Shown here: positions 1 through 64,000 of the stretch, piece after piece | Layout: each line of letters starts with the position of its first letter | Position numbering within the stretch: the first letter of the stretch is position 1 | Assembly (NCBI GenBank): GCA_024278935.1 | Contig: JAJRSF010000007.1 | Span: 66,799 to 130,798, forward strand | DNA from: Candidatus Zixiibacteriota bacterium | GTDB taxonomy: Bacteria; Zixibacteria; MSB-5A5; GN15; FEB-12 | Length of the DNA stretch: 64,000 nucleotides | Reading direction: 5' to 3' | Program-made: the position numbers and the translations under genes | Notes under the pieces: generated by a model | Told to the model about the DNA's origin: nothing | Seen by the model: the letters and a program-made list of their open reading frames with translations, nothing else | Databases searched by the model: none

Positions 1-694
1 CGATAATCACTACATCATCTTTTAGCATATCAGCCTTAATAAACTGAGGCAGCCCAATGGCAGCGATTAAAATATCTGCCCGCTTGGTAATCTCTGCTAA
101 ATCTTTTGAGCGAGAATGAGCCACTGTCACAGTAGCGTTACCAATTTTTGCCTTCTGCATCAAAAGTGCCGCTATCGGTTTTCCGACAATATTTGAACGA
201 CCAACGATAACAACTTCTTTTCCGGTTGGGTCAATGTTTGATTCTTCAAGTAGTTTCAAAATTCCGTTTGGTGTACATGGAAGCAAAGCTCCCCGACCGA
301 GAAGCATCATACCAACGTTATACGGATGGAAGCCATCGACATCTTTTTCAGGTGAGATTGTCAGCGTAACCGCCAACTCATCAATATGCGATGGAACCGG
401 TGACTGCACTAAAATCCCATGGATTTTGTCATCAGCGTTTAGACCTTCAACAATCGCAATCAACTCTTCTTGAGATATAGATGCATCTTTGCGAATCGTC
501 ACGGAATGCAACTTCAACCGTTCACATGCTTTCCCTTTGCTACGGACATAAGTCTGCGATGCCGGGTCTTCCCCGACTAAGACAACTGCCAGTCCAGGAA
601 CAATATTTTTATCAAGTAAAGCTGCGATTCTCGGTTTAAGTTTCTTGCGAACATCTTTTGCTATCTGTTTACCATCAATGATTTGCGTAGCCAT
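1..694 (-). CDS. folD: Methylenetetrahydrofolate dehydrogenase/cyclohydrolase FolD (N-terminal part; C-terminus runs off the window)
   Basis: Absent from the ORF track because it is open at the window edge. My reverse-strand translation from the ATG at 694-692 reads MATQIIDGKQIAKDVRKKLKPRIAALL...VGEDPASQTYV...VGRSNIVGKPIAALL, which is FolD-like throughout. Confidence 0.85.
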   Translation of the reverse strand, partial: MATQIIDGKQIAKDVRKKLKPRIAALLDKNIVPGLAVVLVGEDPASQTYVRSKGKACERLKLHSVTIRKDASISQEELIAIVEGLNADDKIHGILVQSPVPSHIDELAVTLTISPEKDVDGFHPYNVGMMLLGRGALLPCTPNGILKLLEESNIDPTGKEVVIVGRSNIVGKPIAALLMQKAKIGNATVTVAHSRSKDLAEITKRADILIAAIGLPQFIKADMLKDDVVII

Positions 695-696
695 AC

Positions 697-1542
697 CTAA
701 AGTTTCCCCTCATCTGCATCAATTTCTTTTGGAGCATTTTTCGGTGGATTATTTATATCAAATTTTTCACAATACCGTTCAATACTTATCGCCTCACCGT
801 TGTCAGGGTTCGCTGTTATTATCGCCCCGGAGATACGGACATCTTCAGTAGCAGGCGTAAACCGAATCGGCAAGCCACGGATAAAACGGTCAACCGATGG
901 CTTGACATTCATACCGATTACAGATTCATACGCACCGGTCATTCCGCCATCAGTTAAGTAAGCGGTTCCCCGTTTACTTACCTTTTCATCAGCAGTCTGC
1001 ACATGGGTATGGGTTCCAACTAAAGCGGTAATCATACCATCAAGATGGTAAAACATCGCCTGTTTTTCAGAGGTTGCTTCGGCATGCATATCCAAAAATA
1101 TCAAATTAGCTTCTTCTCTTAAGCGGGCAACTTCTTTATCGGCGCACTTAAAGGGACAGTCGAGGTCACGCATGTAAGTTCTACCCATAAGGTTCATTAC
1201 GCCAATCTTCACGCCATTAACTTCATCAATCATTGCTCCCACTCCGGGAGCGCCATCAGGATAATTCCCTGGTCGAATCAGTTTTGGTTTAGTGTAAAAA
1301 TACTTAATAATTTCCTGTCTATCCCAAATATGATTCCCTGATGTTTGCAGGTCTACTCCATATGAAAATATCTTTTTAGACATCTCAGGAGTCACTCCAA
1401 AACCACCGGCAGCGTTTTCAACATTACAAATTACATAGTCGATATTGAATTTTTCACGAAGTGGTTTAATCATGTGAGCAGCGGCCTGACGACCCGCTTT
1501 GCCACAAATATCGGCAACAAACATTATTTTAAATTCTGACAT
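697..1542 (-). CDS. ymdB: YmdB-family metallophosphoesterase (2',3'-cyclic-nucleotide phosphodiesterase-like, TIGR00282 type)
   Basis: 281 aa. MFVADICGKAGR, NVENAAGGFG, GNHIWD and DMHAEATSEK motifs are typical of YmdB. TAG stop. Confidence 0.8.
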   Translation of the reverse strand: MSEFKIMFVADICGKAGRQAAAHMIKPLREKFNIDYVICNVENAAGGFGVTPEMSKKIFSYGVDLQTSGNHIWDRQEIIKYFYTKPKLIRPGNYPDGAPGVGAMIDEVNGVKIGVMNLMGRTYMRDLDCPFKCADKEVARLREEANLIFLDMHAEATSEKQAMFYHLDGMITALVGTHTHVQTADEKVSKRGTAYLTDGGMTGAYESVIGMNVKPSVDRFIRGLPIRFTPATEDVRISGAIITANPDNGEAISIERYCEKFDINNPPKNAPKEIDADEGKL

Positions 1543-1680
1543 ATATTCTTTCTAATTACAATTCAAATTACAATGGCTCTATATATAACATGAGAGTAGA
1601 AAATTGACAATAGCGGTAGACGTTTTTTTATGGTTATTTTAGTTATTTATTAAAAGCTATTGTTCGGAATATTATGCAAT

Positions 1681-1710
1681 AAAAAAGGAGACCAACCTCT
1701 GTTAGTCTCC
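1681..1710 (-). terminator. Rho-independent terminator downstream of the RRM protein gene
   Basis: On the minus strand, GGAGAC (loop) GTCTCC is followed by a T6 run. It lies about 45 nt after the TAA TAA double stop at 1751-1756. Confidence 0.5.
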
Positions 1711-1753
1711 AAACCTAAAACTCTAATATAGAATTTTAAATCAATGGCTTTTA

Positions 1754-2047
1754 TTAGTATGTTTTACGGTAGCCGTTGCCACCGCTTCTATTTCCACTTT
1801 TTTCACTTTTTGATTTTGCTTCACTGACATTCAAGGGACGACCATTAAGTTCTGTACCATTCAGTCCGCTTATAGCAGCTTGAGCTTCATCCTGTGAAGG
1901 CATTTCTATAAATGCAAACCCTTTTGGTCTACCGCTATCATTGTCCATAATAACTTTTACTGTTGAAACTTCACCAAAAGCTTTGAACGCTTCAAGCAGA
2001 TTATCTTCTGTCGTATCAAACGACATATTTCCTATGTAGATATTCAT
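1754..2047 (-). CDS. RNA-binding protein with one RRM (RNP-1/RNP-2) domain and a Gly/Arg-rich tail
   Basis: 97 aa. NIYIGNMSF (RNP-2) and KGFAFIEM (RNP-1) motifs; C-terminal SGNRSGGNGYRK. Confidence 0.85.
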   Translation of the reverse strand: MNIYIGNMSFDTTEDNLLEAFKAFGEVSTVKVIMDNDSGRPKGFAFIEMPSQDEAQAAISGLNGTELNGRPLNVSEAKSKSEKSGNRSGGNGYRKTY

Positions 2048-2493
2048 CCTACACTCCGTTGTTTTAATCTTGAAATACCCTCAATCGAAATTGATTGTGA
2101 TACACTCTAAGACTTCATATAATTTGTGCATGATTGCACGATAATTCGAGATTAAGCTTTTGGGAGTATTGTGAATCAAAACAAGACGACAAAAAGATCG
2201 AGCTCAAACATTTAGTTACATCTAAATATATCGGTTAGTTAGCTCAAGACCTACACTTATTATTAATAATTGGAGTTTATTACTGCTAAATTATCTCTAA
2301 ATTGAAGTAAACGACAGTTATAAGCAGATATAGCATGTTTTTTCAGTTAACGCATTGTAAATTATTTTACTATGTTATTGATAATTAACGACATTTTCAT
2401 CTGATAATTGATAATTCGGAACTTATTCAAATTATAGTCGTAGAAAAGATTATTACATAGATATTTGTTAATTCAGAACATCGGAGGTTATGT

Positions 2494-3741
2494 GTGAGGC
2501 ACACAAAACTAATTGGAATAGTTACCCTGTTTTTACTCGCATCACACTTTGTTAACGCAGATACAACATCAGTCGCTGAAAGTAACATTGACGGAGCCCC
2601 CAATATTTATATCGATTGTTCAAGTTGTGATAATGACTTTATTCGTCGTGAAATAACCTTTGTGAATTTTGTCCGTGACCGTAGCCAAGCAGACATCCAC
2701 CTTCTTGTTTCCAGATAACGAAATGGTGGTGGTGGACGAGAATACATGGTCGAATTTATAGGGCAACATGATTACGCCAACATGACCGACACTTTGATTT
2801 TCAACACCAAAGAAGCAGACACCGACGATGCCATCAGAAATCAAACAGCTAAATATTTTAAGCTGGGGCTGATACGCTTTGTTGCTAAAACGCCACTTTC
2901 AAAAGACCTGAAGATATCATACACAAAACCAAAAAATCAAATAGATGTAGTCGATAAATGGAACAACTGGGTTTTTGAGCTAAGCGGTAATATGTGGATG
3001 AACGGTGATGCGAACTATCGTTCAATAAGTCTGAATAACAACTATTCAGCAAACCGGGTAACCGAAGAATTAAAAATCGGACTGGGTGTTTGGTGGAACT
3101 ATAACGACCAGAAATTTACAGATGAGACCAGTATTGATTTATACTTAAATCGAAGTAAAGGCACCTACGGTAATTTTGTATTCAGTTTAAACGAAAATTG
3201 GTCAGCTGCTTATGAAATAAATTTCTTTGCCTCTACATTCGGTAATAAAGATTTTGATTTCTCTAACGAAGTCGGAATTGAATACAATCTATTCCCCTAT
3301 AAAGAATCTAGTCGACGTGCCTGGATTATCAGATACAATATCGGGACAACTTATATGGATTTTATTGACAAAACAGTATACGGCAAAACGAATGAATGGC
3401 TGACATATAACCGCCTAAGATCTGCTATCGAATTAACTCAACCATGGGGGTCTGTGTACAGCTCACTTAATGGAATTCTCTATTTACACGATTTTGATAA
3501 AAATAGATTGACCTTTTCGACTGGCTTGGAAGTGAACCTTTTTGAAGGCTTCTCTGTAAATTTCGATGGTAATTACTCACGTGTAAGAGACCAAATCGCC
3601 CTTCGAGATGAAAGCGAAACTGAGACAGATAGACTGCTTAGACAACGTGAACTTGCCTCGGGCTATAGGTATTGGTTATCATTTGGAGTAAGTTATTCGT
3701 TTGGATCAATCTATAATAACATCGTCAACCCAAGATTTTAA
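2494..3741 (+). pseudogene. Secreted beta-barrel outer-membrane protein of unknown family, interrupted by one in-frame TAA at 2716-2718
   Basis: ORFs 2494-2718 and 2746-3741 share a frame. Reading through gives ...HLLVSR*RNGGGGREYMVEFIG... GGAGG lies 6 nt before the GTG start. Signal peptide MRHTKLIGIVTLFLLASHFVNA; C-terminal ...NPRF aromatic end typical of OMPs. Confidence 0.6.
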
Positions 3742-3765
3742 TATTTGTAAATATTATTAGAAAAT

Positions 3766-3793
3766 GTAGGTCATGTCTTCCCGAGACCTGACT
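3766..3793 (+). repeat. GTAG-headed REP-like hairpin (GTAGGTCAKGTCT family) between convergent genes
   Basis: GTAGGTCATGTCTTCCCGAGACCTGACT. This is a near copy of 20861-20889. Stem AGGTCATGTCT/AGACCTGACT. Confidence 0.65.
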
Positions 3794-3843
3794 TTATTTC
3801 TTGAGCTTGCAATTTCTCAATCGCCTACCATTTGAATTCTTAC

Positions 3844-5166
3844 TTACCCTGCTTCGGTCACCCTTTTCTTAAGCGAAACGAATAACAATCCGAAACCTAA
3901 GACCATGCTAATACCTGATCCAAAAAGTATTCCACCCTTTGCGACCTCAAGCATGCTACCTTCTAAAGCAAGCGATGCGATGAACAATGACATCGTAAAC
4001 CCGATACCTGCAAGCAACCCTGCCCCGACCATCGTCAGCCAGTTTACATTATTCGGTAGTTTCGCCCATCCAACTCCAATGACTATAGATGATGCCAAAA
4101 GAATCCCGACTGGTTTACCTAGCACTAGCCCAAGGATAATAGCTATCGACAATGATTCTTGTAAACTTGAAACATCTATAAACACAGCCGCATTAGCTAA
4201 AGCAAAAAGAGGCATAATGACAAATGCGACCCACGGATGTAAAGCAGTTTCAAGACGTTCAAGTGGAGATATTGATTCTCTGAGGGTAAACTGTACTTCT
4301 GTCGACATACTAAATTCTGATTTCTCAATTTCACTCTTTTCACTTTTCGCAAACCTTACTCCAAGCGTAGCGATCGCTTCTCTTACTGTTTTACGATTCA
4401 CCATCCCTGTCGCTGGCGTCATCATACCAAGTATCACACCCGCAATTGTAGGATGAACCCCTGACTTCAGAGTGAACAGCCATATCGCACATCCGACCAA
4501 CAGATAGACACCAACATTTCGTACCCCTAGTTTGTTCAACAGATAAATAAGTCCAAATCCTGAAACCGACAAAACAAGCATCGTCATTTGTATCGTTTCC
4601 GTAAAGAATATGGCAATAACCGAAACAGCTAAAAGATCATCTACGATCGCAACCGATAAGAGGAAAATTTTCAGACTATGGGGTACTCTATCACCGAGAA
4701 GACTTAATATGCCTACAACAAAAGCAATATCGGTCGCCATAGGAATCGCCCAGCCGACTTCGGCAGGTTGCCCACTCTGCAAGCTCAGATATATAATCGC
4801 CGGTGTGATTGCCCCGCCAACTGCCGCAGCAGCAGGTAAAATAATTTTACGCGTTTCGCTTAACTCACCACTGGTAAGTTCACGTTTGAGTTCAAGCCCG
4901 ATAACGAAGAAAAATATAACCATCAGACCATCGTTGACCCAGTACCATAACGGATAGGAAATCGCAGACTCGCCGATTGTCAAACTGAGAGTTTGATTCC
5001 AAAAAGCATGATAGGCTGAGGCGTATGGAGAGTTGGCAACCAGTAATGCAATTATTGTACAGGCAAGAAGAACCATGCCGCCGGATGCTTCCAGATGAAA
5101 AAACCGCTGGAATGGCTTAGTAAGTTTTTGGACAGGGCGCAATTTCTGTTCTGAATTCATTTGCAT
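3844..5166 (-). CDS. nhaA: Na+/H+ antiporter NhaA
   Basis: 440 aa polytopic protein. FFHLEASGG, WVNDGLMVIFFFVIGLELKRE and ATDIAF motifs are characteristic of NhaA. Confidence 0.9.
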   Translation of the reverse strand: MQMNSEQKLRPVQKLTKPFQRFFHLEASGGMVLLACTIIALLVANSPYASAYHAFWNQTLSLTIGESAISYPLWYWVNDGLMVIFFFVIGLELKRELTSGELSETRKIILPAAAAVGGAITPAIIYLSLQSGQPAEVGWAIPMATDIAFVVGILSLLGDRVPHSLKIFLLSVAIVDDLLAVSVIAIFFTETIQMTMLVLSVSGFGLIYLLNKLGVRNVGVYLLVGCAIWLFTLKSGVHPTIAGVILGMMTPATGMVNRKTVREAIATLGVRFAKSEKSEIEKSEFSMSTEVQFTLRESISPLERLETALHPWVAFVIMPLFALANAAVFIDVSSLQESLSIAIILGLVLGKPVGILLASSIVIGVGWAKLPNNVNWLTMVGAGLLAGIGFTMSLFIASLALEGSMLEVAKGGILFGSGISMVLGFGLLFVSLKKRVTEAG

Positions 5167-5175
5167 TATTAATTC

Positions 5176-6354
5176 CTATAAATTATTTGAGGGCATATAG
5201 GCTACGACTTCATAAATCATATACGCTAAACCTGTCGAAAACAAGACAAGACCTTCTTTGCGAGATAACCTTTGACTTGTCGTTAAAAATATCAAGAGCA
5301 ATATAAACAAAAACCCCATAGCAACCAAACTTTGAATTGCTTCAGTGTGTATCGAAATTGCATCTGCTATAGGTGGTTGTACCATTAATCCGGCAATCCC
5401 TAGCACAGCAAAAATATTAAAAATAGCACTCCCTAAAAGATTGCCAATCCCAATATCAAGAGCATTTGACCTGATAGCCGAGAGCGAAACAACTATTTCC
5501 GGTGCCGATGTTCCAAGTGCTACAATTGATAAACCGATTAAATAATCCGGTATACCTAAAACAGATGCGAACCAAACAGCCCCATACCCTCTCATGACAC
5601 CATCGACAAGCTCGACCTCACCTACTAAGACATGACAACCTAACATGACAAATGTCAATCCGGCGAGCATCCGCAGAATTTTCATAGTAAGTTTCGACGA
5701 CTCTAGCTTATTGCTTTTTTCCGAATCAACAGAATCGACCTGTGATTTTTCTCTCTTTTTGATTATATAAAAGATATAAAATAGAAATAAACCAAACAGC
5801 ACCGATGCCTCTATTACGCCTAACTTTAAATCAAGTAAACCATATTTCGTCAGCCCATCGGCAAAACTTGCTTCAACTGGCAGGGTCCCGATAAATAATA
5901 ATATAAGCAGAGTTCCTACAATCAGAAGCGGAGCATCAAGTTTAATAGTCTGCCGATTTATAGCAAGCCCTCCTTTGGTAAGAAGAGCTAACCCTCCGAG
6001 GATGACAGAGATATTCAAGATATTTGAGCCGGCAATATTAGCGATAGCAATATCACCTCTCCCCCCGAACCCAGCTACTAACGATGTACCTAATTCAGGA
6101 AAACTTGTTCCAAACGCCACAACCGTAAGCCCTATCAAAAATGGTGAGACCTTAAAATGCTGTGCAATTTCCTGTGATGATTCAACAAGTAATTCAGAAC
6201 TTTCCCAAATGACTAAAATTATCGAGATGAACAATATGAGTTGAGCAAACATAAGAGCCGGTTCAGCGAGCAAATGTAACTCAATTAAAAGAATGCTTAT
6301 AAAAGCGACAAGAATTGGAGCTAGAAATTTTATTGTGCCACGACTTAACTTCAT
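5176..6354 (-). CDS. Ca2+/Na+ (cation) antiporter, CaCA/YrbG family
   Basis: Two alpha-repeat motifs, GTSFPELGTSLVA and GTSAPEIVVSLSA. I prefer the ATG at 6354 (MKLSRG); the ORF track extends to a TTG at 6378. Confidence 0.8.
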   Translation of the reverse strand: MKLSRGTIKFLAPILVAFISILLIELHLLAEPALMFAQLILFISIILVIWESSELLVESSQEIAQHFKVSPFLIGLTVVAFGTSFPELGTSLVAGFGGRGDIAIANIAGSNILNISVILGGLALLTKGGLAINRQTIKLDAPLLIVGTLLILLFIGTLPVEASFADGLTKYGLLDLKLGVIEASVLFGLFLFYIFYIIKKREKSQVDSVDSEKSNKLESSKLTMKILRMLAGLTFVMLGCHVLVGEVELVDGVMRGYGAVWFASVLGIPDYLIGLSIVALGTSAPEIVVSLSAIRSNALDIGIGNLLGSAIFNIFAVLGIAGLMVQPPIADAISIHTEAIQSLVAMGFLFILLLIFLTTSQRLSRKEGLVLFSTGLAYMIYEVVAYMPSNNL

Positions 6355-6498
6355 AAGTAACTCAGTTTTTAGTACCAAAATTTATAAATTCAATTCAAGC
6401 AATACCTCTAAAAGCATTACCATAATATCAAAGTTATACAACAGAAATACAAATTAAGTTTAAAAAATCGAAACTATTTATTAAGATTTTAATAGAAT

Positions 6499-7587
6499 TT
6501 AAGAGACTATCAGCCCGCCACCAAGAAGGGTTTGGTCGTCGTAAAAGACGACCGATTGCCCAGGCGTAATAGCCCGCTGGGAATCTTTAAATTTGATTTG
6601 CACCGAACCATCCCCTTGCGGAATGACAGTCGCCTCAGATGGGTCATGCAGATAACGGATTTTTACCAACGCATCAAATGGTTCCGATTGTGGTTCAATC
6701 GCAATCCAGTTGAGCGAGTCGGCTACAAGTTCAGATTTAAAAAGAGTATCGTTGTCACCAACAACAACCCGATTATTTTCAATATCAATAATTTGTACAT
6801 AGAGCGGAGTCGGGTGCGAAATGCCCATCCCTTTCCGCTGTCCAATAGTAAAAAACGCAGTCCCTTTATGCTGACCAAGCACCCGCCCATCGGCATGGAC
6901 AATTTCACCGGGAACGTAGGACTTATCATTTTTCTCAGCCATCTCGATTAGAAAACGACGGTAGTCATCATCGAGTACAAAACAGATCTCACGAGATTCC
7001 GCTTTGTCAGCAGTACGTAATTTATATTTGTGCGCCATTTCTCGCACTTCTGATTTCAACAACCCGCCAAGTGGCATCAGAGTTTTCGAAAGAGCATCCT
7101 GCGAAACACCCCACAAAACATACGACTGGTCACGGGTAACATCGACCCCTTTGCGAATCGACCAACGTCCATTCTCCCCCTGTTCGATAAATGAGTAATG
7201 CCCGGTTGCAATATAGTCACATCCAAGTTCTTCAGCCTTGCGAAGGAACTCTGTCCATTTCACATTTGAATTGCATTGGATACATGGGTTCGGGGTGCGA
7301 CCTTTGTCATATTCGGAAATAAAATCTTCGATAACAGTATCCCGAAAATGTCGAGACATATTCAGCACATAAAAGGGTGCATCGATGGCATCGCAAACGA
7401 CCCGACAATCAGTGATAGAATCAATCGTACAGCACCGACCATCCTTGTAAATATCACCGCCAACTTCGACATAGTCCCATAGTTTCATATGAGCGCCGAC
7501 AACATCGTAGCCCTGTTCTTTGAGAAGAAAGGCAGCAACCGACGAATCAACTCCGCCGGACATAGCCACTAATACTTTTTTTGCCAT
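6499..7587 (-). CDS. mnmA: tRNA-specific 2-thiouridylase MnmA
   Basis: 362 aa. VAMSGGVDSSVAA PP-loop, NPCIQCN, and a full-length MnmA-like sequence. Confidence 0.92.
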   Translation of the reverse strand: MAKKVLVAMSGGVDSSVAAFLLKEQGYDVVGAHMKLWDYVEVGGDIYKDGRCCTIDSITDCRVVCDAIDAPFYVLNMSRHFRDTVIEDFISEYDKGRTPNPCIQCNSNVKWTEFLRKAEELGCDYIATGHYSFIEQGENGRWSIRKGVDVTRDQSYVLWGVSQDALSKTLMPLGGLLKSEVREMAHKYKLRTADKAESREICFVLDDDYRRFLIEMAEKNDKSYVPGEIVHADGRVLGQHKGTAFFTIGQRKGMGISHPTPLYVQIIDIENNRVVVGDNDTLFKSELVADSLNWIAIEPQSEPFDALVKIRYLHDPSEATVIPQGDGSVQIKFKDSQRAITPGQSVVFYDDQTLLGGGLIVS

Positions 7588-7601
7588 AAATTCAGAAATC
7601 C

Positions 7602-8765
7602 CTACTTATTATAAATCGGCGACATATCACGTAAACGATTGACAACTTCCGGCAAAACCGAAATCACATAATCTAAATCATCTTTTGTCGTAGAACGTCC
7701 CAGTGAAAATCGAAGAGCACCCTGCGAAATAACTTTATCAATCCCCATCGCCTGCAGAACATGCGATGGTTCAGTTGCACCCGATGTACATGCAGACCCC
7801 GACGAAACCGCAACACCTTTGAGGTCTAAGCCCAAGAGCAACGACTCTCCCTCGACACCTTGAAAAGAAAGATTCACCGTCTGTGGAATTCTATTTGTCA
7901 TTGGACCATTTAGGTACACATCAGGAAGCAGAGCTTTTACTTTAGCAATAAAATACTCCGATAATTCCAAAAGCATAGCATGGTCGGCATCCATTCTTCT
8001 TTGAGCAATCTCTAAAGTCTTGGCGAGTCCAACCGCACCTGCGATATTTTCAGTTCCCGGTCTCCGTTTTTTCTCATGAGAACCACCATAGAAAAGAGGT
8101 TCCATTCGAACACCCTGTTTCACAAACAAAGCACCGATTCCTTTTGGTCCATAAATCTTATGAGCTGTCAAAGAAAGCAGGTCAACATCAAGTTCTTTCA
8201 CATCGACTTTAATTTTCCCGATTGCCTGCACTGCGTCGGTATGAAACAAAGCACCTTTTGCGTGGGTCGCATCGACAAGCGGTTTCAAATTTTGAATCGT
8301 ACCTGTTTCGTTATTGGCAAGCATTATAGATGTTAAAAAAGTCTTCTCTGTTATCAATTTGTTTATAGAATCAGCTGAAATAAAACCATCAACGTCTACA
8401 GGAATAACAGATAATTTAAAATCATGTTTATTATGTAAGAACTCAGCAGTTTCTAAAACAGCATGATGTTCGGTTGCTCCGACTAATAGATGATGTTTTT
8501 TACTCTTATATTTTTGTGCCACACCCATAAGAGCAATATTGTCAGACTCGGTTCCACCGGATGTAAAATACAATTCTGATGGTTCGCAATTTATATGTGC
8601 GGCTACAATTTCACGAGAGTTCTCTAAAGCAACTTTAGCGTCACGCCCAAAATTATGAGCCGATGAAGCATTCCCGAAAACTTTTGACAAGTAAGGAATC
8701 ATTACATCGACAACTTCTTGGTCTACCGGAGTAGTTGCGGTATGGTCTAGATATATTTGTTTCAT
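7602..8765 (-). CDS. nifS: Cysteine desulfurase (NifS/IscS class V aminotransferase)
   Basis: 387 aa. SGGTESDN, SLTAHKIYGPKG (PLP lysine) and SSGSACTSG active-site Cys loop. Ends 14 nt upstream of mnmA. Confidence 0.9.
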   Translation of the reverse strand: MKQIYLDHTATTPVDQEVVDVMIPYLSKVFGNASSAHNFGRDAKVALENSREIVAAHINCEPSELYFTSGGTESDNIALMGVAQKYKSKKHHLLVGATEHHAVLETAEFLHNKHDFKLSVIPVDVDGFISADSINKLITEKTFLTSIMLANNETGTIQNLKPLVDATHAKGALFHTDAVQAIGKIKVDVKELDVDLLSLTAHKIYGPKGIGALFVKQGVRMEPLFYGGSHEKKRRPGTENIAGAVGLAKTLEIAQRRMDADHAMLLELSEYFIAKVKALLPDVYLNGPMTNRIPQTVNLSFQGVEGESLLLGLDLKGVAVSSGSACTSGATEPSHVLQAMGIDKVISQGALRFSLGRSTTKDDLDYVISVLPEVVNRLRDMSPIYNK

Positions 8766-8858
8766 AAAAAAATCCTTGTTCGTTAATTTTCATACTCTCT
8801 ATCTATACTAACAGACAATTGAGTTTGTTTGTTCAAAACTTTCGAGCAATAATATAAG

Positions 8859-8872
8859 TGTGCCTTCAGGCA
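8859..8872 (-). terminator. Short palindromic hairpin immediately after the TamA-like gene (possible terminator; related copy at 21886-21899)
   Basis: GTGCCTTCAGGCAC palindrome directly 3' of the TAG stop at 8873-8875. The 21886 copy reads GTGCCTGCAGGCAC. Confidence 0.35.
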
Positions 8873-10876
8873 CTAAAAGGCATATAATATAGTAAAATGC
8901 CAGCGAGAATCAACATCATATCTATCAGTTTTTATTCTTCTAGCGTAATCAATCCGAATAGGTCCTGCCGGAGAAACAATCTGAAAACCGGTTCCATAAG
9001 CAAAAGCAAACTGGTCGAACTTGATTTCTCGGCTACTTCCGAAACCGTTACCGGCATCAATAAATAAAGACTGCCATTGCGGGAATTTCTTAAATAGATT
9101 ACCAACAAACGGCAAGACATTTAAGAATTGAACCGTTTTCCATCTAAATTCCTGATTTAAAACGATTGAATAGTTTGCCCCAATCGCAACAAAATTGGTA
9201 TCATGTAAAACATTTGCAGAGTCAATTTCAAGCCGTACCGGTCCTAACGAATTTTCAGTATATCCCCTTATCGTGTTGGCTCCACCAAGGTAAAGTTTTT
9301 CATCGATAGGCACTTCAACAGACTTTCCGAACTCTTTTGCAACGCCGCCTTTCATGCGGACAGCAATTATCCATCCCGGCCAGATTTTCTGGTAGGTTGC
9401 CCAAGAAGCTTCTATTTTATAAAAGTTATTATCTCCTCCCAAAAAGCCACCAAAGTATTCTGTTGAAAGTTCTGACAACTGCCCTTTGGTTGGAAGAAAA
9501 ATATTATCACGGCTATCAAGCCTGAAAGTTGAAAAGAGTTTTCGTCGAATAGATATATCTTCAAGCTCTTGCGGAAGGACAATATTGGTATCAAGTTTTA
9601 CATTATTATACTCAAGCCCTGCAGTCGTTCTGATCTCTTCGCCAAACCATTTACTTGTTTTAGCAGAAAACGCCCACTGCTGAATAGTGAAATCACCAAG
9701 TTGAGATTTGAGTGGTGGCTCAATTTCAAATGTCAAGGTCAATGGCATACGTATCCCGAAAGTCCATGGCGTCGTATACCTCAGACTATACCGATGAGTT
9801 ATCAGTCGTGAGTCAGAACCAACTGAGAAGGAATAATCGGCGAAGGCAGAAAACCGATGACCTCCATTTTTAATTTTAAATCGTGTAAAATCTACATTAC
9901 GCTTACCAAAGCCAAAGTTGAGATCCCATTGTAAATCCTTCACTTCTGATTGACCAACACCACTCGCCAATGATAAGAATTTCGATTTTCGTTCTCTATA
10001 TTTTAAGACAAAATCAGGATGAAGTCTATTCCCGGAAATTTCCGATTGAGCAAGCTGTGAAAAAGAAAAATAGCCGGATTCAAAAAGTCTTTTTTGATAA
10101 TCCAAAATTGACTTTCTACTATAGACATCACCTTTTTTTATTTTCAATTCACGCATACCAACATATGCCGGGAAATGGCCTACGGTATCAATTGTAATAT
10201 CACCAAAATGAACAAGTGAATCTGACTGGACAGAAAAAGTTATATCTGCTTTGCCGAATTCTCTGGTTGTATCTATATCGTATGTAATCGTCGAATACGG
10301 GTAGCCATTATTGGCAAGTTCAGTTCTCATATCAAAAATGATTTTAAATATTTCAAGTGGATTAGTAGGATTGTTTTCTTTTAATTTTTCAATTTTCTGT
10401 GTTAATGGCCATCGAAACTTACCATCAAACTCACCTTGTAAAGTATGTTGCCCATAAGAATACTGTGAACCTTCATCAATATTAACCCAAATCATCGCCA
10501 TCGGGATAGAGTCGTTACTTCTTTCTTTTTTCACTTTCTGATATTTCTCAAGCGGCAAAAATGTTTCGCTCACCTGAATATTTAAATACCCTTTAGTCAG
10601 ATACAAATATTTTATCTCAAGAGTGTCACGTCCTAGTGTTTCACGCTGTACTTTCATACGACGGTCTTTTTTTATTTTCCGCCAAAGTGATTGTGTGCGG
10701 GAATACATTCTCCCACGGATTTCAGAGACAGAAAAAGCCTTGTTCCCATTGATAGCTATAGAGTCAATTATCGGTTTATCCCGAAGCCAGCGAAGTTTTG
10801 CCTTGTCAACTGCCAAAGCAGATTGTAAAGAGATTAGAAATGAGAACAATAAAATAAGCAGTACAATCTTTTTCAT
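8873..10876 (-). CDS. tamA: Omp85-family outer-membrane protein (TamA/BamA-like, POTRA + beta-barrel)
   Basis: 667 aa with a signal peptide. GGANTIRGY and a C-terminal ...HFTILYAF barrel end. Its start overlaps the TamB-like stop (TAATG). Confidence 0.75.
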   Translation of the reverse strand: MKKIVLLILLFSFLISLQSALAVDKAKLRWLRDKPIIDSIAINGNKAFSVSEIRGRMYSRTQSLWRKIKKDRRMKVQRETLGRDTLEIKYLYLTKGYLNIQVSETFLPLEKYQKVKKERSNDSIPMAMIWVNIDEGSQYSYGQHTLQGEFDGKFRWPLTQKIEKLKENNPTNPLEIFKIIFDMRTELANNGYPYSTITYDIDTTREFGKADITFSVQSDSLVHFGDITIDTVGHFPAYVGMRELKIKKGDVYSRKSILDYQKRLFESGYFSFSQLAQSEISGNRLHPDFVLKYRERKSKFLSLASGVGQSEVKDLQWDLNFGFGKRNVDFTRFKIKNGGHRFSAFADYSFSVGSDSRLITHRYSLRYTTPWTFGIRMPLTLTFEIEPPLKSQLGDFTIQQWAFSAKTSKWFGEEIRTTAGLEYNNVKLDTNIVLPQELEDISIRRKLFSTFRLDSRDNIFLPTKGQLSELSTEYFGGFLGGDNNFYKIEASWATYQKIWPGWIIAVRMKGGVAKEFGKSVEVPIDEKLYLGGANTIRGYTENSLGPVRLEIDSANVLHDTNFVAIGANYSIVLNQEFRWKTVQFLNVLPFVGNLFKKFPQWQSLFIDAGNGFGSSREIKFDQFAFAYGTGFQIVSPAGPIRIDYARRIKTDRYDVDSRWHFTILYAF

Positions 10877-13800
10877 TAGTATTCCAAATACAGTTTTAAA
10901 TTCAAATGCTGCAAATCATCTTCATCCTTGAGACCTTGTAGAAGAAGCCCTTTTATAATTCGATACTCAAAGCCAACTTCATTTTTCTTCAGTGAGATAT
11001 CTGAACCACCAAAAATATAAAAATCTTTTGCCAAATATTTCCCAAGCGTCACAGTCGTAAGACGCGGGTCATACTGCCCACCTGAATAATGCGGATTGAT
11101 TTCAAAAGTTTCCACGCCTAACTGCTTGGTGCCAATTTGGGAGAACTGTGTTGAAAGCAAATCTGAAATCCGCTCTTCAAATGAGTTGGTCACTTCGGTA
11201 GAACCTCCGCTATAATTTGCCACTAACAGCGGTATAATATTTTCATTAGAATCAAAATCAGAATCTTCAGTCACATTAATAATCGGCTCCTCTAAAGTAC
11301 CTGAAATATGCAGCCCAAGTTTGAGCTGTTCCGATGAGTTATCTTCATCAAATTGATCCTTGGCACCTTTCAGTCTGGTGTAACCGGTAATGTCAAGAGA
11401 TGGGTTAAACTGATCATCACCCTCAAAGATAACAACCCCACCCGGGTCAAGGCGAATAGTTTTGTCAAAGAGATACCCTTTGCCCCGCAAGATTTCCATC
11501 TCACCGGCAAATTTATAAACACCATCAGTTCTTTTTAAATTTATATCGCCGGCAAACTCAGCCTCGATATCTTCATTTTTAATCCAGTAGTTGGCAGGCA
11601 TTTCAATATCAAGATCTAAGTTCCAACTATTCTCTCCTTGTAGTAACAACATAATCGGAGAACCTTGGTCTTCTTCGGCAAAGTTAACTTCATATTTCAT
11701 ATTTGTAATTTCAAGCTTACCTTTTACCAACGGTGGAGTTTCGCCTTCGACAGACATAGACCCTTTTGCCTTGCCTCTAATATCATCAAGTTCATAGATA
11801 AACGGCATAGGGTCAGCAATATCTATTTTAAGATCGTAAAACAGATTATCAAAAGTAAGTACTTCAATGTCACCGGATATATTTGCATGACGTTTATTTT
11901 TTTTCTCAAGAACATAGACATCGATATTATTGATAAGTATTTTCGAGTCCGACATTGTCACACCGGCAGAGTCAGTATAGATTGGCGCTTCTAAATCAAA
12001 ATATTTTAATTGAGCAGGAAGATATTTATCTGCACGATCATCATAGTAATGATTGATATATGCTTCTCCCTGAAGGTGAGGTTTTTTCGGAGTCCCGGAC
12101 AGAATTATGTCAGCAAAGAAGTTGCCCTTAATTTCTTCTACCGATGGAAGGATATGCGAGACTAAATCGAATCGGCTATCAGTAGCATTACATTGTATAC
12201 GCCTAGGTAAATTCGGAAAGCGGTTTATATCGGCAGAACTAAATTCCAGATCAAGATACAAATACCCTTTGGCACTATACTGACCCGGGTTTGAAAACAA
12301 CAGAAGTGAATCTATTGTCAGTTTTTTATTTTCATATTTTACTATAGTCTGCAAATCGCCAAGCAACAACTCTTGATACGAAAGCGAATCGACTTCTCCG
12401 CGTATAACAAATTCAGGGTTTTTAAAACTGCCTTTCAACGCAGCTTCACAAGACAACACTCCCGCAACAGAGAGAGAGTCTTCATACAAATTTTTCCATG
12501 GCTCAATAGGAATATGATTTACAGAAAAAAGCAAATCAAACGACTCATCAAAATTTGTCCGTCCATTAACCGCCAACCATTGATTTTCATATCCGATAGA
12601 TGCTTGCTTAAATTCAAAGCCGAGAGAGTCGACTTCAACTTTTATTTTATTCCGATTATACAAAGTCTGTTTAGCTAAATCCAAATATAGTGAATCAAGT
12701 ATTAAAAGATTCGGCACTGACTCATAGTCAAACTGTCCCTTGGTTGATAAGTGACTGAATTTATTCACGAGTGAAGATGTGTCAATATATACAATGTTAG
12801 AATCTATTGTTAAAAATGTATACCCGGAATCATATGGTATCGCCCATGCAGAACCATTGCTGAAATCAATTTCGACAGTTCCCTGCTTGGCGTGTAAAAA
12901 CTTGTCAACATCGATTGTCGCATACATCGAGTCAGCAAACAAACCGTATATCCATACCGAGTCAGATACAAAATCACCGTTAAGATTCGGGTCTCTCGTT
13001 TCTCCATCAATGATAGCTTCGGCGTAGCCTCTTCCCCCCGGTTGGTCGATAAAAAGTTTCTGCTGATAGCGGTCAAGGTTTTGCAAATCGGCAGTTACTA
13101 AAAGATCCATCTCATCTCTATAGGTCAGATTTCCTTCGACTGTAAATAGGTTTTCAAAATATTGAATTTCAAACGGTTCAACAAATGTTATCGAATCGGT
13201 CGTCACATTAAATTTACCGTGTGCCGCATGGATCGGATAAATATCAAATTGTGATTCAAAAAGTTCAGTTTCAAATTTCAGAAGTAAGTTTTCTTTTTTT
13301 AATGACTCCCCATCCATAACAAGCCAACCACTTAAATTAGAATAAAAAGAATTCTTCACTATATTTTTCAGATTGAATTGTTTGATCTCTGCTTCAAGAT
13401 GATACGTTTTCTGTGGCTTGGTGAAATCCATCAGCCCTTTGCCGTTAACATCACACTCACCGAAAACAGTTCCGAACAAAGTATCTATTTTAAGCATTTT
13501 ATCGGCGAATGAAAATTCGCAATATAAATTCTGCATATCAACAACAGCAAGTTTGCCACCGAGATGTGCCGAGCCTTGTATAAGAGACTTCGAGAAAGCA
13601 ACTTTCCCATTGACATCTAAGACCCCCTTCAGCTTCGGACCAACATACTGAGATATCTTTGCCAGGTCTAAATTATCAACGGCAAAACGAACTTCGCCAT
13701 TTATTTCTTTTACTAAATTTATATTACCATCAATCTTTATTCTCGTATCCGAAGTCACCAGTGCGACATCTTTGAACACCAAATTATTATTATCAAAAGT

Positions 13801-14430
13801 TAATTGTCCACCGGCAGTATTTAGAACTATATCATTTTTATTAGTTGAAAAATTAAACTTCGCTACATCAAAAGCATAAGACTTCTCTTCACTTTTTAAT
13901 TCCAAGGCTAAGAAAATATCTTTCACCGAAATCGTGTCACCTTTATCTAAAAGAGTGATAGACATATTACGAATATCCAAAGAACCTATAGAAAAAGATG
14001 GAAGCTTCAGTAGTGATTTTGGGCTTTTATCTTTCGGTCTGAAATCAGGTATTATCCAATTGTTGGCTGAGTCTCGTATCAAAGTTATCTCGGCAGAATC
14101 AATAATAAGAAAGTCGAGCATATATTTTTTATCCCAAAGATTTGAAAAAGAATATGCCGTTTTTATTTTAGTTATACGTAAGATTTTATACCTGTTTAAA
14201 GAATCATTATAAAATACATCGATATCTTCAAGTTCAAACCCGGAAAGATAACTACCATTGATCTCTTTAATCTCAATATCCAACTGATATTTTTCATCGA
14301 CCAGTGAAGATATTTTATTATTTACAATAGATTCAAGACCGCCAAATTGAAAGACATACAAATACCCCGACAGTGTAAGAACCGCCAATACAGCGACAAG
14401 ATATAAGAGATATTTTAAGACGACTCTCAT
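10876..14430 (-). CDS. tamB: Translocation and assembly module protein TamB-like (AsmA/DUF490 family)
   Basis: 1184 aa. N-terminal membrane anchor, long beta-rich body, TamB-like C-terminal region (...GKYLAKDFYIFGG...LNLKLYLEY). Paired with the Omp85 gene. Confidence 0.7.
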   Translation of the reverse strand: MRVVLKYLLYLVAVLAVLTLSGYLYVFQFGGLESIVNNKISSLVDEKYQLDIEIKEINGSYLSGFELEDIDVFYNDSLNRYKILRITKIKTAYSFSNLWDKKYMLDFLIIDSAEITLIRDSANNWIIPDFRPKDKSPKSLLKLPSFSIGSLDIRNMSITLLDKGDTISVKDIFLALELKSEEKSYAFDVAKFNFSTNKNDIVLNTAGGQLTFDNNNLVFKDVALVTSDTRIKIDGNINLVKEINGEVRFAVDNLDLAKISQYVGPKLKGVLDVNGKVAFSKSLIQGSAHLGGKLAVVDMQNLYCEFSFADKMLKIDTLFGTVFGECDVNGKGLMDFTKPQKTYHLEAEIKQFNLKNIVKNSFYSNLSGWLVMDGESLKKENLLLKFETELFESQFDIYPIHAAHGKFNVTTDSITFVEPFEIQYFENLFTVEGNLTYRDEMDLLVTADLQNLDRYQQKLFIDQPGGRGYAEAIIDGETRDPNLNGDFVSDSVWIYGLFADSMYATIDVDKFLHAKQGTVEIDFSNGSAWAIPYDSGYTFLTIDSNIVYIDTSSLVNKFSHLSTKGQFDYESVPNLLILDSLYLDLAKQTLYNRNKIKVEVDSLGFEFKQASIGYENQWLAVNGRTNFDESFDLLFSVNHIPIEPWKNLYEDSLSVAGVLSCEAALKGSFKNPEFVIRGEVDSLSYQELLLGDLQTIVKYENKKLTIDSLLLFSNPGQYSAKGYLYLDLEFSSADINRFPNLPRRIQCNATDSRFDLVSHILPSVEEIKGNFFADIILSGTPKKPHLQGEAYINHYYDDRADKYLPAQLKYFDLEAPIYTDSAGVTMSDSKILINNIDVYVLEKKNKRHANISGDIEVLTFDNLFYDLKIDIADPMPFIYELDDIRGKAKGSMSVEGETPPLVKGKLEITNMKYEVNFAEEDQGSPIMLLLQGENSWNLDLDIEMPANYWIKNEDIEAEFAGDINLKRTDGVYKFAGEMEILRGKGYLFDKTIRLDPGGVVIFEGDDQFNPSLDITGYTRLKGAKDQFDEDNSSEQLKLGLHISGTLEEPIINVTEDSDFDSNENIIPLLVANYSGGSTEVTNSFEERISDLLSTQFSQIGTKQLGVETFEINPHYSGGQYDPRLTTVTLGKYLAKDFYIFGGSDISLKKNEVGFEYRIIKGLLLQGLKDEDDLQHLNLKLYLEY

Positions 14431-15100
14431 GCTTTTACTTTCACTTTATCAAGAATCTGCAATGCAGAATTATACCCATCACCGGCAGAGCTTCCAAGGT
14501 CATCCACGACACTTTTGACTAACGCTTCTGACGCACCAACATTCAACGCACCCAGTATATGAGAATGAAGTTGCCGTACTCTGTTTTCCATTGTCAAAAA
14601 AGCTACAATAGAAAGTTCTCGTGTAATAAGCGGAAGATTTTCTCTCGACAACACTTTTCCATATCCTTCTAAAATCATCCAATGAAATATTTCGGGAGCA
14701 AACTCTAAAACTCTTTTTTTGAGAAGTTCATATTTTTCGTTATATACTTTCCCGCAAACATCTTCTCCCTTTTTATACCATTCAGAAAGAGAATTCTTCG
14801 ATAAAAAATCAGATTCAGGTAAATCATTTTTTCAACTGGGAGAACTTTTTGTAAAACATCTGCCGCCTGAAGCATTCTTGGAAAGCCTAAAAACAGATAC
14901 GACTGCAAAATCACCTCATATAACTGTTCACGGCTTATCCGAAGTTCTAATGCTTTTGCGATAGCATTTTCGGTTATAATAGCATCATCAAAAGTTATAG
15001 CAGCCGAAAAAAGAGCAAGCATACGATCGCTCATATCAGAAGTCGGATTAAATTGAGAGAGAATTGTTTGAAATTGGGCTTTATCGGCTGAGCTGTTCAT
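14427..15100 (-). pseudogene. Carboxymuconolactone decarboxylase (AhpD-like) family protein, split by a frameshift at a poly-A run
   Basis: ORFs 14705-15175 and 14427-14678 join if the A6 run (plus-strand T6 at 14827-14832) is A7. The joined reading is ...VLPVEKNDLPESDFLSKNSLSEWYKKGEDVCGKVYNEKYELLKKRVLEFAPEIFHWMILEGYG... Likely start is MNSSADKAQ at 15100. Confidence 0.6.
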
Positions 15101-15143
15101 ACCGATAGTAAAAGAAAAATCTAAGCAGTTGGCAACGTAAATT

Positions 15144-16328
15144 TTATCTACGTAACTGTTTAACTGTACTTTCAAGCCCTTTAATCTGTTCTTTAAGAAA
15201 CTGTATCTCTTTTAAAATCGAATCAGCCAATAAGTCAGATTGGGTGCCATGAGGTGATTTTGTTTGGGCATGTGCCTTTTCCAGTGTTCCGACCTTTACA
15301 TCAACAGAATAAATAGCATTATGACGCAGGAAATCAAACCCTATTGTTGTCCCGGGTTCTGTTTTTTGTATGAATGTCGCAAATGCTTGAGGATTATCAA
15401 TAGAGAATTTATTCGCTTGAAACAGGAGATCACCTTTTTTAAATCCCGCCAAATACGCAGGCGAATGCATCGCTACTTTTTCGACAATCAAACCATGTGA
15501 AATTTCAATTCTATTTTTTAGAGAGGCTATTGTGCTTTGCTGCATATTAGGCATCATTTGCACTACGATAGGTGGAGATATTTCAATCTCACGGGTCTGC
15601 AAACCAAGATACCCGGCATAACGATTGCCATTTTCTTTGAGGTAACTAACAATTTCAGGTATCTTATAAGCAGGAATCGCTAAACCAACTTCAGACCTGT
15701 CCCCTATTTGAGCCGTAATGACTCCGAGAAGTTTTCCGTTCATTGAAAACAGACCACCACCATGAGAACTTGGTGTAAAAGATGCCGAAAACTGCATCAT
15801 GCCGTCAGGTCTATAGCCGGCACAAATCCCTAATGCCGATGCTGCCCGAACACCATAGGAATTGCCAATCGCTAATATCATCTGTCCGGCACAACCTGTT
15901 TGTGTCTTGACTTGAATCGGACGACCATACGGTTTATTCATTTTCAAAAGAGCTATACCATTTTGATAATCAATTCCAACAACCCGAGCTGAAACAGATT
16001 TGTCATCCAGACGGATTGAAATATTTGAAAATTTCGAGACGGCTTCAGCAGGTGCTATGAACAATCCGGAAGTATCAATAATCAATCCCGTAGATATCAA
16101 CGAATAGACAGCTTCGTTTTGATTGGGACTGCTGTTGCTCGGATAAATTGGTTACGATGCTTCGACAGTCACAATTGAACGTGCCACATCATATACCAGT
16201 TCATTGAGACCTGTCTCTAAATTAATTAAAGCAGAGTCTTGAGCCGAAACAGCGGTCGAAAAAAAGACCGCCAGAAAAAACATTATACACGTTTTTATGA
16301 CGGTCATTTTAGAGAAGAACTTTATCAT
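15144..16328 (-). pseudogene. HtrA/DegP-like protein (trypsin fold + PDZ + C-terminal coiled coil) lacking a recognisable catalytic triad, with an in-frame TAA at 16152-16154
   Basis: The ATG at 16328 overlaps the anti-sigma stop. Signal peptide MIKFFSKMTVIKTCIMFFLAVFFSTAVSA. Reading through gives ...SIVTVEAS*PIYPSN...LISTGLIIDTSG... PDZ-like segment GLIVEKVAMHSPAYLAGFKKGDLL. Confidence 0.6.
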
Positions 16329-17008
16329 TAGTATTCCTTATGATTCTCCTTTACCGAGTCGATTTGCGGAATAATATACACCCGATAAACAGGGCGAATC
16401 CGATAATATGTCGTCACATAAGGTATTGGTGTTTTCTGTTTAGTATGCACCGATGCTAATGACATATTCTGACCACCGGAAAAAGAACCGGCAGGCATCA
16501 TGTTCCGTGAAATACGGTTGCTTCTTTCAACTCGTGCTAAATGATTGTCAAGCGACCAATTTTTATTCATATTCGGATTATTGGTCGGTTGAGCAGTCAA
16601 ATAAGAATCATCCAGAGAACTCTCTTGATGAGCAAAATTGTCTCGTGTGGTATCCGGGCCGTGTGAGAACAATGAGAAAAGTGTAAATACAACAACAAAT
16701 GCCGATGCTACCGCCGGGACTGCTTTCGACCATACAAACAGAGGAGGTTTCTGTACATGGTACGCTTTACTTCGAGTCTCAGCGAATCGTTCATTGGCAA
16801 TTCTATTTAATAACAGATTATTAAAATCTTTTGATACGTGCAAAGAATCTACTTCTGTCGTTGCTGCAAACATTGTGTTATACAGTGATTCTTCTTTTCG
16901 GCAGAGAGCGCAGGACGAAAGATGCTTATCAACAGCAAGTTTCTTACGACCCTCTAACTCATCATTACAATAAGCCGACAGGTAAGAGCGTACTTTTTGA
17001 CAACGCAT
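16328..17008 (-). CDS. Anti-sigma factor (zf-HC2 N-terminus, single TM)
   Basis: 226 aa. MRCQKVRSYLSAYCNDEL...HLSSCALCRKE zinc-finger anti-sigma motif and a central hydrophobic helix. Directly downstream of the ECF sigma gene. Confidence 0.7.
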   Translation of the reverse strand: MRCQKVRSYLSAYCNDELEGRKKLAVDKHLSSCALCRKEESLYNTMFAATTEVDSLHVSKDFNNLLLNRIANERFAETRSKAYHVQKPPLFVWSKAVPAVASAFVVVFTLFSLFSHGPDTTRDNFAHQESSLDDSYLTAQPTNNPNMNKNWSLDNHLARVERSNRISRNMMPAGSFSGGQNMSLASVHTKQKTPIPYVTTYYRIRPVYRVYIIPQIDSVKENHKEY

Positions 17009-17567
17009 TATGTCTCTCCAGTTTTGGTGATAATTTATCTCTCAGCATCATTCGAGCTCTATTGACTCGTGACTTTACTGTTCCAAGCGGAACCGATAAA
17101 ATCGTTGCGACTTCTTCATATGGAAATTCTTGGATGTCGCGCAACACAAATGCTGTTTTATATTTCTCAGGGAGTTCATCAATTGATGCTTTCAAAATTT
17201 CCGGCAAACGTGACGGAAGTTTCATCTCAACAGCAAATTCTTTTTCATTCCCTTGCATTTCTGATATTTCTAAAAATTTGAATTTCTTTCTCTTGCGTAA
17301 TTCATTCCGTGCTAAATTCAAAGCAATCGTATAAATCCATGTCGAAAAACAATGTTGAAAGTTAAACGATTGACGATGCTGATATACACGGACAAATGTC
17401 TCTTGTACTACATCTTCGGCTTCTTCTGTTGATGACAACATTCTGCCAATAACATTCATGAGACGATCTTTATATCGATCTACCATATCATTAAATGAAA
17501 CCATATCGCCATTTTGGATAGCTCTCATTAAGGTAAAATCAATATCTTTTTCTGTCAGTTTACTCAT
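16965..17567 (-). CDS. rpoE: ECF (RpoE-type) RNA polymerase sigma-70 factor
   Basis: 200 aa. Region 2 (DVVQETFVRVY...FSTWIYTIALN) and region 4 (LPEKYKTAFVLRDIQEFPYEEVATILSVPLGTVKSRVNRAR). Confidence 0.88.
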   Translation of the reverse strand: MSKLTEKDIDFTLMRAIQNGDMVSFNDMVDRYKDRLMNVIGRMLSSTEEAEDVVQETFVRVYQHRQSFNFQHCFSTWIYTIALNLARNELRKRKKFKFLEISEMQGNEKEFAVEMKLPSRLPEILKASIDELPEKYKTAFVLRDIQEFPYEEVATILSVPLGTVKSRVNRARMMLRDKLSPKLERHNALSKSTLLPVGLL

Positions 17568-17765
17568 TAGTCACCTTTGTTAGTCGTTTAATAATAATAC
17601 CATCCAGACCCGATTTAGTTCCAAAAAAACTTGATAAAAAACAACAGCATATTATTACCATTCAATAATTTACCATATTTTCGCTATTTAACAACAAAAA
17701 AACAGCCCCCAAACAACGCCCTCAACACGTATACTCCTACAAGTAAACAACTTAGCTTATATTCC

Positions 17766-17793
17766 TTGACATTTAGGACATTTTCTTTAATAT
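17766..17793 (+). promoter_or_regulatory. Candidate sigma70 promoter for pabB-pabC
   Basis: TTGACA (17766-17771), 16-nt spacer, TAATAT (17788-17793). It sits only about 10 nt upstream of the annotated ATG, so the transcript would have a very short leader or the start is misplaced. Confidence 0.3.
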
Positions 17794-17803
17794 AGAAGCC
17801 ATT

Positions 17804-19075
17804 ATGCATCTACAAACAGATAAAATAGCAGTTCAAAAAGAATATAATGATTCTGACCTCATCAGAGAAAAAGCATCAAATTTCGGCTTTGCATGGTTGG
17901 ACTCATCGATGCAGATAGGCGACAAAGGTCAAAACTCATTTATGATGTCTGAGCCCATCGCTGATATCTATCTGCAAAATCAGCAACTACATCTTGACCA
18001 ATTTTCTGACAAATATCAAATCAACAATTTTGGCTCCAACATTTTCAACCTTATCGAAAATCTGGTTAACAAATATGACCTCTGTGCGGTTGGATATATT
18101 TCATATGAATCAACTCTTGCACAATTCGGAATCAAATCTAATAAGTCAGAAAAAATCCCCTCTATTCGGTTTCTGCTTTATGAAAACCTCAACCAGTTTT
18201 CATCTTCTATTCAAATAGATTCAGACACAACACGCAATAATTTCGAAGACGCACAAATTATAAATCAGATTTCAAGAAGTGACTATATCCAAAAAGTTTT
18301 GACGATAAAAGACCATATCAAAGAGGGTGATATCTACCAAGCGAATTTCACAACCCCGTTTGAAATCGACTCCCCCCTCACTCCATATGAAACATACCTC
18401 CGCCTTCGAAAATTGAACCCATCCCCTTATGCAGCATTTCTAAATTTTGGCGACTACCAAATCCTCTCATCATCACCCGAAAGAATGTTCACTACCGATG
18501 GCACCAAGATTTCTACCTGCCCTATCAAAGGAACTATCGCTCTAGGCAATTCGCCCGACGAACAAAAACAAAACCTCGCGACTCTTTTAGATTCGCATAA
18601 AGACAAAGCTGAACTTCTAATGATTGTCGATCTGATGCGTAACGATATTGGCAAGATAGCCAAAACTGGCACTGTGAAAGTCGAGTCACTTTTCAAACCG
18701 GAAATCTATTCATCGCTGATACATCTTGTCTCGGATATTTCCGCAACTCTCAAAACTGACGTCACATTCAAAGAGATTATCGATGCACTCCTTCCGGGTG
18801 GTTCTATCACAGGAGCGCCGAAGAAAAGAGCGATCGAGATTATCAATAATTTGGAAACAACAGATCGGTTTGTCTACACTGGTTCAATTGGCTATATTAC
18901 CAAAGAGAAAAAAGATTTCAATATTGCAATCCGAACGATGTACCACCAAGACAACAAATATTGCATTCACGCAGGCGGTGGTATTGTCGCCGATTCAAAC
19001 CCTGATGATGAATACAACGAGATGTTTCTCAAAGCGAAAAACTTATTGCAAGCGGTAGGAGTTCAGAATGACTAA
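17804..19075 (+). CDS. pabB: Aminodeoxychorismate synthase component I (chorismate-binding enzyme; PabB/TrpE family)
   Basis: 423 aa. SSPERMF, PIKGT, LMIVDLMRND and GGSITGAPKKRA motifs. Followed by a class IV aminotransferase (PabC-like) gene. Confidence 0.78.
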   Translation: MHLQTDKIAVQKEYNDSDLIREKASNFGFAWLDSSMQIGDKGQNSFMMSEPIADIYLQNQQLHLDQFSDKYQINNFGSNIFNLIENLVNKYDLCAVGYISYESTLAQFGIKSNKSEKIPSIRFLLYENLNQFSSSIQIDSDTTRNNFEDAQIINQISRSDYIQKVLTIKDHIKEGDIYQANFTTPFEIDSPLTPYETYLRLRKLNPSPYAAFLNFGDYQILSSSPERMFTTDGTKISTCPIKGTIALGNSPDEQKQNLATLLDSHKDKAELLMIVDLMRNDIGKIAKTGTVKVESLFKPEIYSSLIHLVSDISATLKTDVTFKEIIDALLPGGSITGAPKKRAIEIINNLETTDRFVYTGSIGYITKEKKDFNIAIRTMYHQDNKYCIHAGGGIVADSNPDDEYNEMFLKAKNLLQAVGVQND

Positions 19076-19919
19076 AGAGGTTCTCACAGTCACAACAATA
19101 AATGGAAAATTTGCAAAACGTGGTGATGATAAAATTTCTGTTTTCGACAACTCTCTTCTGTATGCTGAAGGAATTTTTGAAACTTTTTTAGCAGTCGACA
19201 ATAATATAATTTTCTTAAAAGAACATCTCAAACGACTGGCACGTGGTGCCAAAATGATGGGGCTGACAATCCCTGTCTCACAAGAAAAACTGACCGCTTG
19301 GATGCTCAAAACTATCAAAGCCCATCCTGATAGAATCAAAAAACTCCGTCTCACAATAACCTCGGGCGAGGCTGCCCGATGGGTCGGCGTACAAGGCAAA
19401 CCACAGGTAATTTTATCCGCATCACCGCATACCATGCCGACAAAATCGTTCAAAGTTGATGTCTCCGAATTTAAGATTGATCAGGATTCCGAATTCAGAC
19501 GAATCAAAACTATCTCGTACGCTATCCATGCCGTTGCTTTAAAGTTGGCGAAAAAAAGAAAATGCGATGATGCTCTTTTGCTGAACGAAAAGAACCAAGT
19601 AGCCGAGGTTACCTCTGCGAATATTTTCTGGGTCAAAAAAAACAAAATCTATACTCCGCCAATTTCAGCAGGATGCCTAGAAGGCATCACTCGGAACATT
19701 TTAATCCGAGAAGCAAAAAAACTTGGCATGCAAGTCATTGAAAAAAACTGCACACTCAAAACACTTTTTAAAGCGGATGAAGTTTTTATCACATCATCAC
19801 TAAAATTTGTCCTCCCAATTTCAAAAATCAAGTTTGAGAAAAAAACGTACGCACTTGCCGAGGGTAATACCGCATCGACATTGTACCAACGTTTTGCAAA
19901 ACTATCAGGCTTAAAATAA
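19068..19919 (+). CDS. pabC: Aminodeoxychorismate lyase / class IV aminotransferase
   Basis: 283 aa. YAEGIFETF and EVTSANIFWVK...YTPP...GCLEGITR class IV fold motifs. Overlaps pabB by 8 nt. Confidence 0.72.
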   Translation: MTKEVLTVTTINGKFAKRGDDKISVFDNSLLYAEGIFETFLAVDNNIIFLKEHLKRLARGAKMMGLTIPVSQEKLTAWMLKTIKAHPDRIKKLRLTITSGEAARWVGVQGKPQVILSASPHTMPTKSFKVDVSEFKIDQDSEFRRIKTISYAIHAVALKLAKKRKCDDALLLNEKNQVAEVTSANIFWVKKNKIYTPPISAGCLEGITRNILIREAKKLGMQVIEKNCTLKTLFKADEVFITSSLKFVLPISKIKFEKKTYALAEGNTASTLYQRFAKLSGLK

Positions 19920-20002
19920 TTCTCTCGTTTTTAAATTGACATCTTACTATGAACTTTTCTATACTTGCTATGTAAGAAGATAAACATAGAAAAGGATTTC
20001 TC

Positions 20003-20815
20003 ATGAAAACAATATATACGATTCTCGCAATTTGCATTATTCTACTCATCCCGCAATTCACGCACGCACAAAATGTAGAAAGTACGACCTCAATGTATGA
20101 CATTCCGCCTCGTTGGTTGGTCGATATGCCAACTGCCGGAACTCTCCCCCGTGGCTACTACAACATCGGTATCCGCACCTACCCCGATGGTGGTGCGATT
20201 GTCAATACCGACATCGGACTTTCCAACCGTCTTACTATCGGAATCTCATATGGTGGCGATGCTGTCCTTTCTAACATTACTCCAAACTGGAACCCATCGA
20301 TTGAGTTTAACCTTAAATTTCGTTTAATAGACGAACTCGAATATTTCCCCGGAGTTTCAATCGGTTTTGCATCACAAGGGAATGGTCGTTTTATAAGTTC
20401 TTTTGACAGATACACATTTAAGTCACGCGGATTTTATGTTGTCGCAAGTCGTTCATTTTATTTTTACCAATGGACCGCCGGATGGCATTTTGGGATGAAC
20501 CTTACTCAAGAGAATGGTTTTGATAAAGAAGATGATATTAATTTCTTCGGAGGTTTTGATGCAACCTTCAAATACAACTTGGCTCTGATTGCCGAATACG
20601 ACTTAGCTCTCAATGATGACCGTTCGACACTCCCTGATGGTTTCAGTCCAAACACATTTGGCGGCAAAGGACGCGGATATTTTAACCTTGGTATCAAATG
20701 GTTGTTCACTGACAATTTAGAATTGGAAGCTATCTTAAAAGATATGTTTATCAACAGCCATGAAGCCGAAGCTATCACCCGTGAGATTAGAATAAACTAC
20801 ATCGACCATTTTTAG
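20003..20815 (+). CDS. Hypothetical secreted beta-barrel outer-membrane protein
   Basis: 270 aa. Signal peptide MKTIYTILAICIILLIPQFTHAQ, alternating beta-strand pattern, C-terminal ...INYIDHF. Confidence 0.5.
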   Translation: MKTIYTILAICIILLIPQFTHAQNVESTTSMYDIPPRWLVDMPTAGTLPRGYYNIGIRTYPDGGAIVNTDIGLSNRLTIGISYGGDAVLSNITPNWNPSIEFNLKFRLIDELEYFPGVSIGFASQGNGRFISSFDRYTFKSRGFYVVASRSFYFYQWTAGWHFGMNLTQENGFDKEDDINFFGGFDATFKYNLALIAEYDLALNDDRSTLPDGFSPNTFGGKGRGYFNLGIKWLFTDNLELEAILKDMFINSHEAEAITREIRINYIDHF

Positions 20816-20860
20816 TAGGCTGAAGCCTATTTTATAATCATGTCCTAACAAAAGAATTTA

Positions 20861-20889
20861 GTAGGTCAGGTCTTTCCGAGACCTGACCT
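20861..20889 (+). repeat. GTAG-headed REP-like hairpin followed by a T-run (terminator of the 20003-20815 gene)
   Basis: GTAGGTCAGGTCTTTCCGAGACCTGACC followed by T7. Near copy of 3766-3793. Confidence 0.7.
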
Positions 20890-20997
20890 TTTTTTATGCA
20901 TCATCCGAACCCCTTCCCTGCGAACGCAGGGATCCAGTCCTTTCATAAAATAAAACGTAACTCTAGAAAAAAAATTCTATTCAATATGTACCGAATA

Positions 20998-21023
20998 GAA
21001 ACCCACCCTAAAGGGTGGGCTAC
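20998..21023 (-). repeat. GTAG-headed REP-like hairpin (GTAGCCCACC family)
   Basis: The reverse complement reads GTAGCCCACCCTTTAGGGTGGGTTTC. A related copy lies at 41975-42000. Confidence 0.65.
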
Positions 21024-21061
21024 CCAGCTTATTAGAGGGGATACAATTATAAAAAACATAA

Positions 21062-21109
21062 GTAGGTCGGGTTCCAACAAGCAACCGATAGGTTGATACA
21101 GAACCCGAC
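21062..21109 (+). repeat. GTAG-headed long hairpin with a nested inner hairpin
   Basis: GTAG + GTCGGGTTC ... GAACCCGAC (9-bp stem), with inner CAACC/GGTTG. Confidence 0.55.
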
Positions 21110-21171
21110 AAGCAAAAGTTATCCACATTGCAAAACAACTTTTTCGTTGTAATTTGATGAGCGTGTTTTAG

Positions 21172-21789
21172 TTACAGGGAAATGGGTTCGTTTTTCGGTA
21201 TAGCGTTTTTTTTGGCTTTCTCTTTTTCTTCCTGAGATTCTTTGTATTGTAGTTTACGAAGTAAATCATAAGTGCGGGAGAGTTGGCGGTCAATACGCAT
21301 TTCGTAATATAGGATTTGTGCGGAGAAATTTTTATCGGGGATTGCGTTTACACCAACTATGTTTGAAAAATCTTTAGTATTGGGAGATGAGAAGTCTAGC
21401 GGTTTGACATGGTCGTTTTCTTCCATCCTGTAGTTATGTCTGTGTAGCTCTGTATTAATTTTGTCATCGAGTTTATTGAGTTGTTTGTTTATGTGGGAGG
21501 TTTCGGCGAATGCAGCACGCTGAGTACGCCAAAGACAGTTGGCGATTTTTTTGATAAGGTATTCTTGGAAAAAAGATTGGGGGTTGAGTTCGGAGCGGAG
21601 GGCTTCGATAAGGAGTTCGTAGTCTACCCTGTTTTCGGTATGGTAGTTTGAGTCGATGACGAGTTTGCTTGAGTAGAGTCCAAAAGTAGTAGAGTTTTGT
21701 GATGCGGTTTCTTTGCCTTGTTCGGATTTTGGACCAGTTGATTCTTTGGCGTTTTCACGGTTGGCTATAGTTTGTTTTGATAGGGTCAT
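21172..21789 (-). CDS. Hypothetical protein (no recognisable domain; charged, coiled-coil-like C-terminus)
   Basis: 205-aa ORF starting MTLSKQTIANRENAKESTGPKSEQGK. Bracketed by palindromic repeat clusters on both sides. Confidence 0.45.
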   Translation of the reverse strand: MTLSKQTIANRENAKESTGPKSEQGKETASQNSTTFGLYSSKLVIDSNYHTENRVDYELLIEALRSELNPQSFFQEYLIKKIANCLWRTQRAAFAETSHINKQLNKLDDKINTELHRHNYRMEENDHVKPLDFSSPNTKDFSNIVGVNAIPDKNFSAQILYYEMRIDRQLSRTYDLLRKLQYKESQEEKEKAKKNAIPKNEPISL

Positions 21790-21885
21790 ATTTTTCCTCT
21801 TTAGTTTGGAATTTAATAAAGAGGAGGTGGTTGTTTTTTAGGGAGGGTTTGTAGGGAAAGTGAGGGTGTCATTCCCGTGAAAACG

Positions 21886-21937
21886 GTGCCTGCAGGCACT
21901 TAGGAATCCAGTTGAAAGGCAGACGAGGGCGTCTGCC
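21886..21937. repeat. Two short palindromic elements
   Basis: GTGCCTGCAGGCAC at 21886-21899 (compare 8859-8872) and GGCAGACGAGGGCGTCTGCC at 21918-21937. Preceded by GTAGGGAAAG... at 21851. Confidence 0.5.
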
Positions 21938-21951
21938 GCTCACTAAAATAG

Positions 21952-22902
21952 TTATAATTTAAAAACCTGGTTCCTAAAACTAATTACAGCCCTAATAAAT
22001 GAACATGAAACAAAGATATATTCCAATGATGTATCAGCAGAAACATCCCAAGAAGCATTTATTTCAGAGTCTACTCCATGGTCAGCACCATTTCTGATGT
22101 GCCCTAAATAAAATCCCATATTCTGTATTTTTGTTGGAATTTTATTCTTACTTTTCAGATCTACAAGCATCGAATTTATACCATGCTTAATTGGTGATAT
22201 TCCTTCAATATTTGAAAGTTCTGTAAGAAAAGAATCAATGGCATTACCCGCATGAACTATTGCATCTCTATAATTTCCAGAGTCAACTCTTAAAAGTGCT
22301 TGAGAAAGTGGATCAACTACCTCTGTTTCATTTACATGTGATATACACATTTCAGTAATTTTTTCTTTAATTATTTTCTTTGATTCTGCGAAATTTACAG
22401 CTGCTTTTGCCAAAACGTTTAATTTACTTTTAAAAGATAATTCACCTAATTTAAATTTCCCAGCACCTTCGGGTTTCAATATTTGGCAATAAGTTCCTAA
22501 GTCTAATAATGTATCTCTAATTTCGCTAATTTCAGCATCAAGCTCCAACAATGCTTTAGTTTCTCTTGCGGCATCAGAAGAATCGCCATGTTGCTTAATT
22601 CTTTGACAAAAAGACTCAAATGGTTTATACGACTCCAATAAAAAACTTAAAATCGAAATTTTTAAATCATCTTCACTTGGAATCAATAATTTCCCTAATG
22701 GGTGATGTGGACAATACTCCCCATTTTCGTTTTTGAGAACTTCTAAGTTAACAGCCAAATCCAATGCTGCTTTAGCTTGAGCTGTTGAGATACTTGAAAA
22801 TTCAGAGACAAATTCTACTGTTGATCTATTATTATTACAATAAACTGCATTAATAGAGTATACTAAATGCTCTGCTGTTGTTTGAGAAAAAGGAATTGAC
22901 AT
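21952..22902 (-). CDS. Hypothetical protein with a C-terminal HEPN-like (Abi_C/AbiJ-type) Rx4H motif; candidate toxin/effector
   Basis: 316 aa. ...AIVHAGNAIDSFL...LGHIRNGADHGVD... gives R-x4-H at 22078-22095. The N-terminal part looks wHTH-like. The locus looks markedly AT-rich by eye. Confidence 0.45.
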   Translation of the reverse strand: MSIPFSQTTAEHLVYSINAVYCNNNRSTVEFVSEFSSISTAQAKAALDLAVNLEVLKNENGEYCPHHPLGKLLIPSEDDLKISILSFLLESYKPFESFCQRIKQHGDSSDAARETKALLELDAEISEIRDTLLDLGTYCQILKPEGAGKFKLGELSFKSKLNVLAKAAVNFAESKKIIKEKITEMCISHVNETEVVDPLSQALLRVDSGNYRDAIVHAGNAIDSFLTELSNIEGISPIKHGINSMLVDLKSKNKIPTKIQNMGFYLGHIRNGADHGVDSEINASWDVSADTSLEYIFVSCSFIRAVISFRNQVFKL

Positions 22903-22908
22903 AGTAGA

Positions 22909-23637
22909 CTATTTATCTTCTTCTGAGATGATGTTAGTATTTAATTCTTTAAACATTTTTTGTAATTTTACACCTAGACCTTCAATGTCACTTGGAGTAC
23001 ATTGAATTTGTATTTGAATATTTATAGGATGAGTTTTATCTTCGACTTTTACTTTTATATCTTTTTTCTCGAATTCATATTTACTTTCATGCTCCTGATA
23101 GATTGTTGTGTCAGAGATAATACTAGAAACAGGTTTCGCATGTGAAAGTACTAATTTTCCATCATCTTCTATAAGTAAATTACTTACTTTAAATATTTCA
23201 ATTATTGTCCCTGCTCCTGTTAGAATATAATTCTTCTTAGGTAGGCCAGCACTATATGCTATATGAGATTGAAGTGTACTTTTATCCATAGATTTTCTAA
23301 TACGAATAGCAGATAATATTTTTGATAAAAACTCGTTATTAGTAACTAACTCTGACCATATTGAACACACTTCATCTTGATAATCGTGACTTAAAGCATT
23401 CGCTAACTTTTTACCTTTAAGTGTAAGTTTTTTCTTATTCCCACCTTCTATGATATTGATTGTTAATAAAAAACCATTGTTAGCACTTACAACAGTGTCA
23501 TGTGTTCCAAGTATAGATGCCACTTCTTTTGGTGGTTTTGGTTCGTTGAAAGAGTTATATGCTTGAATTATTTTAATTAATTCAGGATATGAAGAACTTG
23601 GTAATTTTATCTTTTGTTCAACCATTTTTATCTCCAT
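22909..23637 (-). CDS. Hypothetical protein, probable winged-helix DNA-binding partner of the HEPN-like protein
   Basis: 242-aa ORF 6 nt upstream of the HEPN-like gene. Has wHTH-like segments (PELIKIIQAY...EVASILGTHDTVVSANNGFL). No family recognised. Confidence 0.4.
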   Translation of the reverse strand: MEIKMVEQKIKLPSSSYPELIKIIQAYNSFNEPKPPKEVASILGTHDTVVSANNGFLLTINIIEGGNKKKLTLKGKKLANALSHDYQDEVCSIWSELVTNNEFLSKILSAIRIRKSMDKSTLQSHIAYSAGLPKKNYILTGAGTIIEIFKVSNLLIEDDGKLVLSHAKPVSSIISDTTIYQEHESKYEFEKKDIKVKVEDKTHPINIQIQIQCTPSDIEGLGVKLQKMFKELNTNIISEEDK

Positions 23638-23725
23638 GTTTAAATTATAACGTTAATAACAATTTTTGTTTCAAGGTACACCAACGTACACTGATGTTTT
23701 AAATAACCCCTTAGTATAATCAACT

Positions 23726-23754
23726 ATTATACCTATTATCGTTTATAATGTCAA
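23726..23754 (-). promoter_or_regulatory. Perfect-consensus sigma70 promoter driving the 22909-23637 / 21952-22902 cassette
   Basis: The minus strand reads TTGACA, 17 nt, TATAAT. It lies about 90 nt upstream of the ATG at 23637. Confidence 0.55.
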
Positions 23755-23866
23755 TTTGAAAGGTATAATTCATTTCTCCTACAAACTCTAACCTCTTTCA
23801 AATTACAAGTAATGCATAAGACACTTACGCTATTGACAATATTGGAACACCGACCTACGAAGTTTT

Positions 23867-24982
23867 TTATTCTGAGGATGCGAGGTAGCGGAGGGCGTTG
23901 GATTTGAGTTTTTCTTTATCGAAACCTTTCAAATCAGCTGTCTCTAAAAACTCGATAAACTTCAAGTCTATTTGTCCTATGCTTGTGCGTCCAAACTGCG
24001 GAGTGGACTCATCGACTTTCTCTTTTTCAAACTGGATATTCAACGAATACGATTTTTGTTTAAGTTCAGCAAGCACCGCTGTCGGTAAAGTCTTGAGAGT
24101 TTCTTCTGACACACCCGAAACTTTAAGACGGACAATTTTGTCCGATGATTTTATTTCGGCAAGTTTTTCTTTGATGATAGCAACAAGTTCATCACCGCGT
24201 TTTCCTTTTGCTTCTATAACAGGCATGTCAACCATGACACGGGAATGCACTTTGACAAAGCGTAAATCAAAGTTCTCAAGCTCAACAACGATGAAGCCTT
24301 TTTCGGCATCACGTTCTGATTGCGAAAGCCGTTAGGTTGAACCAGCGTAGTATGATTTTTCGGCAACTTTGCAGTAGTTATGAAAATGCCCCAATGCGGT
24401 GTAATCGAACTGTTCCATCAGTTTGAGCGGAAGTTCCTGCTCGCCCAAATCAGCCATCGAAAACTCGGGCATCCCTGCGGCAACGCCATGCATAATAAGT
24501 ACGTTGTGCTTGTAGTTCGCATCAGGTACGCATTGTGTCAGCTCTTTTTTTTGAATCTCTGTCGTCAAACAATGCGGTAATGCGAAGAGCTTCGTGTCGC
24601 CTATTGTAAAGGTCTCTAAGCCGATACCTGCCGATATATATAGATTGTCGATATGGTCGAAGATATTCAAAGCTGCCCCTATGTGAGGCTGTTTTGGGGC
24701 ATCGTGGTTACCAGAGATGATTACAGTCGGAATTTTGTGAACTTCAGCAAGTCGATGAAGCTGTTCCCCTGCTATGGCAATGATTTTGTTAGTCGGCCTG
24801 ACAACATGGAATATGTCACCGGCATGAATACAGATATCCGGTTTTTCCTCGATAATTTTATTAACCGCCTCGATGAAAGAATTGATGATATCTTCCTGCC
24901 TGAGGGTCAGCCCGCTCTCGCCTCGTTTGGGATGATTCTCGCCTGCCCCAAGATGGGTGTCTGCAATGTGACAAATTTTCAT
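23867..24982 (-). pseudogene. sbcD: SbcD/Mre11-family nuclease, interrupted by an in-frame TAA at 24332-24334
   Basis: ORFs 24332-24982 and 23867-24250 share a frame. Reading through gives ...KSYYAGST*RLSQSERDAEKGFIVVELENF... Phosphoesterase motifs HIADTHLG, GDIFH, GNHD and GHFH are present. Confidence 0.7.
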
Positions 24983-25047
24983 AATGCATTATACGCAATT
25001 ATGGCTTGCATAGGAATCACATTTTATAACGATGTGTGGAAATAAAT

Positions 25048-26475
25048 TTAGTAGATATCGTACCTGGAAATACGGTCTCTGAGAGTATTGCGGGATATGC
25101 CGAGTGTTTCCGATGTTTTCACTTGGTTGCCGTCGAAATGTTTTAAACAGGATGAAATAATTGCCCGTTCAAATGCTGATTCCAAAAACTGATAGATTCG
25201 TCCCGGTGAACCTGCGATAAGTTTTGGCATAACAGGGTCTATAATTTTTTTGAATGTATCGGTGTAGTCATCTTGTAAAATATCAAGGTCAACTTCGATA
25301 CCTGAATTACCCTCGGTAAAAACAGGGAAATCTTCCGGTTGTAATACATCGGACTTGCTCATGACTATAGCAGTATGGATATTGTTTTCGAGTTCACGAA
25401 CATTACCCGGCCAATTATATTTTGTTAGAAGCTGGACTGCTTTTTTCGATATTTTCTTTTGTGATTGATGTAATTTTTCAGAATATTTATGCATAAAGTG
25501 ATCAATCAAAATAGTAATATCTGTACGGCGTTCTCTAAGAGGTGGCAAATAGATAGAGACAACTTTTAAACGGTAGAACAGATCAACGCGGAAAGATCCT
25601 TCTTTCATACATTGTACTAAAGATTTATTGGTAGCAGCAATTATCCGAACATCAACTTTGATAGTTTCGTTGCCGCCGACTCTTTCGAGTTCCTGTTCTT
25701 GAAGTACACGAAGTAATTTTGATTGAGTAAGTAATGACATATCGCCTATCTCATCAAGGAAAAGAGTTCCCTCGTGGGCTTGTTCGAATTTACCAATACG
25801 TTTAAAGTACGCACCAGTGAAAGCACCTTTTTCATGTCCAAATAATTCAGACTCTAAAAGTGTTTCAGGGAGTGCTGCACAATTGACTGATGAGAAAGCG
25901 TCGTTTTTTCTTTGGGAGCTTCGGTGAATTGCTCGGGCTACGAGTTCTTTACCGGTACCTGATTCGCCGAAGATAAGTACTGATGCATCAGAGTTTGCAA
26001 CTTGCCCGATCAGTTTGGCAATTTCTACAATTTCAGGTGACTTGCCGATGATTTCATCGAGTTCAATTTTATCATGCGGGATAGTTGCTACACTACTTGA
26101 TGAGTTGATAGCATTCAGTCCACATGCTTTATTTACCGTGTCGATTAATTTTTCAAGTTGGAATGGCTTGGTCAGATATTCGTAGGCTCCTTCTTTCATA
26201 GCCTCGATAGCATTTTCAGTAGAGACAAAACCTGATATAATTATTACAGGAAGTTCTCTGTCGATTTTCTTGATTTGTTTTAAAACGTCAAGTCCCGATA
26301 ATGACGGAAGGTTTACGTCTAACATAACAAGGTCAACAGATTTGTGTTCTTTGACAAAAGTTCCGACTTCCATACCATCATCTAAAAAGTCAAAATGGTA
26401 TTTATCAGAGTCAAATAAATTTGCCAGAGATAGCGATAGGTCTTTGTCGTCGTCTACTAATAATATATTCTTCAT
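25048..26475 (-). CDS. Sigma54-dependent response regulator (NtrC family: REC + AAA+ + Fis-type HTH)
   Basis: 475 aa. REC domain (LLVDDD...DLVMLDVNLP), Walker A GESGTGKE, GAFTGA loop (EKGAFTGA), C-terminal HTH (TSETLGISRNTLRDRI). Confidence 0.9.
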   Translation of the reverse strand: MKNILLVDDDKDLSLSLANLFDSDKYHFDFLDDGMEVGTFVKEHKSVDLVMLDVNLPSLSGLDVLKQIKKIDRELPVIIISGFVSTENAIEAMKEGAYEYLTKPFQLEKLIDTVNKACGLNAINSSSSVATIPHDKIELDEIIGKSPEIVEIAKLIGQVANSDASVLIFGESGTGKELVARAIHRSSQRKNDAFSSVNCAALPETLLESELFGHEKGAFTGAYFKRIGKFEQAHEGTLFLDEIGDMSLLTQSKLLRVLQEQELERVGGNETIKVDVRIIAATNKSLVQCMKEGSFRVDLFYRLKVVSIYLPPLRERRTDITILIDHFMHKYSEKLHQSQKKISKKAVQLLTKYNWPGNVRELENNIHTAIVMSKSDVLQPEDFPVFTEGNSGIEVDLDILQDDYTDTFKKIIDPVMPKLIAGSPGRIYQFLESAFERAIISSCLKHFDGNQVKTSETLGISRNTLRDRISRYDIY

Positions 26476-26664
26476 AGTTTTTTTTACTCTCGTATTGATA
26501 TAAATTCTATCGGACGAAAGTTGAGATTATGAAGAGAAAACTTTGATTTAACAGTCTTTTTCTTGTTTTTAATTGAAATAATTTTATGAGGACAAAAAAA
26601 GATTACTCTTGTTGCATGATATGATTTTTTTAGATGAGATTTGTTTCAGAATGAAATAAAATTC

Positions 26665-27501
26665 TTAATCTTCTTCAGAAAGATAATTGACCGCAGTCCC
26701 CATCCAGAAGAAATTAACAAATAAATCGATAACAATTCCGGTACATAAAAGTAAATATACCATTATCGGATTGAATTTTGCCACGATTTCAGACGGGTTA
26801 CTCATGATAAAAGCAAGAATGAGCGGAGCAGTTAAAATAATAGCTGCTAAAAAGAAAGTAAATATAGGGCGTCTTAAAAAAGTCATGATAGAAAATTTGA
26901 TTCCTGTTAAGACATTTGTTCTATAAATGGCAATATATGGAATAGCAAAAAAGAACAAAGCTACAACTAAGACATTGAATAATGGGATGAAGCCATAGTC
27001 AAACATCATCTGTCTTCTCGGTGAACTCCATAGGAAGTCGGCTAAGATAAGTGGGAAGAATTTATAGCCTGCGTATAAGATACCGTTTAAGATTCCCCAA
27101 CAAAGGCTAAGATGTAGCCAATTTGTCAGGTAAGCAGCGATAGAAAGGTTTGTTGCTTTTGTATCAGTAAATATGTAGCGATAGAAGACAAGTGCCACAG
27201 CACCCAGTATACCGCCCTCTATAAGCAAGCCAATAAAAAGTTTTGCTGAGCTATAATAGTATGACAGTAGGATAAAATGTCCCGGGTAATGAGTAAAGCC
27301 ACCTGCATATTGAGAGTCCCAAAGTTCGGTCCACCAATGTATCGTCGAATAAAAAATCGGATTGGCAAAATCATAATGAGAATATAACAACAACCAATAG
27401 ACAAGGCTTATACAAAGAAGCAGAAGCCATGCTTTCATACGTCCAAACAATTTGAATGTATCTATAAAAAGAGAGATGAAATGATTGATTGATTTTAACA
27501 A
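26665..27501 (-). CDS. Hypothetical polytopic membrane protein
   Basis: 278 aa with multiple hydrophobic helices and no recognised family. Start uncertain (TTG at 27501 or ATG at 27438). Confidence 0.45.
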   Translation of the reverse strand: MLKSINHFISLFIDTFKLFGRMKAWLLLLCISLVYWLLLYSHYDFANPIFYSTIHWWTELWDSQYAGGFTHYPGHFILLSYYYSSAKLFIGLLIEGGILGAVALVFYRYIFTDTKATNLSIAAYLTNWLHLSLCWGILNGILYAGYKFFPLILADFLWSSPRRQMMFDYGFIPLFNVLVVALFFFAIPYIAIYRTNVLTGIKFSIMTFLRRPIFTFFLAAIILTAPLILAFIMSNPSEIVAKFNPIMVYLLLCTGIVIDLFVNFFWMGTAVNYLSEED

Positions 27502-27515
27502 GTCATATACTCCAC

Positions 27516-28763
27516 TTATGGACTAACTATTAATTGAACTGCAATATCTGAACGTTGTTCTACACCATGAGCATCAAAGACATATATGTGATAATATGAT
27601 GTACCTACTGGTGGTAATATTGCAAACTCTCTTGTATTTACATTTGATTCATATGTAACCAATTCAGAATTTGTAGTAATATTAACAGTATTTGCGGTGT
27701 ACAGACGGTAAGATTCAAAATCTGGTTCATCAGAGCGTGTCCAACTGAAATATGCTGAGTCACCCGGTGCTCCAGTGTATGTAACCAATAGCTCGACCGC
27801 TTCAGGACGAGTATTTATATTTATCAAATCAAATGATGTCAAGGCAGCGGCATTATTGCCTGCTTCATCAGTGAAGTTTCCGGTAACTGTTGCTTCATGC
27901 ACATTGCTATTGTTGGGAGCGACGTACCATCCGTAATAGACACCATCGTTAGCAACCGGATCAAAGCCGGTACCATCATCAACTAAATCAATATTGCCAG
28001 AGCCAGTAAATGAAGCACGGGCTGTTCCATTGAGTTCATTTGCTACAAGAGCAAATTTAATTGTATCACTTGAAAGGAATACAGAGTCTGGATCTAGAAA
28101 GAAAACAGAATCGATTCGTGCTTCAGTATCTAAAATAATAGAGTCATGTAGCAGTTCACTATTTGAAGCACCGTTGCTAAAGAGTAAACGAGCATAAATA
28201 TTTTTGACACCATCACCATCTGAAAGGGTAAAAGCTCTCTGCCCTGAAAATGGTTCGTAGACCGCTCCATCAAAAGTAGAATCTTCTGATAGTTGTACAT
28301 TGGTAGCAGAGTTTACAACGGTAAACTGTACTTGCACAGACTGCCTGTTAGCAAAGTCGTTATTATTATCAATGACCATGGATAAAACACCTACTTGGGT
28401 GAACAGTTCATCGGTGCGATAGCCTTCGAGTCCATCGCTGTTCACAGCAGCTATTTTGATATAATAAAGTCTATTGGTAATCAAGTTATCTAAATCAATA
28501 GCTAGTGAAGTTGTTGAATCTTTGAGTTTATAATCTAAGGTATCATTTTCTGAAAGATAGATTCGGTATAAAGAAATATCGGAAGCATCTTCGATTTCCC
28601 AGCTGAGTGAGATCGACAGGTTATTTACAAACAACTGTACATTTTGCGGAACAGGCAAATCGGTCGGTACCGATTGGACCGGGTCTCTTGACTCTAAGTA
28701 TCTATCGCAGGCAGAAGAACCTAAGACAACGAGTGCTAAAACTATATATAGATATTTTTTCAT
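27516..28763 (-). CDS. Lipoprotein with fibronectin type III-like domains
   Basis: 415 aa. Lipobox LGSSAC. FN3-like segments (PQNVQLFVNNLSISLSWE...YRIYLS...YYIKIAAVNSDGLEG, and ...SWTRSDEPDFESYRLY...). Confidence 0.55.
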   Translation of the reverse strand: MKKYLYIVLALVVLGSSACDRYLESRDPVQSVPTDLPVPQNVQLFVNNLSISLSWEIEDASDISLYRIYLSENDTLDYKLKDSTTSLAIDLDNLITNRLYYIKIAAVNSDGLEGYRTDELFTQVGVLSMVIDNNNDFANRQSVQVQFTVVNSATNVQLSEDSTFDGAVYEPFSGQRAFTLSDGDGVKNIYARLLFSNGASNSELLHDSIILDTEARIDSVFFLDPDSVFLSSDTIKFALVANELNGTARASFTGSGNIDLVDDGTGFDPVANDGVYYGWYVAPNNSNVHEATVTGNFTDEAGNNAAALTSFDLININTRPEAVELLVTYTGAPGDSAYFSWTRSDEPDFESYRLYTANTVNITTNSELVTYESNVNTREFAILPPVGTSYYHIYVFDAHGVEQRSDIAVQLIVSP

Positions 28764-28779
28764 GCTTTAAATTCCTCGC

Positions 28780-29526
28780 TTAAACATGATACGAAAGGTT
28801 CAGACCAACATTTTGCGAACTTGTCGATGGTGTTAAAGTAACGTTCTTTACTTTGAAAGTTCCTTTTTCTTCCGGGAAGAAAAATAGAGCATCTATGACA
28901 GAAAGTGACCAAACGGCAATCACAGACCCGATAGCAATACGTCGCATATTTTCAGCATCGTAGGCTCTATCTTTTGCATTTGTCAGTCTTGGAAGAAGCT
29001 CTTCGAGGTCATTCACATTTCCATTTTGGCTTAGAGCATTGTACTCATCATCAAGTGCTATAAAGCGATCATACTTAGTATCAAAATCATCGTCTGCTTT
29101 ATAGTACCCAAAGGCAGTTGCTGCCGCAAAGAATGTATAGAACAGACCTTTGAATTTCTGGTTTGAATATCTCTGCCCCCACCCCGGGATCACCATGGAA
29201 CGAATAGCAGATTTGAATCTTGTCTTTGGAGTCAGTTTGATATGCAGTTCCATCTGTTTTGACGGGTCCAAAATTACTTTGGTTGTATACCGTGCATAGC
29301 CGTATCTTTCGATTGTAATTTTATAAAAGCCTATAAGAGTTTGTCTGAAGACAGTGGGTGTGACACCTGATACAATAGTATTCCCGGAAAGAGTCACTAA
29401 TGCACCATCAGGATTTGTACTGATCGAAAGAGACCCGGATGTTTGCGACAAAGCTGTCTGGAAAAATGCTGATAAGATAAAAATGCTTATGGAAGCATAA
29501 ATTGTAAAATTCCTTTTAAACGTCAT
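28780..29526 (-). CDS. PEGA-domain protein with a C-terminal membrane-associated region
   Basis: 248 aa with a signal peptide. LSISTNPDGALVTLSG...GVTP...YKITIERYGY (PEGA-like), then IPGWGQRY... Confidence 0.55.
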   Translation of the reverse strand: MTFKRNFTIYASISIFILSAFFQTALSQTSGSLSISTNPDGALVTLSGNTIVSGVTPTVFRQTLIGFYKITIERYGYARYTTKVILDPSKQMELHIKLTPKTRFKSAIRSMVIPGWGQRYSNQKFKGLFYTFFAAATAFGYYKADDDFDTKYDRFIALDDEYNALSQNGNVNDLEELLPRLTNAKDRAYDAENMRRIAIGSVIAVWSLSVIDALFFFPEEKGTFKVKNVTLTPSTSSQNVGLNLSYHV

Positions 29527-29653
29527 ATCATCCCTTGATATTTCATATTTATACTATAGTATCGGAATTATAGTAGATACATTGAGTTAAAACAAGCTAT
29601 AAAAAAACCGTGATAAATCACGGTTATAAAATTTAATCATATATTAAAATGTC

Positions 29654-30592
29654 TTAGTGAGCACCGTGCCCAGTGCAGACAACTTTGATCGTTTTAAACA
29701 TTATCTTAATATCAAACCAAATTGATTGGTTCTCAATGTAATGTAAGTCATGCTCTACCTTGGTGACAACAGCAGAAATAGAATCATCGTATCCGCTTTC
29801 GATTTGAGCTAAACCGGTCAAGCCAGGTTTTACTTCAAGTCTTTTTGCGTAACCTTCAACTTTTTGATCTAGTTCCTGTACAAATTTAGGACGTTCAGGA
29901 CGCGGACCAACTAAAGACATATCACCTTTTAAGATATTGAGAAACTGAGGAATTTCATCTAAGCGTGAGTTTCTCAAAAATTGACCTAATTTGGTTATTC
30001 TGGTATCATTTTTAGAAGCCCAGACCGGACCTGAATTTTTCTCGGCATCGTTTACCATAGTACGGAATTTCAATACTTCAAAAGTTTTACCAAAGACATT
30101 ATCACGACGACGATCGCGGCTGCGGTTATCATCAATATCAGCCTGCTGATAAACTCTTCTTCCCTTTTTACGACTGTTTTTACCAACACGAACTTGTGAG
30201 TAAAATACAGGACCACGAGAGTCTAATTTTATCAGGATAGGAAGAATAATCCATACCGGTAATGTAAGAATAATCCCGACAATTGCTCCAACGATGTCCA
30301 TAGTACGTTTCACGAAGTTATATATTGTCAATGCTCTAGTTCTCGATTCAGTCAAAAGTTTAGGTACCGCAAAGATAAAGACAGATGTTAAAATCACAAA
30401 CAAAAATCCTTTAAAATACTCAGCAAACAGAAAATTGAGCTGTTCAGAGAATGTCAATGTCCCTATTGAAGATGCTTCTTGGGCAGCCTCAACAGTAGAT
30501 GCCGACCCATAAGAATACTCTCTTGATGGAATCGAAACGACATGTTCTGATTGGGAACGAATATTGAGTTTTTGGTTTGTGTTGTTATTCAT
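29654..30592 (-). CDS. Undecaprenyl-phosphate sugar phosphotransferase (bacterial sugar transferase family)
   Basis: 312 aa. DIVGAIVGIILTLP, KFRTM, DEIPQFLNILKGDMSLVGPRPERP and KPGLTGLAQ motifs. Confidence 0.85.
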   Translation of the reverse strand: MNNNTNQKLNIRSQSEHVVSIPSREYSYGSASTVEAAQEASSIGTLTFSEQLNFLFAEYFKGFLFVILTSVFIFAVPKLLTESRTRALTIYNFVKRTMDIVGAIVGIILTLPVWIILPILIKLDSRGPVFYSQVRVGKNSRKKGRRVYQQADIDDNRSRDRRRDNVFGKTFEVLKFRTMVNDAEKNSGPVWASKNDTRITKLGQFLRNSRLDEIPQFLNILKGDMSLVGPRPERPKFVQELDQKVEGYAKRLEVKPGLTGLAQIESGYDDSISAVVTKVEHDLHYIENQSIWFDIKIMFKTIKVVCTGHGAH

Positions 30593-30660
30593 TTTTTGAT
30601 TGTCTAATCTCTGCTAAATTTCTCTAAAAGTTAATTTTTCTACGTTATGAACTTGTATGA

Positions 30661-30676
30661 AGCAAAAGATTTGCCA
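30661..30676 (-). promoter_or_regulatory. Candidate sigma54 (-24/-12) promoter upstream of the sugar-transferase operon
   Basis: The minus strand reads TGGCAAatcttTTGCT with canonical GG-to-GC spacing. It lies about 70 nt upstream of the ATG at 30592. Confidence 0.5.
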
Positions 30677-30888
30677 AAAACATAAAACGGAGAATAAAAC
30701 TTTCACACCACACAACTCAAACTGCTATCATGTTGAGTGTCAGAAAGATACGAACGACCTACAATGCGAGATTTTTTTATAGTAGAGTAATCTTGTTCTC
30801 TTTTATGAGAAAATCAGTTTTCTGAACATGAAAAGACACAATACATGCACCCCTTTGCGTACTATGTGTGACTTTCTATTGCAGACAT

Positions 30889-30916
30889 AAAAAACCAGCC
30901 AAAAGGCTGGTTTTTT
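30889..30916 (-). terminator. Bidirectional rho-independent terminator after the PorV-like OMP gene
   Basis: A-run, CCAGCC aaaa GGCTGG, T6. Confidence 0.6.
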
Positions 30917-30936
30917 ATCAGTATTTGTAATCTTTG

Positions 30937-31887
30937 TTATTTTCCGAATTTGAGAATGAGCGAAAAGCGATGTAAGCTTTCATTTGAATAAGAATCGGAA
31001 GTTGTGAAGGCATAATCTAGAGCGGCCGAGTTGAATTCGATCCCTGCACCAAATGACAGGTTAGAGCTAAAACTCCGATCGGCTTCATCGACAAAATAGT
31101 TGTATCCACTTCGGAGATAGTATTGCTGATTGAAATTATACTCTACCCCATGACGAACGATAATATTACCTTCCAGTTTTTTCTCCGCTTCTATTGAAGT
31201 TGCAAAAGCTTCAGTGAACGGATAAAATGAAAGCCCAAGTCTAGCGGTTGCCGGGAGACTTTCTTCGACCGTATCAAATTTCATCTTAGAACCAAAGTTA
31301 CCCATATACCCGGCGATGGCAAATTTTGTCGCGATATATTTAAAACCGATATCAGCGGCAAAGGCAGATGCACTGAGGTCATCGATGCTTTGGTTGACGT
31401 ATTTTACTGTAAAGCCTAAAGACAAATTATCAGTCGCCTGGAAAGCAGCCGAGACAGCACCTGACCAATCGTAGACTGATATATCATTGGCAAGCGGTTC
31501 ACCATTGATACCGTATCTTTTAATCGTTCCGTAGTTCAGGTATGTAATAGACCCTGCTATTGCGGTTGTAGAATTTAAACGTTTAGCGATAGTACCATGC
31601 TCCAAGGAGACATCCTGATACCAATCAAAATGCCCAAGGAGAACTTCGCCTGCTTCGACCGACATTAATCCTGCCGGATTCCAATATGCAGCATCGGCAC
31701 CCTCTGACATTGCTGTATATGCACCACCCATCCCTGCCGACTTTGCTCCTACACCAATAGAGAGAAAGTCTGCTGAAGTTCTACCCGCCTGTGATTGAGC
31801 TGACAGATTTCCACTCATCAGAATGAAAATTGCCAGTAGACAGATCAGAGGGAGAGAACTTTGTTTTCGATTGAAGAATATACTCAT
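30937..31887 (-). CDS. PorV/PorQ-like beta-barrel outer-membrane protein
   Basis: Signal peptide, then GVGAKSAGMGGAYTAMSEGADAAYWNPAGL, typical of PorV-like OMPs. I prefer the ATG at 31887 (GAGGA 7 nt upstream) over the GTG at 31899. Confidence 0.55.
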   Translation of the reverse strand: MSIFFNRKQSSLPLICLLAIFILMSGNLSAQSQAGRTSADFLSIGVGAKSAGMGGAYTAMSEGADAAYWNPAGLMSVEAGEVLLGHFDWYQDVSLEHGTIAKRLNSTTAIAGSITYLNYGTIKRYGINGEPLANDISVYDWSGAVSAAFQATDNLSLGFTVKYVNQSIDDLSASAFAADIGFKYIATKFAIAGYMGNFGSKMKFDTVEESLPATARLGLSFYPFTEAFATSIEAEKKLEGNIIVRHGVEYNFNQQYYLRSGYNYFVDEADRSFSSNLSFGAGIEFNSAALDYAFTTSDSYSNESLHRFSLILKFGK

Positions 31888-31928
31888 AATAATCCTCACT
31901 GTTTCATTAGTTTCACCAAACTATATAT

Positions 31929-31944
31929 GGCAAGGCTAATGCCA
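31929..31944 (-). promoter_or_regulatory. Candidate sigma54 (-24/-12) promoter upstream of the PorV-like OMP gene
   Basis: The minus strand reads TGGCATtagccTTGCC with canonical spacing. It lies about 40 nt upstream of the ATG at 31887. Confidence 0.5.
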
Positions 31945-32483
31945 ACAGTGCTTGTAATGCTCCTTTAAAAACCTAACATTCATATTCGTAGGGAGTAATC
32001 GAGTTAAGCTATTGCGACGGTTTCTATTATCTTTAGTTATCAGGTTCATAAATATTTTTTAAGTCTCTTCTTTTCTTTTCTAATTCTAACTAAATTTGTC
32101 TCTTTATTGACCAGTAGACAACATTTCAATCTCTATAGACACAGTCCTATTTTGTAGTTCGTTATCTTCTAAGGCTTTACTTCTCCTGTTCAATAACTCA
32201 ACAGCAATATCTGTATTGTCGGTTTTTTGAACAGGAACTGAACCAATATATGGGGAACAACCACCATTTATATAGCCTAGAAGCCACATTTATAACTTAT
32301 TGTCAACAAAAAACATACATTAAATGGAAATTTTTTCCTATTCGTAACCAATTAGGTTTAAGGCGGTTACAAGGAGAAGAATTGAAGTAAAAAGCATTGA
32401 ACCAATTATTTTATAAAAGAATTAAATTTTTCATACTATTTAGACAATTATTACCTATTATAGTTCCATCGAAAGGGCATTAA

Positions 32484-33500
32484 ATGACATTTGTTTTACA
32501 ACATAAAGTACGTATGGAAAATCAAATTAGTAGTTTTCTCGCTCAATTTGGTACTCAATCTTTATCGTACCATACTTTGCAATCTGAATTATCATATTAT
32601 CGGACTCTACATGGGTATATTGCATATCGAGAGTTCAACGGTGAGACGATTGTACTTGGTGACCCTATCGCAAACAGTTCCGACTATGCTCAAATAGTTG
32701 AACAGTTTTTACAATTTCGACCTGCCTGTTCGTTTATTCAAGTGAGTAAAAAAATGGCTCAGATTTTAGCCCGACAGACATTCTCTATAAATCATTTTGG
32801 TGATGAATCTCAAATCGCCCTCCCCTATCTAATACAAGGGAAACAAAAGAAAGAGATTCGGAATCTGGTAAATTCTGCTAAACGGGAGAATATTAAAGTT
32901 CGTGAGATTCTTAATCGAGATGAGTTACATTCGCTGATTAACAGTGATAAAAAATATGCGTTCAATAAATTCTTTCCGCATAGCAGAGTTAAAGAATATT
33001 CTTTTTTATCTCGGACGCTTTCTCATACTGATGAAAAAGATGTAAGAATTTTTGGAGGGTTCCATGAGAATGCATTGGTTTGCTATTCACTTTTTGACCC
33101 GATTTATGAAGATGAAAAAATCATCGGCTACTCCGAAGCGATAACTCGTCAAGCGACAAACACGCCAAAAGGAAGTCGGAGCTATACTCTCATTGAAGCG
33201 ATGGGACATTTTGAATCGGAGCAGATAAAGTTTGTCAATATAGGGCTACTTCCATTTTATCCTGAGCAAAAGGCAGATAATTCTTTGGCAGGTTATAGTA
33301 ACGGAGTTGTTAAAGCTCTGTTTATGATGTTGTATAAAACAAGCCCGATGGTTTCAAATTTTGCGGGTTTGTCATTTCATAAGTCACGCTATCGGGGCGA
33401 ATTAATTCCAAAGTATTTTGCGACAAATTCATCCAACCCATATAAGACTTTGCTCTGTATTTATAAATTAACAAGTGGAAATTGGTTGCCGTTTTTTTAG
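32484..33500 (+). CDS. DUF2156-like protein (related to the C-terminal domain of phosphatidylglycerol lysyltransferase)
   Basis: 338 aa. GYIAYREFNGETIVLGDPIA...KEIRNLVNSAKRENIKV pattern resembles the DUF2156 family. Confidence 0.55.
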   Translation: MTFVLQHKVRMENQISSFLAQFGTQSLSYHTLQSELSYYRTLHGYIAYREFNGETIVLGDPIANSSDYAQIVEQFLQFRPACSFIQVSKKMAQILARQTFSINHFGDESQIALPYLIQGKQKKEIRNLVNSAKRENIKVREILNRDELHSLINSDKKYAFNKFFPHSRVKEYSFLSRTLSHTDEKDVRIFGGFHENALVCYSLFDPIYEDEKIIGYSEAITRQATNTPKGSRSYTLIEAMGHFESEQIKFVNIGLLPFYPEQKADNSLAGYSNGVVKALFMMLYKTSPMVSNFAGLSFHKSRYRGELIPKYFATNSSNPYKTLLCIYKLTSGNWLPFF

Positions 33501-33520
33501 AGAGATTAAAGAGAGTAGTT

Positions 33521-34318
33521 TTATTTCAGACGAGCTTTCATCTTGCTATAGATAGCAGAGCCAAAAGTTAAATTCTTCGACAATGGTTGCATTTGAATAA
33601 CTCGAGTTTTTGCTTTTGAAATTCGTTCCTGTGTATCAGGATGTGACGAGACCAGTTGTTCGTATTTTGATTGCCCTGAACCGCCGAGTTCGGCAAGTTT
33701 TTGAAACATTGTGACCGCACCATTTGGATTGTACCCCGCCTTGACCATATATATCATGCCAAAATTATCGGACTCCCGTTCGTTGCTTCGAGAGTAGCCA
33801 GCGAATGTCAACCCCATCCCAACCCCAATAGCAGCGTTGACTGCATCGGACGCTTCTTCTGACCCAAAGACTAATTGATATGCTATTTGAGTTCCGAGAG
33901 CTGCCTGCATACGTTTGATGCCATGTCTGCTGACAACGTGGGAGATTTCATGTGCCATAACTGCGGCAAGTTCGGCTTCGTTGTCCATCGCTTTGAGAAG
34001 CCCTGTATAAAAATAGATATACCCACCCGGAGCCGCAAAAGCATTTATTTGGTCAGAGTCGATAACTTTAAAATGAAATGTTATATTGTTTCTATCTGAG
34101 ACTGCGACGATTTTTTGTCCGACCTCATTGAGATAGTTTTGCCAGATGAGATCATCGAGAATTTTTTCGGTTTCTTCGACCTGCTTCGCCATCCCCTTGC
34201 CGATTGCAATCTCCTGACTTTCAGGAATGAGAATAAAAGATTGTTTTCCACCCGGTCCGGTAGTTACGCAAGAGAGAAACAGACAGCAGAGAGTGAGCAG
34301 TAATATTTTTTTAGACAT
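33521..34318 (-). CDS. M48-family zinc metalloprotease lipoprotein
   Basis: 265 aa. Lipobox LFLSC, HEISH zinc motif (AVMAHEISHVVSRH), downstream ESDNFG. Confidence 0.8.
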   Translation of the reverse strand: MSKKILLLTLCCLFLSCVTTGPGGKQSFILIPESQEIAIGKGMAKQVEETEKILDDLIWQNYLNEVGQKIVAVSDRNNITFHFKVIDSDQINAFAAPGGYIYFYTGLLKAMDNEAELAAVMAHEISHVVSRHGIKRMQAALGTQIAYQLVFGSEEASDAVNAAIGVGMGLTFAGYSRSNERESDNFGMIYMVKAGYNPNGAVTMFQKLAELGGSGQSKYEQLVSSHPDTQERISKAKTRVIQMQPLSKNLTFGSAIYSKMKARLK

Positions 34319-34334
34319 CGTTGAAAGTCCGATT

Positions 34335-34757
34335 CTATTTTTTCGCTTTTTTAACTAAATCACCAATAAGAGGGAGTTTGTAATTTTTACCCTGTAAGGC
34401 AAAGTAGATTCCAAAGACTGCTAGAGCAACTGCAATAATTAAAATAGCTTTGAATACAAAGGCGGAGATTCCATCGATTAAAAAGATCACTGCAATAAGT
34501 TCTACAAGGAAAAGCATCACACCCTGTTTGGCATGGAACTGTGCTTCTTTATTATCTTTCATATTCAACAACGGGACAAAACAGAGGAACGGGATATAGG
34601 ACATAATAGCGGCCATGCGCCCCTCTTCCGATTGGAAGTCATCGGCAATCGGGCTATCATCATCTTTTAAAACAGGAGCACCTAATTCAGGGATTGCTTT
34701 AGTTTCCTGTTCTATTTTTTCATTTTCATCTTTAAAAAAAGATTCAGTCATAAACAC
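34335..34757 (-). CDS. Small membrane protein, DUF4870-like
   Basis: 140 aa. ...IMSYIPFLCFVPLL...EAQFHAKQG... followed by two TM helices. Confidence 0.5.
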   Translation of the reverse strand: MFMTESFFKDENEKIEQETKAIPELGAPVLKDDDSPIADDFQSEEGRMAAIMSYIPFLCFVPLLNMKDNKEAQFHAKQGVMLFLVELIAVIFLIDGISAFVFKAILIIAVALAVFGIYFALQGKNYKLPLIGDLVKKAKK

Positions 34758-34766
34758 CTCGATACT

Positions 34767-36887
34767 TTAAAACATCGGCCAAAACATTTCCTGACCTTTT
34801 TGAGGAATCATCATCTCAATCGGTTTGGAATCAGGAATTGTCTCTATCTTATTTTCGCCTTCAGATAAAGAAAGTGTGAACAGAATTTTGCCAAAGCCAT
34901 TTGGTAATAGACTTTGTCTGTTAATCGCAATTTCTAAATCTTCTTTAAAAGCGTAAGAGAATTCTTTCTCTTGTATAGTATCATATTTCCCGAACAGAAT
35001 TTCAATATTAAAATTATTTAAATGTGAGAATTCTACAACAAGTTTGTGACTGCTATTTGGTTTAAATTGAGCCGAATTAAACTGTATTCGAAAATAGAGA
35101 TTGTCGTGGTCAAAGCCAAACTGGATTTTTTCGACTTGTTTGCTGACCCTATGCATCGCTCCGCCGTCATCGGCAACATCAAATGAACCTGCTTCGCCCC
35201 ATTCGTAGAAATGAGTCCGTTTACCGTCAATAGTTGGAAAGATTAACCCATCGGGCATTATTGGTTCGTTGATAGCGTCACTAGAAGTTATCGGGATTTT
35301 CAGTTCTGCCGGAATCTCAGTCTGTAAAAGTGAGTAGACTGCTCCAAGATGGTTCCGAAATATCAGATCAAATTCTTTGTTATGTGCACCACGGTGTTCA
35401 TCGCCGTACCACCAACACCAGTCGGAACCTTCGGCGATATAAATTTTTTCCCATGCTTGCTTAATCAAGTTTGTATCAAAGTCCGGATTTTCATTTTCAA
35501 ATTGCACTAAGAATTTACGGGCATCGTAGAGCAGATCCCATGCTCGGTTGTCTTCGGCGTGTCCAATCCAGATTTTGAAATTATGGTTTATCCATGAGCC
35601 AGCAAAAAGTGATGGAAGTTCTACCGCTTGCAAAGTCTTCGCACAATCCGACATACCAACAGCTTCGATAAGTTCATCTTTGTGTAACCGTTCATAGAGC
35701 AGTTCGAGAAATTCTTTACCGTCGTTTTCAAAATACTCCCAGGCATTTTCACCATCCAAAATTACCGGAATGACAATATTATCGAGATTGTCAACAAACC
35801 GTTCTCGAATATTGTATAGATGTTCTATAAAATCATCAACCGCTTGCTTACTTTCCATACCAGAATAAACAAAGCCTACTCTATCAGAAAGAGCGTGGTC
35901 TCTGAAAAACAGACAAAGATTATTGTATTTATATAATTGATAAGGATGATTCTTATCAGAGTCCATCCCGTATTTCAGAAGCGAGTTATATAGGATTTCT
36001 TCGTCGGTTGCAATCCACTGAATTTTATTATCATCAATGAGCATTGCGGCAGTTTCTGAAACAGAGCCTTCCGACGGCCACATACCTTGTAATGGTGAAC
36101 CAAAAAGTTCTTGAAATTTATTAACAGACATAGCAATCTGTTTATCGGCATCCTCAGGATGCATAAAACGATGCTTCGGTAGAGTAAGGTGCGGCAGTGC
36201 TTCTTTTGCTGAATCTGAATCACATAAGAGCGGAAGAATAGGATGATAATATGGCGTGAAAGAGATGTCAATTTTCTTCTCTTTATATAATTTTTGGTAA
36301 GTCGGAAGAATCTTTTTAAGATGTTCAAGCTGCCAAATTAAAAACTTCTCTTTATCTTGTTCTGTGAAATTTCTCTCTTTATGAAAGAGCTTTGCAATTA
36401 TTTTTTCCGTGCGAAAGATAGGGTCGATCCAAGTCAGGTTTGACCAGAGTTGAATGTCTCGTATTTCTTGTGAAGAAAAAAGCGATATTGTTATTTTGTC
36501 ATGAGAAATTGACTGTGCTTTTTTATATAATTCAAAATACCTTTTGTAAGGTCGAATCATTGTTTCATGTGGGGCTGAAAAAAAGGTCTTAAGGATTTCT
36601 TCTTTTTCAGAAACAGTGAGTTTGTCGGATTCTATTTTTGTGAGAGCAAGATGTGGGTCATCGGCACCTTGGGTGTAGAGTTCCAGTTGATCAAGTAAGG
36701 CTGGGACAAGATTAAATGTGACGGTGACATCGGAGAATTTGGATGCTAGTAGAGGCATATCCAAATAGTCTTTGAGTGCGTGTAAACGCACCCAAGGAAG
36801 AACCATATGAGAAGAAGTAGCATCCCTGTAATCAGGTTGATGCATATGCCAAAGAATTGCAATTTTGACCGGTTTCATTTCGGACAA
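34767..36887 (-). CDS. Glycoside hydrolase family 57 protein (alpha-glucan-active enzyme)
   Basis: 706 aa. N-terminal ILWHMHQPDYRD...LHALKDYLDMP is GH57-like. Start is either the TTG at 36887 or the ATG at 36878. Confidence 0.78.
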   Translation of the reverse strand: MSEMKPVKIAILWHMHQPDYRDATSSHMVLPWVRLHALKDYLDMPLLASKFSDVTVTFNLVPALLDQLELYTQGADDPHLALTKIESDKLTVSEKEEILKTFFSAPHETMIRPYKRYFELYKKAQSISHDKITISLFSSQEIRDIQLWSNLTWIDPIFRTEKIIAKLFHKERNFTEQDKEKFLIWQLEHLKKILPTYQKLYKEKKIDISFTPYYHPILPLLCDSDSAKEALPHLTLPKHRFMHPEDADKQIAMSVNKFQELFGSPLQGMWPSEGSVSETAAMLIDDNKIQWIATDEEILYNSLLKYGMDSDKNHPYQLYKYNNLCLFFRDHALSDRVGFVYSGMESKQAVDDFIEHLYNIRERFVDNLDNIVIPVILDGENAWEYFENDGKEFLELLYERLHKDELIEAVGMSDCAKTLQAVELPSLFAGSWINHNFKIWIGHAEDNRAWDLLYDARKFLVQFENENPDFDTNLIKQAWEKIYIAEGSDWCWWYGDEHRGAHNKEFDLIFRNHLGAVYSLLQTEIPAELKIPITSSDAINEPIMPDGLIFPTIDGKRTHFYEWGEAGSFDVADDGGAMHRVSKQVEKIQFGFDHDNLYFRIQFNSAQFKPNSSHKLVVEFSHLNNFNIEILFGKYDTIQEKEFSYAFKEDLEIAINRQSLLPNGFGKILFTLSLSEGENKIETIPDSKPIEMMIPQKGQEMFWPMF

Positions 36888-36914
36888 AACGAACCTTCTC
36901 TCTTTAGGACAAAT

Positions 36915-37601
36915 TTATTTTTTACTTTTTTCACCAAAAAGTAAAGCAGCATTTTTTTCTAAACGAGACCCGGCAAGGTTGTCTTTGATATATTCATAAT
37001 GAGTTTTGGCAGCGTCTGTTTTACCAAGCAACAATAAATTTCTCATTGCATCGAAATGATATTCACCGGCAGAAGGACCGTCAGTATCTATAGCGATAGC
37101 TTCTTCATATTTTGTTGATGCTTCGTCATATTTACCTTGATTTTCTAAAGCAGTAGCAATACCGGCAAGTGATGCTGCAGATTTAAGTTTGTCTGCGGCA
37201 AATTTGCTTGTATACATTTCAAAAAACCGAATAGCTTCGGGATAGTTTTGAGTCTCAAGATTTATTTTACCTGAAAGGTAGGTCGCGTTCTGGGCAGCTT
37301 CGGTGCCACCATGATTATCCAGTACCGTCTGTAAAGAAAGAAGAGCACTTTGATAACTTTTTTGACGATACTCTACAACAGCTTTTGAATAGAGACTTGA
37401 CCCTTCAATTGCTTGTTTTTCCTGCATGTCTACAAAAAATACAATAGCAGAAATAGCTAGAACAATGACAACAAATCCAATAACGTAATACTGCCAGCTA
37501 TCAGTAACTTGCTGTTTGGCAGTCAGCATAAAGTGTGTGAATTTATCTTCTTTGATCTGTTTTTTAGTTAGTTTAACTTTCCCGTACATTTCATACTCCA
37601 A
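36915..37601 (-). CDS. Membrane-anchored TPR protein (YfgM-like)
   Basis: 228 aa. One N-terminal TM helix, then TPR-like repeats. Confidence 0.5.
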   Translation of the reverse strand: MEYEMYGKVKLTKKQIKEDKFTHFMLTAKQQVTDSWQYYVIGFVVIVLAISAIVFFVDMQEKQAIEGSSLYSKAVVEYRQKSYQSALLSLQTVLDNHGGTEAAQNATYLSGKINLETQNYPEAIRFFEMYTSKFAADKLKSAASLAGIATALENQGKYDEASTKYEEAIAIDTDGPSAGEYHFDAMRNLLLLGKTDAAKTHYEYIKDNLAGSRLEKNAALLFGEKSKK

Positions 37602-37737
37602 ATTGAGTTAGTATAGCACAACCCGTGCGTTACCACGGGTTGAGATATTTTTTATTTTTACCCTACTAAAACAATATCGGATAAAACACCAATAGTTTAA
37701 GTAATCGTATGGTTTTCTTTACGTTTAAAAAGTTATT

Positions 37738-39150
37738 TTAAAATACTCCGGTAAATGAAAATGTTATCACATGGTTTTTAATATCCTGGAAACCATTTAA
37801 TGAGCCAAATTCGGTATCTGAAGTAGAGTATACATAAGCTAGGTCTAGTTTAATCTGTTCCCAATGGATACCGGTACCTGCTGTAATGCTATAATTTACA
37901 ACCGTTGATGAAGTACCAAAATCATCTATAGAAGGTGCAGGTGTAGGTACATAGCCGAATCCTGCTATGAGAGGAACATTACCAAAACTAAATGCAGACA
38001 TATATTCGGCACCAAGTCTTACTGAGAGTGAGTTATTCCATTCCGGTTCAAGTGTAACATATTCTTCGAAATTAGATCCACCAGGATTGATAGTTTGACT
38101 AATACGGAAATCAATATTTTTACCACTAAAGGCTCGATATTCAAGATCGCCGGCTAGTAGCAATTTTTCATTAACTTGATAACCAACTCCAACACCAAGC
38201 ATTAAAGGCATTTTATACTTAAACAGGATATCAGTTGTATAAAGAGTTCCGGAAGATATCAATGAAACAGCTGCCGCAGAATCTGCTTTGATAAACGTTT
38301 CACTGACAATATTCTGATTTCTATTTTCTTTTAATTCAAATGGAGTTTTGATTACTAATCCGGCATTAACCTTATCGCCATTATACATAAAACCGAGAGT
38401 AAAGTTAGCACCTGAGAACTTATTTGTATCTTCTAATTCTGAAAAACTTTCAAAGTTAGCGAATTGAAAGCCGTTGTATCTAAAGCCAACTCCAGTGGAG
38501 TTTTCATCAATAAATAGTAGTGACTTTCCGGTATAGATATTAATCGTAGCACCAAAAGAGATATTATTATAAAAACGAGTACCAAAACCAACACTCAAGG
38601 CGTTCATTCCACCTTCTTGAGAAATCGTTCTTGAGGTATTTACTTCATTTGTGTCGACAAAAAACCGACCGGTAACACTTGAGAAGTTGTAAACGGTATC
38701 TAAAGTCTGTACTCCGACCTGAGTAAAGCTATTAAAGTTACGGTTTAAATTTAGAGAAAAAACAAATGGATGCCCGGAGACACGAATCGGAGAGACAAAG
38801 TTAAAAGAAGATAAATCACTAAAAGAACCGTCGTGATTCAATTCAACGAGGGAAGCATTTAATTGAGTTGAAGAATTACCTTTAGGAGCAAGGTTAAACC
38901 AAGATATCCCAACGATAGTTTCATCAATTTCAAATATTCCGGCAGGATTCCAAGTACCACCGTTAATGTCATTAGAGACACCAAAATAAGCGTTCCCCAT
39001 GCCTTTTGCACGAGCACCACCACCAACAAAGTCAAAATCATATGTATTATAACCAGTAAGTGATTCGAAAATATCTACTTCTTCTTGAGCATATCCAATT
39101 GATGTACAAGCCAAAAGTAGAACTAAAGCTGCAAATAAGGATTTTTTCAT
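37738..39150 (-). CDS. Beta-barrel outer-membrane protein (PorV/FadL-like N-terminal motif)
   Basis: 470 aa. Signal peptide, GGGARAKGMGNAYFGVSNDINGGTWNPAGI, C-terminal ...ITFSFTGVF. Confidence 0.55.
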   Translation of the reverse strand: MKKSLFAALVLLLACTSIGYAQEEVDIFESLTGYNTYDFDFVGGGARAKGMGNAYFGVSNDINGGTWNPAGIFEIDETIVGISWFNLAPKGNSSTQLNASLVELNHDGSFSDLSSFNFVSPIRVSGHPFVFSLNLNRNFNSFTQVGVQTLDTVYNFSSVTGRFFVDTNEVNTSRTISQEGGMNALSVGFGTRFYNNISFGATINIYTGKSLLFIDENSTGVGFRYNGFQFANFESFSELEDTNKFSGANFTLGFMYNGDKVNAGLVIKTPFELKENRNQNIVSETFIKADSAAAVSLISSGTLYTTDILFKYKMPLMLGVGVGYQVNEKLLLAGDLEYRAFSGKNIDFRISQTINPGGSNFEEYVTLEPEWNNSLSVRLGAEYMSAFSFGNVPLIAGFGYVPTPAPSIDDFGTSSTVVNYSITAGTGIHWEQIKLDLAYVYSTSDTEFGSLNGFQDIKNHVITFSFTGVF

Positions 39151-39231
39151 CCTGTAAGACTCCTTATATATTTTTAAAAATACTTTTTTTCATTATTATA
39201 GTGACGTATTACCGCCTGAAAATAAGTAAAG

Positions 39232-39260
39232 AATATATATCTCTTTTTCACTGTTGTCAA
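39232..39260 (-). promoter_or_regulatory. Candidate sigma70 promoter for the 37738-39150 OMP gene
   Basis: The minus strand reads TTGACA, 17 nt, TATATT. Confidence 0.35.
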
Positions 39261-39394
39261 ATTATTTAAACAAATAAAATTGCTTTTATCTTATTGAATT
39301 ATAAAGGGTTGGGCAATTGTTTCTTCCTAAGAGCTAAAAAACGGTCAAATTATTTTCAAAGAAGAGAATATTATAGTGTTTTATAGTAAAAAAA

Positions 39395-39468
39395 TACCCT
39401 CGACAGGAATCGAACCTGTGGCACTCGGTTTAGGAAACCGATGCTCTATCCTACTGAGCTACGAGGGC
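39395..39468 (-). tRNA. tRNA-Arg (anticodon CCU)
   Basis: Cloverleaf folded by hand: GCCCTCG/TA/GCTC-AGTAGGATA-GAGC/A/TCGGT-TTCCTAA-ACCGA/GTGCC/ACAGG-TTCGATT-CCTGT/CGAGGGT/A. No encoded CCA. The first acceptor pair is G1-U72. Confidence 0.85.
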
Positions 39469-39503
39469 AAATCATGAATTTCATCCAATAGTATATCAGA
39501 TTC

Positions 39504-40028
39504 TCACTCAGAATCATAGGAAATCAAGTAGTCAATATCATATTTTTTTAGTTTCTCACGCCAAGGCAGAAAGTTTAAATCTATGACTGTTGATATACCG
39601 ACAACCTCACCATCTAATCGCTCGACAAGTTTACAGACTGATTCCATAGTTCCACCGGTAGCAAGCAGATCGTCGACAATGACAATTCTATCACCGGCAG
39701 AAACAGCATCGGTATGCATTTCAATTTTATCGGTTCCGTATTCAAGTTCGTATTCTTCAGCAATAGTTTCAGAAGGTAATTTCCCCGGTTTCCTCGCCGG
39801 GATAAAACCAAGCTCTAAACGATTGCATAATGCAGCACCAAATATAAATCCACGAGATTCAATGCATACAAGTTTTGAAGGGTTCTTCGAAACGATATAT
39901 TTTTCCATCAACTCAAGAGCAATATTAAACCCGGTAGGGTCTTGCAGAAGAGTTGTGATGTCGTAAAAGTTGATTCCTTTTTTGGGGAAATCTTGAACAG
40001 AGCGAATATACTTTTTTAATTCATCCAT
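39504..40028 (-). CDS. apt: Adenine phosphoribosyltransferase
   Basis: 174 aa. FPKKGINFYDIT, GIESRGFIFG and VIVDDLLATGGT (PRPP motif). Confidence 0.9.
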   Translation of the reverse strand: MDELKKYIRSVQDFPKKGINFYDITTLLQDPTGFNIALELMEKYIVSKNPSKLVCIESRGFIFGAALCNRLELGFIPARKPGKLPSETIAEEYELEYGTDKIEMHTDAVSAGDRIVIVDDLLATGGTMESVCKLVERLDGEVVGISTVIDLNFLPWREKLKKYDIDYLISYDSE

Positions 40029-40042
40029 AATTTAGCACCCGG

Positions 40043-40321
40043 TTATGTTATTATTTCAAATTTTCTGAATTTATTTTCATATGGCAGCCAGTTGATTTCG
40101 GCTTGAGAAACGGTTGAGCTTTCCGGTCCTAACTTGAGCATGCTATGATATTGATCTACAATATTTTTTTCGCCTTCAACAGTTGAGAAGACAGACCCAT
40201 CGGGAAGGTTTTTGACCCAACCTGATAAGTTGAGCTTGCGAGCCTGTGTGAGACAGAAATATCTAAAACCGACACCTTGTACGATGCCGGTTACAATAAT
40301 TTCAGCAGAGACTAAGCTCAT
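40043..40321 (-). CDS. acyP: Acylphosphatase
   Basis: 92 aa. VTGIVQGVGFRYF and GWVKNLPDGSV motifs. Confidence 0.85.
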   Translation of the reverse strand: MSLVSAEIIVTGIVQGVGFRYFCLTQARKLNLSGWVKNLPDGSVFSTVEGEKNIVDQYHSMLKLGPESSTVSQAEINWLPYENKFRKFEIIT

Positions 40322-40785
40322 CGATTTTCTTCTGCAAGCTCCATAGCCAATTTGGCCGCTTCAAGTGGAGTTTCTACGACTTTGATTTCATCGCCAAGTT
40401 TCCAAGCATTAACAGAAATCAGTGGTTTTCCTGCATGTAAAGCAAAAGCCATTTCTGATAAAGTTCCGTATTTACCCGGGAAAGCTACAACAGCATCGGC
40501 AGCTCGAACGACTAATAAGTTGCGAGCTTCACCAAAACCAGATGGCACCACGTAATCAATAAATTCGTTGGCATCATCTTTTTGATCTGATGGAAGTATT
40601 CCAATAGTTGTACCGCCCGCTTCTTTTGCACCCCTCGATGCTCCCTCCATAATTCCCCCCATGCCTCCGCTCACAATGACACCATCATGTTCGGCAACAT
40701 ATTTACCAACTTCTGCGGCTAAGTCGCGAAGTTTTTTGGAGCATTTTCCAGCTCCGACTACAGCAATGACAAGTTTACGTGCCAT
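40318..40785 (-). CDS. TIGR00725/LOG-like Rossmann-fold protein
   Basis: 155 aa. VVGAG...VSGGMGGIMEGASRGAKEAGGTTIGILP...PGKYGTLSE. Confidence 0.65.
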   Translation of the reverse strand: MARKLVIAVVGAGKCSKKLRDLAAEVGKYVAEHDGVIVSGGMGGIMEGASRGAKEAGGTTIGILPSDQKDDANEFIDYVVPSGFGEARNLLVVRAADAVVAFPGKYGTLSEMAFALHAGKPLISVNAWKLGDEIKVVETPLEAAKLAMELAEENR

Positions 40786-41027
40786 GTCTGAATTCCTTTC
40801 TTTTAACCCTCTCCCCTCTTACGAACACCATTCCTTTAAAACTTTTATCACCCATCCTGATAAAGCACCATCTTTATTCGGACAACTAAATTGAAATTTA
40901 GTCACCCTATTCTTCACCATTGAAAGCAAATCCCATATTCTGCGAGTCAATGTAATTGAATTGTCGATATGATACAGATAATTAAAAAATTGTCAACTTA
41001 TAAAAACGATATAATCAAGAGAATATC

Positions 41028-41795
41028 TTAAATTTTGATTTTTAGCTGACTTAGTTCGGCAAGCTTTTCTGTATCGGTGAAGTTGAGCGTCAGAGGTGTT
41101 ATAGAAATATTGCCTGAGTGAACTGCTTCAAAGTCGGAACCTTTTGTCATTTTCCATTTTGGTCTGCCACCTATCCAGTAATATGATTTACCGCGGGGAT
41201 CCGGTTTATGTATGACAACATCTTTGTAATGACGAAACCCTAGTTTTGTAAACCTGCAATCTTTATACGCTTTGCCATTGTCTAAAGGCAAGTTTATATT
41301 TAAAAATGTGTCCGAAGTCAAATTGAATGAGTCATATACTTTTATCACTTTTGCGAGATATTTTGCGGCACGCTCCATTGGAGTTCCCGGTTCATAGTTT
41401 GCCATAGAAACAGCAATAGATGGAATTTGTAAAATAGAACCTTCAATAGCGGCTGCGATTGTACCCGAGTAAGTGACATCATCGCCCATATTGCCACCAT
41501 GATTTATTCCCGAAGTTATCATATCGGGTTTTTTACCTTTGTAAAGAAGATGCATGGCAAGCATAACGCAATCGGTCGGAGTGCCATCGGTCGTATACCA
41601 ATTTTTCTCAATTTGAGTCATACGAAGGGGATGGTTTAAAGTAAGCGAATGCGATGATGCTGACTGTTCACGGTCAGGTGCGACAACTTGTACTATATGT
41701 TTTTTGGAAAGTTCTTTTACTATCGCTTTGATACCATCAGAGAAATAGCCATCATCGTTTGTAACGAGAATTTTTAGTTTTTTTTCTTTTTTCAT
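41028..41795 (-). CDS. surE: 5'/3'-nucleotidase SurE
   Basis: 255 aa. ILVTNDDGYFSDGI, GINHGGNMGDDVTYSGTIAAA. Confidence 0.9.
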   Translation of the reverse strand: MKKEKKLKILVTNDDGYFSDGIKAIVKELSKKHIVQVVAPDREQSASSHSLTLNHPLRMTQIEKNWYTTDGTPTDCVMLAMHLLYKGKKPDMITSGINHGGNMGDDVTYSGTIAAAIEGSILQIPSIAVSMANYEPGTPMERAAKYLAKVIKVYDSFNLTSDTFLNINLPLDNGKAYKDCRFTKLGFRHYKDVVIHKPDPRGKSYYWIGGRPKWKMTKGSDFEAVHSGNISITPLTLNFTDTEKLAELSQLKIKI

Positions 41796-42154
41796 AGGAG
41801 ACTAAACTAACAGAAGATGTTGTCTTTGGCAAGTGGTAGTTTTTAAATGTGATGCGGATCATTGCTTTCAGGTCTCGGAAATAGCTATCTCGATTCTCCT
41901 CTACTCCTTTCCGTGCTTGACACGGAATCTAGTGCAGTAACGAGTAGAGCAAATTTTTAACATGAAATAAAAGTGTAGCCCACTCCTTGTGGTGGGTTTC
42001 TATTCGATTTTATTTTTTTTTACTGAGGGATGAATTGTAAACGTACCCCAAGGTGTACGCCACCCGTCATAAAATCAATCAGATATTTCCCCCACCATAA
42101 ATGGTGGGCAACCCGGCTTTCAGATGTCGGAAAGAGCTGATCTACGAGAGAATA

Positions 42155-42183
42155 GTAGGGAGGAAATCTTTAGCATTTCCGCC
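42155..42183 (+). repeat. GTAGGGA-family REP-like element (variant stem)
   Basis: GTAGGGA GGAAAT CTTTAGC ATTTCC GCC. Confidence 0.65.
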
Positions 42184-42190
42184 AATAGAT

Positions 42191-42219
42191 GGCAGAACCA
42201 CTAAAGGGTTCTTCCCTAC
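42191..42219 (-). repeat. GTAGGGA-family REP-like element
   Basis: The reverse complement reads GTAGGGA AGAACC CTTTAGT GGTTCT GCC. It is inverted relative to 42155-42183. Confidence 0.65.
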
Positions 42220-42264
42220 GATGGCTTCTTTATATTCTTAAGAAGAAATATTTGTCGCTTACAA

Positions 42265-43104
42265 TTAATTTGTGAGTTTACTTATTTTCTCGTGGGCGAG
42301 TGGGATAAACGGGTCATCTTCGGGGGCGAACTTGATATATAATTTAAAAGCATCAATCGCTTCATCAAATTTTTCTAACTTTTCGAGTGAGACACCTTTG
42401 TTGATATATGCTTCATAGGCATACTTAGTTTCATTGAGAGCGTTGTTACAATCTTTGACCGCTGCTTCGTACTTTCCTGCTTCGTAATAAATTTTCGCTC
42501 TATTGATATACCCTTCTGTATAGACAGGGTCTATTCGGAGCGCTTCATTTATTGATTCGAGTGCCATATAATAATCTTCGATTTCAAAATAAGTCATAGC
42601 AAGATTATTATGCACTTCAATAAAATGCGGATACAGTTCTATCGCTTTTTTAAAGTCGGTAATCGCATCATCAAACCTATCAGCTTGATAGTAAGCATCT
42701 CCCCTATTGGCGTATATATCTTTATCGGTCGAGTCGGCTGCTATTGCTTTAGAAAAATAAAATATCGACGAGTCGTATTCTTTGAGCATAGTAAATGTGA
42801 GGGCGTAGTTATTGTAGACTTCGTTAAAGTCAGCATCGAGTTTTAATGCTTGTGCATAATCTGTTAACGCATTTTCATATGCTCCGGTAGTATAATAGAT
42901 TAATCCACGATTATTAAAAGCACGAGCGAAACTTGAATCGAGTTCTATTGCTTGTGTAAATTCTGCGGCAGCTTGTTCGTAGCGTTCTCTATAAAAACTA
43001 TTGATTCCTTTATCGTTCATTTTTTCAGCTTCAGATTTACTCTCGAAACAACTGCATAAACTCATAAGGATTAATCCGATTATAAATATTTGTATTTTTC
43101 TCAT
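42265..43104 (-). CDS. TPR-repeat lipoprotein
   Basis: Lipobox LMSLCSC and about 7 TPR units (A..F..A...P....A..N.G pattern). The ATG at 43104 overlaps the upstream TGA (ATGA). Confidence 0.7.
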   Translation of the reverse strand: MRKIQIFIIGLILMSLCSCFESKSEAEKMNDKGINSFYRERYEQAAAEFTQAIELDSSFARAFNNRGLIYYTTGAYENALTDYAQALKLDADFNEVYNNYALTFTMLKEYDSSIFYFSKAIAADSTDKDIYANRGDAYYQADRFDDAITDFKKAIELYPHFIEVHNNLAMTYFEIEDYYMALESINEALRIDPVYTEGYINRAKIYYEAGKYEAAVKDCNNALNETKYAYEAYINKGVSLEKLEKFDEAIDAFKLYIKFAPEDDPFIPLAHEKISKLTN

Positions 43105-43787
43105 GCCCATATCCTCTTCCAAATTTGTCTGATAAACCTTAGAGTTACTTTGTACGGATTTATATATGATGTCGACCCATCATAAATTGTCTCGATAGAA
43201 ACTTCGGCGACTTCACAACCTACAACACCTGATTTGAACAACATCTCCGATTCAAAATCATAACCGATAGTTTTTAATCGTAAAGATTTAAGTAGCTCGG
43301 TCGGAATTAAACGATAACCCGATTGGCTGTCCCGTACTCGTTGAGTTGAAAATATCGAGATAATAAGTGAGGTCAAATTGTTTGTCAGCCAACGTTGAAA
43401 CGGCATATCTTTGTCCATCGAAATATCGCGGGTACCCATGATAAGACGTTTCCCATTATCTAAAGCATAGAACTTTGGGATATCTTCGGGAAGATGCTGT
43501 AGGTCGGCATCGATTGTTAAAACCGAGCGATAGTTATTTTCGATAGCATATGCAAAGGCTGCTTTTAAAGCGGCACCTTTACCTTGATTTTGCGGAAAGT
43601 TAATATGGTTCAGATTCTGTTCTTTTAAAACTTCAAGAGTATTATCAGCGGAACCATCATTGACAAAAAGAAGATTAGAGTCACAGACATAGACCCGCAA
43701 CCTTTTTGCGAGTTCAGGAATATACTTGGCGGCGTTGTAAGCCGGGACCACTACAAGTACGGCATGTTTGTTAAATTCAGCATTCAT
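43101..43787 (-). CDS. Family 2 glycosyltransferase (polyprenol-phosphate sugar transferase-like)
   Basis: 228 aa. VVVPAYNAAKYI, NDGSADNT and TIDADLQH (DxD region). Confidence 0.8.
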   Translation of the reverse strand: MNAEFNKHAVLVVVPAYNAAKYIPELAKRLRVYVCDSNLLFVNDGSADNTLEVLKEQNLNHINFPQNQGKGAALKAAFAYAIENNYRSVLTIDADLQHLPEDIPKFYALDNGKRLIMGTRDISMDKDMPFQRWLTNNLTSLIISIFSTQRVRDSQSGYRLIPTELLKSLRLKTIGYDFESEMLFKSGVVGCEVAEVSIETIYDGSTSYINPYKVTLRFIRQIWKRIWA

Positions 43788-43919
43788 AGGTATAGCATAT
43801 CATTTCTTTATTGTTTAATCAACAATTATAAAACTGAATAAGGCAATAGTTTCAAGCTATTTCAGACTGATCAAATTTGAATTCTTGACATCAATCTGTT
43901 TGCTTGTTTAGTTGTCTGT

Positions 43920-44966
43920 ATGGCAAAAAAGAAGATTGTAATATTTGGGCATTCCGGTTCTATACATATAAAAAGATGGGTTACTGCTTTGGTAGAACGT
44001 GGGTATGCGGTGCGGGTCATTTCTCTCGATGGTGATTTGATTGCAGGGGTTGATGTTATCAGGTTTCCTCGGTCGGGGAAATTATCATATTTCAAACATG
44101 CATCGGATGCTGCAAAAGCTGCCCTAGACTTTCAGCCTGATATTATCCATGTACATTATGCCGGTGGCTATGGCATTTGGGGAAAGAAAACAAATTTCCA
44201 TCCTTTGGTCGTTTCTGTTTGGGGGTCTGACATCGAGACCCTTCCGAAATCATTTTTCTACCGACCATTTATCAAATCAATTTTGAACGAGGCGGATGCT
44301 ATAACCGCCACCTCGCATTCTCTCAAAAAATCGACCACTTCTTTTATGGCTGAATGTGAGAATAAAATTTCTGTAATTCCGTTTGGCGTAAAGGTTCCAT
44401 CGGCTGTTTCAGAGATGCCTAGTTCTGATAATGCTTCAGCTATTTATCTCAAGCATCTTGAGAAAATTTACGCTCCCGATATTTTGATTCAAGCGACGAA
44501 ACTGGTAGTGGAGAAATTCCAGAATTTCAGATTGACAATTTGTGGCGACGGTTCTTTAAAAGATGAACTTCTAGCACTCATACAAGAATTACAACTGGAA
44601 AAAAACATACAGATGGTTGGACGTATTAAAAGCTCTGAGATTAATGATTATATTTTGAAACATCATTTTATGGTGATGCCTTCACTGCAAGAAGGGTTCG
44701 GTGTTGCCGCGGTTGAAGCGTTCGCATGTTGTCGTCCTGTTATTGCAACCAACGTTGGAGGTATACCCGAGATTGTGACCAATGGACAAAATGGGTATAT
44801 GGTCGACCCGAACAATGTGCAACAACTGGCAAATGTTATGATCAAAATGATTTCCGAAAAAGAATGTATAGCTAAAATGGGACTCAATGGCTATGAGGTT
44901 GCCAAAGAAAAGTATGATTGGGAAAAGTGTGTTGATAAGATGGTGGCAGTCTATGAATCGTTTTAG
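43920..44966 (+). CDS. Family 4 (GT-B, group 1) glycosyltransferase
   Basis: 348 aa. C-terminal PSLQEGFGVAAVEAFACCRPVIATNVGGIPEIV (E-x7-E region). Confidence 0.8.
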   Translation: MAKKKIVIFGHSGSIHIKRWVTALVERGYAVRVISLDGDLIAGVDVIRFPRSGKLSYFKHASDAAKAALDFQPDIIHVHYAGGYGIWGKKTNFHPLVVSVWGSDIETLPKSFFYRPFIKSILNEADAITATSHSLKKSTTSFMAECENKISVIPFGVKVPSAVSEMPSSDNASAIYLKHLEKIYAPDILIQATKLVVEKFQNFRLTICGDGSLKDELLALIQELQLEKNIQMVGRIKSSEINDYILKHHFMVMPSLQEGFGVAAVEAFACCRPVIATNVGGIPEIVTNGQNGYMVDPNNVQQLANVMIKMISEKECIAKMGLNGYEVAKEKYDWEKCVDKMVAVYESF

Positions 44967-45125
44967 AGATAGCTTGAGAACCGTTCGACAAGATAAGGTT
45001 GACTTACAGGATTAAATCAGGAAAGGGGTCCTGACTTCGCAATAAAAGATGAGATTGCCACACTCCCTCTGGTCGTTCGCAATGACTGCTGTAATGACTA
45101 GCTTCTTTAATATAAAAAAAATAAT

Positions 45126-45154
45126 GTCAGAACTGCTAAAGAGTTCTTCCCTAC
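45126..45154 (-). repeat. GTAGGGA-family REP-like element
   Basis: The reverse complement reads GTAGGGA AGAACT CTTTAGC AGTTCT GAC. Confidence 0.6.
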
Positions 45155-45183
45155 TACTACTGACAACGCAAATTAATTCTTTT

Positions 45184-45212
45184 GGCAGAACCGCTAAAGG
45201 GTTCTTCCCTAC
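45184..45212 (-). repeat. GTAGGGA-family REP-like element
   Basis: The reverse complement reads GTAGGGA AGAACC CTTTAGC GGTTCT GCC. It ends 3 nt from the MerR-family stop codon. Confidence 0.65.
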
Positions 45213-45214
45213 TA

Positions 45215-45571
45215 CTAAGAAAATTCTTTTAACAAGTCATTTATATCTTTTCGGATCTGACCTATGAGTGTTTTAGATTTTGCCGTAGAATGAATAAAAG
45301 CTTTTTCTTCTTTATGTTTTTTCATCGTCAGCTTAGCACGGGTTCCCTCGATAGTCAGTTTCTCTTTTTTGCTGAGATGGTTGATTCGGTTGACAATCTC
45401 GATATCCTTTTGGGTATACGTGCGGTTGCCACCTCGATTTTTCTTAGGAGATAGCTGATCAAATTCTTTTTCCCAAAAACGTAAAACATATTCTTTCAAA
45501 CCGGTTATTTTGGCTACTTCACTGATAGAATAATAAAGTTTTTCACCTTTTGTTAGTTTCGCCATACGCAA
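45215..45571 (-). CDS. MerR-family transcriptional regulator
   Basis: 118 aa. YSISEVAKITGLKEYVLRFWEKEF...NRGGNRTYTQKDI HTH region. Confidence 0.72.
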   Translation of the reverse strand: MRMAKLTKGEKLYYSISEVAKITGLKEYVLRFWEKEFDQLSPKKNRGGNRTYTQKDIEIVNRINHLSKKEKLTIEGTRAKLTMKKHKEEKAFIHSTAKSKTLIGQIRKDINDLLKEFS

Positions 45572-45586
45572 ACCTTTCCGTTTGAC

Positions 45587-46594
45587 CTATTGCCATATTT
45601 CCGTTTTTAAATCACGTTTCATTAAATCTCTAATACCTTTAGCCGGTGCTTTATTGTCAAAAAGCACATTAAAGACTCCGGTAGTAATCGGCATTTCGAC
45701 ATTATGTTTTTTCGCAAGTTCATAGCCTGACTTGGTAGTCTGGACACCCTCGGCAACCATTGTCATTGATGCGATGATATCATCGAGTTTTTCGCCCTGT
45801 CCAATATGTTCACCGACATACCGATTGCGACTATGCACCGACATACAAGTTGTAATCAAATCACCAACGCCGGAGAGTCCCGCAAAAGTATCGGGCTTAG
45901 CTCCCATCGCCTGCCCCAGTCGAGTGATTTCTGCCAGCCCTCGGGTGAGTAAGGCTCCCATTGTGTTGTCACCCATTTGTAAGCCTGCCGAAATTCCGGC
46001 AGCAATAGCGATGATATTTTTAAGTGAACCACCTAGCTCAATACCTATTAAATCATCAGAGTGATAGACCCGTAAAGAGTTGGTGCTGAAAATTTGCTGA
46101 ACTTCATGACGCAACTCAAATGATTCCGATGCGGTCACGACTGCGGTCGGAATATCAAGGGCGACTTCTTCGGCATGTGATGGTCCCGAAAGTGTTGCAA
46201 TCTTTTCAAATGGTATTTCGAGTTCTTCGTGGAGAACTTCCGACATACGTTTGAGCGAACCTATTTCGATTCCTTTGGCAACATTGACAAATGATGTATT
46301 TGAGAAGTCGATAGCTTTAAGGTTCTGTAAGACTTTACGAAGTGACTGCGATGGAACCGCAAGGACAACAAGCTCAGCGTTTTTAACAGACTCTAAGAGG
46401 TCATTAGAAATCATAATAGAATCATCGAGTTTAATTTTGGCAAGTTTTTTTGGATGACATCTTTGCGTGCGAATTATTTCGCAATCATCTTTATCAAATT
46501 CCCACATTGTTACATTGGCATTATTGCTCTGGACTACGCGAGCAAGTGCCATTCCCCAAGAACCGGCTCCAAGGATAGTTATATTTTTAAACAT
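45587..46594 (-). CDS. gpsA: NAD(P)H-dependent glycerol-3-phosphate dehydrogenase
   Basis: ILGAGSWG Rossmann motif, GPSHAEEV, LKNIIAIAAG. I prefer the ATG at 46594 (MFKNITILGAG); the ORF track extends to 46648, inside plsY. Confidence 0.9.
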   Translation of the reverse strand: MFKNITILGAGSWGMALARVVQSNNANVTMWEFDKDDCEIIRTQRCHPKKLAKIKLDDSIMISNDLLESVKNAELVVLAVPSQSLRKVLQNLKAIDFSNTSFVNVAKGIEIGSLKRMSEVLHEELEIPFEKIATLSGPSHAEEVALDIPTAVVTASESFELRHEVQQIFSTNSLRVYHSDDLIGIELGGSLKNIIAIAAGISAGLQMGDNTMGALLTRGLAEITRLGQAMGAKPDTFAGLSGVGDLITTCMSVHSRNRYVGEHIGQGEKLDDIIASMTMVAEGVQTTKSGYELAKKHNVEMPITTGVFNVLFDNKAPAKGIRDLMKRDLKTEIWQ

Positions 46595-47246
46595 TTTGCT
46601 CTTCCTCACTTTTTTTGAACGATGGAGCAAACTTTGTTTCGGTGCCATTGAGGATGCGAGTTATATTTTTACGATGCGATGCGACAACAAATATTCCTAA
46701 GATAATTCCTAAAACGAAATAGATATTATCAACGTGCTGGTGAAAATAATATTTTTCAATTAAGAGTACGATAGTAAAGAATGGAACGCCGATAATTGAT
46801 GCGAGTGAAATCAGTCGTGTCGAAAATGCGACTATCAGGAAAACTGCAAATGCAACTAACGCCTCTATCGGCATAAGAGTTATCACCGAACCCATCGATG
46901 CGTTGACACCTTTGCCACCTTTAAATTTTAGAAATAGCGGAAAGATTGAACCAAGGACACAAACACCTGCGGAGATGACAAAATAGAGGTCAGGTGAAAA
47001 GAGCGTAATGTTTAGTTCGTAGTATAAAAACTTCGCCAACAAAACTGCGGCAGCGGCTTTGCCCATATCTCCGACATAGCCCCATAGAGCGGTTTTGAAG
47101 CCACATACACGAGCGACATTGGTAGCACCAATATTCCCGGAGCCATAGGAACGGATGTCTCCCTTACCGGCAAGGCGAGTCACGATAATGCCGAATGGAA
47201 TACCGCCTATTAAGTAGGCTAAGAGTAAAGGTAGAAAATCTAGCAT
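46587..47246 (-). CDS. plsY: Glycerol-3-phosphate acyltransferase PlsY
   Basis: 219 aa. YLIGGIPFG, GSGNIGATNV and KGGKGV motifs. Confidence 0.9.
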   Translation of the reverse strand: MLDFLPLLLAYLIGGIPFGIIVTRLAGKGDIRSYGSGNIGATNVARVCGFKTALWGYVGDMGKAAAAVLLAKFLYYELNITLFSPDLYFVISAGVCVLGSIFPLFLKFKGGKGVNASMGSVITLMPIEALVAFAVFLIVAFSTRLISLASIIGVPFFTIVLLIEKYYFHQHVDNIYFVLGIILGIFVVASHRKNITRILNGTETKFAPSFKKSEEEQNV

Positions 47247-47276
47247 GTTAATTTTTGTAAATCCTCTTTGAACAAT

Positions 47277-47325
47277 GACAGAACCACTAAAGGCTTACAG
47301 CCCGCAATGCGGGTTCTGCCCGCAA
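47277..47325. repeat. Degenerate/composite REP-like element
   Basis: CAGAACCACTAAAGG (half of the GTAGGGA-family element), then hairpin CCCGCaatGCGGG, then GGTTCTGCC. Confidence 0.4.
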
Positions 47326-47338
47326 TAATTATTACGTG

Positions 47339-47830
47339 TTAATATGTCGAATCTGTTTGAGTCGAATCATACATTTCAGTTTCAATTAGCTCAGTAACTA
47401 GGTCAGGGTATTTTGCAACAAGTATTTCAATAAGATTGGTCACTTCAGATGAGTCTATCTTTTTATCGGCGACAACTGTTTGAGTAAAAGAAAAAACATT
47501 GGAGATTGCTATGAATCTCAAGCTGTCTGCTAGTATATCAAGAGTTGCTGTGTCAGCATATAAGAGTATATTAAAATCATCTATCGCCTTATTGAATACA
47601 ACAGTATCGACACCCTCAAGATTACTTTCTACTAACATAACTTTGGTGGTATTAAGAGTCATCGAAGTACCATAGCGTACAACATCAGTTTTATTTTCAA
47701 TAGCGATATACACGAAAGCTCCGACCAATAAAAGTAAAGCTATTGCAACGATGATTGCAATAAGACATCCTTTGGACATACTTTTTTTCGGAGCTAGTGC
47801 CCCCATCCCTACATTGACTTCCTCTGTCAT
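47339..47830 (-). CDS. Hypothetical membrane-anchored protein
   Basis: 163 aa. One TM helix (CLIAIIVAIALLLLVGAFVYIAI). No recognised domain. Confidence 0.4.
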   Translation of the reverse strand: MTEEVNVGMGALAPKKSMSKGCLIAIIVAIALLLLVGAFVYIAIENKTDVVRYGTSMTLNTTKVMLVESNLEGVDTVVFNKAIDDFNILLYADTATLDILADSLRFIAISNVFSFTQTVVADKKIDSSEVTNLIEILVAKYPDLVTELIETEMYDSTQTDSTY

Positions 47831-47938
47831 TTAGCAACCTCACGGTAATATAAGTTATATTCAATTTTATCTTTGTTATTGATTTATAACATGATAAGGG
47901 GTGCTTTGTCAAGTAGAGGTTTAAAAAATGTCACATTT

Positions 47939-47964
47939 GTAGGGGCAGACCTACGTGTCTGCCC
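47939..47964 (+). repeat. GTAGGGGC-family REP-like element, copy 1
   Basis: GTAG GGGCAGAC CTACGT GTCTGCCC. Confidence 0.7.
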
Positions 47965-47973
47965 AAATTAAAT

Positions 47974-47999
47974 GGGCGAACACATAGGTTCGCCCCTAC
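47974..47999 (-). repeat. GTAGGGGC-family REP-like element, copy 2 (inverted)
   Basis: The reverse complement reads GTAG GGGCGAAC CTATGT GTTCGCCC. Its stem differs from copy 1 by two compensatory pairs. Confidence 0.7.
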
Positions 48000-48180
48000 A
48001 AGCTAAAGCATATAATTGTGAGAAACCCGACATACAAGTGCTGACAATAACGCCTATCAGCCAGCACCATCAATTATAGCAGATAAACAATTTTACACAA
48101 TTAACTTTATTATTCGTTTGTATTATAGCTTTGTAGCAGATAAATTAAGTTAGTCATACACTTAATGTTGGGAGTATATT

Positions 48181-49464
48181 ATGCGAATATTTTTTCTTCT
48201 ACTTATAGTATTAATTTTTAATACACAAGAAACCGATTGCAAAGATTACCTATTGAATCCATCACGAGGAATCGAGGGAATTGATATAATTATTGACACA
48301 TCAAATGTCAAAGATGTCATTGAATTATTTGGAAACAAGTACCAAACGATTAAGCAGTCTTCCTTAACTAATTTGTTTTTTGAAGATTTGGGATTAACTT
48401 TCTCTTATATGCCTCAAGACGCAAATTTTGTTATCAGAGAAATTTCAGTACAAGCTCCTTTTATTGCTCACACCTCAAATGGGATTGTCTTAGGGCAAAG
48501 TACAATGGAAAATGTTTGGGAGTTTTACAATCATAGGAGATGTTTCACTGGTTCAAATTATGCTTATAGACCACAAGAAGGAGTATCCTTTTATATAAAA
48601 CGAAAACCAAATCAAGATGGATTCGACCCTCAAGAGAAGATATTTAAAATCTCAGTAAATAATGATAATGAGGGCGGTACTCAATCAAGAATTAATTTTA
48701 GATTTAATTTGAAACCATATATAGCGAAGTTAAAGCATATAAAAACAATTCTTAGAGATTCAGAGAATTCATTGGATTCATTAAAACATTTTTTTAAATT
48801 GGATAAGATTGATGAAAACCCTGCATATCGGATTATTCATATCTCCAATCTTGAAAGAGATATAGATATTGAATTTAAGCAATATTATTATAACATTCAA
48901 ATACCACCTAGTGAATATCAAATCATTCTATTAGAAAATGATCATCAAATCATATATTCAGCTTTAAGAAAAATAGAAAAAAATTTGGATAGTTTAATTC
49001 TTGAAGTAGTAGATTATAAAAGACTTGATTCAATTATTCAATTTAGAAGAAATAATTATTATATGAGTATTGATATTCATAATCCGTTAGAATTCCCTAG
49101 TGCTTTATATGAATATGGGTATTTATGTGGTACTATAGGTACACCACCTGCAATTTGTAGAGCAATGTTAGAACTTGTACAAGCTAATGATTACAATGCA
49201 TTAAAAAAATGGTTACAATCTATGAATCCTGAGATTCAGGCTTATGGGTATACAGGCTTGGTTTTTCTAAGTTATAATGGGTTAGATTTATCTGATGACG
49301 ACAAACTTACTATGGATAAAGTAATTAATTCTAAAAGAGATATTAATACCTGCCAAGGGTGGACTCAGGGTGGTATGGTGAGGGTTGATACTCTTCTAAA
49401 TGATAATGTGCTAAAGGCTAATTACGAAGGCTTCAAAGCTCATGGATGGTTAAAGGGGAAATAG
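48181..49464 (+). CDS. Hypothetical secreted protein (orphan; AT-rich)
   Basis: 427-aa ORF with an N-terminal hydrophobic signal-like segment MRIFFLLLIVLIFNTQ. No recognisable family. Flanked by REP-like elements. Confidence 0.45.
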   Translation: MRIFFLLLIVLIFNTQETDCKDYLLNPSRGIEGIDIIIDTSNVKDVIELFGNKYQTIKQSSLTNLFFEDLGLTFSYMPQDANFVIREISVQAPFIAHTSNGIVLGQSTMENVWEFYNHRRCFTGSNYAYRPQEGVSFYIKRKPNQDGFDPQEKIFKISVNNDNEGGTQSRINFRFNLKPYIAKLKHIKTILRDSENSLDSLKHFFKLDKIDENPAYRIIHISNLERDIDIEFKQYYYNIQIPPSEYQIILLENDHQIIYSALRKIEKNLDSLILEVVDYKRLDSIIQFRRNNYYMSIDIHNPLEFPSALYEYGYLCGTIGTPPAICRAMLELVQANDYNALKKWLQSMNPEIQAYGYTGLVFLSYNGLDLSDDDKLTMDKVINSKRDINTCQGWTQGGMVRVDTLLNDNVLKANYEGFKAHGWLKGK

Positions 49465-49533
49465 TGAACATTGTTCTCCTCTTATCGATCTCTTGAGAAT
49501 ATTTCGATACAGTATAAAAATTCTCACAAAAAA

Positions 49534-49555
49534 ACCCGCTATTGCTAGCGGGTTT
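49534..49555. terminator. Bidirectional rho-independent terminator between the 48181-49464 gene and rplQ
   Basis: A7, CCCGCTattgctAGCGGG, TTTTAATTTTT. Confidence 0.6.
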
Positions 49556-49573
49556 TAATTTTTATATATGATA

Positions 49574-49596
49574 TCGGACATGAATGTCCGACCTAC
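49574..49596 (-). repeat. GTAG-headed REP-like hairpin
   Basis: The reverse complement reads GTAGG TCGGACAT tca TGTCCGA. Confidence 0.55.
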
Positions 49597-49636
49597 CGAT
49601 GGAAATAAAAACCACCGACAGCAACAATCACAAAGG

Positions 49637-50164
49637 CTATTTGTTCTTAGTCGAAGGAGCGGAGCTACCTTTACCGGCAGCTTTAGATACTGTTTTTGCA
49701 GTGCTCTTAGGAGCCTTCGATTTTGGAGCTGTTGATTTTGCTGGAGCAGAATCAGTTGATTTGGCTTTTTTAGATTTCTTGCCTTTATCATCTGTTTCTT
49801 CGACCACTTTTTCAGTTAGTAATTCAACAACAGAAATAGGGGCTCCATCACCACGTCTGACACCGAGCTTTACAACACGAGTAAATCCTGATGTACGGGC
49901 AGTAAACTGAGGGATGATTTCAGCGAACAACTTTTTAAATACTTCTTTGTTATTGATCGTACGGGCGACCATTCTTTTAGCGTGAAGTGTGTCAGCTTTA
50001 CCAGTTGCGATTAAACGATCGACTAATGGTTTGAGTGCTTTTGCTTTTGCATCAGTCGTTTTGATAAGTCTGTGCGTAAACAAAGACATGGCCATGTTGG
50101 CAAGCATCGCTTCACGATGTGGTTTGGTACGTCCTAATTTTTTTACTTTGTCTCGATGTCCCAT
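49637..50164 (-). CDS. rplQ: 50S ribosomal protein L17 with a Lys/Ala/Ser-rich C-terminal extension
   Basis: MGHRDKVKKLGRTKPHREAML... L17 core. About 55 extra C-terminal residues (KGKKSKKAKSTDSAPAKSTAPKSKAPKS...). Confidence 0.92.
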   Translation of the reverse strand: MGHRDKVKKLGRTKPHREAMLANMAMSLFTHRLIKTTDAKAKALKPLVDRLIATGKADTLHAKRMVARTINNKEVFKKLFAEIIPQFTARTSGFTRVVKLGVRRGDGAPISVVELLTEKVVEETDDKGKKSKKAKSTDSAPAKSTAPKSKAPKSTAKTVSKAAGKGSSAPSTKNK

Positions 50165-50176
50165 AGTATTCTCGTA

Positions 50177-51160
50177 TTATTTCTTTTGCGGTTCTATATA
50201 TTGAGAGATGTCCATTCCCCAGGAAAGGTCCATTTCTTCTAATATAGCGCCGATTTCATTTAAAGATTTACGTCCGAAGTTTCTATATTTCAGCATTTCA
50301 CTCTCTGTTTTAGTTACCATTTCTTCAATAGATTGAATATTGGCAGCTCTTAAACAGTTAGATGAGCGGACAGAAAGTTCTAATTCATCTACACGCATTT
50401 TCAGCATATTACGGACACGAACAATATTTTCATCTTCTTCAGGTTCTTCCTCGATAAGTATCTCTTCATCAAGATTTATAAAGATTTGGAGATGGTCTTT
50501 TAAAAGTTTAGCTCCAAAGCTAAGTGCATCTTCAGGTGTTAAAGAACCGTCGGTCGTAATTTCAAAAACTAATAAATCAAAATCAGTTTTTTGACCAACA
50601 CGAGTATTTTCAACAGAGTAAGAAATTTTTACAATAGGAGAAAATAGAGAATCTACAAAGATAGTACCTGCGGGTGCATCAGGGCGTTTATTCCCCTCAG
50701 CGACAACATAGCTACGCCCAGCGTCAACATCAATTTCCATTTCGAAATCGATATCGTCGGTTAGTTCGCAAATATGTAAATCCGGGTTCAGGATTTCTAC
50801 TTCAGAATCAGACTCAAACATACCGGCAGTAATCTTTTGTTTACCGGATACTTTGAGACGAATCGTACGCATTTCATCTGCATGCAGACAAACACGAATA
50901 GCTTTGACATTTAAAACGATATTAGCAACGTCTTCATATAATCCATCAAGAGTAGAGAATTCATGCAGAACGCCATTAATACGCATTGATACAACGGCAG
51001 CACCCTGTATAGACGACAGTAGAACTCGTCTGAGAGAGTTACCTAATGTATTACCAAAGCCTCTTTCGAGAGGTTCGATAACAAAGCGTGAATAGTTTTC
51101 AGTTGCCAAATTTTGGTCATTTACGACCTCTTTGGGCATTGCTAAAGGCTTCCATTTCAT
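50177..51160 (-). CDS. rpoA: DNA-directed RNA polymerase subunit alpha
   Basis: 327 aa. FVIEPLERGFGNTLGNSLRRVLLSS; C-terminal domain ELELSVRSSNCLRAANI. Confidence 0.95.
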   Translation of the reverse strand: MKWKPLAMPKEVVNDQNLATENYSRFVIEPLERGFGNTLGNSLRRVLLSSIQGAAVVSMRINGVLHEFSTLDGLYEDVANIVLNVKAIRVCLHADEMRTIRLKVSGKQKITAGMFESDSEVEILNPDLHICELTDDIDFEMEIDVDAGRSYVVAEGNKRPDAPAGTIFVDSLFSPIVKISYSVENTRVGQKTDFDLLVFEITTDGSLTPEDALSFGAKLLKDHLQIFINLDEEILIEEEPEEDENIVRVRNMLKMRVDELELSVRSSNCLRAANIQSIEEMVTKTESEMLKYRNFGRKSLNEIGAILEEMDLSWGMDISQYIEPQKK

Positions 51161-51183
51161 ATTCTAACAAATCCTCCCAAGTT

Positions 51184-51813
51184 TTACTTGGAGTAAAGCT
51201 CGACAACTAATTGTTCATTCGCTGTAAGCGGGATTTCTGAGCGTTTTGGAATTTCCAAAAGCTCACCTTCAAGTGCGGCTTTGTTTAATCTTATCCATGC
51301 GATATCATCGCCACGACCAACTTCTTTTAATGCAGAGTGAACTAGTTCGAGATTTTTTGATTTATCTTTAATCTTGATCACTTGATTAGGTTTTACTTGA
51401 TATGATGGAATATCAACAAGCCCACCATTGATCAAGATATGTCTATGCCTGATTAGCTGACGTGCAGATTTACGTGAAGGTGCAAAACCTAAACGAAAAA
51501 CTATATTATCAAGTCTAGTTTCTAGCATTTGAATCAAGTTTTCACCGGTAATTCCGGTTTTATTATCCGCATGTACATAGTAGTTATGGAATTGTTTTTC
51601 CAGAACACCATATATCCGGCGAATTTTCTGTTTTTCCCTAAGCTGTATTCCGTATGCGGATACTTTGCGTAGCATGTTCTGACCATGTTGACCAGGAGCA
51701 TATTTACGACGCTCCACGCCACATTTGTCAGTGAAACAGCGAGTACCCTTTAAAAAGAGCTTTTCGCCTTCACGTCGGCAAAGTTTACAGTTAGCGGCAG
51801 TATAACGAGCCAT
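51184..51813 (-). CDS. rpsD: 30S ribosomal protein S4
   Basis: 209 aa. MARYTAANCKLCRREGEKLFLKG... Confidence 0.95.
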   Translation of the reverse strand: MARYTAANCKLCRREGEKLFLKGTRCFTDKCGVERRKYAPGQHGQNMLRKVSAYGIQLREKQKIRRIYGVLEKQFHNYYVHADNKTGITGENLIQMLETRLDNIVFRLGFAPSRKSARQLIRHRHILINGGLVDIPSYQVKPNQVIKIKDKSKNLELVHSALKEVGRGDDIAWIRLNKAALEGELLEIPKRSEIPLTANEQLVVELYSK

Positions 51814-51853
51814 TCAAAATCCTCAATTTATTACAAACATTTTTTTTTCAAAC

Positions 51854-52246
51854 TTAAACACGACGACGTTTTGGTGGACGGCAACCATTATGCGGAATTG
51901 GTGTCACATCTTTAATAAGATTGATATCCAATCCGGCAGCAGATAAGGCGCGAATAGCTGCTTCACGACCAGATCCAGGACCTTTCACCCAAACTTCGAC
52001 TTTTTTCAAACCCATATCCATTGCTTCTTTTGCGGCGGCAGATGCAGCCAACTGTGCGGCGAATGGAGTGGATTTTTTAGAACCCTTGAAACCAACTTTA
52101 CCGGCAGTTCCCCATGAAATGGTTTTGCCAATAGTATCAGTTATGGTAATATGCGTATTGTTAAAACTAGCTTTGATGTGAGCCACACCAAGTGCTTCAA
52201 CTTTACGCGATTTTTTCTTACCGCGTTTTTTCTTAGGATCAGCCAC
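51854..52246 (-). CDS. rpsK: 30S ribosomal protein S11
   Basis: 130 aa. [18 protein letters not shown]...; GTG start. Confidence 0.95.
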
Positions 52247-52287
52247 TTATAAAATAACCTCAATAGTTAAAGTAATGTACATCTTCT

Positions 52288-52659
52288 TTACTTCTTGTTT
52301 AATCCGCCGATAGATTTCTTTGGACCTTTACGTGTGCGAGCATTCGTCTTGGTACGTTGTCCCCTAAGAGGGAGACCTCGTCGATGACGCAAACCACGAT
52401 AAGAACCTATATCCATCAAACGCTTGATGTTCATTGAAACCATGCCGCGCAGAGTACCTTCAACATCGTACTCATTTTCAATGACCGCCCGTAACTTGGC
52501 GACTTCATCATCAGTTAATTTATTAACCCGAGTATTCGGATCAATTTGAGTTTTGATCAGTATTTGTGTTGAACTGTGAGGTCCAATACCAAAGATATAT
52601 CTTAAACCGATTTCAACTCTTTTTTCTCTTGGTAGATCAACACCGGCAATACGAGCCAA
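52288..52659 (-). CDS. rpsM: 30S ribosomal protein S13
   Basis: 123 aa. (M)[25 protein letters not shown]; TTG start 7 nt after AAAGGAG. Confidence 0.95.
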
Positions 52660-52697
52660 TTCTGAACTCCTTTATTTTAAAAGACTATTTATATTTA

Positions 52698-52814
52698 TCA
52701 ACCTTGACGTTGTTTGTGTGACGGGTTCTTTGAGCAAATCACTCTTAAGATACCATGTCTCTTAATAATTTTACAAAACTCACAACGTTTTTTTAACGCA
52801 GATTTAACTTTCAT
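52698..52814 (-). CDS. rpmJ: 50S ribosomal protein L36
   Basis: Not in the ORF track (too short). My translation is [38 protein letters not shown], 38 aa, with a C-x2-C...C...H zinc ribbon. Confidence 0.9.
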
Positions 52815-52834
52815 TTCAATCCTGCTTTCAACTT

Positions 52835-53053
52835 CTATTTGTATCTATATGTTATACGACCTCTAGTTAAATCATATGGAGATAATTCCATAGTAACTTT
52901 ATCACCAGGCAGTATTTTAATAAAATGCATTCTCATCTTACCGGAAATATGAGCGAGAATAACATGTCCGTTATCCAATTCAACTTTAAACATCGCATTC
53001 GGTAGAGTCTCTACGACTTTGCCTTCAACTGTAATCGTTTCTTCTTTAGCCAT
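52835..53053 (-). CDS. infA: Translation initiation factor IF-1
   Basis: 72 aa. [41 protein letters not shown]... Confidence 0.95.
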
Positions 53054-53059
53054 ACATTC

Positions 53060-53806
53060 CTATAACACGGTTAAAATGTCCGGACCATTTTCAGTAATCG
53101 CAACAGTATGCTCAAAGTGAGCTGATGGTAATCCATCTGCTGTGACGATTGTCCAACCATCCGGCAATGTTTTCACATGGTACGTTCCACAATTAATCAT
53201 AGGTTCTATTGCTATTACCATTCCGGTCTTTAAAACAGGACCTTCATTAACAGAACCATAGTTGGGTACTTGTGGATCTTCGTGCATATTTCGACCGATC
53301 CCATGACCGACCAATTGACGCACAACACCATATCCATTTTCTTCAGCGACCTTTTGGACCGCTGCGGAAATTTGTCCTAATTTATTACCATTTCTGGCTT
53401 TGTCAATACCTGCGAGCAAAGATTTTTCAGTTATTTCCATTAATTGCTGTTTTTCTTCAGAAATTTCGCCAATTGCGAAGGTTTTCGCGGAATCTCCATA
53501 AAAACCGTTCAAAATTGAGCCAATATCAACGGAAACAATATCGCCGGATTGAATAATTCTCTCACCGGGAATACCATGAACAACCTCTTCATTTATTGAA
53601 ATACATGCCGAAGCAGGAAAACCGTGATAGCCTTTAAAAGCAGGAACTGAATCATTTGAACGGATAGACTCTTCAACTAAAGCATCTAGTTTTGCAGTAG
53701 TCATCCCCTCTTTGATCTCTTGACCGACCATTGCCAAAGCTTCGGCAACGATACGTCCGGCGGACCGCATGATTTCAATTTCTTCTTTTGTCTTTAACTT
53801 AATCAC
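53060..53806 (-). CDS. map: Type I methionine aminopeptidase
   Basis: 248 aa. VCHGIP-like EEVVHGIPG, DIVSVD, HGIG, IEPM, EHTV. GTG start. Confidence 0.93.
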   Translation of the reverse strand: MIKLKTKEEIEIMRSAGRIVAEALAMVGQEIKEGMTTAKLDALVEESIRSNDSVPAFKGYHGFPASACISINEEVVHGIPGERIIQSGDIVSVDIGSILNGFYGDSAKTFAIGEISEEKQQLMEITEKSLLAGIDKARNGNKLGQISAAVQKVAEENGYGVVRQLVGHGIGRNMHEDPQVPNYGSVNEGPVLKTGMVIAIEPMINCGTYHVKTLPDGWTIVTADGLPSAHFEHTVAITENGPDILTVL

Positions 53807-53811
53807 GTTTT

Positions 53812-54458
53812 TTATTGTATTTCACTTAAAATAGATTTAAATACTTCATTAGGATCTCTGTCAGCATTAATTTCAGCTAAGAGAGATTCATTTCTATAAT
53901 AATCAATAATCGGTTTTGTTTGAACATGATAGATATCAAGTCGATATCTGACGACATTTTCTTCATCATCATGTCTAATAATTAAATCCGTATTATCGTT
54001 ATCACATTTTCCTTCAACTTGTGGTCTCATGCTTTCAACTCGAACATTAAATGTTGTTTGGCAAGTCGGACAAAATCTCCGACCAGACATACGAGTTACA
54101 ATAGTATCATCGTCAACTTCTAAACTGATAGCTTTGTCAAGAACCACATTTACATCAACAAGCATTTTTTTAACGCATCAGCTTGCGGAATTGTTCTTGG
54201 AAAGCCATCTAAAATAAACCCTTTAGACAACTGTCCAGAGTTAATTTTGTTTTGAATCATTCCAACAATAAGTTCATCAGGAACTAGTTCACCTTTCACA
54301 AGGAAAGCTTCCGCTTTATGTCCAAGTTCGGTTTTGTTATTTACCGCATCTCTTAAAAGATCTCCGGTAGATAAATGTTTTAACCCGAACTTTTCAGAAA
54401 GTCTCTTCGCTTGAGTACCTTTACCAGACCCCGGAGGGCCCAAAAAAACCAAGTTCAT
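53812..54458 (-). CDS. adk: Adenylate kinase, split as written by a 1-nt deficit in a poly-A run (54165-54171)
   Basis: ORFs 54150-54458 (GPPGSGKGTQ P-loop ...FPRTIPQADALKK) and 53812-54165 (MLVDVNVVLDKAISLEVDDD...SGRRFCPTC...CDND lid) join as ...ADALKKMLVDV... if A7 is read as A8. Confidence 0.85.
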
Positions 54459-54460
54459 AC

Positions 54461-55774
54461 TTACATTGATCTCCCGCGGATTTTACCTTTTTTCATAAAG
54501 CCGTCGTAGTGACGCATCATAAGATGTGATTCAATTTGTTGTAACGTATCCAAAGCAACACCGACAATAATCAAAAGTCCGGTACCACCAAAGAAGAAGT
54601 TAACATTTAATTGAGAAATCAATACCCAAGGTAAAACTGCGATAGCAGCAAAGAATATTGCACCCGGTAAAGTAATACGGGTCAAGATTCCTTCAATGTA
54701 TTGAGAGGTGTTTTTACCCGGACGTATACCCGGAATATATCCACCATTTTTACGCATATTATCAGCAATTTCCATTGGATTGAACACAATCGCAGTATAG
54801 AAATAACCAAAGAAAACAATAATCAAACCATATATAATCGAATATGCCCATCCACCCGGAGCAAGCCAGACCGCAACCAGATTTTGAATCCAATCGGTTT
54901 CAGGAAAGAGCTGCGCTACTGTTGATGGCAGGAACATAATTGATTGAGCAAAGATAATTGGAATAACACCTGCAGAGTTTACAGACAAAGGTAAGTGAGT
55001 CTGTTGACCACCGAAGACTTTTCTTCCAACAACTTTTCTTGGATACTGTACAGGGATCTTTCGTTGAGCTCTTGTTACAATAATAACAGCAGCAATAACA
55101 GCAATCATTGTACCGACCATAACCATTTCAACTAAAATTGATCTGGAACCAAACCAAAGCATTTGAACTTCCTGAACTACAGCTTCCGGGAACCTTGCGA
55201 TAATCCCGATAAAAATAATCAGAGAGATACCATTACCAATACCTTTTTCAGTTATCTGTTCACCAAGATACATGATGAAAATACAACCTGCGGTAAAGGT
55301 AAGAATTGTCAGTGGAATGAACCAGACGGTATCCATGTACACAGCAGAAACACCACTCGTGTTTGTGATAGTAGTTAAGAACCCGGCAGTACCCCATGCT
55401 TGGAGCATCGCAATTAAAACAGTTAAGTAACGAGTGTATTGAGTAATCTTGCGACGACCCTCTTCTCCTTCACGTTGCAGTCTTTGTAAGAACGGAATAA
55501 CCGCACCTAGAAGCTGTAACATAATTGATGCGGAGATGTACGGCATAATACCTAAGGCAAAGATTGTGGCTTTAGCAAAAGCACCACCAGCAAACATGTC
55601 TAAAAGACTAAAAATCGAATCACCTTGACCAAAGAACTGAGAAAGAACGGCACCGTCAACACCCGGAGTCGGGACATGACCACCGATACGATAGACAATA
55701 AGAATACCTAGCGTAAATAAAATTCTTTTTCTGAGTTCTTCGACTTTAAAAATCGACTTAAAAGTTTCAAACAC
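54461..55774 (-). CDS. secY: Preprotein translocase subunit SecY
   Basis: 437 aa, polytopic. LRKRILFTLGILIVYRIGGHVPTPGV; GTG start overlapping the rplO stop. Confidence 0.95.
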   Translation of the reverse strand: MFETFKSIFKVEELRKRILFTLGILIVYRIGGHVPTPGVDGAVLSQFFGQGDSIFSLLDMFAGGAFAKATIFALGIMPYISASIMLQLLGAVIPFLQRLQREGEEGRRKITQYTRYLTVLIAMLQAWGTAGFLTTITNTSGVSAVYMDTVWFIPLTILTFTAGCIFIMYLGEQITEKGIGNGISLIIFIGIIARFPEAVVQEVQMLWFGSRSILVEMVMVGTMIAVIAAVIIVTRAQRKIPVQYPRKVVGRKVFGGQQTHLPLSVNSAGVIPIIFAQSIMFLPSTVAQLFPETDWIQNLVAVWLAPGGWAYSIIYGLIIVFFGYFYTAIVFNPMEIADNMRKNGGYIPGIRPGKNTSQYIEGILTRITLPGAIFFAAIAVLPWVLISQLNVNFFFGGTGLLIIVGVALDTLQQIESHLMMRHYDGFMKKGKIRGRSM

Positions 55775-56211
55775 TAAACCACCTCGGCTTTTCCGCCGGC
55801 AGCATTTATTTTTTCAATAGCCGACTTGGAGAAAGCGTTCGCCTTAACAGTATAAGCTTTGTCAATTGCACCGTTACCTAAAATCTTAACAGGTACATTT
55901 GGTTTACGGACAAGTCCGCATTTTAAAAGAGTTTCGTGAGTAATTTCACCTGGTTCGCAACGAAGCAAGTCAGTGACATTCACAATTTGAAATTCTTTTT
56001 TAAATATATTAGTAAATCCATGCTTTGGTACACGACGTTGTAGTGGCATTTGTCCACCTTCAAAACCGATTTTACGACTCCAACCGGATCTTGATTTTTG
56101 TCCACCGTGTCCACGGCCGGAAGTTTTACCTTTACCAGAGCCAGAACCACGACCAACGCGTTTGCGATTTTTGGTCGAACCTTCAGCTGGTTGTAATGTA
56201 TGTAGTTCCAT
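55774..56211 (-). CDS. rplO: 50S ribosomal protein L15
   Basis: [44 protein letters not shown] prefer the ATG at 56211; the ORF-track extension to 56241 overlaps rpmD. Confidence 0.93.
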
Positions 56212-56224
56212 AATAACCTCTATC

Positions 56225-56407
56225 CTAATCGATCTCTTCAACAGTGATCAGATGTGCCACGGCATTAATCATACCACGGATCTGTGGAGTATCATTGTGT
56301 ACAACAGTTTTTCTAATTCGACCTAAGCCGAGAGCTATGATAGTTCTCTTCTGAGGTTCTTTTCTATCAATTGTACTTTTAACTTGTGTAATTTTAAACT
56401 TAGACAT
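56225..56407 (-). CDS. rpmD: 50S ribosomal protein L30
   Basis: 60 aa. [27 protein letters not shown]. Confidence 0.92.
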
Positions 56408-56433
56408 TTTAATAACCTTTCCGCCTTAAGCGT

Positions 56434-56916
56434 TTACTCTTCGCGGAATTTCATTTGTTGTTCATGAGTTTGCAGTTCTATAAGACCCTGTAATGTTGCT
56501 TTCACAACATTGTTTGGGTTTCTGCTCCCAATCACTTTAGTTAGAATATCCTGTACACCTAATGATTCCAAAATCACCCGTACAGCACCACCAGCAATAA
56601 CTCCGGTACCCGGAGAAGCAGGGCGCATCATAACGGTAGTTGCGGAGAACTTTCCGTTGATACGGTGAGGAATAGTACCTCTCACGAGTGAGATACTGGT
56701 CATAGTTTTTTTCGCAGAATCAGTTGCTTTGCGTATAGCTTCTGAAACTTCAGGAGCTTTACCGTGACCGATTCCAATTTTACCTTTTTTATCACCGACA
56801 GCAACAAGAGCGGTAAAACTAAACCGTCGTCCACCTTTAACAACTTTGGCAACGCGGTTGATGTGTACTACTCGTTCTTCAAATTCGCTTTTTTCAGCTT
56901 CGTACTTAGCCACCAA
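56434..56916 (-). CDS. rpsE: 30S ribosomal protein S5
   Basis: 160 aa. [24 protein letters not shown]. Confidence 0.95.
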
Positions 56917-56945
56917 GACCTCTTATTTTTTAATATTATTTATCA

Positions 56946-57320
56946 TTATAATTTTAACCCACCTTTACGGGCGCCATCGGCAACAGCTTTGACCCGACCG
57001 TGGTAACGAGAAACATTTTTATCGAAAACAACCTGCGTAATCCCTTTTTCCAAAGCAACTTTTGCAATCACTTTACCTACTGTGAAAGCTTGAGAAGTTT
57101 TGTTCATATCATCTTTTATTTCAGATTCTACGTTTTTGGAATTGGTTGCCGCTGAAGCTAAAGTTACTCTGTTGATATCATCTATAACTTGTACATAGAT
57201 ATTTTTCAGAGATTTTGCTACAGTCAGACGCGGTACGCTTGCTGTGCCGGATACTTTCCCCCGAACACGCATACGACGTCTTTTCGCTTTGACACCTTTG
57301 ACAACATTTTTATCAGCCAT
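56946..57320 (-). CDS. rplR: 50S ribosomal protein L18
   Basis: 124 aa. [19 protein letters not shown]...[17 protein letters not shown]. Confidence 0.95.
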
Positions 57321-57346
57321 AATTTTTTACACCAATACTTTATTTA

Positions 57347-57886
57347 TTAACCTGCTGTTTTACCGGCTTTAGCTCGAACATACTCACCAACATAGCGAAT
57401 ACCTTTGCCTTTATATGGTTCCGGTTTACGGAAACCACGAATTTTGGCAGCAACTTGTCCGACTAATTCTTTATCAATACCAGTAATAATTATTTTATTT
57501 TCTTTTGGAAGTACTTCTAAATCGATTCCATCCGGTTGACGCATTACGATTTGATGCGAGTAACCTAAATGAAGTACGAGTACTTTGCCTTTTAATTCAG
57601 ATCGATATCCAACACCACGTAATTCTAACTCTTTTTTATAACCTTCAGAAACACCAATGACCATGTTGTTTATTAACGCTCTGGTCAAGCCGTGTAAGGC
57701 GCGATGTTTTTTTAAGTCAGAAGGTCGAGTAACAATTACTTGATTATCTTCAATAGCAGCTGACATATCAGGATGAATTTCTCTGTCTAGAGAACCTTTG
57801 GGTCCTGTGACAGTTACTAATTTCGCCTTGATTTCAACTTTGGTTTTATCTGGAATCGGAACTGGCATTTTACCTACTCTTGACAT
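57347..57886 (-). CDS. rplF: 50S ribosomal protein L6
   Basis: [19 protein letters not shown]... I prefer the ATG at 57886. Confidence 0.94.
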
Positions 57887-57900
57887 AGTCCAATCCTTTC

Positions 57901-58299
57901 CTACCAGCAACGGCAAAGCATTTCGCCGCCGACACCTTTTTTAGCAGCTTCATAATTAGTCATGACACCGCTTGAAGTTGATACAATCATCATCCCACGC
58001 ATATTGTGAGTTGTAGTAACGATTTTTTCGAAATCGTAATATTTTCTTAAACCCGGTTTAGAGATTCTTACTAAACCTCTTATAACTGGATCATCCTGAC
58101 GGTTATATCGTAAATAGACACGAAGGATTCCCTGTTTGTTATCAGGTAGTTCAATCATATCATTGATATAACTATGTTCTTTTAAAATTCGGACAATTTC
58201 CTTCTTCAAACCTGAAGCAGGAATATCGACCGCATTCTTTTTTGCTTTATATCCGTTACGAATTCTCGTAAGCAGATCAGCGATAGGATCAGTCATCAT
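57901..58299 (-). CDS. rpsH: 30S ribosomal protein S8
   Basis: 132 aa. [15 protein letters not shown]. Confidence 0.95.
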
Positions 58300-58323
58300 A
58301 ATACTATTATTCTCCTAAACCTT

Positions 58324-58509
58324 TTACCAACTAGCTTTCACTACACCAGGTAGATCGCCAGCAAGCGCCATTTCTCTGAAACATATACGACATAGCCCAA
58401 AGCGACGCATATATGATCTTGGACGACCGCATTTACGACAACGGTTATATCCACGAACAGCAAATTTCGGTTTACGTTTTTGTTTTTCAATCAAACAAGT
58501 TTTAGCCAT
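58324..58509 (-). CDS. rpsZ: 30S ribosomal protein S14 type Z (zinc-binding)
   Basis: [46 protein letters not shown]...W, 61 aa. The ORF-track N-terminal extension overlaps rplE. Confidence 0.93.
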
Positions 58510-58516
58510 AGTTTTC

Positions 58517-59056
58517 CTACTTACGGAACGGCATGCCAAACTCTTCCAACAACTGCCGAGCTTCAGCATCAGAGCCGGCTGTGGTTGCAAAAGTAATGTT
58601 CATACCTCTTATTTTATCAATTTTATCGTATTCAATTTCCGGAAAAATCAATTGTTCTTTGAGACCCATATTAAAATTTCCACGTCCATCAAACGATTTA
58701 GGATTAACACCCTGGAAATCTCTAATACGAGGGATAGCAATATTAATTAAGCGATCCAAAAATTCATACATAGCATCACGACGCAGTGTTACAGAACAAC
58801 CAATACCAACACCTTCACGAAGCTTAAAATTCGAAATCGATTTTTTCGCTTTGTTAATAGAAGGTCTTCTTCCGGTAATTTTAGTTAAATCTCCAACAGC
58901 AGCATCAAGTAGTTTTGAATTCTGGGTAGCTTCACCAACACCGACATTAACCACAATTTTAGTTATTTTCGGAATCTGCATAACTGATGAATACTTATTA
59001 TCTTTCATCATCTTAGGCATGATTTATTTTTCATATTTGTCATGAAGTCTTGTCAT
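58517..59056 (-). CDS. rplE: 50S ribosomal protein L5, interrupted as written by an in-frame TAA at 59024-59026
   Basis: The true N-terminus, [30 protein letters not shown]..., starts at the ATG at 59056. The ORF track only reports the part after the stop (58517-59020). Confidence 0.88.
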
Positions 59057-59068
59057 ATCATACAACCT

Positions 59069-59386
59069 TTAAATCTGTTCGCCGGTTTTCCGACAAATTC
59101 TCATTTTGATTCTTTTGCCACCCTCATCAATTACTTTACTGGATAGTTTTGTAGGACCACCCAAAGTATTTGAATACAGTGCAACATTACTAATATGAAC
59201 CGGAGCTTCAATAGAAATGATTCCACCCTTCGGGCTTTTTTGTGTTGGTTTTTGATGACGTTTCATCATATTCACGCCTTCAACCAAAACAGAATCTTTT
59301 TTCAAATCGACAAATAAAACCTTACCGGTTTGCCCGGCAGATTTTCCAGTTCGAATAAATACGGTATCGCCTTTTCTAATCTTCAT
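59069..59386 (-). CDS. rplX: 50S ribosomal protein L24
   Basis: 105 aa. MKIRKGDTVFIRTGKSAGQTGKV (KOW motif). Confidence 0.94.
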   Translation of the reverse strand: MKIRKGDTVFIRTGKSAGQTGKVLFVDLKKDSVLVEGVNMMKRHQKPTQKSPKGGIISIEAPVHISNVALYSNTLGGPTKLSSKVIDEGGKRIKMRICRKTGEQI

Positions 59387-59401
59387 AATCTATCTCCCTC
59401 G

Positions 59402-59767
59402 TTAGAGGACCTCCGGAGCAAGTGACACAATTTTCATAAATTGTTTGTCACGAAGTTCACGGGCAACCGGTCCAAAAATACGAGTGCCACGAGGTTCTTT
59501 TGCATCATTAATAATTACAGCCGCATTATCAGAGAAACGAATAACAGATCCGTCTTTTCTTTTTAATCCGGTTTTAGTTCGTACAACAACAGCGCGGCAG
59601 ACCTCTGATTTTTTCACAGTTCCACCCGGGATTGCTTCTTTGACAGTAACAACAATAATGTCACCAACAGTAGCAACTTTTTTGCGTCCGCCGATAATAC
59701 GGAAACACATAACTTTTTTTGCGCCTGAATTGTCAGCCACAGAAAGTACGGTAAATTCTTGAACCAT
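59402..59767 (-). CDS. rplN: 50S ribosomal protein L14
   Basis: 121 aa. [18 protein letters not shown]... Confidence 0.95.
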
Positions 59768-59791
59768 TTTCTACATTTCCTTTCTGTGCGG

Positions 59792-60058
59792 CTATTTAGC
59801 CCGCTCAACAATTTCGACTAAACGCCAGCGTTTTTGTTTTGACATAGGTCTTGTTTCCATGACTTTGACAACATCACCAACGCCTGCTTCATTTTTTTCA
59901 TCGTGTACCATCAACTTAGATGATGTACGGAAAGTTTTTTCATACCGTGGATGTTTCATAACTCTTTCAACTAAGAGCGTGAAACTTTTATCCATTTTTG
60001 AAGAAACAACTTTCCCAACACGGACTTTTCTTAAACTTGTTCTATTTTCAGTCATCAA
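59792..60058 (-). CDS. rpsQ: 30S ribosomal protein S17
   Basis: 88 aa. [27 protein letters not shown]. Confidence 0.94.
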
Positions 60059-60066
60059 TAACTCCG

Positions 60067-60333
60067 CTATTCCTTTTTACCTTTTTTGGCAGCTTTGGAA
60101 TCCGGTAAAATAGTTGCTCCTAATTCAGCAAGTTTACGAATACCGAGTTTGTCTTCGTTTAAAGAAGTCAAAACCAAAGCGATTTCTCGTCTGATTTGTC
60201 TTAACCGAAGTGGATTATCCAGAGCTTTCATCGAACGTCTCATACTGAGATTAAACCGTTCATCCAAAAGATCATTTTTCTTATGGAGAAGTTCATCGCG
60301 AGTCATTTCACGCAAGTCACGTATTTTCAACAT
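60067..60333 (-). CDS. rpmC: 50S ribosomal protein L29 with a C-terminal extension
   Basis: 88 aa. [27 protein letters not shown]... plus about 25 extra residues. Confidence 0.9.
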
Positions 60334-60335
60334 AG

Positions 60336-60758
<423 letters not shown>

Positions 60759-60783
60759 CTAATAAATTCTCCCAATAACCATA

Positions 60784-61674
60784 TCAACTTTTTGACTCTT
60801 TCGAGTCAGATTTGTTTTCAGTTTTGTTAACAGTTTTAGTTTCAGCTTGTGCAGGTCTTTCAGGACGACGTCCTTTTTGTGCAGGTGCTGAACCGGGACG
60901 ACCATCAGGTTTGCGGCGAATTTTACCACGAGGACGCTTACCACCAGCTCCCCCACGATTATCTTGTCCACCACGAGGTCGTTTGTGATGTCCACCATGA
61001 GAAGCATCGGCATCTTTCTTCTCTTTGTCCGCGTAAAAATTACCTTTTTCCATGATCTCACCTTTACATATCCATACCTTCACGCCAATACAACCGTAGG
61101 TAGTATGAGCAGTAGAAGTTGCGTAATCAATATCAGCACGAATAGTATGTAGCGGGGTGCGACCTTCTTTATATTTTTCATCGCGTGCAATTTCAGCACC
61201 ACCTAGACGACCTGAACAACGAATCTTGATACCCATGGCACCCATCTTCATTGTAGTCGCGATAGTTTTTTTCATTGCTCTACGAAACGAAACACGCCCT
61301 TCAAGCTGACGAGCAATAGAGTCGGCAACTATTTGAGCATTTAATTCAGGTTTTCTAACTTCAACGATGTTAAGCAAGATATCTTTTTTTGTCAACAGCT
61401 GTAGCTCGCTCCGAAGTTTGTCAACTTCAGATCCCTTACGGCCAATAACGATACCGGGACGTGACGTGTGAATATCCACGGTGACTTTTTTGGGTGCTCG
61501 GGAGATACTGACTTTAGCAATACTTGCATTAGCTAGACGTCTTAAGATATAACGTTTCACTTGCAAATCTTCATGCACTAAATCAGCATATTTATTGTCA
61601 GGTGCGAACCACCGACTGTTCCAAGTTTTTATAACACCAAGTCGAAAACCTATGGGATGAGTCTTTTGTCCCAA
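60784..61674 (-). CDS. rpsC: 30S ribosomal protein S3 with a long Arg/Gly/Lys-rich C-terminal extension
   Basis: (M)[13 protein letters not shown]... core plus about 85 extra residues ([26 protein letters not shown]...). TTG start 6 nt after AAGGAG. Confidence 0.93.
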
Positions 61675-61696
61675 AGTATACTCCTTAAAAGATCAA

Positions 61697-62230
61697 TTAA
61701 CTTTCGTTTTTATCTGCTGCTTTAGCTGTTTTTTTGACAGCTGTTTTTTTAGCAACAGTTTTCTTTGCCGCTTTTTTCTTTGGAGCGGCAGCTTTTTTAT
61801 CCGAAGCGTCAGTAGTTTTAGCATCTTTTTTGACTACTTTTTTCTTCGTTTTTACAGCAGCTTTTTGTTCAGCTTCAACATCGGTATGTCCTTCAATAAA
61901 AACTGTCAAGTGACAGAACCGTTTGTGATAGCGAAACACACGACCCATGGAACGAAAACGAATTCGTTTTTGAGTCGGGGCTGCGTCGACTATAATATTT
62001 TTAACAACTAAATCTTCAGGATGTAAATGATCTGTACCTTCTTGGGACAGGGCATTTGCAGCTGCTGATTTAACCGTTTTCGCCAGATGGTGGGCAGCAA
62101 TTTTCGGCGTGAAATTCAGTGCCGCTAATGCTTTTTCCACCTTCATACCTTTAACGTTATCCGCAACCAAACGCATTTTGCGTGGAGGGATAGAAAGGTA
62201 CTTGAGGCTTGCTTTTGATGAAACCAACAT
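61697..62230 (-). CDS. rplV: 50S ribosomal protein L22 with a Lys/Ala-rich C-terminal extension
   Basis: 177 aa. RKMRLVADNVKGMKVEKALAAL core plus a tail of roughly 60 aa (KKKVVKKDAKTTDASDKKAAAPKKKAAKKT...). Confidence 0.93.
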   Translation of the reverse strand: MLVSSKASLKYLSIPPRKMRLVADNVKGMKVEKALAALNFTPKIAAHHLAKTVKSAAANALSQEGTDHLHPEDLVVKNIIVDAAPTQKRIRFRSMGRVFRYHKRFCHLTVFIEGHTDVEAEQKAAVKTKKKVVKKDAKTTDASDKKAAAPKKKAAKKTVAKKTAVKKTAKAADKNES

Positions 62231-62233
62231 AGC

Positions 62234-62527
62234 TTATTTACCTTTCAACGCTGAAAAGCGATCCGTTATTTTACCGCCATGACCGCGATAAGTTCTTGTA
62301 GGGGCAAATTCACCCAACTTATGACCAACCATATTTTCAGTTACATATATAGGTACAAACTTATTACCAGTATGAACCGCAAATGTATGACCAATAAATT
62401 CAGGAAGAACAGTAGAACGGCGAGACCAGGTTTTAATTACTTTTTTCTGACCAGACTCATTTAACTTATCAACCTTTTTCATCAGATGGTCATCTACGAA
62501 AGGTCCTTTTTTTAGAGAACGAGGCAT
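62234..62527 (-). CDS. rpsS: 30S ribosomal protein S19
   Basis: 97 aa. [18 protein letters not shown]... Confidence 0.95.
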
Positions 62528-62543
62528 CTATGTATCTCCGCCT

Positions 62544-63374
62544 TTAAATTTTCGCTCTACGATCTTGAATCAAATGATCGTTAGATTTACGTTTACTTCT
62601 TGTCTTATACCCTTTAGTAGGTTTACCCCACGGTGTACAAGGATGACGTCCCCCAGAGGAACGACCTTCACCACCACCCATAGGGTGATCAACAGGATTC
62701 ATTGCGACCCCACGAACATTTGGACGAATACCGCGCCATCTAGATGCGCCGGCTTTGCCCCAAATAACGTTCTTGTGATCGACATTAGATACTTGACCGA
62801 TTGTCGCATAACATACAGCAGGGAATGTACGTACTTCTCCTGAAGGCATTTTAAGAGTAACCTTTTTACCTTCTTTGGCAACAACCTGACAAAACGAACC
62901 AGCAGAGCGGGACATTTGCCCACCTTTACCGGGTCTCATTTCAATATTATGAACGTTGGTTCCCAATAGAATTTCTCCTAAAGGCAACGTACAACCAACA
63001 TTTTGTTCAATATTTTCACCAGACAATACAACGTCATTGACGTTTAGACCAACCGGTGCGATAATATATCTTTATTCACCGTCGACGTAATGCAACAGAG
63101 CTATACGTGCTGAACGATTCGGATCGTATTCAATAGAAGCAACACGAGCCGGGATATTAAATTTATTTCTTTTAAAATCAATGATTCGATACATCCGTTT
63201 GTGACCACCACCACGTTGGTACGCAGTGATACGACCTTTATTATTACGACCACCAGATTTCTTAAGCGGACTTAATAAAGATTTTTCCGGTACGGTAGAT
63301 GTAATCTCATCAAACGCCGGAACCGTTCGGAAACGGAGTGTCGGAGTAATCGGACGAAATTTCTTAATTGCCAT
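62544..63374 (-). CDS. rplB: 50S ribosomal protein L2, interrupted as written by an in-frame TAA at 63072-63074
   Basis: ORFs 63072-63374 and 62544-63026 share a frame. Reading through gives ...[30 protein letters not shown]... Total length of 277 codons fits L2. Confidence 0.9.
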
Positions 63375-63392
63375 TATCTACACCTATCCTTA

Positions 63393-63686
63393 TTACAGAT
63401 TATCAAACATTGTTATAGATTCACCTTTTTCGACTCTGACAATAGCTTTTTTCCAAGTAGAAGTCTTCCCTTCGTTACGACCCATGCGGCGAATTTTCCC
63501 CGGCATGACGATCGTGCGAACATCGGTAACTTTTACTTTGAACAAATCTTCAACAGCAGCTTTAATGGTAAGCTTATTTGCTGCTTTGTCAACTTCAAAT
63601 ACATACTCATTATTCAACTGGCGATGTAATGCGGTACGTTCGGTAACAATATTCTGCTTAATTACGTTTCTGAATTCTGCTTTCAT
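63393..63686 (-). CDS. rplW: 50S ribosomal protein L23
   Basis: 97 aa. ...YVFEVDKAANKLTIKAAVEDLFKVKV... Confidence 0.93.
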   Translation of the reverse strand: MKAEFRNVIKQNIVTERTALHRQLNNEYVFEVDKAANKLTIKAAVEDLFKVKVTDVRTIVMPGKIRRMGRNEGKTSTWKKAIVRVEKGESITMFDNL

Positions 63687-64000
63687 CCGAACACCTCAAC
63701 AATCTTATCTAAACCAGCTTTGGTAACTAAAACAAAGTCAGCGTGCATCAAGTCATATCCGTTAGTATTAGCAGCTCTGCCGAATTTAACTTTCTGCAGG
63801 TTGCGACATGAAAGTGCGCAATTATCATTACGACCTTCATCAAGGATAATACATTTTTTGTCCGCAATATCAAATTTGTCTAAGATAGACATAATTGATT
63901 TTGTTTTAATTTCATCAATTTGAATTTTATCTAATACTTTAATACGGTCTTTGTTAGCTATATCAGAAAACACAGAGCGTAAGGCATTTTTCTTCATTTT
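63683..64000 (-). CDS. rplD: 50S ribosomal protein L4 (C-terminal part; N-terminus lies beyond the window)
   Basis: C-terminal L4-like sequence (...NLQKVKFGRAANTNGYDLMHADFVLVTKAGLDKIVEVF). Position upstream of rplW fits the S10 operon order. Confidence 0.85.
   Translation of the reverse strand, partial: KMKKNALRSVFSDIANKDRIKVLDKIQIDEIKTKSIMSILDKFDIADKKCIILDEGRNDNCALSCRNLQKVKFGRAANTNGYDLMHADFVLVTKAGLDKIVEVFG

Follow-up and report, generated by a model that had tools for sequence, protein, structure and literature searches.

How can a bacterial genome carry interruptions in genes such as rplB, rplE and adk, and are these interruptions a property of the organism or of its deposited sequence? 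The question is raised by a 64,000-nt stretch of a Candidatus Zixiibacteriota MAG (hereafter the window, 38% GC), namely positions 66,799-130,798 of the forward strand of contig JAJRSF010000007.1 in assembly GCA_024278935.1. A preliminary description had reported five in-frame TAA codons and two 1-nt A-run deficits in the window, and translation across each site showed that all seven lesions are present where they had been placed:

2494..3741, plus strand: OMP-like gene, 415 aa when reconstituted, with a signal peptide and one homolog named DUF481; in-frame TAA at 2716-2718
14427..15100, minus strand: CMD-family (carboxymuconolactone decarboxylase-like) gene, PF02627; A6 run at 14827-14832 short by 1 nt
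15144..16328, minus strand: HtrA-like serine protease with Trypsin_2 and PDZ, 394 aa; in-frame TAA at 16152-16154, codon ~59, past the signal peptide
23867..24982, minus strand: sbcD, 371 aa; in-frame TAA at 24332-24334, codon 218
53812..54458, minus strand: adk, 215 aa; A7 run at 54165-54171 short by 1 nt
58517..59056, minus strand: rplE (L5); in-frame TAA at 59024-59026, codon 11
62544..63374, minus strand: rplB (L2), 276 aa; in-frame TAA at 63072-63074, codon 101

Repairing a single base per gene yielded proteins of nearly exactly the length seen in relatives (rplB 276 vs 276 aa, sbcD 371 vs 371, adk 215 vs 215, HtrA-like 394 vs 393-394, OMP-like 415 vs 416, and CMD 249 vs 220-249), which corroborates the earlier claim that total lengths match the families. 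Pfam agreed with the identities of the lesioned genes, except for the OMP-like protein, which had no Pfam match. The seven broken genes stand among about 73 in the window, and three of them (rplB, rplE and adk) are essential. No further interrupted genes were found in the window, where the remaining genes either match the length of their relatives or span full Pfam domains.

Orthologous loci in related genomes, a comparison that the preliminary description had proposed, held sense codons or intact genes, and all lesions were private to the window: relatives at 64-94% protein identity were intact and of essentially equal length at all seven sites. The residues found at the TAA sites were Gln in the OMP-like gene, Glu or Gln in the HtrA-like gene, Glu in both sbcD and rplE, and Lys in rplB. 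At the OMP-like site, Gln occurred in 98 of 116 homologs, including all close ones, and the lesion there was probably a CAA>TAA change. The HtrA-like site read GAG, CAA and GAG in relatives. For sbcD, Glu was present in 117 of 120 homologs, and since relatives L165 and L166 have GAA the lesion is a G>T change, as is the one in rplE, where the closest relatives likewise have GAA. An ATG at 59018-59020, one codon past the rplE stop, opens a 167-aa ORF without the 12 N-terminal residues. In rplB, Lys was found in 60 of 62 relatives and was encoded by AAA in the closest, so that the lesion arose by A>T within what was ancestrally an A6 run.

The two A-run deficits behaved similarly. One extra A made the CMD gene a single ORF again, as it is in relatives, and the lesion site fell within a linker that varies by indels among them. 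At adk, the zero frame reads TTA AAA AAA TGC and thus contains the heptamer A_AAA_AAA; relative L001 has an in-frame AAAGAAAA here, while the closer relative L168 carries A8 (TTAAAAAAAATG) and is also in frame. Homolog P0194 is an intact Adk of 215 aa.

The lesion load exceeds chance or usual MAG noise. Among ~2,700 orthologous copies of ribosomal-cluster genes from 160 related loci there was no true internal stop, each apparent one lying at the end of an HSP, whereas the window had 2 internal stops in 26 ribosomal-cluster genes. No lesion was common to the window and any relative, and each fragment of the split genes occurred on one NCBI contig only in protein-cluster look-ups. Scans of genome and metagenome contigs for the window's SecY returned matches of at most 91% protein and 86% nucleotide identity, with no same-species contig among them.

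I found that a second MAG, GCA_024276275.1, bears this signature too, in a different set of genes (rpsS, TamB, rplN and sbcD), which is a new finding. It belongs to the same genus-level clade as the source genome of the window, but the two are not sister taxa. Its 52 kb compared here (L169-L171) contained two in-frame TAAs and two one-base homopolymer deletions, or ~1 lesion per 13 kb, and two of these four lesions hit genes of the ribosomal/adk cluster (rpsS and rplN). A third MAG from the same project as the second, GCA_024280215.1, was free of lesions over about 74 kb (P = 9e-4 if the rates were equal). The cause is therefore probably limited to certain assemblies, libraries or bins.

Lesions strike essential genes as often as others, the ribosomal/adk cluster making up 22% of the window and holding three of the seven, and hence were not screened by selection. 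Because real mutations in this cluster would be purged, the lesions within it point to error. At 865 strictly invariant columns, the window showed no private deviation except the rplB TAA site, and both the number and the spectrum of its lineage-specific substitutions were normal. With undecayed flanks and a normal substitution load, the events must be either very recent or not biological. Missense changes at 1,469 clade-conserved columns numbered 5 in the window and 6 and 3 in clean relatives, where the predicted error excess is just 3-6, and random or AT-biased substitution at about 0.06-0.17% per base fits these data.

Taken together, the seven lesions are probably errors of this deposited MAG sequence, specific to the assembly or library, with the true genes intact. 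The existence and privacy of the lesions, their blindness to selection and the intactness of the relatives were all observed directly. TAA would have arisen by chance through substitution of one base (C>T, G>T or A>T), single bases would have been lost from A-runs, and the reads or the organism would show sense codons and, at the runs, A7/A8. The fault may stem from low effective coverage, from template that was damaged or had passed through a bottleneck, from gap filling, or from a failure of the assembler or polisher. There is precedent for such a scenario: a survey of 126,564 public genomes, which reassembled real and simulated reads, traced many putative pseudogenes, some with internal stops among them, to assembly error, and found that low-quality reads chiefly add internal stops rather than frameshifts (Cooley and Wright, 2024; PMC11017572). 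As in that study, internal stops and frameshifts here interrupt otherwise intact conserved genes, are at odds with close relatives and depend in number on the assembly and not the taxon; the lesions disagree with the closest genomes and fall without regard to essentiality, as expected of assembly errors. The two cases differ in that the published one used isolate genomes with near-identical neighbours, while for the window error is deduced from more distant relatives, and in that TAA-only stops with a clean homopolymer spectrum form a profile absent from its descriptions (PMC11017572).

The implied error profile is substitution-dominated. The preliminary description had favoured a consensus error made of homopolymer indels plus substitutions; consensus error remains the probable reading, but the long-read picture of homopolymer compression was ruled out since the window has the same homopolymer length distribution as Illumina-assembled relatives. 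About 60 A/T runs of at least 7 nt were in frame, and just 2 of about 190 runs of at least 6 nt were off. No sequencing platform is a good match for this profile: errors in a long-read consensus should be mostly homopolymer indels, unlike those in the window, and an Illumina assembly yielding a 132-kb contig should hold almost no consensus errors. There was also no missense excess visible at conserved sites, in a test of low power.

The restriction of stops to TAA, mostly from NAA codons and across both affected MAGs, likewise sits uneasily with an artefact. Nonsense hits at random should produce TAA in 51-65% of cases; five out of five then has p = 0.03-0.1, in rough agreement with the earlier opinion that this bias is weak evidence on its own. 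All five TAAs in the window arose by first-position NAA>TAA changes, a feature that the preliminary description had missed (p = 0.003-0.01 under neutral models), and for the two MAGs together all seven nonsense codons are TAA and six of the seven come from NAA>TAA changes (neutral models give p of about 0.005-0.05). No sequence or methylation motif common to the TAA surroundings was found, and NAA>TAA conversions counted in all frames showed no excess (37, 35 and 28 in three lineages).

If the deposited sequence is taken at face value, the lesions could be real in the sequenced DNA yet non-functional, either as mutations or damage fixed in a bottleneck or as defective alleles picked up by the assembler. 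I regard this as unlikely. A bottleneck would involve few template molecules, heavy PCR duplication, DNA oxidised or deaminated in a metal-rich vent chimney, and PCR slippage in A/T runs; sulfide chimneys were the source of the related MAGs, and for one of the samples extractions had to be pooled to obtain enough DNA (PMC9769843). The spectrum runs mainly towards T/A (G:C>T:A in 3-5 of 7 cases, C>T in 1-2, A>T in 1), which is typical of oxidative or deamination damage but also of natural AT-biased mutation, one-base deletions in A/T runs are typical of polymerase slippage, and indifference to essentiality is what unselected damage would produce. Damage is nevertheless independent for each molecule and can enter the consensus only where unique coverage is very low, which is hard to square with a 132-kb contig; no excess of C>A on the window's branch, nor of G:C>T:A or any other class in the lineage-specific spectrum, was seen in comparisons of low power. 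Defective copies in a population that is polyploid or hypermutating (mutY- or mutS-like) would have to contend with the fact that rplB or rpsS null alleles cannot be the majority in a viable population. That ordinary pseudogene decay is under way in a degenerating lineage restricted to a host is hardly credible, in line with the earlier judgement, which the essential-gene hits and conserved flanks uphold. About 10% of genes broken by a mixture of nonsense and frameshift lesions does resemble recently host-restricted bacteria, but essential single-copy genes were struck (rplB, rplE and adk here, rpsS and rplN in the other affected MAG), the sequence on either side of each lesion is fully conserved at exact length, the window lacks any missense excess, deletions or IS expansion, and in gene content and its 38% GC it matches free-living relatives.

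Real recoding, with UAA read by an ochre suppressor tRNA or by near-cognate tRNA-Gln, tRNA-Glu or tRNA-Lys and the A-runs overcome by RNA polymerase slippage or -1 frameshifting, is very improbable. It gains some appeal from the fact that six of the seven in-frame TAAs in the two MAGs replace Gln, Glu or Lys codons (p about 0.005-0.02, neutral models), where near-cognate or UUA-anticodon suppressors would put a similar residue, that another genome of the clade bears the signature too, and that the ATG directly after the rplE stop could allow re-initiation. Essential genes with in-frame stops where sense codons are conserved are also what stop-codon reassignment looks like in codes 4 and 25 and in TAG- or TGA-recoded phages. 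Reassigned codons, however, are normally not terminators and specify one amino acid per clade, while codon reassignment is contradicted here: TAA is the main terminator in the window (44 of 73 genes, 60%, against 22 TAG and 7 TGA), the in-frame TAAs stand for at least three amino acids (Gln, Glu and Lys, with a near-invariant Lys of L2 among them), and the lesions are private to each assembly, none being conserved in relatives or common to the two affected genomes. Back-up stops within three codons were not enriched after TAA (14 of 44 genes vs 7 of 22 TAG genes), an Rfam scan of the window returned a single tRNA, tRNA-Arg(CCT), and thus no UUA-anticodon or suppressor tRNA, and no significant RNA structure was found downstream of the in-frame TAAs. 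No TAA reassignment is known in bacteria. For the frameshifts, adk offers a perfect A_AAA_AAA heptamer of the X_XXY_YYZ type in the correct zero frame, similar to the A_AAA_AAG site of dnaX and IS-type -1 frameshifting (PMC5009743), and either -1 frameshifting or one extra A in the transcript would give the ancestral L-K-K-M; the CMD site permits just single-tRNA slippage (A_AAA_A). Unlike dnaX- and IS-type sites, the adk site is neither followed by structure nor conserved, relatives being in frame with AAAGAAAA or A8, and the 90 nt past both frameshift sites folded no better than shuffled sequences (z = +1.26 and +0.85).

Rescue by poly(A) transcriptional slippage, as in the endosymbionts Buchnera and Blochmannia (cited in PMC5009743), shares with the window the one-base A-run deficits in still-needed genes and the restoration of the ancestral adk protein by an extra A in the transcript. 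The A6 and A7 runs are, however, below the ~9-nt runs of described bacterial slippage (PMC5009743), the frameshifts are not kept in relatives, where CMD is a single ORF and adk is in frame, and the host is a free-living-type Zixibacterium of 38% GC rather than an AT-rich endosymbiont with a reduced genome. Recoding would also need two unrelated mechanisms to act together, and efficiently enough for stoichiometric ribosomal proteins. That a genus-level clade of hydrothermal-vent Zixibacteria truly bears in-frame UAA at Gln, Glu and Lys codons along with -1 frameshifts in A/T runs of essential genes (rplB, rplE and adk, with rpsS and rplN in a second species), expressed through ochre or near-cognate readthrough together with slippage or buffered by polyploid complementation, seems correspondingly remote. 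With lesions that are private and blind to essentiality, and recoding failing every test run, the earlier ranking of consensus error above a population or hypermutator artefact, and of both above recoding, holds.

Were the lesions real, a free-living bacterium would be shown to tolerate both UAA codons and frameshifts in its essential genes in nature, a major finding about decoding, and true recoding would make it the first free-living bacterium with naturally tolerated UAA. If, as seems probable, they are errors of the deposited sequence, two public Zixibacteria MAGs contain ~1 gene-breaking error per 10-13 kb, affecting ~10% of genes if the rate is genome-wide, and distorting pseudogene counts, completeness estimates, protein databases and scans for alternative codes. 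TAA-only stops at NAA codons together with -1 deletions in A/T runs of essential genes would then provide an easy signature for screening. Split fragments of the lesioned genes are already indexed as proteins in databases.

Translation across each site confirmed all seven lesions in the window, five in-frame TAAs and two A-runs short by 1 nt, at exactly the positions that the preliminary description had named:

2716-2718, plus strand: TAA in an OMP-like gene
14827-14832, minus strand: A6 run, one A short, in a CMD-family gene
16152-16154, minus strand: TAA in an HtrA-like gene
24332-24334, minus strand: TAA in sbcD
54165-54171, minus strand: A7 run, one A short, in adk
59024-59026, minus strand: TAA in rplE
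63072-63074, minus strand: TAA in rplB

The claim that total lengths match the families held almost to the residue: after repair (one base changed at TAA sites, one A added at A-runs), rplB encoded 276 aa (276 in relatives), sbcD 371 (371), adk 215 (215), the HtrA-like gene 394 (393-394), the OMP-like gene 415 (416), and the CMD gene 249 (220-249). Pfam backed the identities of all the interrupted genes but the OMP-like one, whose product matches no Pfam family. No further lesions were found among the window's remaining genes. Nor are these lesions ordinary MAG noise: across 160 related loci, ~2,700 orthologous gene copies held no true internal stop, every asterisk lying at an alignment end.

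SecY-based searches assigned the window (38% GC, ~73 genes in 64 kb) to Candidatus Zixiibacteriota. The nearest public contig, L001 (JAJRQO010000009), shares 86.4% nucleotide identity with it across 14.4 kb, and the next, L002 (CALCCW010000119), shares 85.1%. The window's genes include two clusters:

49.6-64 kb: S10-spc-alpha ribosomal protein cluster with secY, adk, map, infA, and rpoA
8.9-17.6 kb (8873-17567), minus strand: conserved envelope-stress-like cluster of ECF sigma-70 factor, zf-HC2 anti-sigma factor, HtrA-like protease, CMD-family protein, TamB (1,184 aa), and Omp85/POTRA protein

Comparing orthologous loci, as had been proposed, gave sense codons at all TAA sites: Gln in 98/116 OMP-like homologs, including all close ones; GAG, CAA, and GAG at the HtrA-like site in three relatives; Glu in 117/120 sbcD homologs (GAA in two close relatives); GAA at the rplE site in the closest relatives; and Lys at the rplB site in 60/62 relatives (AAA in the closest). 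Read against these codons, each stop is a single first-position NAA>TAA change, with G>T behind two or three of them and C>T or A>T behind the rest. The adk run is in frame as AAAGAAAA in L001 and as A8 in a closer relative, L168, compared with A7 in the window, and the CMD deficit falls within an indel-variable linker.

The window lesions are unscreened by selection, with three of the seven inside the essential ribosomal/adk cluster that makes up 22% of the window. The flanks are fully conserved, as described, and the window's lineage-specific substitutions are normal in count and spectrum: private changes numbered 797, vs 693 in L001 and 874 in L002. Apart from the rplB TAA site, no private deviation was found at 865 strictly invariant protein columns, and 1,469 clade-conserved columns held 5, compared with 6 and 3 in two clean relatives. 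Together these observations imply that the lesions arose only very recently, if they are biological at all.

A new finding is that the signature recurs in a second MAG, GCA_024276275.1, which represents another species of this clade, though not a sister to the window's (contigs JAJRXM010000028, 04, and 12, or L169-L171, totalling 52 kb at 85% identity to the window):

rpsS: in-frame TAA (GAA in L001 and L002)
TamB: in-frame TAA
rplN: A7>A6 deletion
sbcD: T4>T3 deletion
Positions of these lesions: ~2951 and ~5672 on L169 (JAJRXM010000028.1), ~10274 on L170 (JAJRXM010000004.1), ~10690 on L171 (JAJRXM010000012.1)

No lesions were found in ~74 kb of GCA_024280215.1 (JAJRQO; P = 9e-4 at equal rate) or in ~66 kb of other close contigs. 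JAJRQO is Dive100_bin10.64, a bin listed for Southwest Indian Ridge sulfide-chimney samples that were sequenced on Illumina HiSeq X PE150 (PMC9769843); JAJRXM is taken to be from the same project since both belong to one accession series. The four species are roughly equidistant (85-87%), which leaves the two affected genomes without a clade of their own. The lesions are private, assembly-specific, and phylogenetically incoherent, which indicates a technical or sample-level cause.

An artefact specific to particular assemblies or libraries, which would have put the stops and A-run deficits into the window sequence, is the best explanation and a probable one. Internal stops were often assembly errors in 126,564 public genomes and reassembly experiments, and low-quality reads raise them more than frameshifts (PMC11017572). 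A random-substitution origin of the five stops would imply ~40-110 substitution errors (0.06-0.17%) in the window alongside only 2-3 indels. This is unlike a long-read consensus, and the mix of homopolymer indels plus substitutions proposed earlier found no support, as the homopolymer spectrum equals that of Illumina relatives, with ~60 runs of 7 or more in frame; the implied errors are also unlike a well-covered Illumina assembly. Ranked second, and unlikely, is the reading that the sequenced DNA truly contains the lesions, unselected and arising from damage, a bottleneck, or polymorphism. The changes, mostly toward T/A with G:C>T:A prominent, are consistent with oxidative damage, deamination, or an AT-biased process, and the one-base deletions with polymerase slippage. 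Across both MAGs the stops are TAA in 7/7 and NAA>TAA in 6/7 cases (p ~0.005-0.05, model-dependent); no general NAA>TAA excess was visible in other frames, and missense counts at conserved columns are too low-powered to exclude a uniform or AT-biased error process.

Real recoding, by UAA readthrough plus slippage or frameshifting, is very improbable and fails those tests that could be run, in line with the earlier preference for an artefact. TAA is the window's main terminator (44/73 genes), TAA-ending genes are no richer in back-up stops than TAG-ending genes, and the in-frame TAAs correspond to at least three amino acids and are conserved in no relative. The suggested search for a UUA-anticodon tRNA, run on the window, returned only Arg-CCT. 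Transcriptional slippage in bacteria has been described on runs of ~9 (PMC5009743), longer than the A6 and A7 found here. RNA structure was no better than shuffled controls downstream of the frameshift sites and unconvincing downstream of the TAAs. On the other side, the adk site (54160-54175) reads TTA AAA AAA TGC and so presents, correctly framed, the canonical -1 slippery heptamer A_AAA_AAA, where a -1 shift yields the ancestral L-K-K-M; it has no stimulatory structure downstream and is unconserved in relatives. In rplE (59018-59026), an ATG one codon past the TAA opens a 167-aa ORF spanning both L5 Pfam domains, so that termination and re-initiation could give L5 minus only 12 N-terminal residues, which would make this the mildest of the lesions, were it real. 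Both features would soften those individual lesions only, with no help to rplB, sbcD, or the HtrA-like and OMP-like genes. Ordinary pseudogene decay, already considered unlikely, ranks last as the least credible reading: essential genes are hit, and both flanks of every lesion remain conserved.

In the envelope-stress-like cluster, the anti-sigma gene overlap is 44 nt and the HtrA-like overlap 1 nt (ATGA), and gene order was unchanged in 5/5 related genomes examined. The OMP-like gene (2494-3741; ~416 aa, without a Pfam match) has >5,000 homologs, one named DUF481; its homolog in GCA_024280215.1 (L167 10001-11251) adjoins Band_7/NfeD near selA/selB, a different neighbourhood, so the locus was rearranged between species. 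That genome encodes selenocysteine machinery. The S3 and L22 ORFs, rpsC (60784-61674; 296 aa) and rplV (61697-62230; 177 aa), are long for their families; counterparts on L169 have 296 and 172 aa, which makes these clade-typical extensions, not lesions. The SecY of GCA_024276275.1 is 90% identical to the window's, yet this MAG is absent among the top matches listed from a species-representative genome collection. Gene calling there missed rpsS and left TamB, rplN, and sbcD split or truncated. A large protein collection lists the split fragments of rplB, adk, sbcD, HtrA-like, OMP-like, and CMD from the window's assembly as proteins in their own right, and some of them represent clusters; derived protein databases have thus already taken up the lesions.

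Follow-up and report, generated by a model that had tools for sequence, protein, structure and literature searches.

Genes A and B, two adjacent minus-strand genes of a Candidatus Zixiibacteriota contig (positions 21952-23754 of the window, the whole 64,000-nt stretch of DNA that was analysed; Table 1), are considered here, with a probability that we put at roughly 0.55, to form a self-contained, horizontally mobile two-gene module of the toxin-antitoxin or abortive-infection type, in which the partner of the putative HEPN toxin is not a minimal nucleotidyltransferase (MNT). RNases of the HEPN type recur as effectors in toxin-antitoxin, abortive-infection, CRISPR and retron systems, and to our knowledge few of their control modes are understood, namely AMPylation by an MNT, binding of the RnlB type, and assemblies of the retron or ring kind. 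The pairing of a DUF4145-type HEPN protein with a partner sharing the nucleic-acid-binding module of the toxin points to a different control logic, encoded in a compact cassette of 1.8 kb that has its own consensus promoter. If A-B is truly a defence system, it would be a new entry in the catalogue of such systems; even if it is an addiction module alone, it would widen the set of HEPN partners.

Table 1. Genes, protein domains and sequence features of the A-B locus and its flanks (window positions; residues of A in the 242-aa numbering).
Feature	Position	Strand	Residues	Remark
Gene A, 238 aa (probable start)	22909..23625	-		predicted antitoxin/regulator; longest ORF reaches 23637 (242 aa)
A, winged helix 1			17-71	
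A, winged helix 2			87-164	
A, disordered variable linker			~165-205	pLDDT below 50; poorly conserved
A, conserved C-terminal strand-helix			~203-235	
Gene B, 316 aa	21952..22902	-		predicted RNase effector
B, winged helix 1	22708-22902	-	1-65	
B, winged helix 2	22447-22671	-	78-152	
B, HEPN/DUF4145-like helical domain	21973-22434	-	157-310	
B, R-x4-H motif (codons R270-N-G-A-D-H275)	22078..22095	-	270-275	predicted catalytic motif of the HEPN domain
Sigma-70 promoter of the operon, TTGACA-17 nt-TATAAT	23726..23754	-		sole 12/12 consensus match within 20700-24400
5' leader of A, about 95 nt	23626..23719	-		sequence read; unstructured; GGAG Shine-Dalgarno at 23635-23632
Hairpin GGCAGACG-CCCT-CGTCTGCC, then TTTC	21918..21937	-		read directly; 14 nt past the B stop
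13-nt perfect inverted repeat, arm 1 (GTTATAATTTAAA)	21951..21963	.		overlaps the B stop codon
13-nt perfect inverted repeat, arm 2	23639-23651			shortly before the first ATG of A
GTAG-headed REP-like palindrome (GTAG GTCGGGTTC ... GAACCCGAC)	21062..21109	+		flanks the insertion region, outside the operon
Further GTAG-headed REP-type palindrome	20861-20889			same side as the 21062-21109 copy
Partial inverted copy of the REP-like palindrome	23842-23858			opposite side of the cassette
sbcD/mre11-like neighbour gene	23867-24982			

The two tightly packed open reading frames of the preliminary description, A upstream of B, are present where it had listed them: the stop codon of A (TAG, 22909-22911) is followed by the 6-nt spacer TCTACT and then by the ATG of B. 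This tight spacing is a property of the family, the distance from the A stop to the B start having a median of 11 nt and a range of -1 to 32 in 79 loci. The size of 242 aa first given for A corresponds to its longest ORF, but translation probably begins at the second ATG (23625), because a GGAG lies 6 nt upstream of it, homologues align from this Met and the public record (P0013) has 238 aa. The promoter proposed for the operon is found with 12 of 12 consensus positions, in a region (20700-24400) whose overall number of promoter-like sites does not exceed chance. The leader has a fold z-score of +1.6, i.e., it folds worse than shuffled sequence and forms no stable structure, and an Rfam search of the locus and leader returned nothing relevant, so that a known ncRNA or a structured leader is rejected. 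When the regions upstream of A were compared in six loci, no obvious common operator motif was seen. The hairpin following B is possibly a weak terminator, which the terminator scan missed because its T-run is too short.

A lies immediately upstream of B in 36 of the 41 genome loci, the remainder consisting of contig ends (two), truncated copies (three) and a single divergent copy from an archaeon, and B lies immediately downstream of A in all 77 informative metagenome loci, which places the pair well beyond its source genome. No intact canonical B without A was seen among the loci examined, and neither orphan A nor orphan B occurs in the genome and metagenome loci; in the truncated copies L024, L041, L043, L130 and L131, A is lost or truncated too, and copies broken by an insertion sequence or integrase, with truncated genes left, are frequent. 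The pair is thus obligatory and strictly co-inherited. Such a strict 1:1 co-occurrence without orphan antitoxins is expected of any obligate heteromer and does not single out toxin-antitoxin pairs. When 314 neighbour proteins from about 120 loci were compared all against all by BLAST, no conserved third gene emerged, and the module is therefore composed of two genes. Its layout, a bicistronic operon with A upstream, tight spacing and strict co-inheritance, is that of type II toxin-antitoxin operons.

Full-length relatives at 30-45% identity number from dozens to hundreds for both A and B, and the B family comprises 424 clusters at 50% identity. Among about 185,000 species genomes, 41 contain the pair; they belong to >20 phyla, archaea included, a distribution that is both sparse and patchy. 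The AT-rich character of the cassette, already apparent in the preliminary description, is confirmed by windowed GC and by GC3: 21952-23754 has a GC of 0.303, whereas the window averages 0.383 (sd 0.023; z = -3.5), and this is the lowest value among all 1.8-kb stretches of the window, and GC3 is 0.19 and 0.17 for the two genes vs 0.22-0.45 for 34 other genes. The cassette is therefore foreign in composition, and the absence of any conserved neighbour, the patchy spread over >20 phyla and the position in the lowest-GC segment of the window together indicate that the operon is horizontally acquired and mobile. Carriage by phages or plasmids was considered as well and is rejected, as PLSDB plasmids, GenBank phages, IMG/VR and PHROGs contain no relatives of B and a BFVD search gave generic winged-helix matches alone; this absence counts against the module reading, because toxin-antitoxin and defence genes often ride on such elements. 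The genomic surroundings count against it too: the 141 neighbours scanned (two genes on each side) are mostly metabolic or housekeeping genes and include two D12 methyltransferases, two integrases, a single Cas1, a REase and a CARF-like gene, so that, on a plain count, there is no clear defence-island association among these 141 neighbours.

The assignment of B to the HEPN superfamily, proposed from its motif, is upheld by its predicted structure. The AlphaFold2 model (monomer; pLDDT 90, pTM 0.83) contains the all-alpha helical bundle of the HEPN fold, and the top Foldseek match in the PDB is the HEPN protein TM0613 (1o3u; probability 1.00, TM 0.63 on target), along with AF_0298 (2hsb; TM 0.73 on target) and the HepT toxins 5yep, 6m6w and 7ae2 (probability 0.9-1.0). 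Owing to the three domains of the query, the E-values of these HEPN matches reach just 1e-2 to 2e-1; as no Foldseek match is <= 1e-3, B is assigned to HEPN on rank, probability, motif and weak Pfam matches. A PDB sequence search with the family profile yielded superoxide dismutase chance matches alone. The R-x4-H motif, in the context ...YRDAIVHAGNAIDSFL...LGHIRNGADHGVDSE..., is found as it had been given, and it is conserved: 50 sequences, down to 21% identity, all share R270, N271, D274, H275, G276 and D278, and R-x4/5-H is kept in all 119 cluster representatives covering the site, so that the family has the R-x4-6-H signature of HEPN proteins. The preliminary description had named the lack of a HEPN fold, a non-conserved motif and a pair confined to this genome as what could overturn its idea; all three were examined and none of them was encountered.

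The type of HEPN domain that had been suggested, Abi_C/AbiJ, has to be revised. Abi_C (PF14355) does not match the B of the window at E <= 1 and is not among the 25 commonest families of the 50 relatives, whereas DUF4145 (PF13643), a recognised HEPN family (PMC3710099), matches 37 of these 50 at E <= 1 (best E = 5.2e-5), over aa 210-278 and the R-x4-H helix. The B of the window itself scores 13.3 bits against DUF4145 (E = 0.089), which is under the 23.1-bit gathering cut-off, and one database fragment (P0218) bears a precomputed PF13643 label. Judged from sequence comparison, the nearest Pfam family of B thus appears to be DUF4145 and not Abi_C, and its HEPN domain would be a divergent sister or peripheral subfamily of DUF4145. 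In RAZR/PD-T7-4, the DUF4145 domain is a proven RNase effector (PMC13017515), and such domains have been implicated in Ishtar (bioRxiv 10.64898/2026.07.06.735840) and BxaP (PMC10799925).

The preliminary description had overlooked two winged helices at the N-terminus of B. Like those of A, they bring B close to nucleic-acid readers, the PDB neighbours of the shared module including the recognition domains of BpuJI and Nt.BspD6I and SelB WH2-4 bound to SECIS RNA (Foldseek), and they are homologous to the winged helices of A (hhalign probability 92.7%, E = 4e-7). The predicted structure of A (monomer; pLDDT 87) is a tandem winged helix, in agreement with the two winged helices first noticed, and its Foldseek matches are the BpuJI recognition domain, SelB WH2-4, ScpB and MntR. 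No nucleotidyltransferase feature is found in A with Pfam, NCBIfam or Foldseek, as had been claimed, so A does not have the MNT fold that defines the partner in HepT/MntA type VII systems. Its match in NCBIfam is a single chance-level, partial one to TIGR03565 (E = 0.088, 11.8 bits vs a 518-bit cut-off), and neither A nor B has a Pfam family above threshold.

In the toxin-antitoxin or abortive-infection type module that we favour, B would be the effector: its HEPN domain would dimerise, as in other HEPN proteins, to create a composite R-x4-H site, and would cleave RNA without a metal cofactor, leading to translation and growth arrest. A, translated first from the common mRNA, would act as the neutraliser and probably also as an autorepressor. 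Its tandem winged helices could bind an operator at the consensus promoter and/or pair with the winged-helix module of B, and its C-terminal strand-helix, held on the disordered tether, could dock on B and block the formation or use of the HEPN site. B would be freed when A is lost, displaced or titrated, and candidate triggers are proteolysis of the linker, host expression shut-off, or the nucleic acid or protein of an invader. What the data show directly is the order of the genes and their operon, the predicted folds, the conservation of the motif, the strict co-inheritance of the pair, its patchy spread and its foreign composition; RNase activity, toxicity, A-B binding, autoregulation and the trigger are properties that we infer. 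The antitoxin reading of A stems from its succession of winged helices, disordered linker and conserved C-terminal element, and a physical or functional link between A and B is suggested by their homologous N-terminal modules and by the natural A-B fusion proteins P0167 and P0059, both of which are devoid of the first winged helix of B and of the C-terminal element of A.

As stated in the preliminary description, neither protein can be assigned to a named system: PADLOC-DB v2 gives no match at E <= 1 for A or B, and NCBIfam r20 gives none for B and nothing meaningful for A. On these profile searches the module appears to match no named toxin-antitoxin or defence system and to be unnamed in Pfam, NCBIfam and PADLOC. 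The nearest sequence relatives of the C-terminal domain of B are in the DUF4145 family of RAZR/PD-T7-4, Ishtar and BxaP, and RAZR is a proven R/H-dependent RNase acting by abortive infection (PMC13017515). However, RAZR, Ishtar and BxaP are single-gene systems, whereas the HEPN protein of the module would depend on a separate partner gene, and they have other domains (RAZR a zinc finger, Ishtar a beta-rich C-terminal domain, BxaP a HEAT-like domain) in place of the two winged helices of B; PD-T7-4, which is included among the PADLOC models, matches neither A nor B. AbiJ/Abi_C shares with B its general plan, an N-terminal DNA-binding-like region followed by a C-terminal HEPN domain, but AbiJ is a single-gene system with other N-terminal domains (PMC3710099).

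Two-gene systems offer closer parallels. HepT/MntA (type VII) is, like A-B, an operon of two genes with an R-x4-H HEPN protein, and HepT toxins resemble B; A, however, is not an MNT, so that neutralisation by AMPylation is not expected, B is more than twice the length of a HepT toxin and has nucleic-acid-binding domains, and A and B share a paralogous module, unlike HepT and MntA. The type IX retron Kva2 has a HEPN toxin that its winged-helix protein, about 245 aa long, can by itself largely suppress (bioRxiv 10.64898/2026.07.14.738597), so that Kva2 and A-B both pair a HEPN protein with a winged-helix protein, which in Kva2 restrains the toxin. The components of such a retron are nevertheless missing here (no RT near the window locus, no Rfam match, no conserved third gene); the Kva2 HEPN protein has 174 aa and lacks the canonical Rx4-6H that B has, and its winged-helix protein comprises two alpha-beta-beta-alpha-beta domains and one HTH, as opposed to the tandem winged helices of A. 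This likeness would therefore be an analogy, no sign of homology having been found. Classical type II and AbiEi-type antitoxins are encoded first and, as A does, begin with a DNA-binding fold, continue into a disordered region and end in a short conserved C-terminal element, and type II operons also share with A-B the tiny gap, the strong promoter and a patchy spread consistent with horizontal transfer. A-B departs from type II by the homologous N-terminal module of its presumed toxin and antitoxin, which is unusual, by the lack of orphan antitoxins and by its absence from the plasmid collection searched; moreover, B is not an AbiEii-type nucleotidyltransferase.

The same data could be read in other ways. 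A-B could be a dedicated immune system against phages or plasmids, with A serving as sensor or co-effector instead of antitoxin. The two proteins would be permanently bound to each other by their paralogous winged helices, B alone being inert and not toxic, and HEPN dimerisation would be permitted once these helices recognise invader nucleic acid or protein, much as RAZR is licensed by oligomerisation. This is a serious, if improbable, alternative. The presence on both proteins of the same tandem winged-helix module, resembling sequence- or structure-specific nucleic-acid readers, is in its favour, as is the lack of orphans in either direction, which suggests that both genes are needed; DUF4145 HEPN domains do act in trigger-activated defence (PMC13017515), and a few loci adjoin restriction-modification genes, Cas1 or integrases. 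There is, however, no clear defence-island enrichment, PADLOC and NCBIfam give no match, the searched collections of phages, prophages and plasmids lack the family, and the DNA-binding domain, floppy linker and short conserved tail of A are the classic plan of a type II antitoxin. A more specific and rather speculative possibility is that A-B represents a new class of nucleic-acid-sensing immune module, found in bacteria and archaea, in which the shared winged-helix module of the A-B hetero-complex would recognise an invader-specific DNA or RNA structure; this recognition would displace A, and B would then dimerise into an active RNase. Such a partner swap would differ from AMPylation of the MNT type, from plain degradation of an antitoxin and from RAZR ring assembly.

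A and B could alternatively be a non-toxic regulatory or RNA-processing pair, the HEPN-like domain of B being a ligand- or partner-binding module of the MtlR type and A a paralogous co-regulator. Four winged helices across A and B do suggest nucleic-acid binding, the genomic neighbourhoods are of the housekeeping kind, and MtlR-like members of the DUF4145-like assemblage of HEPN relatives are regulators and not nucleases (PMC3710099), which counts against a nuclease reading. We nevertheless hold a regulatory pair to be quite unlikely: about 120 loci show no conserved neighbouring target genes, the very sparse and patchy spread and the foreign composition fit a selfish or defence element, IS- or integrase-disrupted and truncated copies are frequent, and the full R-N-x2-D-H-G-x-D signature, which regulatory HEPN lineages commonly lose, is invariant. 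Finally, short motifs of the Rx4H type are common by chance and no Pfam family is above threshold, as would befit two ORFs that arose by chance, or were misannotated, in an AT-rich spacer and carry a fortuitous motif; but the full-length relatives at 30-45% identity, the number of B clusters, the confident predicted folds of A and B and the conserved synteny already refute this reading, whose probability is close to nil.

The surroundings of the cassette in the window are those of a housekeeping region, with neighbours of the PorV, PEGA and DUF5683 types, which would tentatively point to the FCB group. The ORF at 21172-21789 (205 aa) was considered as a further member of the module and rejected, being unlike the gene that follows B in locus L001; it has a normal GC and is a singleton in the database. 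The 13-nt inverted repeat around A-B is present in just these two copies in the window, but at least two matches occur in 8 of 100 shuffles and it is probably due to chance; its arms are not the terminal inverted repeats of a mobile element either, as the repeat is absent across 86 loci and is thus not a feature of the family, scans of 250-nt flanks for terminal repeats giving sporadic cases alone (L097 and L002). The repeats reported on one side of the cassette are indeed REP-type palindromes, and the opposite side has an incomplete copy of them; GTAGGTCRG occurs 5 times in the window for 0.3 expected. On that opposite side, the sbcD/mre11-like gene is partner-less, as had been observed, sbcC being absent both beside it and from those large window ORFs that were scanned against Pfam, and it carries one in-frame TAA at 24332-24334.

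As claimed in the preliminary description, the two genes of the cassette, A (winged-helix partner) and B (HEPN protein), are tightly packed: the TAG stop of A (22909-22911) is followed by only six bases (TCTACT) and then by the ATG of B. Translation of A most likely begins at the second ATG of its ORF, at 23625, giving a 238-aa product, because this ATG is preceded by a GGAG motif 6 nt upstream, the alignment of all homologues begins at its Met, and a 238-aa product is present in the public record (protein P0013). The consensus promoter is likewise confirmed, the site upstream of A being the only 12/12 match in 20700-24400. In the A leader (~95 nt), neither a stable structure by RNA folding nor an Rfam family match was found. 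The cassette is indeed AT-rich, with a GC content of 0.303 vs. a window mean of 0.383 (z = -3.5), the lowest of all 1.8-kb stretches in the whole window, and the GC3 of A and B is 0.17-0.19, vs. 0.22-0.45 in 34 other window genes. This composition fits a cassette acquired recently from a donor of lower GC content. A perfect 13-nt inverted repeat (GTTATAATTTAAA) is present at 21951-21963, exactly at the B stop, and at 23639-23651, just upstream of the first ATG of A. It could allow the two mRNA ends to pair, but is probably due to chance, as it is AT-rich and not conserved in other A-B loci.

Features of the A-B cassette and domains of its predicted products (A in 242-aa, B in 316-aa numbering)
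Feature	Position	Strand	Remarks
Promoter TTGACA-17-TATAAT	23754-23726	minus	perfect consensus
Gene A	22909-23637	minus	242 aa; longest ORF
A winged helix 1	aa 17-71		predicted model
A winged helix 2	aa 87-164		predicted model
A linker	~40 residues		pLDDT below 50; length variable
A C-terminal strand-plus-helix	after linker		conserved
Gene B	21952-22902	minus	316 aa; ORF adjacent to A
B winged helix 1	aa 1-65		AlphaFold2 model
B winged helix 2	aa 78-152		AlphaFold2 model
B all-helical C-terminal domain	aa 157-310		AlphaFold2 model
GC-rich hairpin, weak T-tract	21918-21937		14 bases after B stop

The structure of B was modelled with AlphaFold2 from 12 homologues (pLDDT 90, pTM 0.83). When the model is compared to the PDB with Foldseek, the HEPN protein TM0613 (1o3u) ranks first (probability 1.00), followed by AF_0298 (2hsb, TM 0.73 on target) and the HepT toxins 5yep, 6m6w and 7ae2, while the N-terminal half resembles tandem winged-helix proteins such as SelB, RPC62 and IclR. 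As no PDB match reaches E <= 1e-3, as expected with a three-domain query, these matches considered alone give moderate support to a HEPN fold, which is reinforced by sequence matches to DUF4145, an established HEPN family (PMC3710099) that provides RAZR/PD-T7-4, an anti-phage RNase, with its catalytic domain (PMC13017515). The match is sub-threshold for B of the window (E = 0.089, aa 210-278), and 37 of 50 family members scanned singly match DUF4145 (best E = 5e-5). Abi_C is not among the frequent families in these scans. The HEPN assignment previously proposed is thus supported, but its Abi_C/AbiJ type fails the profile test, B being DUF4145-like. The conserved R-x4-H motif is borne out: F98, G241, R270, N271, D274, H275, G276, D278 and W285 are invariant among 50 sequences, down to 21% identity, and RxxxxHGxD is found in 103 of the 119 cluster representatives covering the site, the remaining 16 carrying R-x4/5-H variants.

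The model of A, predicted from 44 sequences (pLDDT 87), resembles, by Foldseek, tandem winged-helix nucleic-acid readers, namely the recognition domains of BpuJI and Nt.BspD6I, SelB WH2-4 with SECIS RNA, ScpB and MntR. In agreement with the reported lack of nucleotidyltransferase features, A has no family match in Pfam, NCBIfam or PADLOC. The two winged helices attributed to A are found, but B also has a tandem pair, and the N-terminal winged-helix modules of both proteins are homologous in profile-profile comparison (hhalign probability 92.7%, E = 4e-7), a kinship missed by the preliminary description.

The B family is rare but real: out of 1.84 billion representatives, its profile retrieves 424 clusters (50% identity), 145 of them at E <= 1e-30, nearly all of 315-325 aa and of the same architecture. 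In about 185,000 genomes (one per species), 41 loci were found, in lineages that include Armatimonadota, Rhodothermales, Acidobacteriota, Nitrospirota, Nitrospinota, Chloroflexota, Planctomycetota, Gemmatimonadota, Cyanobacteria, Firmicutes, Actinobacteriota, Alpha- and Gammaproteobacteria, Spirochaetota, Marinimicrobia, Zixibacteria and two archaeal MAGs. The pair is conserved well beyond its source genome: in 36/41 loci B is immediately preceded by A in the same orientation (exceptions: two contig ends, the truncated copies at loci L024, L041 and L043, and one divergent archaeal copy), and A is immediately followed by B in 77/80 metagenome loci searched from A, the contig ending too soon in the other three. 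The distance from A stop to B start has a median of 11 nt (range -1 to 32, n=79). There is no conserved third gene among 314 neighbour proteins, and no clear association with defence islands: most of the 141 nearest neighbours have metabolic or housekeeping roles, the few DNA methyltransferases, integrases, Cas1 and restriction genes being suggestive at most of a defence context. No B relatives were found in IMG/VR, GenBank phages or PLSDB.

Short, HEPN-only B fragments are common in the database. Two such remnants, at L130 2462-4489 (Ruegeria pomeroyi) and L131 2705-4576, directly adjoin an rve-family insertion-sequence transposase and a tyrosine integrase, respectively, and are therefore regarded as disrupted copies, illustrating how the module becomes disrupted. 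Two natural fusions join A(1-~165) to B(~106-end) (P0167, 409 aa) and A(1-~90) to B(~109-end) (P0059, 296 aa). Both have their junction at the homologous winged-helix modules and lack B winged helix 1 and the A C-terminal element, a loss that would be expected if these normally tethered A to B. The fusions may have arisen by recombination, or may be Rosetta-stone evidence that A and B interact. No A lies upstream of the most divergent B homologue (23% identity), at L047 1631-3439 in an archaeal MAG; its place is taken by a 269-aa gene in divergent orientation that weakly matches the B winged-helix region (E = 0.002), which may represent a variant architecture of the module.

From this anatomy, we infer with a probability of roughly 0.55 that A-B is a type II-like toxin-antitoxin or abortive-infection module in which B is restrained by A. 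This reading rests on a strong promoter followed by antitoxin-like A and then tightly coupled B; on the predicted layout of A, in which a floppy linker joins a DNA-binding fold to a short conserved tail; on the absolutely conserved catalytic signature of the predicted nuclease B; and on the strict co-inheritance of two genes whose phyletic distribution is sparse and patchy, whose composition is foreign and which frequently decay. B would be an R270/H275-dependent HEPN RNase, restrained by direct binding of A, which would probably also repress the operon; once freed, either by loss of A or because the shared winged-helix module senses an invader cue, B would halt translation. The main rival, which we consider possible but clearly less probable, keeps B as effector and sees in A the sensor or co-effector of an immune complex activated by a trigger. 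It is favoured by the mirrored winged-helix modules and by the fact that no orphan A or B genes were seen, whereas the toxin-antitoxin reading is favoured by the antitoxin-like layout of A and by the lack of a clear defence-island context. A purely regulatory role is improbable, given the invariant catalytic motif and the lack of conserved neighbours.

A-B belongs to no named system, and neither protein matches PADLOC models; the preliminary description could likewise match neither to a named system. Closest to B by sequence are the DUF4145 HEPN proteins RAZR/PD-T7-4, Ishtar and BxaP, each of which forms a system with a single gene and has other accessory domains, whereas A-B comprises two genes. 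Closest by logic are HepT/MntA, whose MntA, unlike A, is a nucleotidyltransferase, and the effectors of type IX retrons, a HEPN protein paired with a winged-helix protein that by itself mitigates the HEPN toxicity (bioRxiv 10.64898/2026.07.14.738597). A-B differs from the latter by the absence of reverse transcriptase and ncRNA, a canonical HEPN motif and a different domain make-up. We classify it as a putative HEPN toxin module whose winged-helix partner is new and paralogous. Members of this unnamed family are widely dispersed; the family itself is clean, compact and directly testable, yet it falls within a well-known functional theme.

In the window, the cassette is flanked by housekeeping genes: pabB/pabC-like, YjbH-like outer-membrane protein, sbcD/mre11-like, TamA/TamB, sigma-54 response regulator and exopolysaccharide genes and, farther off, ribosomal protein genes. 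The sbcD/mre11-like gene (23867-24982, minus) is one frame that a single in-frame TAA (24332-24334) breaks in two, leaving an N-terminal part of 216 aa and a C-terminal ORF of 127 aa; either the gene is a pseudogene or the stop is a sequencing error. It has no partner, as previously noted: no sbcC is present among the window ORFs scanned against Pfam, and the cassette occupies the position where sbcC normally follows. The 205-aa ORF directly downstream of the cassette (21172-21789, minus) has no family match and was rejected as part of a conserved module, being of normal GC and a database singleton without relatives in its cluster.

The repeats reported on one side of the cassette are REP-type GTAG-headed palindromes that in fact cluster at both sides of the inserted region (20861-20889, 21062-21109, 23842-23858), with others at 43499 and 49588; GTAGGTCRG occurs five times in the window vs. 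0.3 expected. At L002, an unrelated Methyloglobulus locus, a different GTAG-REP (GTAGGTTGGGGT...) closely brackets the A-B pair (1949-2023 and 3803-3879). Such palindromes may be markers of insertion hot spots rich in REPs. A second strongly AT-rich orphan gene (48181-49464, plus; 427 aa, GC 0.30, GC3 0.22), with no Pfam or PHROG match, adjoins the ribosomal protein L17 gene; nearby, GTAGGTCGG is present at 49588-49596 and is matched more weakly, with three mismatches, at 48019-48035. This gene looks like another foreign insertion.

Follow-up and report, generated by a model that had tools for sequence, protein, structure and literature searches.

The gene for ribosomal protein uL2 (rplB) in this genome carries a TAA codon in the middle of its reading frame, which raises the question of whether L2 is made across the stop, from separate pieces, or from a gene that in the organism has no such stop. 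The window, that is, the whole 64,000-nucleotide stretch of DNA that was analysed, contains the gene and its parts at the following positions:

62544..63374, minus strand: rplB (ribosomal protein uL2), 276 codons, with its own terminator TAA at 62544-62546
63072-63074, minus strand: in-frame TAA of rplB, codon 101 of 276, Lys (AAA/AAG) in relatives
63075..63374, minus strand: N-terminal piece of rplB, 100 codons, the form that a gene caller would report
62544..63071, minus strand: in-frame rest of rplB, 175 codons, with the first canonical start at TTG 63026, which opens a 160-aa ORF

Re-reading of the frame and its translation showed that the sequence is exactly as the first-pass annotation had given it, with the minus-strand frame running ...CAT TAC GTC GAC GGT GAA TAA AGA TAT ATT ATC GCA CCG.... 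The TAA is most probably (probability about 0.9) an error in the consensus sequence of a low-accuracy draft assembly of the MAG type, an origin to which the genome-wide pattern of lesions points. An A read as T in the consensus would turn AAA into TAA at codon 101. The organism's real rplB would then almost certainly have AAA (Lys) at this codon and encode a normal full-length L2, with nothing decoded, bypassed or split.

The rplB gene and codon 101 in relatives

Pfam analysis of the read-through translation showed that the Ribosomal_L2_N domain (PF00181) spans residues 42-118 and runs straight over the stop with the complete profile aligned (1-77 of 77), and that the Ribosomal_L2_C domain (PF03947) covers residues 126-250 (profile 2-126 of 126). 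The stop at codon 101 is located within the RNA-binding domain of L2. The gene has the full-length domain composition of uL2 but not its uninterrupted reading frame. The product is 88-94% identical in amino acids to those of four congeners, and the terminator TAA coincides in position with theirs, followed closely by the start of rpsS. Inspection of the neighbouring translations by eye showed ORFs typical of L23 and L4 upstream and of S19, L22 and S3 downstream, placing this single-copy rplB in the ribosomal protein cluster with rpsS directly downstream. The search for a second copy that the first-pass annotation had called for gave one locus each by tblastn and by PF03947 in a genome that is ~95% complete in 68 contigs. 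The 100-aa and 160-aa fragments of rplB are on record from an NCBI contig that matches this one in length (132,195 bases); therefore, the stop belongs to the public record.

Lysine, one of the two residues that had been expected at codon 101, is present, within the motif GEKRY, in the rplB products of all 19 relatives examined (L003-L021). The four congeners read GAA AAA AGA, so that the genome under study (G000) differs from them by a single A-to-T change that breaks an A6 run, as had been proposed. A scan of metagenomes with a 23-mer from the rplB flank, comprising a flanking 22-mer and one free base, gave 120 matches, all from other organisms, and AAA was found in all 120 of these rplB contigs. 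A 32-mer scan of the metagenomes gave no matches. The collections searched held no independent assembly of the species, and exact-protein look-ups returned this contig alone. The TAA is absent from all four congeners, and with a Lys codon in 19 of 19 relatives and in 120 of 120 metagenome genes, the stop lacks the conservation among orthologues that is expected of a read-through or recoding site. The earlier statement that no in-frame restart would be useful is also borne out, since the first ATG, GTG or TTG after the stop is the TTG 16 codons downstream, inside Ribosomal_L2_N.

Comparisons of rplB between G000 and the congener G004 showed ratios of synonymous to non-synonymous codon differences of 21:6 in the part before the stop and 53:11 in the part after. 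The corresponding ratios in the intact pair of G004 and the congener G003 are 26:2 before the stop position and 54:11 after it. Decay of rplB as a pseudogene was rejected, because the pattern of codon differences after the stop equals that of the intact congeners.

In-frame stops and deletions in the window and the genome

The rplB stop is one of several lesions in the window, the others being:

59024-59026, minus strand: in-frame TAA at codon 11 of rplE (L5), Glu (GAA/GAG) in congeners
24332-24334, minus strand: in-frame TAA of an sbcD-like gene (…YYAGST*RLSQSER…), GAA in G003
16152-16154, minus strand: in-frame TAA of an HtrA-like gene, between the signal peptide and the protease domain (reading of the frame only)
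about 14810..14837, minus strand: frameshift splitting a gene that is a single open frame in G004

Pfam placed Trypsin_2 and PDZ_2 downstream of the TAA in the HtrA-like gene, and the frameshift region contains A7 and T6 runs. The rplE stop is a second ribosomal protein lesion, 4 kb from that of rplB. With two stops in about 9 kb, the density of lesions in the ribosomal protein cluster is at least the genome average, which fits a process that is blind to selection.

The rate of lesions was estimated by comparing the coding ORFs with 534 kb of G003 and 288 kb of G004 by tblastn in both directions, in which 408 kb of coding DNA of G000 aligned at the protein level with an identity of at least 70%. 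This conserved coding DNA contains 26 distinct in-frame stops (14 under a strict filter) and 13 frameshift-like breaks. Scaled up to the whole genome, these counts correspond to about 100-190 stops and about 95 frameshifts. Each of the 26 stops is missing from the congener with which it was compared. By type, they are 18 TAA, 5 TGA and 3 TAG. Random substitutions in coding DNA with the codon usage of G000 would produce a stop in 4.6% of cases, with TAA making up 50% of these; the observed share of TAA is 69%, close to the random-substitution mix. The stops take the place of a range of residues (E, K, Q, W, S, L, Y and R) through a range of base changes, and the congener codons at these positions include GAA/GAG, AAA, CAA, TGG, TCA, TTA, TAC and CGA, among others. 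Opposite the in-frame TAA codons, the congeners have GAA/GAG, AAA, CAA, TCA/TCC/TCG, TAC, GCT and ACA. Nonsense substitutions outnumber frameshifts by about 2:1. All seven frameshifts that were aligned at the nucleotide level are one-base deletions in G000 and tied to base runs: five shorten a short run (T3, T4, T5, T8 or AA), and two remove a C that lies within a T run or immediately follows one. The lesions are spread unevenly, with four in-frame stops and one frameshift in the 19 kb compared of contig C15 (21.6 kb) and none in several contigs with 15-19 kb compared.

A further, ab initio scan of G000 used a dicodon coding score trained on the long ORFs of the genome. Candidate stops were those flanked on either side by coding-like sequence of one frame, with no start in the next ten codons, and the best 32 candidates were sent to Pfam with X in place of the stop. 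One Pfam domain aligned across the in-frame stop in 17 of these 32. The proteins concerned include an H+-pyrophosphatase (TAG), a subtilase, a carboxyl transferase, DAO, MacB, two HlyD adaptors, amidase_3, flagellin, RecG (TAG), a multihaem cytochrome (TAG), NIT, 4-alpha-glucanotransferase, ClC and SCO1. Three more stops lie between the domains of single-chain proteins, namely ThrRS (TAG), a histidine kinase and PFOR. Two candidates were discarded as true gene junctions (FabG with ACP, and NadC with BirA), and ten gave no Pfam call. The 20 stops other than that of rplB that break a domain or a single-chain protein consist of 16 TAA and 4 TAG. Three of the TAG sites, in genes that are essential or strongly conserved, are positioned as follows:

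C64:100567, plus strand: in-frame TAG in threonyl-tRNA synthetase (thrS)
C6:17514, plus strand: in-frame TAG in H+-pyrophosphatase
C64:141, plus strand: in-frame TAG in RecG

An in-frame stop in PIG-L (C45:22901) was confirmed against the congeners. No sequence motif shared by the surroundings of the stops, which would be a sign of a systematic error of the methylation type, was seen by eye.

The results show that the stop of rplB belongs to a large set of random lesions, of several kinds, that extends across the genome. Over 40 distinct in-frame stops and 13 frameshift-like breaks are on record for G000, they are independent of one another, and they disregard whether a gene is essential: essential single-copy genes (rplB, rplE and thrS) are struck as often as others. 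An organism whose only rplB carried a nonsense codon, with further ones in rplE and thrS, would not be viable. We infer that the lesions of G000 arose in sequencing or assembly. As random stops and one-base deletions number ~100 or more genome-wide, the TAA of rplB is almost certainly an error. The first-pass annotation was right about the lesion itself, whereas it overlooked the genome-wide pattern, and its suggestion that the stop might be decoded is not supported.

Some features fit less well with an error in the consensus. The lesions of the substitution type correspond to a rate of about 1e-3 substitutions per base, well in excess of the indels. This is atypical of long-read errors, and for contigs of 100-300 kb a consensus of such quality is poor. 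In-frame stops are also present in the congeners (L255:9858 on contig C92 of G004, L268:9774, L247:19074, L244:2228 and L026:7910). Those of G004 affect rpoA (TAA at about codon 21) and an ABC-F ATPase, and those of G003 affect a chemoreceptor signalling domain, a P-II protein and one further gene. The stop rates of the congeners are similar to or below that of G000, and G003 and G004 have one frameshift-like break each. The stops in G003 and G004 are most simply explained by a shared source or pipeline, although a lineage-specific cause could in principle be responsible.

Alternative origins of the rplB stop

The main rival to an error in the consensus takes the broken alleles to be genuine minority alleles. 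The TAA would be present in some of the DNA molecules, as a minority variant, a polyploid copy or damaged or relic DNA, and would have been picked by the assembler, while intact copies supply L2. The place of the stop in the public record, the occurrence of lesions in three congeneric MAGs and the large excess of substitutions over indels, as among real mutations, are in its favour. However, assemblers take the majority path, and a living population is expected to carry nonsense alleles of rplB, rplE and thrS at a vanishingly low frequency only. The one-base deletions that accompany the stops, within base runs or next to them, have a technical appearance, and rplB has no signal of decay. These points make the reading improbable. 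It is highly unlikely that the lesions are real in living cells of this lineage, with the broken alleles sheltered among many genome copies or with unusually leaky termination, so that L2 is still made; the argument for this draws on the stops in essential genes of three congeneric genomes (rplB, rplE and thrS, and rpoA in G004).

Decoding of the TAA into a full-length L2, by a suppressor tRNA, by near-cognate read-through or by a changed code, was the one way in which the first-pass annotation could see the gene as real biology. The frame after the stop indeed continues perfectly and remains conserved, and a tRNA could be absent from an assembly that is ~95% complete. Against this, the suggested search for a suppressor tRNA (ARAGORN, all 68 contigs) found neither a UUA nor a CUA anticodon, and the single tRNA with anticodon UCA is a tRNA-Sec (C38:302596-302690). 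TAA is the commonest terminator, closing 552 of the 876 ORFs of at least 400 codons, and it also terminates rplB itself at a conserved position. Two genes with a PCRF domain have intact open frames of 364 and 366 aa, so both release-factor genes are in order. In-frame TAA codons align with many different residues, TAG, TGA and frameshifts occur beside them, and the TAA of rplB is found in none of the relatives examined. UGA is the codon concerned in every reassignment of a stop codon in bacteria that was known up to a screen of 250,000 genomes in 2021 (PMC8629427). Thus, TAA has kept its role as terminator, and G000 has neither a UUA tRNA in its contigs, nor a single residue to which the stops align, nor a changed release factor. 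A genome-wide change of the code was rejected on terminator usage, the varied residues, the intact release factors and the presence of all three stop types together with frameshifts. A real and decoded stop in rplB would be the first case of UAA recoding in a bacterium; the evidence speaks strongly against it, and we regard decoding as very improbable.

Two TGA codons are likely genuine selenocysteine sites, unrelated to the TAA of rplB in the case of that in G000. This site (C39:33328, plus strand) lies in a TW-TGA-QYC motif of the UxxC type, and the other is a TGA of G003 (L026:8057, minus strand) that aligns with a Cys of G000.

That L2 is made without the stop being read, either as two pieces (100 aa and a product restarted at TTG 63026) or by a hop between two GGT GAA sites as in T4 gene 60, is exceedingly improbable. 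A 160-aa ORF with a TTG start is present, and GGTGAA occurs just before the TAA (codons 99-100) and again 60 nt downstream (codons 119-120; 63015-63080, minus strand), so that the stop directly follows the first copy. However, a restart or a hop would each lose 16-20 residues of Ribosomal_L2_N that are conserved in relatives and near-identical in congeners, for which both routes were rejected; no relative has such an arrangement, and the genome-wide lesions account for the stop without either route. The GGTGAA repeat is judged coincidental, because the codons that would be skipped encode conserved L2 residues.

With the stop of rplB being most probably an error in the consensus, codon 101 almost certainly marks no unusual biology and no special feature of L2. 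The genome, and apparently its congeners, are a source of many false findings of in-frame stops and split genes, and about 3-6% of the genes of G000 may be mis-called by a gene finder. Claims of recoding, pseudogenisation or gene loss made from this genome need support at the level of reads.

Comparison with known systems

The rplB stop resembles the recoded sites of selenocysteine (UGA) and pyrrolysine (UAG) in that the frame continues past an in-frame stop. However, those sites recur in orthologues and have tRNAs dedicated to them, whereas the TAA of rplB is unique to the G000 assembly. Known bacterial reassignments (UGA to Trp, table 4; UGA to Gly, table 25) likewise place in-frame stops in conserved genes. 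There, UGA has lost its role as terminator, is read by a cognate tRNA and stands for one residue, whereas TAA in G000 is the main terminator, has no tRNA that was found in the contigs and replaces varied residues. The likeness to the bypassing of T4 gene 60 lies in a stop that immediately follows a codon with a second copy about 60 nt downstream, but the apparent gap in rplB encodes conserved L2 residues and the arrangement occurs in no relative.

The closest resemblance is to the internal stops and homopolymer frameshifts of draft assemblies or assemblies of uncultured organisms, which annotation pipelines label as 'internal stop' or 'frameshifted' pseudogenes. G000 differs from these in its excess of nonsense over frameshifts, which implies a high rate of substitution errors. 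It shares with them the many independent lesions that strike essential single-copy genes and are not shared with relatives, the one-base deletions associated with base runs, and the broken genes that are free of decay.
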